Part shown: piece by piece, positions 1 through 64,000 of the stretch
How positions within the stretch are numbered: position 1 is the stretch's first letter
Layout: every line of letters starts with the position of its first letter
Assembly: GCF_030684315.1 (NCBI RefSeq)
Contig: NC_081369.1
Span: 32,479,152 to 32,543,151, forward strand
DNA: 64,000 bases
Origin: Stegostoma tigrinum
Lineage: Eukaryota
Reading direction: 5' to 3'
The notes under the pieces: model-generated
Database searches by the model: none
The model's input: only the letters and a program-made list of their open reading frames with translations
What the model was told of the DNA's origin: nothing
Program-made: the position numbers and the translations under genes

Positions 1-2410
1 GTGTGGTGCAGTGGGGGGAGGGGCGAACTGGGCTGGTTTTGGGATGTGGTGGGGGAAGGGGAGATTTTAAAGCTGGTGAAGTCCACATTGATGCCATTGG
101 GCAGCAGGGTTCCAAAGCGGAATGTGAGTTGCTGTTCCTGCAACCTTCGGGTGGCATCATTGTGGCACTGCAGGAGGCCCATGATGGACATGTCATCTAA
201 AGAATGGGAGGGGGAGTGGAAATGGTTTGCGACTGGGAGCTGCAGTTGTTCATTGCAAACCGAGCGGAGGTGTTCTGCAAAGCGGTCCCCAAGCCTCCGC
301 TTGGTTTCCCCAATGTAGAGGAAGCCACACCGGGTACAATGGATGCAGTATACCACATTGGCAGATGTGCAGGTGAACCTCTGCTTAATATGGAAAGTCA
401 TCTTGGGGCCTGGGATAGGGGTGAGGGAGGAGGTGTGGGGGCAAGTGTAGCATTTCCTGCAGTTGCAGGGGAAGGTGCTGGGTGTGGTGGGGTTGGAGGG
501 CAGTGTGGAGCGAATAAGGGAGTCACGGAGAGAGTGGTCTCTCTGGAAAGCAGACAAGGGTGGGGATGGAAAAATGCCTTGGGTGGTGGGGTCGGATTGT
601 AGATGGCGGAAGTGTCGGAGGATGATGTGTTGTATCTGGAGGTTGGTGGGGTGGTGTGTGAGAACGAGGGGGATCCTCTTTGGGCGGTTGTGGCAGGGGC
701 GGGGTGTGAGGGATGTGTTGCGGGAAATGCGGGAGACGCGGTCAAGGGCGTTCTCAACCACTGTGGGGGGAAAGTTGCGGTCCTTGAAGAACTTGGACAT
801 CTGGGATGTGCGGGAGTGGAATGCCTCATCGTGGGAGCAGATGCGGCGGATGCGGAGGAATTGGGAATAGGGGATGGAATTTTTGCAGGAGGGTGAGTGA
901 GAGGAGGTGTATTCTAGGTAGCTGTGGGAGTCGGTGGGCTTGAAATGGACATTAGTTAAAAGCTGGTTGCCTGAGATGGAGACTGAGAGGTCCAGGTAGG
1001 TGAGGGATGTGCTGGAGATGGCCCAGGTGAACTGAAGGTTGGGGTGGAAGGTGTTGGTGAAGTGAATGAACTGTTCGAGCTCCTCTGGGGAGCAAGAGGC
1101 GACGCCGATACAGTCATCAATGTACCGGAGGAAGAGGTGGGGTTTGGGGCCTGTGTAGGTGCAGAAGAGGGACTGTTCCACATAACCTACAAAGAGGCAG
1201 GCATAGCTGGGGCCCATGCGGGTGCTCATGGCCACCCCCTTAGTCTGTAGGAAGTGGGAGGAATCAAAAGAGAAGTTGTTGAGGGTGAGGACAAGTTCGG
1301 CTAGGCGGATGAGGGTGTCGGTGGAGGGGGACTGGTCGGGCCTGCGGGACAGGAAGAAGCGGAGGGCCTTGAAGCCATCTGCATGCGGAATACAGGTGTA
1401 TAGGGACTGGACGTCCATGGTGAAAATGAGGTGTTGGGGGCCAGGGAATTGGAAGTCCTGGAGGAGGTGGAGGGTGTGGGTGGTGTCACGAACGTAGGTA
1501 GGGAGTTCCTGGACCAAAGGGGAGAAAATGGAGTCCAGATAGGTGGAGATGAGTTCGGTGGGGCAGGAACAGGCTGAGACAATGGGTCGACCAGGGCAGG
1601 CAGGTTTGTGGATTTTGGGAAGGAGATAGAAACGGGCCGTGCGGGGTTGGGGAACAATGAGGTTGGAGGCTGTGGGTGGGAGGTCCCCTGAGGTGATAAG
1701 GTCATGAATGGTGTTGGAGATGATGGTTTGCTGCTCGGGTGTGGGGTCATGATCGAGGGGGCAATAGGAGGTGGTGTCGGAGAGTTGGCGTTTGGCCTCG
1801 GCGATATAGAGGTCAGTGCGCCATACTACCACTGCGCCACCCTTATCTACGGGTTTGATGGTGAGGTTGGGGTTGGAGCGGAGGGCTGCCCATTCTGCAG
1901 GGGAGAGGTTGGAGTGGGTGAGAGGGGTGGAGAGGTTGAGGCGGTTAATGTCTCGACGGCAGTTGGAGATGAAGAGGTCGAGGGAAGGTAGGAGGCCTGG
2001 GGTTGGTGCCCAGGAGGAGGACTTGTGTTGGAAGCGGGAGAAGGGGTCAGTGGAGGGAGGGTTAGGCTCCCGGTTGAAGAAGTAGGCGTGGAGGCGAAGG
2101 CAGCGGAAAAACTGTTCTATATCCCATCGTGACTGGTATTCGTTGATGTGTGGTTGTAGGGGGACAAAGGTGAGCCCCTTACTAAGGACTAACAGTTCGT
2201 CCTCAGTCAGTGGGAGGTCTGGGGGGATGGTGAAGATGCGGCAGGGCTCAGTGTGGCTGTCTTCTCTGGGGTTGCTGGCTGTGGAGGTTGTGGGCGGGGT
2301 TCCGTCGCCTGTTGGAGCAGCGGGGTGGACAGCAGCAGCTGCGGTGAGGGTGGTGAGAGAGGTGTTGTAACTGGAATTGGAGGCGGTGACTGCAGCAGCG
2401 GTCTCGGAAC
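1..2410 (-). mobile_element. Penelope-like retroelement (RT + GIY-YIG endonuclease), 5'-truncated, reading frame open
   Basis: Minus-strand translation gives IKPVDKGGAVVVW, FYLLPKIHKP, GRPIVS, FTMDVQSLYT, GVAMSTRMGPSYA, LRYIDD (1113-1124), and NVVYCIHC..LYIGETKRRLGDRFAEH. No stop in this frame from 2453 to the window edge. Confidence 0.95.
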
Positions 2411-2606
2411 TGGTGTGCGTTCCCACATGGTAATGGCCCCTTTTAAAACAGCACTATCTTAATGATGATTTTGGCAAACCTGATTTTTTTTACTTGTTTA
2501 CAAATGCTCAGTGCGATGACACAAGTTACCGTTGAGGTGTGTCTTGAATAAATAAATGTGTTTACTTTCATTATTTTACCTCACACCTGTAAGTTCCGGT
2601 GCTATT

Positions 2607-2622
2607 TACTTTCGCTTTCATT
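2607..2622. promoter_or_regulatory. ISRE / IRF-binding element
   Basis: TACTTTCGCTTTCATT (reverse strand AATGAAAGCGAAAGTA) matches the IRF GAAANNGAAA consensus, about 70 bp upstream of the predicted ATG. Confidence 0.65.
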
Positions 2623-2689
2623 TTTCTGTTAAGACGTTGGGATGTTGTTTGTTCATCAACTGTGTATTTTTATTACAATTCGGCTTTAA

Positions 2690-2759
2690 ATGGAGACACA
2701 TGGAACAATAAATTGCTTTTTAGTAGAACTGATGATACTTTGTTCAATCTCTTTAGCAG
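2690..2759 (+). CDS. Exon 1: signal peptide/leader
   Basis: aaaATGG strong Kozak context; encodes METHGTINCFLVELMILCSISLA; ends G|GTGAGT (phase 1), in frame with the IgV exon. Confidence 0.75.
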
Positions 2760-5700
2760 GTGAGTGGAGAATTTCTTTATCTCTCCGTTGCTATAAACAA
2801 GGAAGTCAATTTGCTTGCGACTTTACGGATATAATAGGGATGATGTAAAGTATAGGCATATATATCGACTTTCAGAGGTGGAAATATATATTGTTCTGGT
2901 GAAAGTTCTTTCCGTGAAACAATAAATATGATATTTGGTATGTTACACATTGCTCGAAACAACAATATATCTAAAGACTGCAGCGTGTTCTGAAGTTAAA
3001 CTGCCTTCTTCAGGAATGAAAATAAGAGGAAGTGGTGGCATCGTCACAGCGTCTTTGGACAAAGTAATGTAGAAAACACCCACCTGAGACGAGGACATTG
3101 CTTTAAATATTGCTTGAGCAACTGAAGTTTGAATTCCGTTAAAAGCTGGAATAACAGCTAGCCAAACAGTGACATTGTAACTTGTTTTTTGGTGTAAAAA
3201 TCCATCTGATTCATCAATAATGAAGCATGCCAATCCCTCCCAGGCTGACCTACAGAGTGACTCCCGTGCTGTGAACAAACAAAAGGAAGAGTTTCAGTGA
3301 TAGTAGGAACTGCAGATGCTGGAGAATCTGAGATAACAAGTTGTAGAGCTGGATGAACACAGCAGGCCAAGCAGCATCGGAGGAGCAGGAAGGCTGATGT
3401 TTCGGGCCTAGACCCTTCTTCGGAATTTTCTTGAGATTTTCTGAGGGGTCTAGGCTGGAAACGTCAGCTTTCCTGCTCCTCTGATGCTGCTTGGCCTGCT
3501 GTGTTCATCCAGCTCTACACCTTGTTATCTCAGATTCTCCAGCATCTGCAGTTCCTACTATCTCTGAAACTCTTCCTTTTGTTTGTTCTGATGCTGTGTT
3601 CATCCAGCTCTACACCTTGTTATCTCTAAACAAGAGAAAGAGTTGTGACTACGCTGCTGTAATTTATGCAATATCATTTGTCGGCTTCAGTTTTCCTCAT
3701 TGTCCTTAAGGCTTTTCTGCCTTGAATTGGTTTCTTTATTGCACAAGCTTCAAACTGTCTCTGTTATGAACCAGGCAAGAAGTATTACCCAGAAGTGACG
3801 GTACCAAGTCAATTTAAGTAATTGTCAATTAAAATCCCAGAGAGTCATTGAGTATAGAGATAGTAAGAACTGTTGATGCTGGAGTCAGAGGTAACACAGT
3901 GTGGAGCTGAAGAAACACAGCAGGCCAGGCAGCATCAGAGGAGCAGGAAAGTTGACGTTTCAGATCGAGACCCTTCTTCAGAAATGGGGGAGGGGTAAGG
4001 GAACTTTGAAATAAATAGAGGAGGGATGGCGCTGGGGAAGGGAGGTGGGATGGTGATGGGTGAGTGCAGGTAGGCAGTGGTAGGGATTGGTTAGTGAGGT
4101 GGGAAGAGCAGATAGGTGCGAGAGAAGACGGACAGGTCAAGGAGGAGGGGACGAAAGGAAGGCTTGGTCATGGGGTGAGGTTGGGAGTGGGGAGATTTTG
4201 AAGCTAGTAAAGTCCACATTGAGACCATTGGTTGTAGGGTTGCAAGGTGGAACATGAGGTGCTGTGCCTCCAGTTTCTGGGTGGTGTCGTTGTGAGACTG
4301 GAGGAGGCCCGGGATGGACATGTTGTCCAAGGAGTGGGAGGGGGAGGTGAAGTGGCTCGCAACTAGGAGGTGTTGTAATTTGTCGCGAACAGTGTGCAGG
4401 TGCTCTACAAAGCGGTCTCCGAGCCTCTGCTTGGTCTCGCTGAAGTAGAGGAGGCCACATTGGGAGCAGCAGATGCAGTAGATCACAATAGCGGAACCTC
4501 TAGTGAATGTCTGTCTGATGTGGAAGGTTTTTTTTGGGCCCTTGGATGGAGGTGAGGGGGTAGGTATGGAGCAGGTGTAGTACTTTCTTGCGGTTGTTGG
4601 AAAAGGTGCTGGGAGTGCTAGGGCTGGTGGGGAGTGTGGAGCGGGTGAGGGAGTCGTGGAGACAATAGTCCCTATGAAAGGCAGATGGGGTGGGGAGGGA
4701 AATATATCTTTGGTTGTGAGCTCAGACTGCAGGTGGTGGAAGTGGTGGAGAATGATACGTTGAATCCGGAGGTTAGTAGGGTGATACGTGAGGACAGGGG
4801 GATTCTGTCTTTGTTTTTGTTGCAGGGAGGGGTTGTGAGGACAGAGCTATGGGAAACACAAGAGATGCAGTCAAGAGCATTTTTGATCATTTGAAGGGGG
4901 GATGTGATATCCTTGAAATTAGAGGACATTGGAGAGCACTTTGTAGAGCGCCTGCGCTGTGTTCATGACAAACAACACCTTCCAGTTGCGAACCACTTCA
5001 ACTCCCCCTCCCACTCCCTGGGCAACATGTCCATCCTGGGCCTCCTCCAGTCTCTCAGCAATGTCACCCGGAAACTGGAAGAGCAGCACCTCATATTCTG
5101 CCTTGGAACCCTACAACCCAATGGTCTCAATGTGGGCATTACTAGTTTCAAAATCTCCCCACCCCCAACCTCATCCCATAACCAACCCTCCCTCACATCC
5201 CCGCCTCCAAGACCCGTCCGTCTTCACTCCCACCTATCCGCTCCTCCCACCCCACTGACCAATTCCCACTGCTGCCTACCTGCACTCACCTATCACCACC
5301 TCACCTACCTTCCCCAGCCCCACCCCTCCTCTCTCTATTCATTCCAGAGCTCCCTCCCCCATTTTTCCCACCCAGAAACGTCAGTATTCCTGCTCATCTG
5401 ATGCTGCCTGGCCTGCCATGTTCATCCAGCTGCACACTGTGTTATCACTATTCAAATGTATATTTGAGGTCTTCAAAACTACATGCTATGCAGTCACTCC
5501 TTGCTGTCTGCTGACCTTGTACTTGCAAAGTCGTCCCAGACCTCTCTTTATCTCATTGTCTCACCCAGTTTGCCTCAGTAAACATTGTGGTCCTTTGAGG
5601 TACATAGGAGTGGTATTGTGTTTCACATTATACTCAGGAAGTTCGTGCCCCTGACCCTCATGGAGATTGTGAAATGAGTGTATTGAAGTAACCTATAACC

Positions 5701-8700
5701 TATATTGTAGAACTATTACAACTACAAATAGTTGAAATTTGGCCTGTCATGAGCATACAGCTCACATCAAACTCACCTACATCGAGAGCCCTGCAAAATA
5801 CTAACTTTAATGCAAATAATAACTTTAAAACAATTGTTTGAGGTACAGTGTCATTTTGCCGCTTTCAAGTGTAGTAAGTGACTTCCACCAAATAGGTAAC
5901 ACAGTGTAGAGCTGGATGAACACAGCAGGCCAGGCAGCACCAGAGGAGCAGGAAAGGTGTCGTTTCAGTTTGGGACCATTCTTCAGAAATGGGTTGAGTT
6001 TTCCAGCTCCTGGGTCCTGCAACTGCTAGCCATTTGTCCCTCCTTGGAATCCTGATGAATAAAATTCTTTATTCATTAATGGGATGAGGGCGTCGCTGGC
6101 CATGCAACATTTATTGTCCACCCCTAACTGCCCAGAGGGCAGTTCAGAGTCAACCGCGTTGTTGTGGGTCTGGAGTCACATGTAGGCCAGACCAGGTAAG
6201 GATGGCAGTTTCCTTCCCTAAAGGACATTACTGAACATTAATGATTCATTAAACCATGTTTAGACCCTACCTGTTTTTTAATGTGTGTAGTTTTTTTTTA
6301 AATGCAGTTTCTCTGGAGGTGGTGCTCATGCCGGCTATCAGCGCCACCGTTGGGGATGATGTGCTCCTTGGTTGTACGTTTTCACACACAGTTGCACTCG
6401 ATTTGCAAAACATTGTCATTGAGTGGAACCATAGAGTGCAAAATGAGGAAAAAGCTGTTTGCTTGTTTGACTTTGGAGAATATGAAAGTTATAGACCAGG
6501 ATCACTACTCTTCATAAATGAAATAAGCAAAGCAAATGCTTCTTTACTCCTAAAAAATGTTACGATCCACGATATTGGGTTATACTCCTGCACAGTGACA
6601 GTACTCTCCAATAAAGCAACGGGGAAAGTCTCTCTATCATTAACAGGTGAGTGAAAAATGACGTCTAATGTATAAACCTTTAGGAGCTCTGGAGGTTTTT
6701 CTTTCTTTCCTGTGTTCTCTGGAAATGTTAATGGTGCAGGTATGAATTCTGATTGATTGTGAGAAGTGTAAAGTGTTAGGGATCATACAATTATAAAGAT
6801 GTGAATTTGTCAATTGGATGCAGGTTGGTGTAAAGTGGCAAAAAAATTTGACCGCCTGATTATGCTAAAAGATACTGTATCTGATTTCTTTGAGACCCAT
6901 TCACAGTTTTTAATGTCTCAATGGGGGCATTAATGTGGACGTGAGGAAAAGGTACATTTCTGGATCCCAAAATATCCATCAGCAGGGGTTCTGTAAGGCC
7001 ATAAGAGATATGAACTGAAAATTAGGCCACTTAGCCCATTGAGTCTACACTGCCATTCAAACATGGCTAATGTGTTTCTCAATTCCATCCTTCTGCTTTC
7101 TCTCCATAAAGTTTGATCCCCTTACTAATCAAGAACCTATTAACCTCTGTCTAAAATACACTCAATGACTTGGTTGCCAGAGCCCTCTGTGGCAATGAGT
7201 GCCACAGATCAAACAGAAGAACTGTCTGAAACTGAAAGATCTTCAAAAACCAACCTATTGACAGAATAAGGAAAGCTAATTTTTAGTATTTCGGGGTGAA
7301 TAATTCTAAAGAAGTTAAAGGGTATGAATGAGAGATTTGACAGCATTAATTTAGTAGCAGTCGGCTCTGGGCTTGAATTTAACCTAACTTAGTTTGATAG
7401 GTTTAAAAATCACCTCTGCCTGACAGCTGTTGAAAGCCTTAAGGATTTTGAGTGCAGCCCATGACTCCTCATAATTCAAAGCTAATCAAGGAATCATGCT
7501 CAGAAGCTCCAAATAAAAGTGGCAAAAGAAGCAGAAATATCACATTTCAGTACCATGCTTCCTGAACTGTTGTGTTCCTACAAATTGCTCTTTTAATTAT
7601 GACAAACTGTTCTAAATTCTGCTGAGTTCAAATTGGAAAACGCTGACTTTAGCATAAACTGGTATGTCACAAGCCTATTTCTACTACTAAAGGGAAAAAT
7701 AACACTGTATTAATTTCAATATTAAACTAAGCACCGTGGGGGAGAAGGGTGGGTGCATGGAGGATTGCTCTCCTGTGATGAGATCCCTGTACAAGGTGAG
7801 ATGTGTTTTCCCCCCTCCCCTTCAGTGCGCAAGAAAAGAGAGCTACTCTCCAAAACCATTAATGAGTATTTTAGCCCTGTTGAAAGTTTTGTTCTGGTAC
7901 CACACAGTGTTGTTTTTATCTGAAGAGTGTATTTTATTCCCAAAGTAATGCTGCTTATAATCGTGTTAGTTGTTAGGGCTCCCAGCCTACTCGCAAGTGG
8001 GCACACATTAAATCTGGCTATAAAAATGGGCCTTTTCACTCACAGTGGTCACAAGAATGACTAGTAAGGCAAATGCCAAGATTGGAACTGGCACAGAAAG
8101 GTTTGCCCATCTGAGGCTATGGTTCAGACCAGATCATTTGTTGTGGCTTAGAACATTAGTTTGCATCTGACAGCACTGTGCCTCACCTGCTTTGTTTAAA
8201 ATAGAAAAATCGACCATAATGACAATCATATATATATAAATATTGTCAAAACCTACAGAAAAAAATTCACCGTTAATTGAAATGGAATATGCATGTCTTA
8301 TAAAGCTGCTGTTAAGTACCTTGGGATGTTTTTTTATATTCAGGGTGCTATACAAGTAGACCTTCTTAGTATGTATGACTAAGACCAAATACCCATTATC
8401 CTTTTTCCTGATTCCACCACTTGTTGGGTATTTGTTATCACTTCTGACCTTCCACTCTGATGCTGAATGTTTTGTACTCAAAAAGTTCTCAGTTTTATAG
8501 CTCTGCACCTGCATCTGAATCAATTTTGTGCATGACATGACATTGAACACTTCTTCTGTTGCCTCTGCCTCTGAGCCCATTTCCTCATAGGAGTCATTTC
8601 CCCAGCCCACAGATCCCTTCACCTACATTCGACACTCTCCTTCCACCTGGTTCGCTCCCTGTGCCCTTTGATCTGCACTCGAACTGTTCGTTGAGAACTA

Positions 8701-11700
8701 CAGACACAATATTGGTCATGTTAATTTTTCCACCCCCTATGCCACCACCCCTCCCAACCCTTGTCAATTTGAACCTATCTCCCTCTTAACAGTCTGCACT
8801 CTGTGCTGTCAGTACCAAACCTGACTTTGTAATTGAACCTACTAATGAATGGTGCTGTTGTTCTCTGGCAGACTGACCTTTGCATTGCAGAGGCTGAACA
8901 CCAGCTCTCTGACTCCTCCTCTTATCTCCCGCTCCCCCTAATTGTAGAATCACATTTAATGCTGAACAATATGTTCTGAGTTTTGCAAGCTCAAACTGGT
9001 CAAGAACAGTCAATATTTTACTGCCTAGCGTTATGGTAGGGACATAGGCCATATGCCCCACTAACTGGTGACTTACATTAAATACATCAGAGATAATGGG
9101 AACTGCAGATGCTGGAGATTCCAAGATAATAAAATGTGAGGCTGGATGAACACAGCAGGCCAAGCAGCATCTCAGGAGCACAAAAGCTGACGTTTCGGGC
9201 CTAGACCCTTCATCAGAGAGGGGGATGGGGGGAGGGAACTGGAATAAATATGGAGAGAGGGGGAGGCGGACCGAAGATGGAGAGTAAAGAAGATAGGTGG
9301 AGAGGGTGTAGGTGGGGAGGTAGGGAGGGGATAGGTCAGTCCAGGGAAGACGGACAGGTCAAGGAGGTGGGATGAGGTTAGTAGGTAGCTGGGGGTGCGG
9401 CTTGGGGTGGGAGGAAGGGATGGGTGAGAGGAAGAACCGGTTAGGGAGGCAGAGACAGGTTGGACTGGTTTTGGGATGCAGTGGGTAGAGGGGAAGAGCT
9501 GGGCTGTGCAGTGGGTAGAGGGGAATCTATTTGGCTGTTCAGAAGTTGAAAAAACATTTTTCTTTTTACTTCCTGATACGCTGTCTCTGAAAGTACATCA
9601 ATATACTTACTCTGCTTAATGCATCACTTTTGCTGAATGGTTTGAGACCTTTTGGCTTGGTACCATTAATGAAACTGACGGGAAAGGAAATTGCCATAGA
9701 AATTGATAGATCTTTATGAGTAAATTTCATCAAAGACAAAGGTGAATGCTGGTGTTTTGTTGCTGCCACAAAATACAGACCATTTTGTTTCTTCTTTGAG
9801 CCATAGAGTAGATATTTTAGTTAGCTATGTAGTGTTGTTACAATAGCGTAATATCTGTCAAACTACTCTGATATGACCTGCAAGTTGAAAGTTAAAAAAA
9901 ACAATGTGAGTTGGATTGATGTTGTTTACACTGAGCAAACTGAACAATTGGGGTGAAGCATTTACTATCCCTGATGGACAATTATAGATCCATCCATCAA
10001 TTAACTAATCAGTGCATTTTCATACCTAGTGGACATAAATCAACAGGTCAAAATATCCTGTTCTCCAGAGCACAATATTCCTGATTCTGTTACCATTTCC
10101 ATTACATTTGGGCCAGAACACAGCTTTAATACTGGAAGCTAAATTCCTGACATTTCACTATCCAAGTTCAAAACTATCGACTTAAGAATGCTCCTTGCTA
10201 AAACAAAAACAAATCATCAAAGCTGCTGGAAATTTGAAATAGAAATGGAGAATGTTGGTAAATTACAGTTTGACTGTATCTGTGAAGGAGGAAATGGAGT
10301 CAATTCCATCAGAAATGAACAAATTAAGCAAAATTTCTTCTTCACTTGTTAATTAATTACTGAAATACATAAAGAATGGATGTTAAACCCACAGTTTAAT
10401 TAAACGCAGAACTGATCCACAATCATCAGTATCTGCTGTAAGTGAAAAACAGATGTCTTAGGAGAATGTTGCGTGTATTTGTTAGAAGACCTGAGGCGCA
10501 AGCAATAAATTACAAAGACAGATCATACAAACTAGAATTGTATTAATATGGTTTGGGGTGATTTCTTCAAAAATTCAAGATGTCATGGGACACTCATATG
10601 ACCGCTGGGAAGAGGTCATTTCAACTGGGTGGGGCAGGGAGTATTGTCCAAAATCAGAGCTAGATTGTTCAGAAGACAAATTAGGAAATACCTCTTCATG
10701 CAAATTATGATAAAAATTTGTCACTCACTCAGTAATCGATGCTAAGTAAATTGTAAAATTTGAGTCTGAGGTAGCTAGACTTTTGTTGAGCAACAGTATT
10801 GAGCCTTTTAGGACCCAGAACAAATTTGGTGTTAATCACAGATCAACAACAAATTAATTAAATAGGAGAACAGGTTTGGGGGGCTACACTGGCTAACATA
10901 GTTATATTGTATTTTAAGGTAACATCAATAAAGAAAGCTAATAAAAATAACATATTTATCCTTATTCCTTGTATCCTTGTAGCACCTCCTTCAGTTTCAG
11001 TAAACACCGGAAATGTTGTAATTGAACCTGGTGAAGATAAAGCAATAATTTGTGAGATGAAAAGCTTTTATCCAGAAAATCACTCTATCTCTTGGTTAAG
11101 ACGTGGCTCACAAGACAGTGAAAACCAACTTGACATCACATCAAGAGCAGTTACAGGATCACTTCAACAAAATCAAGATGGGACATTTAATCTGCTTTCA
11201 TTCCTTATCATCAAAGGTGTTCAAATGGACGATGGAGCTTCTTATGTCTGCAAAGTTATTCATGAAACTTTAAAGACACCTGTGCAGAAAGTTGTTAGTT
11301 TGACAATCAAGGGTGAGTAGTTAAAGGAGAATGCTACCTGCTAAATGGCAAGAAACTCTTTTCTTAAAATTCTAATCTTACATGAATTCTATTTTTTTTA
11401 TTTTGAGTCTTGGCTGGCATTTGTATAACAGGGCCATAGAACAGATGGATCATTACAAATGTCAGACCCATTAGTTGGTTCCTACAAATATAAACATTGA
11501 ATCATGATCATGAGCTTTGCCAAATTTTAATTTTGGCACACATTTGTTACATCTTGAAGATTGTTTTCTGCTTACACGTTCCTTTGAATTATGGAAGATT
11601 TATGAATCTTGTGCTTTTCACATTTCAGAGGGATAGTAGGATAGAAATATGGTCAAATATTCACATGAACTTTTTAGAAAATTACAGGAAGACAAAAAGG

Positions 11701-14700
11701 TAGCCTTCCATTTTGGATAATAAATATAATTTATGTGGAATTTTTAAAGTGGATTCTTCTGTTCCTTGGTTAAAATATGGAGAGAAATATTGTTTTCTGT
11801 TGTAAGGAACAACATATCCAAATAGCAACACAAGGCTAAAACGAATAATTTATTTTTGATTGTTCAACTATAGGCATATACAAAATCTCGTTCATATGTT
11901 TAAGAATATTTGATGCAGATTACTTGTAGAGATTTATATAGAGCGCATGCACTCTCTGGAATAGCATTTGCTGTCCTAAGTGCAGCATTTAGGACCCAGA
12001 GATTTATTACACCCACAGCAGTGCATAGATGTGACCTTGCAATTTAAAAATAAACTCTACGACTCCAGTTAATGCTACAAATCAATCGGAAATTTCCCAG
12101 TCTCCCGTGCCAATCCTGCCCACCCAGTTAGTGACTTAATTTAGATGGACAATCGTTTATATTTCCCTCATATGCTTAGAATCTGTTTTGTTCGGATCCT
12201 AGAGTACATATCTGTCGCAGAGATCTAACTTTGTTCTGAATTTCTATGACCATTTCTACGATGCATCATCTTGGAGCAATTTTGATGTCAAAGAAATTTA
12301 ATTCCTTCCTCCCACTTTTTGAGGGTAGCAACTATTTTGTCAATACGCATTTGAAAACACAAATTATGTTAGGTGCTACACAGATACCAAATGCTCCTTA
12401 AAATCTTGAAGTAAGGAAAATGTTCCTCTCCATATTTTTACCAAGGAACAGAAGGATCCAACTCTCCACAAAACATATAAATATATTTACATCAGCTTCC
12501 TGACCATAACTTGGCTCCACCATGCCATTTATGGTTGAATAGCTTGTGAGTACTCTTTTTTTGCTTCCCTACAAGCCAATCATAGAAGGAATCGGACCCT
12601 AGAAATACGAGAACTCAGCTTCCATTTGACAACTTGACAGTATTAGCTATCTCAATTCTCAGTTTCACCATAAAAAGTTGGATGGACAACTGTTATTCTA
12701 TTTGCCCCAAGTCCCAATTACTTTTGTGTGTAGTTGAGGAGATTTATCAATAAGTCTGCATGAAATTGACTTACCCTCTATGGGTATCAGTGTAGAGAAC
12801 AGCATTACTCTTTGGAGCCTCTATTATTACAAAACCTGAATCAAGTTTGATCATGGATCTTACACACAAACCAAAGGATGCCCTCCTATTGTATGCCTAA
12901 GTGTTTAGATATAGAAACCCCACAGAATGGAAAGAGGACTTTTTGCCCAATGAGCCGGCACCAATATTCTGAAGAGTATCACACCCACACCCAGTGCCCA
13001 GCCTATTCCTAGACACTACGGGCAAATTTAGCATGGCCATCCACCTTACCCACAAATTTGTGGGAGGAAACTGGAGCAGCTAGCAGAAACCCACACAGAC
13101 ATAGGGAGAATGTGCAACACCACGCAGACATCCAAGGCTGGGATTGAACCTGGTTCTCTGCTGCTGTGAGGCAGCAGTGCCAACCACTGAGCTGCTGTCT
13201 TGCCCGACAAATATAAATGACAGTTTTGTTTTAGAATGGCCTCAGAGCTGTTCTTTTCCACCTCACTGTCATAGTACTACTCATCAACATGTGGCTTTTG
13301 TTTTGATCACCAAATTATTCTCCTAATATCATTAAAACAAAGGCTTTGTTGCAAGCCAGCCGTAGATCCTGAGGGTAAAAAGGTGAAAAATATTACTTTC
13401 TAAACAGTCTTGAGGAATAATATATCTTGTGTGCAGAGCAGGACTGAGTAAAATGTTGGATCAATAAGTACTTATTTTCATATTGACCTCACAATCTAAA
13501 TGGCTATGCAAATGCTGAACTGTCTAACAATTCACATTCCTAATTTTGCTGAAAGAATTCTATTGTGAAGTAATGGGTGCACTCTGAAATACATGTTAAA
13601 AATTTCAAGAATTACACACTATACTATAGATGGACTATAGAAAGTCTACTTGACATACAAACATTTAGGTTTGCTCCAGAGATTGTGAATAGAATAGGAG
13701 TTACTGCCTTATTTACCAATAAAGGATGTTTACAGTTAGTGATGTGTGATGCTGCTTAATGCTGTGCTGTGAGAAAAGTTCTGTTTTCTATGACGAGTGC
13801 AGTTTTGATTTAGCCAACATAGACAAACAGCAGTGAATAATTACTAACATGTATTTGGTCTTGCATTCCGCTAGGATACAACCCAAGAACAAGATCAGGA
13901 ATATTGCTCACTTTTCTTCTAACATGTGTGATCACCACAGCTGTTTGTTCTGGAGCATTCATTTTTTGCAGCTTTAAAAGACAAGGTAAAGCATCGGTCT
14001 TCCTGGAGCTTGGTTTTGGGAATGGCGTTGAATTTGGCAAGACTATATTTAATGCCCATGACTAGTTTGCCTAGAAGGGTGGTGTTGGTCCGTTTTGATC
14101 CTTACCAATCATGTGATAGTGATGCTCTCTCAGTGATGTAACATAGAAGATTTTACAATATTAATCCATTTTAAATAGAGTACTATTTCTTGCTATTCCT
14201 GGTACTGTAAATTGTAGTTATTTTTATCATCCAAATACACATTCCTGGTGAGGGTTTTTATGCTGACTTTCACTTTACAAATCCCAGTGGGATCAGGACT
14301 CCACATGGCAATGATTTTAAAATCATGTTCACATGCTCCTGTCTGGATCCTGACACTTCCAGGACAGCTTTCTGTTTTTAAGAGTGAGAGCAGAGAAGTG
14401 GGGAACTGAAGTCAGCTCCTCTCCAGATTACCAGCTCATTAAGCTCCTTTAGAGTCAGCGTGGGTAGCGCTGTCATTTTCAAAAGGGAGCCCAGTGAACT
14501 TGAACAATCTGGTGCATGTTAGTACCCAGCTGTCAGTTTACAGTGGGAGACCTGAAAATGCACTTACATTGACTGAAAAATGTTTGTGCAGGGCATTTGG
14601 GGCAGAGGTATGCTTATTAATTTTTATTTGGCTTGCGTTCCTTCCGTTAACACACACCAGCCCTTTAAGGAGCTTCCTACTGTTTAGGCAATGACAGATC

Positions 14701-17700
14701 TCAGCATGGCTGCCGGTACCGGGCTGGCTGTTCCCACCTAGTGGAGATATTGAGCACATCTCCTGCCCAATTAGGGCATTTGCATTTAAAAATAAGCTGA
14801 TAGGAGCAGGATTGCAGGAAAATATCCACATATAGGGTTCAAAATTCTGCTTTAAAGCCTGGGCCTTCGTTACTTCAACCCTGAATTTCAGAAGAGAACT
14901 CAATTTTTGGCAAATGGGATTGACAGTAGTCAACCATTTAGATTAGTTGAAGGTATAAGAGAAAGAGACCCAGTTATAAGTTATATTTGCAGGTTTCACA
15001 GTAGAAATTGAAATGGCATACAAAACTAGATCCTGTTCCACTTACGGAGAACACCTTTAATCAATCTGTAAGCTATCGTATGTAAATTTTTATAAACTTG
15101 CAATGTCCCAGATACCAGTTACTTATGATCCTTGTATGCTAGGCTTCATCTCAGGTAGTCAGTGTTCAATGCTCCATGAACTTCTGGCATATCTTTATGG
15201 TCAATGACCAGTCCACTGTACATGCCGTAAAGCAAGTTATGCTGCTGCTTTATAGAACTTTAGTTAGGCCACACTTGGGATGCTGCATATAGTTCTGGTC
15301 ATCACACTGCCAGAAGGATATGGATGCTTTGGAGAGGGTGCAGGAAAGCTTTACCAGGATGTTGCCTAGTATGGGGGAATTTTAGCTATAAAGAAAAGTT
15401 GGATAGACTGGGTTTTGTTTTCACTGGAATGCAGGAGGTTGAGGGGGCAACCTGATAAAAGTTTATAAGGTTGTGAATGGCATGGATAGAGTGGAAAGTA
15501 TGAGGCTTTTTCCCAGGGTAGAGGGGTCAATTACTAGGGAACAGAGGTTCAAGGTGCAGTTGGTAGGAGTGAGATGTGTGAGGCAAGTTTTCCGCAAAAA
15601 GGGTGGTGAGTGCCTGGAACATGCTGCCAGAGAAGGTGGTGGAAGCAGCCACAATAGCAGCATTCGAGAAACGCATGAATGGATATATGAATAGAAAGGA
15701 AATAGAGGGATATGGATCATATAAGCGAATACAGTTTTAGTATGTGAAGGCAAAATATGTCAGTGCAGGCTTGGAGGGCCATGAGTTCTGTTCCTGTGCG
15801 ATATTGTTCTTTGTTCTTCCGCGTTTGGAGAGCCCAGTTCCCAGTTAACAAAGCTGACTTTTTTGGTCTGACTTCCTATGCATTTCTGACCCTACCCCAT
15901 ACCAAATAAGGCAAGGACTTGAATTGGGTTATCTGATTCTAGTGTTAACCCCACCCTGGCTGTGCTGGGACCACCTTCATGGTGTCATATCCTGTTCTCC
16001 ATATGGTTTGTCTTCCAGAACTATGTTAACAGTGAGTGTGATTTTAGCTTCATAGAGGTCCAGAGCACAGAAAAAGGCACATTGGCCTATGGAGTCTGCA
16101 TTGGTCAAAAACAAGCACCTAACTTTTCCAATCCCATTTTCCAGCATTTGGCCTATAACCTACCATGCCTTGCATTGCAAGTGCACATTTAAACACTGCT
16201 CAAATAATATGAGGGTTTCTGCCTCTACCACCCTTACAGGCAATGAGTTCCAGATTCCCACCACTCTCTGAGTGGAAGAGAATTTCCTCACATTCCATCT
16301 AAACAGCGTGCCCCTTACCTTAAATCTATGCTGCAGTCATTGATTGCTCCACCAAGGATAAATGCTCCGTCCTGTCTACCCTGCCTATAACCCCATAGTT
16401 TTATTATCTCAATCGTGCCGCCCTCAGTCTCCTCTACTCCAATGTGTCCAACAAGGCATCTGTGGCAAATCTCCATTTCAGGGACATGGCCTGACATTTC
16501 CTTGTAGGCTGTGTATTAATTACAATGGCCTTGTTAGCCCAGAAACTCCAAGGCTCCCTGAATGGACCAGATTAACAGCTCCAATCAGGGAACTCAGATT
16601 CTGTGGGTCTACCTGGTTGACCTTGTTACAACACTACAATTACTATAATACAAATGTAACTAATACTTTAGTTTATTGCATTTGTTTGATACAAATAATC
16701 CATTGGATTACAAAGGATATCATCGAGCTTCTATCCAAAGATAATGGTGCATAAAAATAAATTTTAAATACTAGGAAAATTATCAGTGAAGCATATTACA
16801 AGATTGACAGTTTGTTTAAGAGAACAGCAGCTAGGTAATGCTATTCCTCTTCGTTTTTTTTTCAGCTCCAAAAGTGACAGACATCATTAAACCAAGCTGT
16901 TTCCGTGTAAATGATTCAGTCTCTCTGGCTTGTGCAGTTCTCTGGTTCAAACCAAAAGCTATCGAAGTCTCTTGGTACAGAGAGGAAGAGGATAAATTCC
17001 AGAAAGTTCTCATCTGTAAATGGAACAGCACCTCATCTTCTGTAAAACAATCGGAATACAGAAAAATAGTAGATTATTATCAGAGTGACCAAGACAAAAC
17101 AATATACTTCACAAGAGGAGACTATGACATTGCTATGTCATTAAAAAATCACAAAAGAAGTGGAGCATACAGTTTAGTCTCTCAGCTCACCTTCAGAAGT
17201 ACAGAAGCTACAACAAGAAAGCTAGTATATTCTTTTGAAGTCCAGCATGATGCTCTGAAACACGAAATTTCAAAAGCCATTGCTTTTGAAACTGAAGGTG
17301 AATTACATTTATTTTACTGCATAATAAAATGCCAGATAAATTAGAATTATATTAGTTTGTGCTAAAATGCCCATGGGATAACAAAATACAAATTCTAGTA
17401 GATAGCTGTGCGTATTGTACTCTTTAAATTAGTGGACCAGACTTAAGATATTTAGTTGAACTCCTATGTCTAATATTTTAATGATAATAGATCCATTTTG
17501 CACTTATGTAACACACTTAGCATGATAAAACTTTCTAAGCCCCTTCACAGGGGCATTAACAAAGCTTGATTCTAAACTAATGAGAGATATTAGGCCAAAT
17601 GACCAAAAACTTGAACACAGAGCTAAATGTTAAGGTCTGTAAAGTAGGAGAGAGAGAGAGAGAGCAAGCAGACAGGTTAAAGTAGGGAATTTAAGAGCTT

Positions 17701-20700
17701 TAGGACTAAGGCAGCAAAAGGCACAACCACCAATGGTGGAACCCTTAAAGTTGGAGATGCACGGGAGGCCCGAATTAGAGCAGTCCAGTTATCATAACAG
17801 TTTGTCTGGAGGAGTGCACAGCAATATTGAGCAGGAAAGGCATGCATGGGTTGAAAAACAAGTATAAGAGCTTTTAAATTGTGACACTGTGGGACTATAG
17901 TCAAAATAGATCAGTAAACACCGGGAGAACGAGTAATCAGGAATTATTGTAAGTCATGATACGGAGCAGAGTTTGGATGAGGTCAAGTTTATGAAAGGTG
18001 CAACATGGGAGGCTGACCAGGTGATGGTTAGATTGGTCAGGGCTAGAGGTAAAAAAAGCAAAGAAAAGTGGTTCAGCAGCAGGCAAACTGAGGCAGGGGT
18101 GGAGGTAGTTGACATGGAAGTAAGGACAATAACCTATTTAACATACTTGGATAATGGTTTGTCTAATATAATGGTCAGTGAATTGTTAGGCAGATACTTT
18201 GCATGCTCATCCCTTAACATCACACTATGACATTTAGGATATATTTGAAAATTTTGACTACTGCCAACATACCCCAAGTAAAGTGAACAGAAAGTAGCAT
18301 TAGGGCCTCAGGATATTAACTAGATTGCAAAATTTGCAGCGTTGGTGCTCATCTGCTTCTCCTTTTACCCATGTTAACAACCTCATTGTGATGTCTTTTT
18401 TCCAGTTAGCTGAGATTTAATTGTGGAAAAGGGAAGAAACAGTGAAAGTGTCCAGCAATTTGGAGAAGTGCAGTGTGTTCCTGTCAGAAAGATTTAAGTA
18501 ACAGCCTTTAAACCTGATGAGTGAACTTGTGGGAAAATCAATAGGCTTCCAGTGAGCAGATTTCACTCAATATTCTGTTTGTGTACAAAACTAGTAGTAA
18601 TTTAAGGGTATATGTTCTTTGCATGTTAAATCACAGAAAGATTGTTTTGTATGTTAAGCAATTTGTTGAAATGAGTTTAGTTTTGAATGGGTCTTCTGGA
18701 AGCAGAATTTTTAACTATTGTCAGGCCACAGCTCTGTGTTTTAAATTTGAGAAAAAAACTCAGGCTAAGAGGGAGACTGGGAAATGTTGGTCAAAACTAC
18801 TTGCAATGAGATATGAATCTTGTTGTATCCCTCTGGTTAAAATCTGCTGTTGCTTAAAAGGGCTATGTGTGTATTGACTAAAAGCAAGAAATCTGAGCAG
18901 GAACAATGACAGACAGATCAAAGAAGCTAATAATGAACATCGGGAAAATAAAACTTGGACATTTTGTGTCTTAAGACAGTAAGATGTAGACACAGCAGTT
19001 GCCATTCAGCCCATAGAGTATGCTCTGCCATTCATTGAGATCACAATTAATCTGATATTCCTCAACTCTACTCTTTCACCTTATTCCCTCAACCCTTGAC
19101 TGCCTTACTAATTAAAAATCTGCCCATCTCAACTTTGAATATGGGAACTTAGAAAATAGATTTGGCCCTTCAGTCTTCTGTTATTCAAGATATTCATGGC
19201 CAATCATTCAACTCAGTACTCTGTACCCGCCTTCTCCACAGCCTTAATGAGCCAGCCCCTACAGCTCTCTGTGATAATGAATTCCACAGACTTAATATCC
19301 CATGAGAGATAAAATGCTTCCCCATATCTGTCCTAAATGAATGACTCCTTACTCTGAGATTATAACCTCTGGTCATAGACTCTCCCACAAGGGGAAACAC
19401 CCTATCCACATCCACCCTTTCAAACCCCCTACCAATCCAGTATGTTTCAATAAGTTTGCTGTTATTGTTCTAAGCCCGAGTGAGTGCAGACTCTCCCTAT
19501 TCAACCTCTCCGCATAAGAAAATCCCTTCATATTTAGAATCAACCAAGTGAACCTTCCCTGGACTGTTTGCAGTGACAGCATGCCCTTCTTGCCTTAAGA
19601 GGATCAAAGCTGTTCAATGTTCCAGCAATCATCTGATGAGTGACTTATATAATTTTAGCAAGACATCCCTACGTTTATTCTCCATTTCCTTTGAAATAAA
19701 GGCCAACATTCCAATTTTCTTCCCTGGTGGAATTAGGATGTGAGCTGGTGAATTTGGATGTGAGCTTTTATTTTGTGATTCATGCACAAGGACTCCCAAA
19801 TTTCTCTGCACTGCAGCCTCCAGCAGCCTTTCTCCATCTAAATCATTTCCAGCTTTCCAAATGAGATATGGTGCTTGAAGATGTCCTTTTTGGGCCTGGG
19901 GCCCAGAATTACGTCACAACTGTGGTTTGCAATTTCTACAAGTAAGTATTCTTCGCGATGTGAAAAGAAGTTTTATAATCTCACCAAAGCAACCAAGATA
20001 AGCTATCTGGTGCCACCTTACCTTTCACTACAATCTCTTTATATTTATGTGCAACATCTTCACAGTTGCAGTGGAATCAGATGGAAGTAAGATCTTATAA
20101 TAGGAAGCAAAGGCTCTTTGGACGCAAACTACTTTCTGTCTATTTTCTCTAATCAGTTGAGATCTACTTTGAAGCTAAACTAGTTAGGTGAACATCTTAT
20201 TCACAAGAAGCCCTGAGGGCCATCTCAGTTAACCTAAGATAGATGGCATGGATCATGGTAGCTTTCAATCGCATTCTTTGTGCCAATTTCCACGAACAGT
20301 TGACAGTGACATTTTTTTAAAGTATATGATACCCGACCAAGGATAGTTTTTTTTTTCTCTATCGGTCTCGTTTTATGTTTCAAATAGAACTTTTCAACCA
20401 GGTAACTCAGTTCAGTTTTGTACCATTTTGAAATAATTCCAGTATATCTCAAGTTTAAGCGATTAAATTTCTGGGAGCAGATTTTGATCTTATTATCCTG
20501 TTGTTTGCAAATATGCAGCACTGTGCAAAAAGGGAGCATCTTCTATCTGTAGTCAATTCCACTGGATTTTAGATTGAGTGTACCCTGCCTGAAACATGAA
20601 ACACTACTCTTCTGCACAGAATTCTGCCACATTGTCCAAGTATTCTAAGCGCCTTAGAAACTCTAACTTTATACGTAAAAAAACATACCCTTTATATGTT

Positions 20701-23700
20701 TAGATTAGATTAGATTCCCTACAGTGTGGAAACAGGCCCTTCAGCCCAACAAGTCCACACCGCCCCTTGGAACATCCACCCAGACCCATCCCCTTATAAC
20801 CCACACACCCCTGAACACTACGGGCAATTTAGCATGGCCAATCCACCTAGCCTGCACATCTTCGGACTGCGGGAGGAAACCGGTTCACCCGGAGGAAACC
20901 CACACAGACACGGGGAGAATGTGCAAACTCCACACAGACAGTCATCCGAGGCTGGAATTGAACCCGGGTCCCTGGCTCTGTGAGGCTGCAGTGCTAACCA
21001 CTGAGCCACCGTGCTGCCCTTGCACTGTGCCATTTGGCACTAAGAGGGTCCAAGATTAAATTTTAGCCTTTTGTAAAATTAACTTATCCATAGCAGAGTG
21101 GGGTGGGATACCAAAATTAACCTCATCACCCGAATTGTTTGTGAATGTCAGATAGGGCAAGATCAGTCCCTGTTAACTCATGAAGAATGGATCAGATATC
21201 AGAGACCAATTGACATCCATAGCATCGCACTTGATCAAGGAGTTAATGCCTTATGCAAAAATGAGGAGAAAGATTATTTCATATCTCATGCTTTGGGGTC
21301 CTTGGAGAAAAGGCACAAATGACTATTTTTAATAATCCACCCTATTTCCCATGACTTTCACGTACTCAGTCCCAGACAACTTGGCAAAAATTCCAGATAT
21401 GTATATACAAGTTCCTGAAGTAGTTGATGTTGTTATGACCAGCCTTTAGCACAGTCATTGCATTGCTCAGTACTGGAGGTATCTTAGAACTTCTCTGGAA
21501 AAAGAACATTCCCTGGAGTGAGAGAGCTTCTTTTAGCAGCAATAGCTTCAAATAGTAAAGGGGACCCCAATGTCTGTTCATTGAAACGTCAAATGCGTAG
21601 CTAAAATAAACAATAACAACCATTGTACGATATTTGGGGAAAAAATGTTTTGGATTTGCAATACTTAACCTGTCAAATATAGAAAGTAATTAGTATTTCA
21701 AACCATGATGAAAAGTTGACAAACGAAGCTAAAACAGGAGGTTACAAAATTGGAAAAAAGCTATGTCAGTTATCTTTGGATAATATGGTCCTGTTAGTTA
21801 CAAAACGTAACTTAGTTTGATTGAAGATGGAGTTTGATTTTGAATGATTTTGTATAATTGTTAACAGGTGCGTGTGAGGATCTTGGATATTTTCCATCAC
21901 AATTGAAGCGCGCTGACTGGGCAATTCATGCTATCGAAGAAGGTCGTCGGGCGGTGGTAAATTACATCAGTCCAAATATACAACCACTTTTAAACCTCTT
22001 AGTGAATAAGAAAATAATATCTGAAGATGATCACAATGCAATAAAAGATAAACCAGACATTGATAAAGGTCGAATTCTTCTCGACATGCTAAGCCACAGA
22101 GGGCAGGAATTATGTGCTAATTTTCTGAATGTGCTACAAGACACTGAAGACTATTATCCTGGCTTAAAACAGTTCATAACAACACTGCTGGAATCCTACA
22201 CTGACAAAGTTGAAAGGCCAACTATTGGTGTCCTCCATGAAAACCTACCAATTGTTTCATTTGAGGGGACTAGTGAAAATCTCCAAATAACCGATTTCCT
22301 TGAAGGTAAGCATGATTTATCAAAGATGAGCTCTTGGATGTTTGTAACAAAAAGACATCTCCACATTTAACATTCTAATATTGTTACCAGCCTGGATCCA
22401 TTGATTTTGAAATTCTTTAACAGTGATGGCTGGAAACATAATTTAAACCCATTACACATCAATCTGTGATAATGGGAACTACAGATGCTGGAGAATCCAA
22501 GATAATAAAATGTGAGGCTGGATGAACACAGCAGGCCCAGCAGCATCTCAGGAGCACAAAAGCTGACATTTCAGGCCTGGACCCTTCATCAGATAGGGGG
22601 ATGGGGTGAGGGTTCTGGAATAAATAGGGAGAGAGGGGGAGGCAGACCGAAGATGGAGAGAAAAGAAGATAGGTGGAGAGGAGAGTATAGGTGGGGAGGT
22701 AGGGAGGGGATAGGTCAGTCCAGGGAAGACGGACAGGTCAAGGAGGTGGGATGAGGTTAGTAGGTAGGAGATGGAGGTGCGGCTTGGGGTGGGAGGAAGT
22801 GATGGGTGAGAGGAAGAACAGGTTAGGTAGGCAGAGACAGGTTGGACTGGTTTTGGGATGCAGTGGGTGGAGGGGAAGAGCTGGGCTGGTTGTGTGGTGC
22901 AGTGGGGGGAGGGGACGAACTGGGCTGGTTTTGGGATGCAGTGGGGGAAGGGGAGATTTTGAAGCTGGTGAAGTCCACATTGATACCATTGGGCTGCAGG
23001 GTTCCCAAGCGGAATATGAGTTGCTGTTCCTGCACCCTTCGGGTGGCATCATTGTGGACTGCAGGAGGCCCATGATGGACATGTCATCTAAAGAATGGGA
23101 AGGTGAGTGGAAATGGTTTGCGACTGGGAGGTGTAGTTGTTTATTGCGAACCGAGCGGAGGTTCGCAATAAACAACTACACCTCCCAGTCGCAAACCATT
23201 TCCACTCCCCCTCCCATTCTTTAGATGACATGTCCATCATGGGCCTCCTGCAGTCCACAATGATGCCACCCGAAGGGTGCAGGAACAGCAACTCATATTC
23301 CGCTTGGGAACCCTGCAGCCCAAAGGTATCAATGTGGACTTCACCAGCTTCAAAATCTCCCCTTCCCCTACTGCATCCCAAAACCAGCCCAGTTCGTCGC
23401 CTCCCCCCACTGCACCACACAACCAGCCCAGTTCTTCCCCTCCATGCACTGCATCCCAAAACCAGTCCAACCTGTCTCTGCCTCTCTAACCTGTTCTTCC
23501 TCTCACCCATCCCTTCCTCCCACCCCAAGCCGCACCTCCATCTCCTACCTACTAACCTCATCCCACCTCCTTGACCTGTCCGTCTTCCCTGGACTGACCT
23601 ATCCCCTCCCTACCTCCCCACCTGTACTCTCCATCTTCGGTCTACCTCCCCCTCTCTCCCTATTTATTCCATTTCCCTCACCCCATCCCCCTCTCTGATG

Positions 23701-26700
23701 AAGGGTCCAGGCCTGAAATGTCAGCTTTTGTGCTCCTGAGATGCTGCTGGGCCTGCTGTGTTCATCCAGCCTCACATTTTATAGATAAATCTGTATTGAT
23801 ATAGATTGACCTAATGTTTCAGTTCACTTATTTTGGTGAAAGTCTAGGACCTGTTGTCAAGTCTGGATCAATCATGCTTGGTTTGATGCTTTTACACTTA
23901 AAGGGGACAATTTTCATTCCAGTATTAGAAGTGGGTATCATAATAGGAAAGTCCCAAAATCAGTCTCCAGTCAGAGTTGCCTACAGGCAATTCACTTGAA
24001 CACCTCTCCTAAATTCGCCATTCACCATCCAAGTCATTGTCTAATCCAGTCCATCTACTAAACAGTAGCAAGCCTCCACCCCATTGATTGTCATTGACCT
24101 ATGTAATGCCAGGTTTTATCAAGTCCCCAATTACACTGAAGAATTTGGCAGATGTCATTGTCTTTGATTTTTTTGGAAGTTCTAATTGATGTACATTACA
24201 AACCTTAGGGATTTCTGGATTAGGTTAATGGAAGCCATGCCATTATTACTATGCATAGTACATCAGAAAGAATCACATTCTTAAAGGACAGCCTTCAATT
24301 CCATGATGTCTTTTCGTCTTATACAATGCACCAGCATTGATTTTAATAACATATTGTGTTTATTACATTGTGAAATGAAATACATTATAGTGTAAACAAG
24401 GTATCTTCGTATCTTTCTACAAGAAATGTTTTAATTCTTAAAGTGCACTGCAATTTGTCAGATGCCTTACAATCCTTTAGATACACAACTAAGCCCTTGT
24501 TGTTCAGTTTCCAATTATTTACCTTTCAGATGAGCCTTTTTTTGTAGGGCAAGTCCTGTAGGAGACGTTCTCATATGGAATATAATTCCGAAAACCATGT
24601 TGACACTATAATCTCCTTAGTTCAACATAAACAACCTTGTGGAGCAAGAAAGATTAAGTTTGATTTCCTTGTTTTCGTTGGGTAAATGTACGATATGTGT
24701 AACATAATAAGCATGGTGACACTGTCAGATTTGCTGGTGACTCGTTAATTATAAGAGACAATGCAAATTTCATCTTGCCTTATTACTTTTCTGTTGTAAA
24801 TTACAGGAATCTCTGAAGTTGTGGTCACCCACAAAGAAACAGTAAAAGCACAAATGGAGAGAATTAAACCCTACTTTGCATTTGATAACTCCAGACCTTT
24901 GCTACAAGAACATTTTACCAGTTTAGTCATTCTCAATGTTCGAGAAAGGAATAAAGCCGAACATGAGCTCCTACAATACAGAGACTATACAGCATGTGAA
25001 CGTATAGATTTAAGACAGCTTCTTTCACCATCTGCGCCTGGGGAAAAACCACCACGAGTCACTCTAGTGCAAGGAGTGGCAGGTATAGGCAAAAGTGTTA
25101 TGATGCAAAAAGTCGTCCATAGTTGGGCCTGTGGAACCCTTTATGTTGGGTTTTATATACTGCTGTATTTCAGTTTTCGGGAGCTGAACACAATCAAGGA
25201 GAAAATTAGTCTAACTGAGCTTATTGTATGTAGTTACCCTCATTTGAGAGCAGTGTGCACTAGGATATTAAAATGGCCCAGTAGGATTCTGTTTTTATTT
25301 GATGGATTGGATGAATTCAAATCATCTCTTGAATTTGGCATTTATTCTCATGTTGACATCTCCGTTGCTCAACACACTAACCATTTGATTGCAAGTATTA
25401 TAAAGGGAGACCTTGTTCATGATGCAACCATCCTTATTACATCCCGCCCAACCACAACTGATTTGGATAACAAAGCATATTTTAATCGTTGTGCTGAAAT
25501 TTTGGGATTTTCCAAAAATGAAATTGCTGCATACTTTTTGAAGTGCCTCAAGGATAAAAATGTTGCTGAACATGTCTTTCGAACAGTGAAGGGCATTGAT
25601 TCCTTATTTGGACTTTGCTATGTTCCTGCATTTTGTGACATTCTGTGTTTCTACCTCCACAAATCCTTTCACAGTAAAGGCAAGTGGTCTCAGCTCTCTT
25701 CCTTTCCCAGGACAATCACAGATTTGTTCCTCAGATTTACCAAGTGTTTATTGGTCTGTGACAATGATGAGGAAGAAGACCCTGAGTCCTTTTGCATAGA
25801 AGATGAAGAAGACAAAAATTAGATCATTAAATTAGCACAACTTGCATGGGATGGAGTCATCAATAAAACAATAATATTCTCAGAAAAAGATGTTGAAAAA
25901 AATATTGCTCAAGGCACAAAATCCTTCTGGAAAAAAATTCTCAACAAGGAGAGCCTAAAAATGGTGCATTCTCACATTTGGCAGTTTTTCCATTTGACGC
26001 ACCAAGAGTTTTTTGCAGCATTATATTGCATTTCTGCAAGTGAACCTAATGTGGATCATGTGCATAAAGCCTTCAGTTCAAAGACCAGTGTGTTTGAGAT
26101 GGTACTAAGGTTCACTGCCGGCTTGGTGTCTCATAGCAACAGAAAATTTGTGAAACAATTGATACCTGAACATCAAGTTAAAGAAAGAGAAGTCTTTGAT
26201 GCCATCAAAAATGTTGCTGCAGTTGACGTCCCTAAAGAAGACACGCTAACTCCGGAAAACAGTATAAAGTATACAGCACTCAAAAGACAAAAACTTACAG
26301 CTTGGCATTGTCTCTTTGAAGCGGCAAATGAAAATTTAACACAACAGGTTGCCTCCCAAACCAGTGATGTTGTAAACTTTTCTTACATTTCTTTGAATGT
26401 GGCTGACTGCACTGCAATTGCAAACCTTCTTTCTTATCATACAACTATTGAAACACTGGAATTAGATGGATGTAAATTCGGAGCTTTGGGTTTCCAAAGA
26501 CTCGAGTCTGTTTTCCCAAGAATCAAAACACTGAGGTATTAAAATGTGATTTTTTTTTGCATATGAGCTTGAAAAATGGAAATACCCTGGAATTTTGGTG
26601 ATTTGGAGACTTTGTCTTTTAAAGATACAGCGATAAGTGTTTAGTAGATTTGTGCTTAATATTGAATTAGTTTACTAGAGTACCATGCATTCCATGTAAA

Positions 26701-29700
26701 TGATGCTGTCAAAATCCTTCACACATGCCTACAGTAAATATTATGGTTTTTTTGGTTTTCATATTGAGTTGTTCTGCAAGTGATACATTTATCTTGTGGC
26801 AAATATTTTTAAATTTTTATTACAAATTCATACAAAAAGTACAAAGATCTATAGATGCTAGAAATTAGAAACAATTTTTCCAGCAATCTCTGCTTTTGTT
26901 ACAAATTCAAACATTTGATATTGAAGTCTCTTAAACAGTAAAAAACATGAAAATCTTTACATTTGATTATTAAATAGCAGATTAATACAAAATATGCGTA
27001 GATTTGAGAGCAATGGTCTAACATAGTTATATGCAGGTCCCATTAACAACTTCGGTTCACAATGCTTAGACGGTTGATTTCGGACTACGAAGTGACTAAG
27101 AGCAACCTTTGAAAATTTGCAGTTTGATTTAGATACTTTGTGTGCCACAGTAATGTGAGCCATTCATTATGATATTAGCTATGGCTATGTAATGTTATCA
27201 TCTCTGAGTCAGTGGGTTTTAGATTAGCCTTGAGCACAGTCTTCAAGCTGACCTTCTGCTGTACCAGCAGATGGTACATTATCTTTGGATTCGGCATTAA
27301 ACTAAGGCCCTGTCTACTCCCTCAGGTAGATTTAGAAGATTTCATGGTAATATTCAAGTAAGGTATCTCGTCAATGGTTATCCCTCAAGTGAAGGATTAC
27401 CCCTCATTAAGAAGGATTATCTGGCCAATAATCTTATTGCTGTTTTCACGTCGGTTGCCAGATTCTCACATCACAAGTGGAACGTGCTTTATTGGGCGTA
27501 AAGTGCCAGGAACACCTTGAAGTCGTGAATACCATCTTACTAAATGCAAATTTTAACTGTAATTAGCCTTTAAAGCAATATTTGCTGACACTGGCAATTG
27601 TGGGCATATATGCATGTGTGCATGTTCAGAAATGTGCATATGTACGTTCTGGATGTGAGTTTGCTCACTGAGCTGGAAGGTTAGTTTTCAGACGTTTCGT
27701 CACCATTCTAGGTAACATCATCAGTGAGCCTCCGACGAAGTGCTGGTGTTATGTCCCGCTTTCTATTTATCTGGTTAGGTTTCCTTGGGTTGGTGATGTC
27801 ACAAACCAGAAGCCCCCCTCAGGCCCATAGGGTTGCTACCTGGAACCTAGAGATAAATGACATCACCAACCCAAGGAAACCTAACCAGATAAATAGAAAG
27901 CGGGACATAACACCAGCGCTTCGTCGGAGGCTCACTGATGATGTTACCTAGAATGGTGACGAAACGTCTGAAAACTAACCTTCCAGCTCAGCGAGCAAAC
28001 TCACATCCAGAGCCCCAACCTGAGCTACAAATCTTCTCAAAACTCGCTAGCATATGTACGTTTCCAAACAATATGTCATCGCAAGTTTATACGTGACATC
28101 ACACAGAAATGTAGTACTGCACACAGGAATTTAAACAGGGCTGCAGTGGTGGGGAAAGCATGCACGGGACATTGAGGAAGGGATTGCTCTCTCCTTCTAT
28201 GGTCCTTCCAATCTCCCTCTCTCCCCACCCACTCCCAGCCCCAGTGTGATTTGAAGTAGCGCATTGTGCACATATGCGGGTGTCAGCAAACACAGCCATT
28301 GCTAAAACTTCCATCTATGCCCATGTCACGCAGATTTAGCTACTCCAATGTTCTCCTAACAGGTTTCAAACTCATACCAAATTTCAATTCAGCAAACTCT
28401 CCTCCATGCATTCATCCATCATCCAGCACTCCTCCTGGTGTTGGCTCCTGATCCACCAGTGCCTCAAATTAATTCTCATCCTTCGGGTTTGAATTTTCCA
28501 ATCATTTTATCATTCCTAATTTCCCTAACTATCAAAACTCTGACTGGAAACTAGCTAGAGCATTCCACATCACCGCCACCCCCAACCCCATGATTGACAA
28601 TTATGCCATCAGCTCCAGTATTTTGGAATACTGATCTAACACCCCACTACCTGTTCCATCGTTTACCTCCTCAAAACCCCAAATTCATAACCCAGCCTTT
28701 AGTCATTTCTCTATATCTCTTCCTATGGTTCAACAGAAAGTGAATGGTATAGTGTTAATGTCCTAGTGTTCGTAATGTCATAGTGCTATTGACCAAGGCT
28801 AATGCTAGTGGACATAAGTTTGAATCCCATCATGCTAGTTGGTGAAATATTAGTTCTATTAATAAATCTGGAATTAGAAACGTGTCTTTTGGTGACCATA
28901 AAACCATTGTCTCTTGTCATAAAAACACATCTGATTCATTAATGCCCTTTAGGAAAAGAATTCTGCCCTCCTCATTTTGCCTCATCTACATGTGACCACA
29001 GAATCATAGCAATGTGATTGACCCTTAACAATGTGATTGACTCTTAACTCCCATCTGAAGTGGTCCAGCAAGTCACTCAGTTGTATCTAACTACTACAAA
29101 GTCTAATAAAAGGAATGAAACTGAACTGACCATATGGCATTGATGAAAACACCAGAAACAACAACAGAATGCCCATCCCTGTCAACCTTGCAAAGTCCTA
29201 CTAACTGACCCTAGGATGAACTTGTGCAAAAGATTCTCCACAGTTACTCTGCAGACTAGTCAAGCAACAGCTTGATATAATCATACAGATGGCACCATAT
29301 CTCACAGACAATGTACCTGACATCACCCATCACCATTCCCAGAGGTGGCAACACAGTCAGGGGGGAGTTGCACCAGGAGTTCCTAATATTTACTCTGGAC
29401 CTTGTGAAATCTGGACATTGTTGGATTAAACATGGGAAAATAAACCTCTTGCCAGCTAGAGATAATAGGAACTGCAGATGCTGTAGAATCCGAGATAACA
29501 AGGTGTAAAGCTGGATGAACACAGCAGGCCAAGCAGCATCTAAGGAGCAGGAAAGCCGGCATTTCAGGCCTAGACCCTTCATCAAAAATGGAATTTCTGC
29601 ATTTCTGATGAAGAGTTTAGGCCCGAAACGTCAGGTTTCCTGCTCCTAAGATGCTGCTTGGCCTGCTGGGTTCATCCAGCTCTACACCTTTGTTATCTCC

Positions 29701-32700
29701 TGCCAACTAGCATTTTTTGCCACTCCCTCAACACCACTCTGTCCGTTCCACCCCACCCCTGGAGATCAGGCCTTACAACGGGTGGTGAGGGAACCAACAA
29801 GAGGGAAAAATTGTACTTGACCTCATCCCCACTAATCTACCCCTAGCAGGTGTATCCACATCATTCTTTTGTTGACATAGGCCTGCCTTCACATTGAGGT
29901 TGCCTTCCATTTTGCTGTGGGGAATACCATGTATTGAATGGAATAGATTTCAAACTGATCTTCAACTCAAGACTGGACATCCATGAGTCACTGTGGGCCA
30001 TCAGCAGGAGCACAGCAGTATTCATCTACAGTCTACAACATCATCATCATCACACTGTACCATGATGGTAAAGCCAGGGATCGGTCCCAGGTCAATGAAG
30101 AGAATAGGAGGCTGTGCCATGAGCAGAAATGGGCTACCTAAAATTGAGGTGTTAACCAGTACAGCTATAGGAATGTAAATGTCATTAGTTGAAAAATATT
30201 CGTAACAACAAGGTGATAATTTTCTTTTCATTCACAGTTTAGAGGGAAACATGCTGGAGGATGAAGGAGCAGAGATCATTGCAAATGCACTCAGAAGTAA
30301 GACGTGCAGAATAGAAATTTTAAGGTAAATTGTCTTTGTCTGTTTCACATCTTTAAAATGGTGTAGTGGATAAAGTCAAATATCAATGCCAAATTTTTGC
30401 TCACTACTAAGATATAAACTAAACAGAATGTTTTTGACTGAAAACTGAGTTTTTAGGAGTTAAAATTCACAGCCGAAGAATGATAAAGTCAATTCTAAAC
30501 TCTTTCCTTGAACTGTCATATCAGTACAGTGTTGATTCCAGGTTCTTAATTTTGTACTTTATAGGAACCAAGACTTACTTTGCATGTCTTAAAGATTAAA
30601 ATGTTAAAAGCTATGATTAGTATAATTTTCTGTTGTTATTTTTGTTATATTAAGACTATTTGATCGAAATACTGTGGCTAAAGCCAGTATGGAAAATGGG
30701 AGGACTCATTGAAGTAAATTATGCAAAAAACACATATTAGCATAAAAGCAGTAATTAATTATTGGGTTTTCAGTGATTACTATATCAATTATTCAGTATT
30801 TTGCCATGCAAGCTTTTCCAAATGAGTTCTCTGATAGTACCATCAGCATTCACTGTTCAAGACAAAATCTTTAAACAAACTTTAAACAAATCAGTGAATG
30901 TGTAAGGACTCTGAAAAAAGGATAACAATCTTACTCATGATTCTGTGCAACTGAATTTTATTGCACGGTGGCTCAGTCGTTAGTACTGCAGCCTCACAGC
31001 ACCACACTTGATTCCAGCCTCGGGCGACTGTCTGTGTGGATTTTGCACGTTCTCCCCGTGTCTTTGTGGGTTTCCTCTAGGTGCTCCGGTTTCCTCCCAC
31101 AGCCCAAAGATGTGCAGGTTGGGTGGATTAGCCATGCTAAATTACCTGTAGTGTTCAGGTGTGTACAGTTTGGGGGCTTATAAGGATGGGCCTAGGTGGG
31201 ATGCTCTGAGGATTGGTGTGGACTTGTTCGGCCAAAGGGCCTGTTTCCGTGCAGTAGGGATTCTATAAATTCTATAAAAATTCTTCTATAACTAATAGAA
31301 CCTGATGACCTGTCAAGCTTATTTTTTTCAAATATATCACGTCATTTGTTTTAGCTGGTTGTAAATAATAATCTTGATCCTCAAAATTAAAATTGATTCA
31401 AAATGTTACTTGCACCATTGTGTTTGTGATTCTAATTAAAAGTAGTATTATAATTGAAGCACTAAATTATAAGCCCTGTTTGACACGTGAAAATACGTTT
31501 CCATCTTGTTCTATATAGTAAGAACCTACATTTCACATTGTAACTGCAATAAATAATTCCCCTGTATGCCGTGCACACTGGACTTTTCGGGGAATTTCCA
31601 AATCAGTTATAAGTAAATCAGATGCTTTCAGTGAAATGATGGACTACAGTGTATCACTATAGCTATATCACTAGCTTCGGGTCTAAGCAAATTATAGGAA
31701 TGATACAGTGTCTGAATATCCGGAACTTTCACAGGTTGAAGCACAACTCCATACAGGAAAAAGGAGCAGCCCAAATAGCTGATGCATTTAAAACAAACAG
31801 GAGTCTGAAAACATTGGGGTATGTAATCAACGTGGCAAAGTAGAATGTTTATCAAACTTGCAGGAGAATTTATACATAAAATTAACTGCTGTTAACATGT
31901 CTGATGATTTTACTTTGTTTATTTTAACAAAATCCTTCTGGTTTCACTAGATTAAGAGCAAACTCTGTCCGAGCTAAAGGTGCCCGTTCAATGGCTGAAG
32001 CTCTAGAGATCAACACAACATTGCGAGTTTTCGGGTATTGTTTATTTACCTCATATCGTTTGTGCACTACGTAGTGATATTACAAAATTTCAGGACAGCA
32101 CTGTTTGTAGTTGGTATTGTTAAGTCCATATTGGATCCTCATCATGACCAAGAGGAATTCTCAGAAGTGCTGACAAAATAACTTGTATGATTAATTATTT
32201 AATAAAACCAAGGTAAAATAAATTGTATCACCCAGCTATAACTAGAGGCACGACTACATTATTATATTATTAATAGTAGCATTGTCCTCTGGAAGTGTTC
32301 ATTTAAAAATAAGGCCTGAACCCGTTGGCAGATATGCTGTGTCATCACCATTTCTCAGTGCCTCAGAGGAAATTTTGATCTTTGCAAAGTGAAAAGTAGT
32401 CACTGCGAGAGCAGAGGTAGTAGGAACTGCAGATGCTGGAGAATCCGAGATAACAAGGTGTGGAGCTGGATGAACACAGCAGGCCAAGCAGTATCTTAGG
32501 AGTAGGAAAGCTGACGTTTCGGGCCTAGACCCTTCATCAGAAATGGGGGAGGGGAAGAAGGTTCTGAAATAAATAGGGAGAGACGGGGTGGCGGATCAAA
32601 GATGGATAGAGGAGAAGATAGGTGGAGGTGAGACAAACAAATTAAAGAGCCGGGGATGGAGCCAGTAAAGGTGAGTATAGGTGGGGAGGTAGGGAGGAGA

Positions 32701-35700
32701 TAGGTCAGTCCAGGGAGGATGGACAGGTCAAGGGGTCGGGATGAGGTTAGTAGGTAGGAAATGGGAGTGTGGCTTGAGGTGGGAGGAGAGGATAGGTGAG
32801 AGGAAGAATGGATTAGGGTGGTGGGGCCGAGCTGGGCTGGTTTTGGGATGTGGTAGGGGGAGGGGAGATTTTTGAAGCTTGTGAAATCCAAATTGGGCTG
32901 CAGGGTTCCCAAGTGGAATATGAGGTGCTGTTCCTGCAAACTTTGGGTGGCATCGTGGTGGCACTGCAGGAGGCCCAGGATGGACATGTCATCTGAGGAA
33001 TGGGAGGAGGAGTTGAAATGGTTCGCGACTGGGAGGTGCACCTCCTCACCTTCCTGGACCTCTCTGTCTCCATCTCGGGCAACCACCTAGAAACTGATAT
33101 CTATTTCAAGCCCACCGACTCCCACAGCTACCTAGAATACACCTCCTCCCACCCACCTTCCTGCAAAAATGCCATCCCCGATTCCCAATTCCTTCACCTC
33201 CACTGCATCTGTTCCCAGGATGAGGCAATCCACTTCCGAAAATCTCATGTCCTCGTTTTGCAAGGACCGCAACATGCCCCCCCACAGTGGTCAAGAACGC
33301 CCTCGATTGTGTCTCCTACATTTCCCACAACACATCCCGTCCCCGCAATAACAACCAAAAAAGTATCCCCCTCGTCCTCACATACCACCCCACCAACCGC
33401 TGGATCCAACACATCATCCTCCGTCACATCCGCCATCTGCAATCCGACCCCACCACCAAAGACACTTTTCCCTCCCCACCCTTATCTGCTTTCCAGAGGG
33501 ACCCCTTTCTCCGGGACTCCCTTGACCGCTCCACACTCCTCTTCAGCCCCATCACACTCAGCACTTTCCCCTGCAACCGCCGTAAGTGCTACCCCTGCCC
33601 CCACACCACCTCCCTCTTCCCCATTCCAGGCCCCAAGAAGACTTTCCACATCAAGCAGAGGTTCACCTGCACATCTGCCAATGTGGTATACTGCATCCAC
33701 TGTTCCCGTTGTGGCCTCCTCTACAGTGGGGAAACCAAGCGAAGACTTGGGGACCACTTTGCGGAACACCTCTACTCAGTTCACAGTAAACAACTGCACC
33801 TCCCAGTCGCAAACAATTTCAGCTCCTCCTCCCATTCCTCAGACGACATGTTCATCCTGGGCCTCGTGCAGTGCCACGATGCCACCCGAAGGTTGCAGGA
33901 ATAGCAACTCATATTCCGCTTGGCAACCCTGCAGCCCAATGGTATCAATGTGGATTTCACCAGCTTCAAAATCTCCCCTCCCCCTACCGCATCCCAAAAC
34001 CAGCCCAGCTCGTCCCCTGCCTCCCTAACCGGTTCTTCCTCTCACCTATCCCCTCCTCCCACCTCAAGCTACACCCCCATTTCCTACCTACTAACCTCAT
34101 CCCGCCCCCTTGACCTGTCCGTCCTCCCTGGGCTCACCTATCCCCTCCCTACCTCCCCACCTACACTCACCTTTACTGGCTCCATCCCCGCCTCTTTAAC
34201 TTGTCTGTCTCCCCTTCACCTATCTTCTCTTCTATCCATCTTCGATCGGCCTTCACCTCTCTCCCTATTTATTTCAGAACCCTCTTCCCCTCCCCCATTA
34301 CTAATGAAGGGTTTAGGCCCGAAACATCAGCTTTTGTGCTGCCAAGATGCTGGTGTGTTCATCCAGCTCCACACCTTGATACCTCACTGCTAGAGCAGTT
34401 GATTGGCTTTCCTTGGTCTAGGAGCTCTCCCTACATTGCTGCAGTGTGTCTGTTTGTGTTGGTGATAGATGGTACACAGAGTGCTGGCCTCCAGATTGAC
34501 TGTGGACCCCAATAGTAGGTCAAATTTTCACCCTTTGTGTATAGAACTAATTGCCAGGGGCAGTAGCAATTAGAACTGGGAAATCCCCATTACAAGGGAA
34601 AAATGAGCATTGAAGCTACTGTCAAGAATGGACAGACTGATTCAAACAGTCTTACACCTGCCTAATCCATGAATTTTTTTTTTGAAACTTGCCTTACAAA
34701 TTAATGGAATCTTTCTGAGGAATTTTGGAACTTTTTTCTCTCTATTCGTGGTCTTCATTTTGCTTGGCCAGGAGAGATTCCTACCATATAGAGCATTACA
34801 GCACAGTACAGGCCCTTCGGCCCTCGATGTTGTGCCGACCGGTCATACCGATCTGAAGCCCATCTAACCTACACTACTCCATGTACGTCCATATGCTTAT
34901 CCAATGACGACTTAAATGTACCTAAAGTTGGCAAATCTACTACCGTTGCAGGCAAAGCGTTCCATTCCCTTACTACTCTCTGAGTAAAGAAACTACCTCT
35001 GACATCTGTCCTATATCTTTCACCCCTCAATTTAAAGCTATGCCCCCTCGTGCTCGCCATCACCATCCTAGGAAAAAGGCTCTCCCTATCCACCCTATCT
35101 AACCCTCTGATTATTTTATATGTTTCAATTAAGTCACCTCTCAACCTTCTTCTCTCTAATGAAAACAGCCTCAAGTCCCTCAGCCTTTCCTCGTAAGACC
35201 TTCCCTCCATACCAGGCAACATCCTAGTAAATCTCCTTTGCACCCTTTCCAAAGCTTCCACTTCCTTCTTATAATGCGGTGACCAGAACTGTACACAATA
35301 CTCCAAATGCAGCCGCACCAGAGTTTTGTACAGCTTCACCATAACCTCTTGGTTCCGGAACTCGATCCCTCTATTACTAAAAGCTAAAACACTGTATGCC
35401 TTCTTAACAGCCCTGTCAACCTGGGTGGCAACTTTCAAGGAGCTGTGGACATGGACACCGAGATCTCTCTGCTCATCTACACTACTAAGAATCTTACCAT
35501 TAGCCCTGTACTTTGCCTTCTGGTTACTCCTACCAAAGTGCATCACCTCACACTTGATGAGATCCTGCACTCTACAAATGAATGACTACACTTGGTGCTC
35601 CAAATCACTGTTCCATTACTGCCAGATAATTGAACTTTCTGTTTTGTAAATCCCCATTTTTTTCCCTTCCTTTCTGAAAGCAGTTTCCTGGTTGCAGGAT

Positions 35701-38700
35701 GGTTCCATCATTACTAAGCGTGCATTTCTTCATCCATGAATCTAAATATTCACAGCCATTATTGCAAATGTGTCTAAAACTGAGACGGTTGTTAACTTCT
35801 TATCAATGGATGGCAATGTAGAAATCACTAACTCTAAAACTAGAGAGACTGGCTCAATTTCATTATGCCTCTTTCACCTGTGGGCTATGAACCAACGCTC
35901 CATAACCACCTGGAGTTAAATGACCTCAACTCGCATCTGTTGAAGATTGAACCTTGGAGTTCAATGATCTTCATTTTGTTCGACAGTGGGACTCTCCCTC
36001 TGGCCAAGCAAAATGAAGATCATAAATAGAAAGAAAAAAGCTCACAGTGTTAACAAATTGAGTTACTTTGGAACTAAGGGGGCTATTCTCATTATTGAAG
36101 GGTAATTAAATATATTTATTTGTCTTGTTTCAGTTTGCAGTTTAACAAGATCGGAGATGAAGGTGCAATGTATATGGCACAAGCAATGAAAAAAAATTGC
36201 AGCTTGGTTGAGTTAAGGTAATTGTTTAAATGTAAACTCACACCAGAACATTTTCTCCAATCCCAAACTCTCCCAGGTGTACTTATTTCCATTTGAGCTT
36301 TGAAGTTTGATTTCACAGACAGCTTATATTACCTGGTGGCTTGGCACTTGCCAGTCTGCTCATGTGCTGAATCTGGCTGATGTTTGCCCTGATCTTCAAT
36401 TACATTGGGCAGAGAACATAGAACACTGCAGCGCAGTACAGACCTTTTGGCTCTCGATGTTGCGCCAACCTGTGAAACCAAACTGAAGCCCATGTAACAT
36501 ACACTATTCCATTATCATCCATATGTTTATCCAATGACCATTTAAATGCCCTTAAACTTGGAGAGTCTACTACTGTTGCAGGCAGGACATTCCATGCCCT
36601 TACTACTTTCTGAGTAAATAACCTGCCTCTGACATCTTTGCTATATCTATCACCCCTCAATTTAAAGCTATGTCCCCTCACGCTAGCCACGTCCGTCTGA
36701 GGAAAAAGGCTCTCACTGTCCATCGTATCTAATCCTAAAAGCAATGGGAGTCTTGCCCATGAGCTGGAAATCTATGGGAGCCCCGTGTCACCTCTCTTGT
36801 TAAATATTGATCAGACACTGTATTGGGCAGTGAGGGCCTTTCCCAGAATCAATGATCCGAAGGGAAGAAGTACCACCCAAGAAGAGCTGCTTACCCACCA
36901 GAAGCCAGCAGCACTTAATTGTTAAAAATGGCACTGGGGGACCAGAGGCTGTTGCTTAGGCACCCACCTGAAGCCTAGGATCAGCTAAGCACAGGCCAAG
37001 GGAGTCATGGGCTGGATGGGAGGAGGGTTGGCAACTTAAATGGAACCCTGAGTCCTNNNNNNNNNNNNNNNNNNNNNNNNNNNNNNNNNNNNNNNNNNNN
37101 NNNNNNNNNNNNNNNNNNNNNNNNNNNNNNNNNNNNNNNNNNNNNNNNNNNNNNNNNNNNNNNNNNNNNNNNNNNNNNNNNNNNNNNNNNNNNNNNNNNA
37201 ATGAGACTGGGTGAATACCAATCGTGGTGCTATGAGAGGCTTAAGTAGTATTCATTTCCTAATTCAAAGCGCCAGTTAGTGGTGGGTCAGCAAATTTCTC
37301 CATGTGCTTTTCCACTGTAGAATTAACTGGGCTGGAGGCAAATCATTGTTTATTTTTAAGAGAATAGCTCCTTTAAAAGTGCTCTGCTATTTCCTTTTTC
37401 TTGTATGTCATCTATGATTTGTACCTTTTTATATTTAAGGATTTCAATTTATATGTTACTGTACTTTCTGGGTGGCTGATTAATGGAATGGATAATATTT
37501 GTTTGTAGACTCGGAGACAATGATATCACTGAAAAAGGGAGTGATTATTTTAGAAGTGCTTTAGAAGTCAATGACACACTTGAAGAATTATGGTAAGAAT
37601 TTTGTTTTATTGTTCATGAATTAAAATTGTTGTTTATTTAGAATTTTTTTTAGTTGATCACCACCATAGAAGAATGAAATTTTCTTCGAAGCTTGCATTT
37701 TAAAGCTGCTTAACCAGACTTGATGATGAATCAATGGTGGATAGTATTGAAACCAGTATAAATGAAAATGCAAAAGAAATACTGATAGTTTAGGCTAATA
37801 GGCAAAATTGTAGCTAATCGATTTCAGCATAGTCAAATATAAAAGGATGAAACAGAGCACTTTCCGACCTGTGAAAAGCTAAAGACTTTGGTCATCTGAA
37901 GAGACCTGGTGAAATGGGGTCCATGCACACAGAATATTAAGACTATTATGACTAAAAGGGTTAAATGAATGCTGGTCCTTATATCTGCTGGGACAGGATG
38001 CAAGTGGGTATAAGACAGCTATACAAATCCTGGCTAGGCTACACCTGCAGCACTGTGAACAGTTCTGAGCCGCACACGCTTGGGATATAAAGTATTGGCC
38101 TTGGAGATAATGCAGTGTAGCTTTACGGGAATAATTCCTTGACTCCAAAAGTAAAATTCTGATGAGATTACATAAACTGGTGTTGTATTCCCTGGAATTT
38201 GGAATATTTAAGGGTGATTTGGTTGAAGTTTTCAAGATATTAAGAACAGATAAGATCGATTGGGAGAGACTGTCTAGTTATGTTGTATTCATCGAGAACC
38301 ATTGTAAAAGAAAACCAGGTAAACATTTTTTTAAGAATGGAAGTAGGAAACACTTCTTCATGCAAAGAGTGGTAGATGTTTCAAACTCTCTTTCACAAAA
38401 AGTAATTGACACTGGATTAGTTGTTAATTTCAAAACTGAGTGATCAATTTTCATTAGCCAAAGACATCAAAGAATATGGAATACAGTTAGGTCACAGATC
38501 AGTGAGAAGTTCTGTGAATGATGGTATTGCTGCAGTGGACTAAATGTTTTACTTTTTCTGCTTTTCGGCGTGTCTATGCTGTGATCCCACTGGAAAAGGA
38601 GGCAGAAATAACAGCCTGATTTTAAAATTTGACGTTTGTTTTAGTAACAATGAAATTCACATCATTATAGGAAGAAATTAAAGTTTCTTATTTAAAATGC

Positions 38701-39846
38701 TACTGAATTTAAAGAGAAGTGTAAGATGCTAATAGGCATGTTTATTTTGTTTAAACTGGCAAATAACTTAATATTTACAATCAGTTCTATTTAAAAATAA
38801 ATAAAAGTTAATTTCAGTCACCACTGTGTCAAAGAAAATCAGACTACAGTAACCCAGTGTTCAACATAACTGCTCATGTTGGATATTGCAGTGATTGTAA
38901 TGAAGTCAGCCAGGCAGTTATCATCAAATATGAGTTCCCTGGTTGATCCTGTTAATCCGGTACAATCAGGGAGCCCTGGTTTACAAATCCCTGTAAGAGC
39001 TGGCTCTGAGGGAGCTGGATCAGTGTCAAAGACTCTCCATGTGTAAGTAAAGGGTAACTTGGAGACAGGACACCAGCCTCTATGGTTAGTTCAGGTTTCA
39101 ACAAGAGGACACATTTATCCTTTAATTTCAGAATCATCTCAAAACATGCAGTATTTAATCATTAAACTGACATATTTACATAATTTCCCATGACTACTTT
39201 TTGCAGTGAGTCAGAAGAAATTATGTATCACTTAGTGTTTGTTGTAACAATTTGAAAGATGTTATAGTTGTCACCTGGAATGGGAGTAGTTAAACAAATG
39301 CATGTTCTGGGCACATTTAAAGCACAGTTTTCTCTGGCTGCACTTAAGCCAGAAAGGAAATTCAGTGTGCATCATTTTATACATGAGATTTCCACCTTGA
39401 CTTTCCTTTCTGTATTGCATCCAAACAAGTACAAGTGTAAAATAAAAAAAAGAGGCACGTCATTCCTCCCTGTGGATGAAGAAAGAACTGCAGGATAAAA
39501 CAGCTTTTACAAAACGGTCAGAAATAGTAAAAACTGCTGATGCTGCAGTCAAAGATAACACAATGTGCAGCTGGAGGAATACAGCAGGCCAGGTAGCCCA
39601 TTTCTGAAGAGGGGTCTGGGTCCAAAATGTCAACTTGCCTACTCCTTTTTTACAAAATGGTCTTTCATTCCAATGTCCTGGTGTTTGACTCTTTTATTCA
39701 CTGAAGAACTGAAGCTTTTTGAGCCTTACCCTTAGAATCCTTTGATGTCTTTCTCGTTTAGGATTCTGGTGAATAGCATATCAAATGATGAAAAGGAAAG
39801 ACTGAAAAGTGCCAATTGCAAAAACCCAAATATTCGACTGAATTAA
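2690..39846 (+). CDS. Multi-exon gene model: B7-H6(NCR3LG1)-like IgV-IgC1-TM fused to cytoplasmic Ig-CARD-NACHT-LRR (membrane-anchored NLR); one in-frame stop at 25820-25822 (possible null allele, pseudogene or base error)
   Basis: Exons 2690-2759, 6308-6646, 10983-11312, 13875-13985, 16866-17297, 21868-22305, 24807-26535, 30238-30324, 31735-31818, 31951-32034, 36134-36217, 37509-37592, 39762-39846. All introns are GT-AG. The first six junctions are phase 1 and all LRR junctions are phase 2. Summed length is 3957 nt, in frame. Joining the Ig half to the NLR half is inferred from phase, not from a transcript. Confidence 0.75.
3273..3626. mobile_element. Short inverted pair of Penelope 3' ends
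   Basis: GATAGTAGGAACTGCAGATGCTGGAG... followed by its reverse complement; same terminus as other copies. Confidence 0.85.
3856..5446. mobile_element. Degenerate Penelope inverted pair (GIY-YIG region; minus copy to ~4920, then plus copy)
   Basis: ORF 4091..4486(-) IYCICCSQCGLLYFSETKQRLGDRF; ORF 4904..5401(+) HLPVANHFNSPSHS. Confidence 0.88.
6060..6240. repeat. Ancient SINE/LINE-tail repeat; inverted relative at ~28880-29075
   Basis: GAGTCAACC..GGAGTCACATGTAGGCCAGACCAGGTAAGGATGGCAGTTTCCTTCCCTAAAGGACATTA is similar to the reverse complement of ~28930-29050; family not assigned. Confidence 0.5.
6308..6646 (+). CDS. Exon 2: IgV domain, B7-H6-like
   Basis: Poly-T tract + GCAG acceptor, GTGAGT donor. 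V-set motifs LGCTF..IEW..RPG..NASLLLKNV..DIGLYSCTV..KATGKVSL resemble human NCR3LG1 (RPG..DASLRL..YRCEV..KAQGTVQL, from memory). Confidence 0.9.
9088..9525 (-). mobile_element. Penelope 3' fragment with consensus hammerhead motif
   Basis: Near-identical to 22468-22880. Confidence 0.88.
10983..11312 (+). CDS. Exon 3: IgC1 domain, B7-H6-like
   Basis: C1-set motifs EDKAIICEMKSFYPE..ISW..VTG..NQDGTFNLLS..YVCKVIHETLKTP; phase 1/1; TAG acceptor, GTGAGT donor. Confidence 0.9.
12915..13205 (-). mobile_element. Degenerate SINE, same family
   Basis: GGAGAATGTGCAA..GCTGTGAGGCAGCAGTGCCAACCACTGAGC similarity. Confidence 0.7.
13875..13985 (+). CDS. Exon 4: transmembrane segment
   Basis: Not in the ORF track. 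ttgcattccgctAG acceptor, AAG|GTAAAG donor, 111 nt, phase 1/1. Encodes GYNPRTRS-GILLTFLLTCVITTAVCSGAFIFCSF-KRQ (hydrophobic stretch followed by basic stop-transfer residues). Confidence 0.8.
15225..15818 (+). mobile_element. Degenerate CR1 3' fragment
   Basis: CTTTATAGAACTTTAGTTAGGCCACAC.. and GGAGGTTGAGGGGGCAACCTGATA homology to CR1 ORF2 end. Confidence 0.75.
16866..17297 (+). CDS. Exon 5: divergent Ig C1-like domain (predicted cytoplasmic)
   Basis: VSLACAVLWFKPKAIEVSWY...YSLVSQLTF...YSFEVQHDAL; F-strand Cys replaced by Phe; roughly 30-35 aa insertion; phase 1/1. Confidence 0.8.
18975..19860 (-). mobile_element. Degenerate CR1 fragments
   Basis: Minus ORFs MDVDRVFPLVGESMTRGYNLRV; QRNLGVLVHES..LLKLYKSL. 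Confidence 0.75.
20700..21019 (-). mobile_element. tRNA-derived SINE (V-SINE/HE1-like) with CR1-type tail
   Basis: Minus strand begins GGGCAGCACGGTGGCTCAGTGGTTAGCAC (A box) ... GGTTCAATTCC (B box); ends in (AATCT)n. Confidence 0.85.
21868..22305 (+). CDS. Exon 6: CARD-like death-fold domain
   Basis: IEEGRRAVVNYI..IQPLLNLLVNKKIISEDDHNAI..DKGRILLDMLSHRGQELCANFLNVLQD..YPGL is a typical CARD helix pattern; AACAG acceptor, GTAAGC donor, phase 1/1. Confidence 0.8.
22468..23782. mobile_element. Fold-back (inverted) Penelope 3' insertion, ~630-bp arms
   Basis: Arms ~22505-23152 and 23160-23782 around a 7-nt loop; mirror-image ORFs on both strands; possible AATCTGT TSD (22461-22467, 23788-23794). 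Confidence 0.92.
24807..26535 (+). CDS. Exon 7: FISNA-like + NACHT (NBD, HD1, WHD, HD2) + first LRRs; interrupted by TAG at 25820-25822
   Basis: Walker A GVAGIGKS, Walker B ILFLFDGLDE, sensor ILITSRP, LCYVPAFC, WHD IIKLAQLAWDG..IIFSEKDV and FFHLTHQEFFAALY. ORFs 24821..25822 and 25961..26542 are in the same frame, separated only by that stop. Confidence 0.92.
27649..28049. mobile_element. Second-family Penelope-like fold-back element with 13-bp TSD
   Basis: ~150-bp inverted arms (27649-27801, 27857-28010); GCATATGTACGTT duplicated at 27636-27648 and 28050-28062; hammerhead core present. Confidence 0.85.
27925..27984 (+). ncRNA. Minimal type-I hammerhead ribozyme motif (Penelope-associated)
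   Basis: GGAGGCTCA-CTGATGA-TGTTACC-TAGAAT-GGTGAC-GAAA-CG-TC-TGA...CCTTCC: conserved CUGAUGA/GAAA core, stem II, GUC cleavage triplet, flanking stem I. Confidence 0.7.
29459..29697. mobile_element. Short inverted Penelope 3'-end pair
   Basis: Same terminus on both strands; degenerate TSD CTC(T/C)TGCCA(G/A)CTAG. Confidence 0.8.
30238..30324 (+). CDS. Exon 8: LRR (87 nt)
   Basis: LEGNMLEDEGAEIIANALRSKTCRIEIL; phase 2/2; CACAG acceptor, GTAAAT donor. Confidence 0.88.
30963..31277 (+). mobile_element. tRNA-derived SINE, same family
   Basis: GCACGGTGGCTCAGTCGTTAGTACTGCAGCCTCACAGC... homologous to 20700-21019. Confidence 0.8.
31735..31818 (+). CDS. Exon 9: LRR (84 nt)
   Basis: LKHNSIQEKGAAQIADAFKTNRSLKTLG; phase 2/2. 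Confidence 0.9.
31951..32034 (+). CDS. Exon 10: LRR (84 nt)
   Basis: LRANSVRAKGARSMAEALEINTTLRVFG; phase 2/2. Confidence 0.9.
32415..34383. mobile_element. Inverted Penelope insertion (minus 3' end to ~33040, then plus RT-thumb + GIY-YIG copy), frameshifted
   Basis: FLDLSVSISGNHLETDIYFKPTDSHSYL and NVVYCIHCSRCGLLYSGETKRRLG; TSD TCACTGC(G/T)AGAGCAG at 32400-32414 and 34384-34398. Confidence 0.92.
34784..35555 (-). mobile_element. CR1 LINE 3' fragment (ORF2 C-terminus)
   Basis: KCEVMHFGRSN..RDLGVHV..LYKTLVRLHLEYCVQFWSPHYKK..LFSLERRRLRGDLIETYKI. Confidence 0.92.
36134..36217 (+). CDS. Exon 11: LRR (84 nt)
   Basis: LQFNKIGDEGAMYMAQAMKKNCSLVELR; phase 2/2. Confidence 0.9.
36410..36737 (-). mobile_element. 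CR1 3' end
   Basis: Homologous to 34784-35100. Confidence 0.85.
37057..37199. other. Assembly gap (143 N)
   Basis: Run of n inside the LRR exon 11-12 intron. Confidence 1.
37509..37592 (+). CDS. Exon 12: LRR (84 nt)
   Basis: LGDNDITEKGSDYFRSALEVNDTLEELW; phase 2/2. Confidence 0.9.
37830..38540 (+). mobile_element. Old CR1 fragment
   Basis: LYSLEF..KGDLVEVFKIL..KHFFMQRVV. Confidence 0.65.
39762..39846 (+). CDS. Exon 13: terminal coding exon (LRR cap)
   Basis: tctttctcgtttAG acceptor; (W)ILVNSISNDEKERLKSANCKNPNIRLN-stop, resembling the last repeat/cap of NOD1- or NLRC3-type LRRs. Confidence 0.75.
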
Positions 39847-40477
39847 TTTCAGAAAATTAAGCACATGGGTATGTATCTTGTACAAGTGTACAGCTAAAGA
39901 TGGAAGTTCCTTCTATTTGTTTATGTTATGAGTACAAAATGTTTGGTGAGCATATCAGCCGTGAAAAATTTAATTCTTCTATTTGTGTTCTTGTCAGGAT
40001 TGTAAAAGCAACATGAAGGGGAATTTTATTAGATCTTTAGACATAGGATTGGATGCAAAGGATTGACACTTGGCAGGTCAATTTCAGTGCCTCTCACCCT
40101 TTCTAGGGGCACCTTGAGTGTGCTGATGGTAACCTAGCAAGTAGTAGAGGGAGCCAATTGACGCCATTAAGTAATTAGCAAAGATTTTCCAAGGGCAATG
40201 GAATCTTTCAGTCGCACATGGAATCCTGCCTTGTGCTTGCCAGTTGTTCACAGGGACTGCTGGCTACCATTCCAGTCTTATGATTAAATTCACCTTCCCC
40301 CCTGCCACCCTGACAACAATCCCGGGGCACCCTCTTAATTGAATATCTCTAGAAAGATATTCTAGATATCGCCAGCAGTCCCTGCTGGTAAGAAACATAA
40401 GTTTGGTTGTTATTGTATAGATTCCAGACCGGTGTACTTTAAGACATTATGTGACATTATAACATGTGACATTCCAA

Positions 40478-40483
40478 AATAAA
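40478..40483 (+). terminator. Candidate polyadenylation signal of the Ig-NLR gene
   Basis: AATAAA about 630 nt after the stop codon, followed by GT-rich sequence. Confidence 0.4.
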
Positions 40484-43034
40484 TGTATCCACTTCACCTC
40501 TAACATAGTGCAATGAAGTCAATGTACTGTGTTCAGTCAGTCAGCTATGTGTATGTAAGATATATAACATAATTAAGCACAAAACCCAGATTGTGTTTAA
40601 GTGTGTGATATGCTAACAATTTAAATAGTTAATGTCCTTGATAAACTTCAAGATACCTATCTTATCTAGACTCTCTCTTTTTAAAATAGGACGATCACAA
40701 ATGGTCCAATTTTTAACAATGGGTCTTCATAGCTGCAGTACTAAAATAATATTCAGCAAAATACAAACAAACAGGGAAAAGCAACAGTTTTCTACGCTAA
40801 TAAGGTCATACCTGTGCCCAGACATCAGTTGATTCCACCATTTTGCTTTTGGGATACAAAGCAAAAACTAAAATAGGACTGCATGATGTCACAGCTCTCT
40901 CTTTTTGGAAATGCCATCTAAAGGCACAAGCCTGCTGTTTGGAAAGCAACAACGAGAAAAAAAGAAACCAATGACAGACAAAAAATGCCCTATATTGCAA
41001 TTTGAATTCTTATACCGTCAGTTTTAAAGAACATCGTAAAGATGGATTATCACTCCATTGCCAATTTATTAGAATTTCGGTTATTTGAAGAAAGAATCAA
41101 TCTTTACTTTCTGGACTAACAAATAATTGATAAAGAATAATAGACAGTCAAACTTTTTATTGCTTTCTGTAGCGCACAAATATCCCCTAAATACTGAATT
41201 CAGAGCCATTTTGTGCTCTGAGGCCATCTCCAGTTGTGGATTGAGACTATTGGATGCAAACTGGATAGATTTGAGTCTGTTTCTTGCGTGACAATAACCT
41301 AATTTCCTATGCTTAGAGATCCTTGGAAGAGCGCAGTGACTTCCAAGTGTCATAGGCGCCCTCTGTAACCAGGCAAATGCCTTGAATGCTTAAAATTAAG
41401 GTCCCAGTGCTAGTTTTGAACCCTGATGCAAAATGGTTGTCAGCAACACACTGTCTGCATAATCAACTGTTCTGGATCTTTAATGTCTAATTTAGGGCTG
41501 CTCAATGGATTAGGAACTATCCACAAAAACAGGGGAAGATTATTTTCTTTCTGGATTGAAACTAGGTGAAGCAGCAATTGTCCTGTTCCCAGAGAAATTC
41601 TCTATGTTGGTGCTGCTTCAGATTCAGTACTTCTTTCTCTGCCTTGTCTCAACAAATCAGCTCCCCAACTGCTAGGGCCAGCCTAATTAAAATTTTGAAC
41701 TCTCCAACCCATAAGCTGCATGAGCTACCCAACTACTGTCTGCAGCTTGTTGCTGATGCCCCAGGGACAATTTTGATCAATTCTCATTTCTTCATCTATT
41801 TCAAATAAAAACTGACATTGAGCAATTTAGCCTTATAGCCAGCAGAGATAGAAGTCTTGTTCAGATTGTGTTTCAGCTTAGCCAAAAATGGCATGAACTG
41901 CGAAATATTGCATGCATACTTGTACAATATATTTCAAGGTATATCAAAGGTGTGCAAACATTTGAGGCAAAAATACAATTCAATTACTAGATGTGACTCT
42001 TGTGTTTTTGCAAATAAGACTTGGAGTGTAAAAGAAAGATCATTCTCTGACACTGATTCTGGACAGAGCCTATGATTAGCTGGGTAGCCTAAAAGGTATA
42101 TATAGTCACACACTGATGCAGCCTGGCTGTGCTATATGAATGCATGCCAGAAGCTTTGTGTGTAGACTCTGTTCAGGTCACTGTGGTGGGTCAACAAAAC
42201 ACATGTTATTCTATTCTGTATTGATAGGCAATGTTCATTGTTGTAAAGTAAAAATAATTGTTCTAAAATACAAACAGAAAGTACCGGAAACTCTCTGTTG
42301 GCCTGGCAACATCAGTGAATGCAGCAACAGAATTAACATTTTGGGTCCGATCTAACACGTCACAGGAAAAGTGCACTCAGACTCAAAAAGTTACCCCTGT
42401 TTCTCACTCCATACTTGCTGCCAATCCAGCTTAGTGTCTGCAGTGCTTTGTGTTTTTGTTTCAAATTTCCATCATTCTCAATATCTTGCTTTTGTTTTAG
42501 TGATATTTGTTCCCTCCATTGCTGAAACTTTTAATTTCTTGCCTTAAATCATGCTTAGGAGCTATGTGGCAAAAGAAAAGTATATTTCATTAGGACACCA
42601 AATTCAGCATTTTTCTGGAATGAACAGGGCTAATAATGAACTCTGCTCAGCTGTTCCAGGATCAGCAATGTTATACAATGTGATATATTCCTGACTGTCT
42701 CCAGTGGAAAATAGATGGATACCAGAAATCAACATCGACAAGCTGAAGAACTTTGATGACACTGAGCACTTTCCATGATGTGACTCTTGTTTAAGAAAGT
42801 GCAACTACTGTTGAAAATGAACTGTCTAAATCACAGGCTTATAAAAGGGGATATGTTTATGTTATTAATGCCTACGTTTGTTGGTGCCAGCTTAAGGTAT
42901 ATTCCCGAAACTATCCATCATAAACACTCAGCGCAGACAGCACCCTCCAATTGAAATGCCTTGAGGTGAAAGTTTAAGCTTTATTTCTTATTTATTTTAT
43001 TTAGGAAAAGATATGTATACAATTCTTTGGACTT

Positions 43035-43830
43035 TCGCACTTTGGAAAAAAGAATACAGGCATGGACTATTTTCTAAATGGTGAGAAAATTCGCAAATCA
43101 GAAGTACAAAGGGATCTGGGAGTGTTGGTCCAGGATTCTGTAAAGGTTAACTTGCAGATAGAGTCCGTGATTAAGAAAGCGAATGTAATGTTGTCATTTA
43201 TCTCAAGAGGGTTGGAATATAAAAGCAGCGATGTGCTTTTGAGGCTTTATAAAGCTCTAGTTAGGCCCCATTTAGAATACTGTGTCCAATTTTGGGCCCC
43301 ACACATCAGGAAGGACATACTAGCCCTGGAGCGTGTCCAGCGGAGATTCACATGGATGCTCCCTGGAATGGTCGGTTTAACGTATGATGAATGGCTAAGG
43401 ATCCTGGGATTGTACTCAGTAGAGTTTAGAAGGTTGAGGGGCGATCTAATAGAAACTTACAAGATAATGTATGGCTTAGAAGGGGTGGACACTAGGAAGT
43501 TGTTTCCGTTAGGCGAGGAGCCTAGGACCCGTGGGCACAGCCTTAAAATTAGAGGGGGTAAATTTAAAACTGAAATGAGAGACATTTCTTCAGCCAGGAA
43601 GTGGTGGGCTTGTGGAAATCATTGCCACGGAGTGCAGTGGAGGCCGGGACGTTGGATGCCTTCAAGGCAGAGATCGACAAATTCTTGATCTCGCAAGGAA
43701 TCAAGGGCTACGGGGAGAGTGCAGGGAAGTGGAGTTGAAATACCCATCAGCCATGATTTAAATGGAAGAGTGGACTTGATTGGCCGAATGACCTTACTTC
43801 CACTCCTATGTCTTATGGTCTTATGGTCTT
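43035..43830 (+). mobile_element. CR1 LINE 3' fragment
   Basis: ORF 43062..43688 QRDLGVLV..LYKALVRPHLEYCVQFWAP; (TCTTATGG)n tail. Confidence 0.92.
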
Positions 43831-46192
43831 CTTTGGATGTGACACATACCATCCTTCATCTGACTTTGGAGGATGTTTATTGTGGGACAGCACGAACATA
43901 TGGGCTAGACAAGTTTCCTTTGCTGAGGGAGATAATGAATGCTAATCTAACAACAGCAAGGATAAAAAATTCCATTCTTCTAAATGTTGCTTTTAACACC
44001 TTTTTAAAAGCAAATGAAATGTACAAATAATTTTTTTTAAAATGTACAATTTCATTTTGATTTGAAGTCTTTTACTAAGTATTATTTTTTGATGAGTTTC
44101 AAAACTTTGAGTAGTGCTACTCGCATATAAAATTCCAATGTAGCTCTTCTCCATTCCTCTCTGCACTGTTCTAGTGCAAATGTTACACTGTCAGTATTAA
44201 CACAGTGCAGAAAATAATCTAATAGATTTATTTTGCGTGTTTTTCTAACCGCAGCGATATAATTTAAATCCTGTATGTTTCTAATTAATATGAATTCAGA
44301 GGTTCTAAGGGTGCTTCTTTGCTGTCCACACCATTTTTCTGAATACAGTGAATCAGAGCTTATTTAAACCTCGGCGCAGAGCACATGCTTTCAATCAACA
44401 CTTGAATACATGTATTTCCTATGATGGAGCTCTGTAGTAATCGGATGAAGAAGAAACCTATCCAATTTGCTGTGGCTGGTCTTGGTACAGTGAGACTCCT
44501 ACAATTAACAGAATTTACACGAACCAGAATCTGAGCCAGGACCTGATTGTCCTGTCCTGGGTGCTTTGTACTACTTTATATGAACCAAATCTCTGCTGAG
44601 GGAATTCCACATTAACAATCTCATGATATAAGGGCTGCAAGAATGTTTCATTACTATTACATTGTACAACAGTGATATTGTATCCAACTTGTGTTCTGTG
44701 ATCAAAAATAAATACAATCATTTTGAGTTTATATTTAGGGAAAATGTCACTTTTCTGCAATGTCAGACCAACTGATCATCAACCCACATTATTGGGATAA
44801 AAATTTTCCAGTCCAAACCATAGCCTTTGAAGAGTGCACACGCAGTTTAACTGAGTGAAATTGGAGAGTCGTTCTCATGGTACACTCTGCTCCTGAAGTT
44901 ATTATTATGTGCCAAGAAATTCTTGTTTGAGGTAATATTTAGAATACTATAGCCCAGAAATGGTCAAGTCTGCTTTTACCCAGATGATCTATCTCATTTA
45001 TTCTCTCTCCTTAATCCCTCACTTGCCCTTCTTTTACTCTTACATAGTTTTTACATGTTTAAAATAAAGTTTTATCACTAATCAAAGAAATCAGCAATGG
45101 TGTTAGTTGGAACTATTTTACAGCAGAGTAGAGCCCTACCTTTTGCCTACAAATGAGAAACAATTTTGCTTTCCAGATATTTGGTTAGTAAAAATTTTGC
45201 CGAGTTCAACTAAATATGGAAGTGATTATCATCACACCTTTACAGGGATATTTAAGCAACTGTTGGATAGCTACATAGATGATAGTAAAATGTAGGGTAT
45301 GCAGAGTAGTTTGATCTTCAAGTAAGATAATAGGGCAGTACAACATTGTGGGCCGAAGGGCCTGTACTGTGCTATACTGTTCAATGTTCCATGTTCTTGT
45401 TCTGTATTTTTACACTGACACTTATAGTTGTGGGGACTACATTACCCCCAGATGAAGCTCACTGCAAAGTATTCGACATTAAGGACTTCTGAACACTTGA
45501 ATTTCAGGATAACTGTTAACACAGGGAAACTTCCCTTTTTGCTAGGTTAAAAATCCAATTTTTAGAAATTTGGGCAGAATGTTACAATCTCTGGTGAGAT
45601 GTGTTTCTAAGCATGTGGGTCCTTCCAAATTCAGTACCTGCATTTCACTTCCCCTACCTGCCTGGACCCTACCTGGTTAAGGTAGTTAAGGTGGCAGGCA
45701 AAGCTTCAGATGGCTAGCTCTCACATCAATCAAGCTCATGTCGCTGCTCACCTAGCTATAACCTTTCACCTGGTAGGAGGAGGTTGGTGACTGACAGGAA
45801 GCCCAACAGGATACAGAGAGATACAGACAGGAGATAGACAGTGGTGGAGGATTGGTTCTCAGACAACGTCAGGCATAAGCTTCCAGTACCTTTCACTGAT
45901 AGGTCTTTTCTGCCTGAGTTTTCCACTAGATCCAATTAAAACCGGCAAGGTATGCCTTCATTCCCTCTCTGACTCAGGCCATAACAATTCTGACAATCCA
46001 GATTTCTCAAGACTTTTGTAAACAATGCTGCATATGTAATAGTCAGCACTAGTAAAACTGACCCTGTGGGGAATCTTATTTCCACTCCCCATCACAGAAG
46101 ACCTGTGCTTGGAGAATTCCAATTCTCTTCTCCGTGCCTCACAGCAGTGACTTCTGTGTGTCCTGTGAGAGGTGCTATAAACCTCAACCCAA

Positions 46193-46625
46193 CCATAAGA
46201 CCATAAGATATGAGCATGATTAGGCCATTCAGCCCATCAGGTCTGCTTTGTCATTCGATCATGGTTGATATGTTGCCCAACCCAGTTCTTCTGCCTTGTC
46301 TCCATAACCTTTGATCCCTTTACTAATCTGGAAACCTATCTACCTCTGTCTTAAAAGACTTTCAATGATTTGGCCTCCACAGCTTTTCCTGTCAGTGAGT
46401 TCCACAGATTAGCTCCCCCCCCCACCAAACGGCCGAAGAAATTCCTCCTCCTCTCATTTATAAAGAGTCATCCCTTCACTCTGAGGCTGTTCCCTCGTGT
46501 CCCGGTGTCTCCAACTCATGGAAACATCTCCACATCCATTCTATCCAGTCCTCTCAGTATTCTGTGAGTTTCAATGAGATACCTCCTCATCCTTCTAAAC
46601 TCTGTCAAACAGACCCAGAGTCCTC
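46193..46625 (-). mobile_element. CR1 3' fragment
   Basis: CCATAAGACCATAAGA tail and CR1 3'UTR homology (also 7000-7210). Confidence 0.7.
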
Positions 46626-49600
46626 AATCACCCATCCTTTTCAGTGGGCTTGTATATGAGTTACTCTTCCCTTCTCATTGCTCATCACCCATTAAACCTG
46701 AAGTCACACAAGCGCTTCTCCAGACTGGTGTGTTTATCAATTCAATTTCCACCTTTTCAGAGTGATAGGTTGTACTTTCAATTAAGCACATATTTTAACA
46801 TAAGCGTTTTGCAAAGTTCAGCATTCATAATAATATAGTTGTAAAAACTGAAAGCTGAAGGAGATTGATTCTTCTGATTTGTAATCAGGAATTGATGGCC
46901 AATAAAGTTACTGTCTGTTTGATCTCAGAAGCTGAGAATAATGCATGCAACACGTTTGCTTAGCAGGTCTGCATGGTTCATTTTCACAGCTCATCATCAG
47001 AGGTATGCTACAGGCTAACTAAGAGAAATATCATGGGCGATCTCCTCCATTACAGTGTTATTTGATGTGCTATTTTGAAATCATTGTTAATCCACCTGTT
47101 TTAAAAGTTCCCATTTACTTTGACTTATGGATAACAGGTTGGAATGATTAAAATGCATCTAACCAGAATTACCCAGTTGTGCTTGAAAATCCAGATTTTG
47201 TAGATCTAAGGCCAAGTGCTTGATATTACAATGTCCAGTTAGGTTAGGATGTACTTGGCCAATTCAGAAACCTCTTTCATTCCCATGAACATCACGGGAA
47301 TGAAAGAGGTCTCTGACCCGGCCAAATTCTTGCTGCAATCCTGATTTCAGAAGTATTGCCCCAAGCCTGGCACCCACCATTTTCACAGGACATTTCAGTG
47401 GTGTCATGTGGTTCACAAAAGCAGCTCCACAAGTAAAAACCTACAACCTGGTACAGTTTTTGGTAGAGTGACATGAAAAGTGTAATTTCTATGATTTGGT
47501 CATTCAGCAAAGGTCTAAAGGTATGGGAGCCATTTGGAGAGGTCCACTTTTGGCAGAGATCAGAGGTCTTTGGAAGAGATCAGTTGCCATTAAAATTTTG
47601 ATGTAGCTGTTCACATAAGGGCTGTCATTATAGGAATAATGTATTATCACAGAGGCAGGTAAGTTTGTAGGTTGATTGACAGTTCCAAGTATTTGCTATC
47701 TGTCTGTGAACAAAAATGTGCATTTTCATAAACGATTAAGGACTTGAAGGAAACAGTTGGTTTCATAAGGGATTAAATAATTGGAGGAGTGTAAACACAT
47801 CGAATAGGTATTGAATCAGTGACTGTTTGAGTTTAATAAAGTCTTCAATGGATGCTTATACTTTTAATTCATCATGATTCCTGAGGACTGCCCAGGATGG
47901 GTACTGGGTGAATTAGTATGGAGGGTATCAGGGCAAAGAGTGAAAGGTTATGTTCCCTGTAATTCTTCCTTTTGCTGCATAGATGTCTGAGGTCCAAGTG
48001 CAGCAACAGATTCTGGAACTAGATGTCAATGCATCCACAAGCTAATCAGCAAGCTCGGACCCTCTGAGCAGCTTAGAGGGAACATGGATGACGGGGGTGC
48101 AGTGGATGTCTCAGTTGGTATTAAGTTGCCTTAGGATATAGAAAGCCATGAGGTGGGTAGAGTGGCATAGGTTTGCGTGGAGGGTATGAGGGGCCATGGT
48201 GAGTTGGAAAAGAACATGGATGTGACATAGGGAATTTGTAGGGTTTAAGGGGGTGTATTGGGTGAGACTATCTTTAATTCCACCGTATTTAACACTGCTT
48301 GGGACAAAATCCCCAAGCACCAAGACAGGTCTTTTTAACCGCTGTAGCTGCTGCCCAATGCTCTCAGGATCAATGAGCCCAACTCTCTGTTAACACCTCC
48401 ATCCCAAAAAGAAAATGCAAAGATTTGGGAGACATTCTCCCGAGTCTAATTGGAGAGGCTGGAAATTCGTCTCATCTCTGTTCTCCCAGTTTGCGACCAA
48501 AAATTTGGCATTTAGTGTGACTAAAAATTGGTAGTGAACCTGCTGCTATCTCAGATTGAAGAAATAAAACTGGATTTAGTTAGTTTGAGTTGTTCTACAC
48601 TAAACTAATGCAAGCAACGTGAGTGAACAAGATATTATGGTAGCAAATGAAAGGGAACATGGCATCTGCTGAAAACCATTTCAAACTCGATTTTTGAGAG
48701 AAATAAATAGGAGTGCAATTACATCTCCTTTTTATTTTTACAAGTACAACATGACTATCAAAGCCATCAAAAAATTACAATCATAATATGACCACAGTAT
48801 AGCCAGCTTTCCATTTAGGTCCTCTCTCAGTCTTTCATTTTTCTTGACATTTTCACTTCTGTTTTGTCTTCCTTAACGGTATTTGGTCTATTTTCTACTT
48901 CTTCACAGTATGAGAAAACTAGAGATGGAACTGTCATTTTAGACCAGAACATCAAAATATTTTGAGGGAATGTGGCTTTTATCCCCACTCATTTTACCAT
49001 AATTGGGCTTTGATCATAAATTTAGCTTATAAAAATATGGTGTGGCCTTCAATGAGGTGCCACTTGGCCTACTGGAGCTTTTAACCATCTGTTGTTGAGA
49101 TTTCCTCAGGAAATGTTTTTCTTCTAAACTTGAATACTTAATTATTGTAATGTCACAATGACCACATGGTAAGTCAGTGATTTGTGCTTATATGTAGTTT
49201 GAGGCCTCACTTGCTGAATTTTAACTTTTGAAATGCTGAAAATCAGCAAATGAAATTGAATCTTAAACCCATGCAAATTGTTCGTGTCAAATTTGTTTTT
49301 CACTCAGGTATCTGTGATTTGCCTGTAGATATTAGTCAGTTAAAACTCAATGTTCTGACATTATATTTAGAATTAGAATATTTCATTTTTGTTATTATCT
49401 CAATCAAGATAAAGGAATCCTGCTCACAGCTTTGGACTTTGACTGATTTTGGGGAGGAGCCATTACGTGTACAGTGATTATGAAACTTGGGCAATGTAAA
49501 GGAGACTTTGGGAAGAACAATAGGAAATTTTAGCTGTTTTGGAAATACAACTGTGTTTTTTTTCAGCATTTAACCTTTAATGTGCCTTAGTTCTCTTTTT

Positions 49601-49839
49601 AAAGGTACAGTCAACTTTATTTCAAATCTCATGTCTGTAAAGCACATGAGATAATACTTTCACTGTGTCTCAATATACATGACGGTGATAAATCAAATCA
49701 AGTCACTGAACATGTGCTTTCATGATCCTGGCAGAATCCTAGATGAACTGTTCTTGGCAAATTAAATCAACATTTACTGTTCTCTGCAACTCTGTGGATT
49801 TAACCAACAAGCAAGAGGAAGAGAGGGTAGGGCTAGGTA

Positions 49840-50007
49840 ATAAAGTATAAATCCAGTTTTGTACTTCCTTCCTTCCGTCCGGAAGCACTTTAACAAAAAT
49901 ACACCAGTAACTCAAACATTATTCAAATTGATCATAATGCTGTTTGGAGTGGTATCAACAGCAATATCAGCAACTGTCAGGATTCTTTCAACAGAAAACA
50001 GGTGCGT
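49840..50007 (+). promoter_or_regulatory. Possible promoter and non-coding first exon of PLEKHF1
   Basis: TATAAAT near 49846, ETS-like CCGGAAG near 49879, and a CAG|GTGCGT donor at 50001/50002 in unique sequence; PLEKHF1 coding exon has an acceptor 5' of its ATG. Confidence 0.3.
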
Positions 50008-51780
50008 GCTTTTCAATATATTTTAGTTCAAGCTGTGTTAACTGAATAGTGCTAAAATTAGACAGTCACTCAATATTTCAGTTTGGTTACTGGCTAAGCC
50101 CTACATAGTTTAAAGGCTTGACTGAGCCAGCATTAATAGAATTTTGACTGATGCATTAAAATTATCTGAAAGAGAAATAGCCCTGGCGCATTAAAAATAA
50201 CAATGCCCTTTGAACAAACACTGCAGTGTGGAACTAAAGATCAGCCTGGATGCCCTAAGTCTTTTTCACATCAAATAAAAGAACAGTAGAAAAGAAGATT
50301 GATTGCCGTGTCTTGTAAGTATCTACAAAGAAGTGTCTTGGTTAAATGTTTTCATGCGGTGTAGGAAAATACTTTGAATGCAGAACTAGAGATTATTTTG
50401 TTTAAAACATAATAGCAGAGCTATTCTTCCAATAGCTGAATTGATTTTCATTTAAAAGGACTAGCTATAAGGGGACAAAGTAATGGAGTATTGTTCAAAT
50501 ATGGGCTCTGCACTTTCGTAAAGATATTACAGCCTTAAAGAGGCTGTAGAAAACGTTTATGAGAATGTGCCCAGAGATGAGAAACTTAAACTACACCAAT
50601 AGATTGTTGGAACTAGGATTCCATAGAAAGGATAAGTTTTTGAGAGGGGATTTGGTGGAGGTGGATCTGCAGAGAGATTGAAAGAAACTTCCCTAAGGCA
50701 GACGTCAAGAATTGGGAACACCGATTAAAGGTGGTTCGGAAAGGAACCAACACTATCACGAGAAAAGGCCATTTTACACAGGGAATAACTGGAATTTAAA
50801 ATACATTGTCTGACATTGTGGTAGAGTTGGATCTCATCCTAACTTCCAAGGAGGAATTGAGTAATCACCTAAAGAGAAAATATTTGCAGGTGACGGAATA
50901 TGTTTATGGAGTGCAATTCAGTGATCTTCTCCTTCCAAGAGCTAGCAGAGTGAGGAGGAGCCAGATGGCCATGATTTTATGATGTTGTTAAAGTGAATCT
51001 ATTGCGGTATTTGCTCATAGCCATTTTCCTGCACTCTTAAGCTCAAATATTATTCTGCTGTAACTGCTGATAATGGTGCGGTGAGGGTGACAATGCAGTG
51101 ACCTGGGAAATGATCACACCTTCATTCTACCTCCTGATTCATGTTCACCATCAGAAGAAAGAATGATGACTCTCAGAATAGTAGCGTGAATTAAAGCCAG
51201 GTCAGTTACAGGAATAGAGGGGTTGAAAGTCAGATTAAGATTGAGAAAAGAAACAAACATACTGTAAGAAAAAATAAAGCAAACATTTCAATTTGCCAAA
51301 AACACACAGAAGAATTTATTACATGGAGGAATCAGATGCAAGAGGGCTGAAAAAGGTGTTTGACAATACGTTAACAATTACTCTATTGTTTGGAGGATAA
51401 TTATGCTGTTAGGTTTCTGTGGTGAGTTTAGTGGGGAATTAATTATAAAATCCAGCAAATTCTTTAAATATCCTCACCACATATTTCTCAACCTCTGGAC
51501 TTGCTGACCAACTTTCACATTAATAACAGTGTGCATTGTGAATTTGGTGTTATTCTTCCAACACTGAGTCGGAGTTATAGCAGAGGAGTGGGAGACGCCC
51601 TAAGGAAATGTACACTTTATGGGTTTTAAAATGAGTACAAATAGTAGTTACAGAAATAAATCAGAAAATTGTGGGCTAATTGCAAGGTTAGAAATGCTTT
51701 AATTTTAATTATCAAAGAAATTTCAGAATCATTTGCATTTCCATGCACACCTTCCTTAAAACTACCTTCTGTTTGTTTAT

Positions 51781-52885
51781 AAGATAACAAGGTATCGAGC
51801 TGGATGAACACAGCAGGCCAAGCAGCATCAGAGGAGCAGGAAAGCTTTTAAGATGTTTTGGGTCTAGACCCTTCTTCAGAAATGAGGGAAGAGAAGGGGG
51901 TTCTGAAATAAATAGGGAGAGGGGGGAGGCAGATAGAAGATGGATGGAGAAGATAGGTGGAGAGGAGACAGACAGGTCAAAGAGGCGGAGATGGAGCTGG
52001 TAAAGGTGTGTGTGGGTGGGGAGGTAGGGAGGAGATAGGTCAGGCCAGGGTAGACAGGTCAAGGGGGTGGGATGACGCTTGTAGGTAGGAGATGGGGGTG
52101 GTGCTTGAGGTGGGAGTAGGGGATAGGTGTGAGGAATGACAGGTTAGGGAGACAAGGACAAGCTGGGCTGGTTTTGGGATGCAGTGGGGGAGAGGAGATT
52201 TTGAAACTTGTAAAGTCCACATTGATACCATTGGGCTGCAGGGTTCCCAAGCGGAATATGAGTTGCTGTTCCTGCAACCTTCAGGTGGCATCGTTGTGGC
52301 ACTGCAGGAGGCCCATGATGGACATGTCATCTAAGAAATGGGAGGAGGAATTGAAATGGGAGGTGCAGTTGTTTATTGCGAACTGAGCGTAGGTGTTCCG
52401 AAAAGTGGTCCCCAAGCCTCGCTTGGTTTCTCCGATGTAGAGGAAGCCACACCATGTACAGCGGATACAGAATACCACGTTAGCAGATGTACAGGTGAAC
52501 CTCTGCTTGATGTGGAAAGTCTTCTTGGGGCCTGGGATGGGGCTGAGGGAGGTGGTGTGGGGGCAGATGTAGTACTTCCTGCGGTTGCAGGGGAAAGTGC
52601 TGGGTGTGGTGGGGCTGGAGGTGAGAGTGGAGTGGACAAGGGAGTCACGGAGAGAGTGGTCTCTCCGGAAGGCAGATAAGGGTGGGTAGGGAAAAATGCC
52701 TTTGGTGATGGGGTCAGATTGCGGATGGCGGATGCATCGGAGGATGACGTGTTGGATCTGGAGGTTGGTGGGGTGGTATGCGGGGACGAGGGACATACTG
52801 TTTTTTGTTGTTATTGCGGGGAGGGTGTGTGAGGGATGATTTGCGGGAAATGCGCGAGGCACTGTCAAGGGCGTTCTCGACCATT
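51781..52885 (-). mobile_element. Penelope 3' fragment (GIY-YIG)
   Basis: ORF 52281..52868(-) NVVFCIRCTWCGFLYIGETKRGLG. Confidence 0.9.
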
Positions 52886-54724
52886 TTTTGTTTTAAGATG
52901 TTTCGGGCCTAGGCCCTTCAGAAATGGGGGAGAGGAAGGGGGTTCTGTAATAAATAGGGAGAGAGGTTTTCTGAAATAAATAGGGAGAGACTTGTTCGCA
53001 TGTGCCTGGCACCATTTTTGTTATTTATTTTTCTTCCACTCCATCACAGACCTTCACTTTTGTTTTTTCTTCTATCAGGACTACAGCAGGTTTGTCCTCA
53101 GAGTGGTCTGTGAACTGTGAATTTGAATAGATCATTTATAGATGCCTTTTTGCTTACAAATCTTTCAATTTTAAAATTGACTAGCAGCACAGCTTCAACC
53201 AAGTTAAACAGTTAGTTACGTAAAAAAGCGGTAGTTATTTCCTAAAATGCAGAAACATAGATATAAAGAGTTACATAAGAAGACAAATATAAGATCTGTC
53301 ACTAGTATCATTTCAGGCTCAATTTGTTTGAAGTGAAGGGGTTGAAAACCTGAAGTCAGATTCAAAAGCTTCTGTGGTTAAGTAGTTGGAATTTTCTTGT
53401 TTTGCTTTTAAAGGGAGTCTCAGTTAATGCAGTAGCTTCAGGCTCCTTGAGTGAGGAAAATCCTGTTTTCATTGGTTTTACTGGCATGATACTTGAAAAC
53501 TACTTGGAGTTCCTTTCAGCAGTGTAAAGAGATTTTCTGGGTGCATTCTCCATGTAGTTCCTGCAGAAAAAGAGAAAACCCAACTCTCAAATACTGTTGA
53601 GTTAGAACTGGTGATTGCAGATATAATGACTCCTTCAGAAAGCTTTTGATCACAGTCCAGCAAAATGGATACAGACATTAAACTTCATTAATCAGTGTTC
53701 CACTGAGCAAAGTCAATAATGCTGGAACTCCCTTACCTTGAACTTCCTTGTGCTGTCTTTCCCATCTTCTGTACAATACAATGCAAGTTTCTGATTCTTC
53801 ATACCTCTTGAAGTTTCAATAGACATCTTGAAATTCCTTGAATTGTCCATGACCCTTTGACACTTGGCGATTGACACTTAGTCTATCTTATCTTGGCTGC
53901 TCTAAACCAACAAAAAAAATCATGTCATCTTTGGAACTCATTTTGTAAGCACCTTTGCTCATTTCAAAGACATTCTTTTCAAATGTATAATTATACAGTC
54001 ATGTTGCCTATCTTCCCTGCTTTCCCCAGCTTTGTATTTGCCTTAAACCTATCATACCTTTAACTTTTTTTCAATTCGAATGAAAGATCGTAGTTAACTC
54101 CATTTCTTTCTCTCCAGCTGGTGCCTGATCAGTATTGATATTTTTGTTTTAATTAAAATCAGCCACTGTCTTATCTACCAATGTCCTCATCAATTAAGCC
54201 ATACTCCATTACAGCATGTTTGCCACAGCTGGTTCTGCTATTTGCCGAAACACAGTGAAGTCCTGTTTTCACAATGTAGACGAGGGCCTGACTCATTTTA
54301 ACAGTTGGCCATGAAGAGAAATATTGTGATTTTCCTGCTAGACAAACACAGTGGGAAGAGGATCAGGGTCAAGTCACAAGCTTAGTTTTACTTTACTTGA
54401 GCTTTCTTCCTTTTTTATTTGTTGGATCAGATGAATTGGATTACCTCTCCAGGCCCCACAAAGAAACATTTGATACCTGCATAACAAACAATCTCCTTCA
54501 CTCCTTTAAGATCATCCTTAAACTATTTGTTACCAGATATGGTTTCTTCTAACCCTGATTTCTCAATTTCCTGTTCACCTACTCAATGCTCCACGCCTCC
54601 AACAACTCTATCTCACCACCAGCTTCACTGTCTCGAGACTGCCAGGTAGGAACTTGAATTAGTTATGATTTCCCCTACTTAAGTGTTGAAATGACAAATG
54701 TAATTGTCTCTGGTCCCCATCCTA

Positions 54725-55012
54725 ATTGTAATACAGTGTGGGGCTGGAGGAACACAGCAGGCCACACAGCATCACAGCAGCAGGAAAGTTGGCATTTTGG
54801 GTCGGGACACTTCTTCAGAAAATTTGCTTTCATTCTCACAAGATGGTCCCTGATCTACTTACCATTCTCAGATTTCCTTCAAAAAATATTTCTGAAGAAG
54901 GATCCCGATCTGAAATGGCAGCTTTACTGCTTTTCTGATGCTGCCTACCCTGCTGTGTTCCCCCAGCTCCACATTGTGTGATCTCAGACTCCAGCATCGG
55001 CAGTTCTTACTA
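54725..55012. mobile_element. Degenerate inverted Penelope 3'-end pair
   Basis: GCTGGAGGAACACAGCAGGCC... and its reverse complement. Confidence 0.65.
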
Positions 55013-55139
55013 TCCCATCCTAATTGTGTTGCCTTTCTATCAATTAAAATAAGCGTCTCCGTCTTTTTTTCAAATTGCTCCATGGTCTCGCCCTCTCCAA
55101 CATCTTAAATCTTCTTTAGTTCTAGAATCCTCTGTCAAG

Positions 55140-55900
55140 AGTCATAGAAACAGACCCTTCGGCCCAACCAGTCCATGCTGAATAATGTACGAATTAAAGC
55201 AGTCCCACTTGCCTGCTCCTGGCTCATTTCCCTCCGAACCTTTCCTATTCATGTACTTATCCAAATGTCTTTTAAATGTTGTAATAGTTATTGTACCTAC
55301 ATCCACCACTTCAGGAAGTTCATTCCACACACGAACCACTGTGTATAAAATTTGCCACCATGTCTTTTTTTAAATTTTTCTTCTCTCACCTTACAAATGT
55401 GCTGGTTATCTTGAAATCCCCCATCCTTGGGAAAGGGCACCTACCATTAACCCTTTATATACTCCTCATGATTTTCTAAACCTTATTTAAAGGCACTTCT
55501 CAAACTTCTATGCTTCAGTGAAAAAAAGTCCCAGCCTATTCAGCCTTTCCTTATAACTCAAACCTTCCATACCCAGCAACATCCTGGTAAATCTCTTCAG
55601 AGCCGTCTCTAGCCTAATAATGTTCTTCCTATAACAGTGCAACCAGAACTGGACACGGTACTCCAGAAGAGGCCTCACCAATGTCCTGTATAATCTCAAC
55701 ATGACTTACCAACTCCTATATTTAAAGGACTAAGCTATGAGGGCAAGCATGCTAAATGTCTTTTTGGCCACCATGTCTATATGTCCTGCAATCTTCAAAG
55801 AATTATGTTTCTGAACCCCTAGGTCCCTCTGTTCTATACTATTACCCAAGACTCTACCATTAATTGTATAAGTCTTGCCCCTGTTTGTCCTGCCAAAATG
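55140..55900 (-). mobile_element. CR1 3' fragment
   Basis: MLRLYRTLVRPLLEYRVQFW; VRVWNELPE. Confidence 0.85.
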
Positions 55901-58489
55901 TATTTTTGTGTTTTTACATCTTTCTTCTCCAACTAGCTTTAACCAAACACATCTTCAACTATTGTGGCACAAGGATCCAGAATTCCATTCCTAAATACCT
56001 GTGCCACATCAATGCTCTCTCATCCTTTAAAACCATCCTTCACTTTACCTCCCTTTGAGTGCAAATTCCTAGTGAGCCCAAGATTAATGATTCTTTATCT
56101 TTTAGTTCCTCCTACTCACAGACACAGTCTTAATTACATACCCCAGTTAAATTAGGTGTGATATTCAAAAATTAGTGCAAGATCCTTGTTTTTTTATTTT
56201 ACTTTGGATTGCTTTGTAAGATGTTGGAGCAGCATATAATTACAAGATTCGTATGCATTTCTTAATTTGCATACTTGTGGCTACACATCCATCTGGGTCA
56301 GTTGGTAAAATTTTGAATCATTAATAGTTGATTATGCCCAGACTTTAATTGGACTCTATTAACTCAATCTCTATAGTAAAGATTAATTTAGCATCCAGAG
56401 CATGTGAATTGTGCAGTAGGTAAATGTGCAAATATTGTACGCTGTGCTGAATAGACCAAGAAAATTTCAGATTTCATTCCTAATCCATTCTAAATTGGCC
56501 AATCTCATGCAACAGTATGAGGAGTTAAACCTGCCTCTGTTTTTCCCCAGTAAGGAGGGAATGCATTCTTGTTATAGTTACTATCAGTGAGTAGCCACCC
56601 AAGATTTCATCAACATTTCGAACAAAATATCAAGGCTGTCAAGAAATTTCCAACTGCAATAAAGTAAACACATGATACTATTAAACTAAGTGAACATACT
56701 TAAATTTTTAAAAAATTAGATCTGCTCTGTTGAGTTAACCTGATCAGAATCATTTTGCTACATGTTAATAAATACTCCAATGTAATATATACAAGGTGAA
56801 ATATCACATTACTTCAGGAAATCAAAATCGATGTTCAAACTGAAAGTTAGATTCTCAATTAAGGCGCGTCAAGTTTGTATAACTGGTTTGACTTAAAGTA
56901 TGCATACCATAACTGGAGTAACCAGCTTAGCAAAGTTATTATCATGTACTATCAGGCTCCTGTGGCACACACAAAATAATAATGTTAGACCTGCTGATTA
57001 TTTCTCAAAAAACTGAATTACAGTAACTAGAAGCCTTTACGACTCTACTCCCAAAACGATAAGTGTGGGAGATACTTATTAGAACAACCAAATAGTCGAT
57101 TGTAATAGCTGACAGCGGGGACCATAGGTAAGAGTTAAAACCTTCTTTTCTACAAAAAGAGGAAACACATGTTTTAACAATTTGTGAATTTTAAAAGTTT
57201 GATTGTGCACCCACAAAGCCCCTTCCAACATCTCACTAAGTTAAAGTTAATTTATTAATACAATTTTTCTGTTGTTGTTCAATTGTTGTCCACGTAAAGT
57301 TAATTCATAGAAAATACAAAGCAAGTTCTTTTCTCTATCATATATTTTACAATATCTACACTTACAGAAGTATTTCTTTTAGTATGAAAAATACAAATTG
57401 CTTTAATTAAGACTTGGCACACTTAAATATTTACGCATGAGAATATGTAAATACCAACGTTTTCCAACCTGTTTTGTGGATATCAAGTGAATAAAGTGTG
57501 CAGTGTTATGTATTTCACACGTTTCAATGGTTAGCCTTTCAGTGAAATCAATACAGTGCAGCATCAAAGGCGTACGAAAACTCAGACAGCAACTTACTAA
57601 ATGCAATATTTAATTGTGAATGGTCACTAGATGTTGTTCTCTAATTATTTTTTCGTCAAATGCGGGTGCCACTATCTAGGCCAGCATTTATTACCTCTCC
57701 CTAATTCTCCTTGAGTTGGGGGTGATAAACCACCTTCCTGAATAGTTCACTCCTTCTGCTGTTGGAATATTCAGTTCTGTTTAGAAAGGAAGTTTAAGGA
57801 TTTGACATAATGATGATGAACGAAAGCTGTATTGTTCGAAGTGAAGGTGTTATGTGATTGGGGGGAGCTTTCAGGTGGTAGTGTTCCAAGCTTCGGCTGC
57901 CCTTATCCTTGTAGAGATCACAGGCTTGGGAGGTGTTGTTGACTAAACACTGGTGAGTTGCTGTTCTGCAGAAATAGTATATTGCTGTTTTTGGGCACTG
58001 CTAGTAGAATAGGTGCATGTTTAGGTTGATAGTAGGGGATCAATTTGTTCTTTAATAATGGTGAACATTGATCGTGTGCTTGATTTTTTCAATTAGAGAT
58101 TACAGTTATGCATTTACAACAAGCGTTACTTGTGTCATGACAATGGATCACAACCCTGATTTACTATGAACATATTTAAATCCTAGTTCCAAAATGTGTC
58201 TTTTGAAAGAGGTTGACTGTGGATAAAAGAGAAACTGTGGATGGAAATTTAATACTATCTGTCAGGAACTCATGGAATGTCACACCTGTAGAATGTCAAG
58301 GACACCTCAAGCACAGAGAGATTAACTAATAAGGAAGGGATAATAAGATTGCTTACTGTCTTTCCTCTCTGAATGGAAAGTCACCTTTTATACATATTGT
58401 GATGTTTAGCCCTCCCAGGAATATACAAAAAGAGTTAAAAACTGATGGGCGTGAGTGTATTAATGGACAAAAGTGTTGCTGAACTCAGC

Positions 58490-58832
58490 TAGAGATCGTA
58501 AGAACTGCCGATGCTGGAATCTGAGATAATGCAGTGAGGAGTGGGAGGAACACAGCTGGCCAGGCAACATCAGAGGAGCACAAAAGCTGACATTTCGGGT
58601 CGGGACCCTTCTTCAGAAAAAGAAGCGTCCCGACCTGAAACACCAACTTTCCTGGTCCTCTGATGCTGCCTGGACTGCTGTCTTCCTCTATCTCCATATT
58701 GTGTTATATCAGTGAACTCAGGATTTAGTCTGTTGTATGGTCTGATGAAGGGTCTAGGCCCGAAACGTCAGCTTTTGTGCTCCTGAGATGCTGCTTGGCC
58801 TGCTGTGTTCATCCAGCCTCACATTTTATTAT
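58490..58832. mobile_element. Penelope 3'-end fragments, including a ~100-bp insertion with 15-bp TSD
   Basis: CTCAGGATTTAGTCT at 58717-58731 and 58833-58847 flanks a hammerhead-containing terminus. Confidence 0.8.
58742..58772 (+). ncRNA. Minimal hammerhead ribozyme motif (family-1 Penelope terminus)
   Basis: CTGATGA-AGGGTC-TA-GGCCC-GAAA-CG-TC-AG; identical copies at 63751(+), 9186-9216(-), 32511-32540(-), 63908-63936(-). Confidence 0.65.
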
Positions 58833-61293
58833 CTCAGGATTTAGTCTACTAGGTTGGGTTCAAGTGCTAAGTCACAGGTGATGAAACCAAACCCCGCCCC
58901 TCACCACATTGCAAGTAAAAGGGTTCCCTTATTCTGTGTGCTAGAAGCCAACTAGTCTCCATGTCAATCAGAAAGTATCAGGACAAGGAAGATTCCCTCA
59001 CCTTGTATATTGACTGCCCACCATAATTGAGACAAGATAGGACAAAGAGATATTAAAATAATCTGCATAAGTTAAAAAATCCCAAGATCAGATGTTCAAC
59101 TAATGCCATTCCACTATCTATTGTTTATGAATGGTCCAAGGAGACTGACTTATATATTTTTTAGTTTTATTTTTGTGAACTCATACTCTATTCCTAATCT
59201 GTGTATATGTGTATTGTGTACTTTTTATGTTTAGTAACTTATGATCTCAGTCTTTTGTTAACTCAAGAAAGCCTTGTTAAACTTTCTCCTTTCAAAACAT
59301 ACATTTTTCCTGGAAAAAGTCATGCTACAAAGGATGGACCCTTCTTAAATTAACCTCATTCTAAATGGGAAGGTGTGTGAATAAAAAGGAGTCAGTTCAT
59401 CCCCAATTACCCAGGAACTTGGGATATCTGTCCAGAACTGTAATGGATTGTGAAACCTTGTCCAGGTTCTGGTCTCACTTGCTTGGATGCTTTGTCACTC
59501 TGTTGAATTAAGTATCTGGCTGCTGATCAAGCATTTACAGAAGAATTAATTAAAACTACCAGTTGGTGAAAGCTGTATTGCAAGGGGTCACTAATCTACA
59601 GTAAGAGAGAACAAAACAATACCATTTGCAAATAGATCACTGGCAGGCAAAATACCTTAAAAATGGGAGACTAGAGTGTGTGATGACTAATAAATTAACG
59701 CAATGAAGCAAACCCAAGGCCATTTTATTTTCTCTCCCTTGGATACTGATGATGTTGGTTGCAGTTGTGACCTATTGATGCCCCGGCAGGAGTGAACTAA
59801 TGTATCAAGGGCTGGATTTGATATTTCCTTAACATTTTTAAAAGCAATTGTTAGGTTCTCTTTTAAAAAGTAGCTCAGGACATAACAAGCGCTATTTTAT
59901 ACAGTTGATACTGCAATGAAAACAATTTCTGCTTTAAACATTGTTTTCATTGTGCAGGCAATCTTTACGTGGCAGCATGAATTGTTCATGGGCACTCCCA
60001 CAAAATATGCAAACACTAACAGATGTCAGATAAGCAAAAATGCATTCCATAGTTCAGTAACTCTGCAAGTAATTAATTTTCCATTATCAGTCAGGCACCG
60101 GCTGTGACTCAAGGCTGTGACTCTTACCTTTGAGTCAGACTTGAGTTCGTAAACTGGACTGGCACATTAGTACTGAGAGAGTGTTGAAGAGCCAAATTTG
60201 AGTGGAATGCCATCTTTTAAACTAATGATCACAATGTTAGAGAACAAGTCAAGATCTGGTATTAGGACATTTTCTGAGATACGGGAATAGTGTCAAGTGC
60301 TGGTAAGAGAGGAAACTTAGAAAGGATGCACAGATAGAGTCAGACACTGAATGATGGAAAGTCTGACAAAGATGGACTCAATAATTGAGATATTTAGAGG
60401 GAGTGCCGTAGGGATTGAATAAGTGTCAGTAATAACATATTTATCGAAGGAATAAGAATGTGCAGGAGTGTAAATGAAGATAACACTGCACGAATTTTAC
60501 AAGTTCAAAGAAAATATATTTTACACTGAAGTATCATTCAGACATTACTTAAATAATGCTACCAACTGAATTTTGCAAATAATTATTTGTATTTAATGTA
60601 CTGTATGAAGTGATTACTTTTGAATACCCAATGTTCTTGTCCTGATTACTAATGACTATATTTGAAACTCTCGTAACTTATGCAATTTCCCTAAGCCAAA
60701 GAGAACACTTCTAAGAAAAAAATAAAAAGTTAACTATTTTGTATACTGAATGATTCGATAAGTTCAACATCGCATTCAAAGCATTTACATTCTCAACACA
60801 TTTTGATCTAAACAATGTATTTTTCCAAAATGCAGCAATGATCTCTTGGTATTTGTAGAAAATGCTTTTGAAGAGACTTAGTACACTAGGACTAAAGTGT
60901 CAGGAAATGATTTAGCTCACATATCAAGACACCAACCCTAGCTAGCCCGCCAAAAAGTAAGCAGATGAAGTTGAAGTACTATTCTGGGTGAAAGGAAAGT
61001 TAAAGAACTAGTTGAGTCTTGATAGTTCAACAGAAATGAACTGTGGATTAAAACCAATAGGCTTGCATCGCCTACTGATGCTAGACAATTAATGCGTCAG
61101 ACCAGTTTTTTAAAATTTATAAATACTTGACAGAATGAATCCAATCAGAATGCTTGCTGGATAAATGTTCAGCCCTTTTATATCATAATACAATGTTATG
61201 CCGATAAAATTCGCAAAATTAATTCAGGACTAATCACCCTACTCCCTTTCTTAAACGATAGGAAGAACTTTGACAGAAGGATCGGTGAGCAGG

Positions 61294-62091
61294 ATGGTGG
61301 ACCACCTAATGAACACGGAGATCAATACACAACGAATAGCTGCAGTCGAAAATTGCTTTGGAGCAACAGGTCAGCCTCTGGTCATGCATGGGCGAGTACT
61401 TGTAGGTGAAGGATTATTGACAAAAGTCTGTCGCAAGAAGCCAAAACCCCGAATGTTTTTCCTATTTAATGACATCCTGGTATATGGAAGTATTATCATC
61501 CCCAAGAAAAAGTACACCAGTCAACAGATAATACCACTGGAGGATGTCAATGTTGAAGATCTTGCAGATAATGACAGTCTGAAAAATCAATGGATGATAA
61601 AAACCTCACGAAAATCATTCATAGTGTGTGCTGCAACCCGGTCTGAAAAAGAAGACTGGATAAAGCACATTAACAATTGTGTTAAAAAACTGCTGGAAAA
61701 GACAGGAAGGGCGCCACCTACTGAACATGCAGCCCCTTGGATACCAGACAAGATGACAGAAATCTGCATGCGGTGCACTCAAAAGAAGTTCAACACTTTA
61801 ATTCGCAGGCACCACTGTCGGAACTGTGGCTTTGTGGTGTGTTATTCTTGTTCAAAGCACAAGTTTCTTATGCCTAAGCTGTCATCAAAGCCTTTAAGGG
61901 TATGCACATTGTGTTACAATAAATTGATGGAAGAGAAGGGTAAAATCTCAACATTAGACCAAAAAGCAGATGAGATCACTGATCTGAATGGTGATGAAGA
62001 TGATGACAAATCCAGTGATGAGGAGAAGCAAGAGCTGGGACAGGATCCATTATTTTCAACAGATCTCTCTTGGTCCTCTTTCCACACTTAG
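61294..62091 (+). CDS. PLEKHF1: Pleckstrin homology and FYVE domain-containing 1 (Phafin-1), 265 aa, single coding exon
   Basis: MVDHLMNTEINTQRIAAVENCFG start, PH domain, FYVE motifs WIPD..RRHHCRNCG..RVC, acidic tail and WSSFHT end. The MVDHL start, WIPDK and WSxFHx terminus match PLEKHF1 rather than PLEKHF2. Splice acceptor AG ends at 61261. Confidence 0.93.
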   Translation: MVDHLMNTEINTQRIAAVENCFGATGQPLVMHGRVLVGEGLLTKVCRKKPKPRMFFLFNDILVYGSIIIPKKKYTSQQIIPLEDVNVEDLADNDSLKNQWMIKTSRKSFIVCAATRSEKEDWIKHINNCVKKLLEKTGRAPPTEHAAPWIPDKMTEICMRCTQKKFNTLIRRHHCRNCGFVVCYSCSKHKFLMPKLSSKPLRVCTLCYNKLMEEKGKISTLDQKADEITDLNGDEDDDKSSDEEKQELGQDPLFSTDLSWSSFHT

Positions 62092-63679
62092 TCATATACG
62101 CAAGTCAACTAACTCAACAATTACATTATGAAGTGAAAACAGGTCTCTTTCAAGCAATTTTCAGAGAAATGAGACACTAATTTTACTTCACACTAACAAA
62201 TATAAAGTGCTTATTTTGCTTTGCAATGCAGTATACTTTTTTTTCTGTTGTTTTGCATACAAACTAGATTTGACAGATTTGCCATTGCATAAGGGTACTT
62301 ACGCAATTTATATTTCAGGGGCAGAGTTTGATGCTCACTCCCAAGGCGTGTTTTGAGGCAGGGGTCATTTAATTGAATGGAAAGTTCCCACATGGAGATG
62401 TCTCTGACTTCCCACCTCTGCCCTGATTATTTCCAGAGAAGATGAGTGGGAAAGCTGTCTAAGCTTTCCTACCCAAATGCCAATTGAAGTCATTATGTGG
62501 CCAATTAATACCCAGTTAATTGTCTTATCCTGCTGCCACATATTCAAAGAACCAAGGGCAATCCAATTTCTATACAACAAGCCCAAATGACAAAACCTAT
62601 TGTATTTTCCTGGAAACTCCCATACGGGACTTTATCACGCAGGCACTCAGTGCCTGATGAAGGGACCTGGCAATAGATAGGGAGGCAGTATGGTGCTTTT
62701 GAAAGCCATCCCACTGTTTTTTTCTACGAAGCCCATTCATACGTGGTCCATTGATCCTACTTCTGCAATTCTCGTTTCACTTCTATCTTGTGTCTCATGT
62801 TAATTTTCGCCTCAAATATGTGCATGACAGGCAACCCCAAGTTGGTCCCCAGTAACTTTAATGATAATAAAAGAATTGCTGACCTTAGTTGGTTGGAAAC
62901 TCTCAGGTTGGGTAGAACTTCCACCTCTGGGGTAGGCTCTGCCAGATTGATTTCTGCCTTATAGCTACATAACACTTACACCGTAGGTATATACGCTATT
63001 GTGATTAATCCTGAATGTCACATTCCATGAAGATTTCTGGTTCAGTTCCTGATTAATTAATTAGCTAATCTCAGCTTTGGGGATGGTCAAAGTTTGAGAA
63101 TTTGTGTCCAAACCTCTGATAAGGGAAAAGAAAATTAACAGAGATTTCCACTCTTAATCAAATGAGGTTGAAATTAGACTTGAGTTTGAGGGTAGTCAAG
63201 ATCGGGTATTCTCTGTGCTTACATGTGAATATTTGTTCCTCAGCTCCCGGGCCACCAAATGTGCTTCAGGTTTAACTATCCACCTCTGACAAGAAAGAAC
63301 AGGTGGACAAATGAATAAATATTGAACCAATTCACATCAAAACACCATGTTCCACAACAGTCCCTAAACAAATAGACTTAGAGCTTTTCAATATATTGCT
63401 TCTGGAAAGCTTGATATAAATCTTGTGTCATGTAGCATTTGCAATTTGTAACACAGTCAAGTAACTCTGTTATGCTTAATCGATTTCTGAAGAAGTGCAA
63501 TTGTATGTCTACATTTAGAAATTAATCATTTAACAAATCCTTCAAATCACCCAAAATTATCCTAAAGATCTGCCGTCTTTGATGAAACAAGAAACAATTA
63601 AATACAGCATGTGATTTGATTCTGATTTAATTAAACTTGAGGAAACTTGGAGCGGTGCGTGAGGCAAAAGCAATGGCAT

Positions 63680-64000
63680 CAGAAAGAACAAGGTGTAGGG
63701 CTGGATGAACACAGCAGGCCAAGCAGCGTCTTAGGAGCAGGAAAGCTGACCTGATGAAGGGTCTAGGCCCGAAACGTCAGTTTTCCTGCTCCTAAGATGC
63801 TGCTTGGCCTGTGATAATGGGAACTGCAGATGCTGGAGAATCCAAGGTAACAAAGTGTGGAGCTGGATGAATACAGCAGGCCAAGCAGCATCTCAGGAGC
63901 ACAAAAGCTGACGTTTCGGGCCTAGACCCTTCATCAGAGAGCGCCGAAGGGTTGGCCTAGGCCTGAAACATCAGTTTTTGTGCTCCTGAGTTGCTGCTTG
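63680..64000. mobile_element. Cluster of Penelope 3' termini in alternating orientation
   Basis: Repeated GCTGGATGAACACAGCAGGCCAAGCAGC and CTGATGAAGGGTCTAGGCCCGAAACGTCAG on both strands. Confidence 0.85.

Follow-up and report, generated by a model that had tools for sequence, protein, structure and literature searches.

A predicted transmembrane NLR with a B7-H6-like ectodomain in sharks and rays, and a premature stop codon in the Stegostoma tigrinum copy as assembled

In the textbook view, vertebrate NLRs are soluble sensors of the cytosol, and B7-H6 is a ligand for NKp30 that stressed cells display on their surface. The locus considered here, from Stegostoma tigrinum (NCBI RefSeq assembly GCF_030684315.1, contig NC_081369.1), raises the question of whether the two can be parts of one membrane protein. 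All coordinates refer to the window, that is, the whole 64-kb stretch of DNA that was analyzed, read on the + strand. Our analysis makes it rather probable that the locus belongs to an elasmobranch-wide gene for a type I membrane protein with the order SP-IgV-IgC1-TM-Ig-CARD-NACHT-LRR, and that the copy at hand, as assembled, is cut by a TAG codon; the intact protein may work through NLR-driven clustering. The gene appears to be real, conserved and surprising, and the function discussed below is a predicted one.

Exons and domains of the locus

Thirteen exons with AG/GT borders throughout were found on the + strand, from the leader to the terminal exon (2690-39846, Table 1). They sum to 3957 nt, which corresponds to 1318 codons followed by TAA, and the intron phases are 1 from the leader through the NACHT exon and 2 thereafter. 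The original prediction of 13 GT-AG exons splicing in frame holds for the borders, the phases and the domains, but not for the open frame, which is interrupted by a TAG at codon 912. Domain searches were made exon by exon, with natural full-length orthologues as proxies for the whole protein. The Pfam profiles bear out the domains that had been named (V-set, C1-set, CARD, NACHT, NOD2_WH and NLRC4_HD2), and orthologous proteins align to each of the leader, transmembrane, LRR and terminal exons that had been found by hand.

Table 1. Features of the locus, in coordinates of the 64-kb window.
Feature	Position	Strand	Remarks
Leader exon	2690..2759	+	Start ATG (A at -3, G at +4); 23 codons + 1 base; phase 1 end
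IgV exon	6308..6646	+	Phase 1-1; Pfam V-set 1.7e-8
IgC1 exon	10983..11312	+	Phase 1-1; both Cys present; Pfam C1-set 6e-11
Connecting peptide and transmembrane exon	13875..13985	+	111 nt; phase 1-1; donor GTAAAG
Third Ig exon (C1-set-like)	16866..17297	+	Phase 1-1; half C1-set match, Pfam 6e-6
CARD exon	21868..22305	+	Phase 1-1; Pfam CARD 7.6e-12
NACHT-WH-HD2-first LRR exon	24807..26535	+	Phase 1 in, 2 out; Pfam NACHT 1.5e-34, NOD2_WH, NLRC4_HD2
In-frame TAG	25820..25822	+	Codon 912 of 1318; between NACHT and winged-helix parts
LRR exon 1	30238..30324	+	87 nt; phase 2-2
LRR exon 2	31735..31818	+	84 nt; phase 2-2; missing from listed whale shark isoform
LRR exon 3	31951..32034	+	84 nt; phase 2-2
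LRR exon 4	36134..36217	+	84 nt; phase 2-2
Assembly gap (Ns)	37057..37199	.	Within intron between LRR exons 4 and 5
LRR exon 5	37509..37592	+	84 nt; phase 2-2
Terminal exon	39762..39846	+	Last LRR; TAA 39844-39846

The leader exon encodes a hydrophobic core with small residues at -3/-1 (S-L-A), ends at a GTGAGT donor and agrees at 87% with residues 1-23 of the whale shark protein. In the IgV exon both canonical cysteines are present and the NAS and NVT sequons are conserved; its PDB matches are CD276 (2e-12), B7-H4 (2.5e-8) and B7-H6 (3.5e-8). For the IgC1 exon the top solved match is B7-H6 (1e-15), and for the ectodomain as a whole it is again B7-H6 (4zso, 2.5e-27), in agreement with the B7-H6-like character proposed originally. 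After the orthologues, the next database relatives are turtle NCR3LG1 proteins. Tetrapod B7-H6 (NCR3LG1, the NKp30 ligand) shares with the shark protein an ectodomain of IgV and IgC1-set domains and a single transmembrane segment, but the identity is only about 24-27%, a best-match relation. While human B7-H6 has a short signaling tail, the shark protein has Ig-CARD-NACHT-LRR in this position.

The transmembrane exon was found by reading the frame from the acceptor at 13875, and contains a hydrophobic core (13901-13975) followed by KRQ. Orthologues align to it with a hydrophobic segment at the same place, which is the only one after C1 in all species examined. We have also considered candidates at 11515, 13247 and 14593, which are hydrophobic but lack usable splice sites.

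The third Ig domain is of a different kind. The cysteine pairs are kept in V and C1, whereas in this domain the B-strand cysteine is present (LACAV, 16925-16939) and the F-strand cysteine is replaced (YSFEV, 17228-17242), the latter being lost in 16 of 16 orthologues as well as in the window copy. The domain has a loop insertion of ca 30 residues, and its PDB matches are light-chain constant domains (3e-4). An AF2 model has 8 strands at moderate confidence (pLDDT 63.8), and Foldseek returns antibody domains with a probability of 0.99. A search for homologous proteins with this exon by itself gave no match, probably owing to a length filter.

For the CARD, the caspase-1-type domain of ICEBERG (3.8e-7) is a nearer match than that of NOD1 (2e-4), with the RIPK2 CARD at 0.02. 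The NACHT exon carries Walker A (GVAGIGKS, 25073-25096), Walker B (LFLFDGLDE, 25289-25315), the sensor motif ILITSRP (25430-25450) and FFHLTHQEF (25985-26011). Its top solved match is NOD2 (5irm, 3.9e-53), and NLRP3 scores almost equally. The order CARD-NACHT-WH-HD2-LRR, the intact Walker motifs and the ribonuclease-inhibitor-type LRRs are all shared with NOD1, NOD2 and NLRC3, although the winged helix, HD2 and C-terminal LRRs lie downstream of the TAG in this copy. The LRRs of NOD2 are each encoded on an 84-nt exon, much as in the shark gene. What sets the protein apart from the NLRC-type NLRs is that it is predicted to span the membrane and has three Ig domains; in the window copy as in every orthologue, the NLR part comes after a predicted leader and a single hydrophobic span, an arrangement at odds with a soluble cytosolic protein.

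It is important to point out that the assembly gap does not affect the reading frame, since it is intronic and the orthologue residues are continuous across it. LRR exons 4 and 5 on its two sides have their own splice sites, and the orthologues cross the intron without a lost residue (for example, P0160 aligns over 1226-1258 and then 1258-1286). The possibility of an LRR exon hidden among the Ns was rejected, as no additional repeat is seen at this point in the orthologues, and the gap is not expected to hold coding sequence. No tandem repeats were found between 22400 and 24000, and no Rfam families in the 5' part up to 20800. The downstream neighbor of the locus is a PLEKHF1-like gene.

Orthologues in sharks and rays, and the stop codon

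Three annotation sources contain models of this gene, which together cover at least 17 elasmobranch species and have the same 13 exons and domain order. Among these are 14 RefSeq, UniProt and GenBank proteins of 1289-1346 residues with V-set, C1-set, CARD, NACHT and LRR; the author-submitted nurse shark protein QTT61908.1 (1318 residues), named 'natural killer cell cytotoxicity receptor 3 ligand (B7H6)'; and the models of a second pipeline for Chiloscyllium punctatum (GCC25762.1) and Scyliorhinus torazame (GCB79211.1). The species named in RefSeq include the whale shark, bamboo sharks, white shark, catsharks, horn shark, sevengill shark, sawshark, sawfish, devil ray, stingray and electric ray. 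When 17 orthologous proteins were compared with the window by tblastn, every exon was matched with identical borders, which shows that these borders are not due to chance. The identity is 80-93% for sharks and ca 67-74% for rays. Averaged between sharks and rays, it is 85% for the LRRs and 83% for NACHT, the most conserved parts of the protein, 75-76% for V and C1, and 64% for the third Ig.

A search with the NACHT domain against 1.84 billion cluster representatives gave a sole close relative, an electric ray protein with 76% identity and the order V-C1-TM-Ig-NACHT-LRR. All other matches, including those to other NLRs, have at most 39% identity, and the named ones beyond the orthologues are NLRP3-like, NLRC3-like and NLRP12-like proteins from many taxa. 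The orthologues are labeled 'NLRC3-like' or 'NOD1-like' in RefSeq, but an identity of this order does not bear out the orthology to NOD1 or NLRC3 that these names suggest. From the sequence comparisons, the gene is best described as one that has been kept in single copy throughout sharks and rays, with this locus as its orectolobiform orthologue. The original prediction knew of no described vertebrate protein with this architecture. In the part of the literature that was searched, no paper describing the fusion (B7H6 and NACHT together) was found; the architecture is, however, already present in databases, where it is obscured by the names 'NLRC3-like' and B7H6.

We now turn our attention to the TAG. 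At codon 912 the 16 orthologues compared all have Glu. A mini-intron excising the stop was considered and rejected, as the GT...AG pairs around it span only 15-50 nt. As assembled, the copy can yield only a protein of 911 residues that ends before the winged helix, HD2 and the LRRs, or else an mRNA prone to NMD. If the base is correct, it would therefore be a null allele or a pseudogene of very recent origin. The alternative, that the TAG arose in assembly or base calling, or is carried by only one allele of a heterozygote, and that the gene still functions in the species, is a possibility to be taken seriously, albeit the less probable one. The TAG is the sole lesion, with the start codon, splice sites, Walker motifs and all other codons intact, and a single G-to-T change suffices if the ancestral codon was GAG. 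On the other hand, long-read assemblies seldom contain isolated substitution errors, an argument that applies if this assembly is of that type. In addition, no protein from the window is present in the database cluster containing the whale and nurse shark orthologues, where a gene annotated as coding would be expected. Private changes at columns that are otherwise invariant are also slightly in excess (14 in the window copy, 7 in nurse shark and ca 4 in whale shark), although the numbers are small and lineage rate alone could account for this. The copy in this genome is thus probably disabled.

Possible modes of action and the Ig-CARD junction

In the intact protein, the signal peptide and the B7-H6-like IgV-IgC1 part would lie outside the cell, followed by one transmembrane helix. 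The cytosolic part would consist of the disulfide-less C1-set-like Ig domain, the CARD, a NACHT NTPase with intact Walker motifs and ca 7 LRRs. A cytosolic location would be unusual for a C1-set Ig domain, which counts against this topology. The NLR would be anchored beneath the membrane, and nucleotide-driven oligomerization of NACHT would gather the CARDs for CARD-CARD signaling. Since every protomer would be tethered, the same step would cluster the B7-H6-like ectodomains on the outer face, and cytosolic sensing would in this way be coupled to recognition by an NKp30-type receptor.

Another option considered was signaling in the opposite direction, where an NKp30-like receptor or a microbial ligand acting on the ectodomain would trigger NACHT oligomerization and CARD signaling or death in the bearing cell. 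We regard this as rather unlikely. It would be consistent with the predicted single-pass topology, the B7-H6-like ectodomain and the intact-looking CARD and NACHT of the orthologues. A precedent exists in the sea cucumber AjNLRC4, an Ig-TM-NACHT protein placed at the cell membrane by experiment, whose extracellular Ig binds microbes and signals inward (PMC8699970) and which functions in Vibrio uptake (PMC8699970, PMC13133943). However, conservation is highest in the LRRs and NACHT, which fits a role in cytosolic sensing or autoinhibition; such a role would still gate activation, and ectodomain clustering would have to override it. Support for outside-in signaling is no stronger than for inside-out clustering of the ligand by the NLR or for simple tethering.

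In the last of these scenarios, the Ig-TM part would do no more than bring the NLR to the membrane, plasma or endosomal, at which invading microbes are encountered; a ligand function of the ectodomain would be absent. NOD1 and NOD2 depend on palmitoylation. A need for membrane association is also reported for NLRP3 (e.g. PMC11130711). Yet the shark-ray identity of V and C1, the two conserved V sequons and the conserved cysteine pairs are more than a tether needs, which makes this scenario improbable.

Finally, we have considered whether two neighboring genes were misjoined, one for a B7-H6-like V-C1-TM protein and one for a CARD-NACHT-LRR protein, the third Ig exon being a relic. The joining of TM, third Ig and CARD is supported by gene models from the three sources and by sequence conservation; gene models can join phase-compatible adjacent exons, later models may follow earlier proteins, and phase 1-1 exons fit in frame by construction. 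If the donor of the transmembrane exon is left unused, a stop follows after 29 further codons, so that a short form is conceivable. Against this stand several observations. As stated originally, the CARD exon opens in phase 1 without an ATG before the CARD, and the preceding Ig exon closes in phase 1; the Gly encoded by the split codon at their junction (G|GT) does not vary among the orthologues. The third Ig exon is open over 144 codons, has an invariant Cys and Trp, and is always located between TM and CARD, and isoforms that skip the CARD exon still splice it to NACHT. In none of the species is there an orthologue model that starts at the CARD or stops after the transmembrane exon. Together with the agreement of the three sources over at least 17 species and the shark-ray conservation of the third Ig, this makes the misjoining of two genes very improbable.

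Other membrane NLRs and significance

The single gene favored here can be compared with other NLRs associated with membranes. AjNLRC4 has an extracellular Ig, a membrane span and an intracellular NACHT, as in the shark protein, but belongs to an invertebrate, has two transmembrane segments and neither CARD nor LRR, and signals via actin; nothing points to a shared ancestry of the two. The anthozoan NLRs are predicted to be membrane-bound through 3-5 N-terminal transmembrane segments (PMC5094078), but these cnidarian proteins are multi-pass and lack an Ig ectodomain. Closer in design are more than 15 butyrophilin-like models in bichir and reedfish, with V-set, Ig-C, one transmembrane segment, NACHT and LRR. 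These polypterid proteins form a multigene family, have a butyrophilin-type C2 domain and no third Ig, and their NACHT is only ca 35% identical to that of the shark, and they are therefore most likely an independent fusion. The parallel family in bichir suggests that the design is not a one-off.

One can tentatively speculate about a vertebrate class of type I transmembrane NLRs with B7/butyrophilin ectodomains that has arisen at least twice, in elasmobranchs and in polypterids. The NKp30 ligand of sharks would then be the outer face of a cytosolic danger sensor. When infection or stress is sensed, oligomerization of the NLR would cluster this NK/T-cell ligand at the surface and so produce a hard-wired 'induced-self' signal, with the CARDs signaling within the cell.

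A conserved fusion of this kind, in a gene retained since the separation of sharks and rays, would directly link cell-intrinsic sensing to recognition by killer lymphocytes, and a disabled copy would amount to a natural knockout. It provides a system in which to study two problems: how NLR oligomerization can be coupled across a membrane, and what role the NKp30/B7-H6 pair played in early jawed-vertebrate immunity.

Gene model and the interrupted reading frame

We rebuilt the model of the shark NLR gene from the raw sequence of the window, and it consists of 13 exons on the plus strand, all with AG/GT borders (see the table below). All introns up to the NACHT exon are in phase 1 and all later ones in phase 2, and the summed exons amount to 3957 nt, that is, 1318 codons followed by TAA. 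Together with the Pfam domains, this model confirms to the base the exon anatomy of the original prediction, which had also stated, correctly, that the CARD exon has no start codon of its own.

Exons and other features of the NLR gene in the window
Feature	Position	Strand	Remarks
Leader exon	2690-2759	+	Good start context, hydrophobic core, small residues at -3/-1
IgV exon	6308-6646	+	Pfam V-set
IgC1 exon	10983-11312	+	Pfam C1-set
TM exon	13875-13985	+	25-residue hydrophobic core, then KRQ
Ig3 exon (third Ig exon)	16866-17297	+	Pfam half C1-set match
CARD exon	21868-22305	+	Pfam CARD; no Met before CARD
NACHT exon	24807-26535	+	Pfam NACHT, NOD2_WH, NLRC4_HD2
Walker A	25073-25096		Intact
Walker B	25289-25315		Intact
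LRR exon 1	30238-30324	+	
LRR exon 2	31735-31818	+	
LRR exon 3	31951-32034	+	
LRR exon 4	36134-36217	+	
N stretch	37057-37199		Intron between LRR exons 4 and 5
LRR exon 5	37509-37592	+	
Terminal exon	39762-39846	+	

The LRR exons that flank the assembly gap have their own splice sites (phase 2-2), and the orthologous proteins cross from one to the other with zero residues missing. The reading frame is therefore independent of the gap, in which no further exon is to be expected.

The original prediction has the exons splicing in frame, but the NACHT exon is interrupted by an in-frame TAG at 25820-25822 (codon 912, at the junction of NACHT and winged helix), and the window copy is thus interrupted. 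No credible intron that excises this TAG was found. It is the sole lesion, the splice sites, the start codon, both Walker motifs and every other codon being intact, and its position is occupied by Glu in 16 of 16 orthologues (elasmobranch database proteins). The window copy shares 92.6% identity with whale shark, 91.9% with nurse shark and 86.9% with bamboo shark, which places it in a third orectolobiform lineage. Its divergence from the bamboo shark outgroup is about 2 points above that of whale or nurse shark, and at columns that are otherwise invariant it shows 14 changes of its own, compared to 7 in nurse shark and about 4 in whale shark. This excess hints at relaxed constraint, with the reservation that the numbers are small and that lineage rates differ. 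A protein from the window is absent from the database cluster that contains its two closest orthologues. We consider it probable that the sequenced haplotype does carry the TAG; an error, or a TAG on one allele of a gene that works, is possible and distinctly the weaker explanation.

The surroundings were also inspected. Just upstream of the leader exon, 1-2000 is G-rich (GC 0.57, GC skew 0.48) and may represent a promoter region or a repeat; a search for tandem repeats was negative there. The CARD-NACHT intron contains a near-perfect 1.28-kb palindrome (22505-23782), in which the two arms, at 22680-23152 and 23160-23632, flank a 7-nt spacer with 97% complementarity and both bear ORFs of a family with many copies across the window. 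These are possibly Penelope-like elements, as the copy at 4091-4486 has a GIY-YIG-like start. More fragments of this family (4091-5401, 32496-34393, 52040-52868), with the motifs HLPVANHF..SHS..DMSI.GLLQ and LGTLQPNG.NVDFTSFKISP, occur on either strand, within introns as well as downstream of the gene. Two related ORFs, at 34869-35570 (minus strand) and 43062-43688 (plus strand), are like the C-terminal part of LINE reverse transcriptases, and Pfam returned no family for the latter. Downstream of the NLR gene, 61270-62091 (plus strand) holds a PLEKHF1-like ORF of 273 aa with PH and FYVE domains, which is probably why the basking shark orthologue carries the RefSeq label 'pleckstrin homology domain-containing family F member 1'.

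Orthologues and the single-gene question

When the first part of the NACHT exon was used as the HMMER query against 1.84 billion cluster representatives, a single close relative was found, an electric ray protein with 76% identity, the order SP-V-C1-TM-Ig-NACHT-LRR and NACHT from residue 426; all remaining NACHT hits were at most 39% identical. The N-terminal 500 residues of this protein retrieved in turn 14 elasmobranch proteins of 1168-1346 aa (from Narcine, Pristis, Mobula, Hemitrygon, Pristiophorus, Heptranchias, Heterodontus, Carcharodon, Chiloscyllium, Scyliorhinus, Rhincodon and Mustelus), followed by turtle NCR3LG1, which is B7-H6. All 14 have V-set, C1-set, NACHT and LRR, and all except two CARD-skipping isoforms have the CARD as well. 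The 90% clusters contribute Cetorhinus, Scyliorhinus torazame and, within the bamboo shark cluster, one more species, together with two models (GCC25762.1 and GCB79211.1) that another annotation pipeline produced. Their most telling member is QTT61908.1, which its authors submitted from nurse shark under the name 'natural killer cell cytotoxicity receptor 3 ligand (B7H6)'; it is exactly 1318 aa long and has V-set, C1-set, CARD, NACHT, HD2 and LRR. The architecture, which the original prediction did not know from any described vertebrate protein, is thus already in the databases, under uninformative names and one expert name.

In tblastn of all orthologous proteins against the window, 13 of the 13 exons were matched with the same borders. 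The junctions are continuous in a 12-species alignment, in which the Gly from the codon split between Ig3 and CARD is invariant. The sole exception is the Mustelus model, in which part of Ig3 is duplicated where TM and Ig3 meet, probably through a prediction error. No model among those compared has its start at the CARD or its end after the TM exon. Among the annotated isoforms, those of electric ray and sawshark lack the CARD exon, one of white shark lacks an LRR exon and one of bamboo shark has its V exon replaced; TM-exon skipping is found in none of them. The RefSeq Gnomon pipeline is not known to add extra isoforms unless transcripts support them, which would imply RNA reads across both Ig3-NACHT and Ig3-CARD. 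That two genes have been wrongly joined is, we judge, very improbable. We have high confidence that the architecture is real and conserved: the claimed SP-IgV-IgC1-TM-Ig-CARD-NACHT-LRR order stands in the elasmobranch models, and what fails is the open frame in the window copy.

Two further features of the window concern possible shorter products. If the TM donor is unused, the frame runs for 29 more codons (13986-14072, GKASVFLELGFGNGVEFGKTIFNAHD) to a stop, and a short V-C1-TM isoform lacking the NLR could result. An ATG in frame with the Ig3 exon lies within its polypyrimidine tract (16838-16865, MLFLFVFFS-); it is probably there by chance, but an Ig3-CARD-NACHT-LRR product could begin with it if the transcript were internal or unspliced.

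Topology and relations of the domains

In every orthologue, C1 is followed by a single hydrophobic span; a hydrophobic leader at the N-terminus is present in most. The Cys pairs of V and C1 are kept, with the single exception of the C1 B-strand Cys of Narcine (Ser), as are two sequons in V. Ig3 retains its B-strand Cys and Trp residues, while the F-strand Cys position is Ser, Tyr or Phe in 16 orthologues and the window copy, as expected for an Ig fold in the reducing cytosol. Its AF2 model is an eight-strand sandwich of moderate pLDDT (63.8) with a disordered loop at 57-83; Foldseek matches it to antibody domains (probability 0.99), and its sequence matches are light-chain constant domains.

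The whole ectodomain is closest to human B7-H6 (2.5e-27), then to CD276 (1.4e-20) and TAPBPR (8e-17), and B7-H6 is also the top match of the C1 exon alone. For the CARD, the closest match is ICEBERG (3.8e-7), whose CARD is of the caspase-1 type, followed by NOD1 (2e-4) and RIPK2 (0.02). The NACHT is about equidistant from NOD2 (3.9e-53) and NLRP3 (3e-49), its named neighbours in the database, at 36-39% identity, being fish, amphibian and shark proteins of the NLRP3-, NLRC3- and NLRP12-like types. LRR exons of 84 nt with a single repeat each follow the NOD2/NLRC pattern. Mean pairwise identity among sharks and rays is 85% for LRR, 83% for NACHT, 76% for V, 75% for C1, 70% for CARD, 64% for Ig3 and 59% for TM.

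Other transmembrane NLRs and a possible mechanism

In the literature searched, no paper was found that treats B7H6 and NACHT together, and a printed description in the shark NKp30/B7H6 papers is possible. The whale shark genome paper lists 43 NLRs, with Ig or TM domains unmentioned. Outside vertebrates, transmembrane NLRs are represented by sea cucumber AjNLRC4, an Ig-TM-NACHT receptor with shown membrane location (PMC8699970, PMC13133943), and by anthozoan NLRs with 3-5 TM segments (PMC5094078).

Among the weaker NACHT hits with long N-terminal extensions, we met a family represented by over 15 RefSeq models (database proteins P0095 and P0203-P0218) from the bichir Polypterus senegalus and the reedfish Erpetoichthys calabaricus. 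In these, a butyrophilin-like V-set and C2-set_3 precede one hydrophobic span at around residue 240, which is followed by NACHT and LRR. With a NACHT about 35% identical to that of the shark gene, the family is apparently a second, independent vertebrate Ig-TM-NLR design. Another unusual NLR N-terminus in bichir is that of P0120 and its cluster (Polypterus senegalus, several isoform models), where RING-B-box-coiled-coil (TRIM) is fused to NACHT-LRR.

In an NLR disc the N-terminal effector domains are collected on one face. With each CARD linked via Ig3 to a TM helix, the oligomer would sit beneath the membrane and draw the B7-H6-like ectodomains into a cluster. Cytosolic sensing could then lead to ligand clustering for an NKp30-type receptor together with CARD signalling (inside-out). 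The opposite coupling, in which ectodomain engagement or clustering would drive NACHT oligomerisation and CARD signalling, is the one put forward originally, and plain tethering would be a third mode. The very high conservation of LRR and NACHT speaks for the importance of cytosolic sensing or autoinhibition, and the conservation of the ectodomain for a genuine role as a ligand. Judging from these sequences, we favour a coupled design of ectodomain and NLR, which may operate in either direction.
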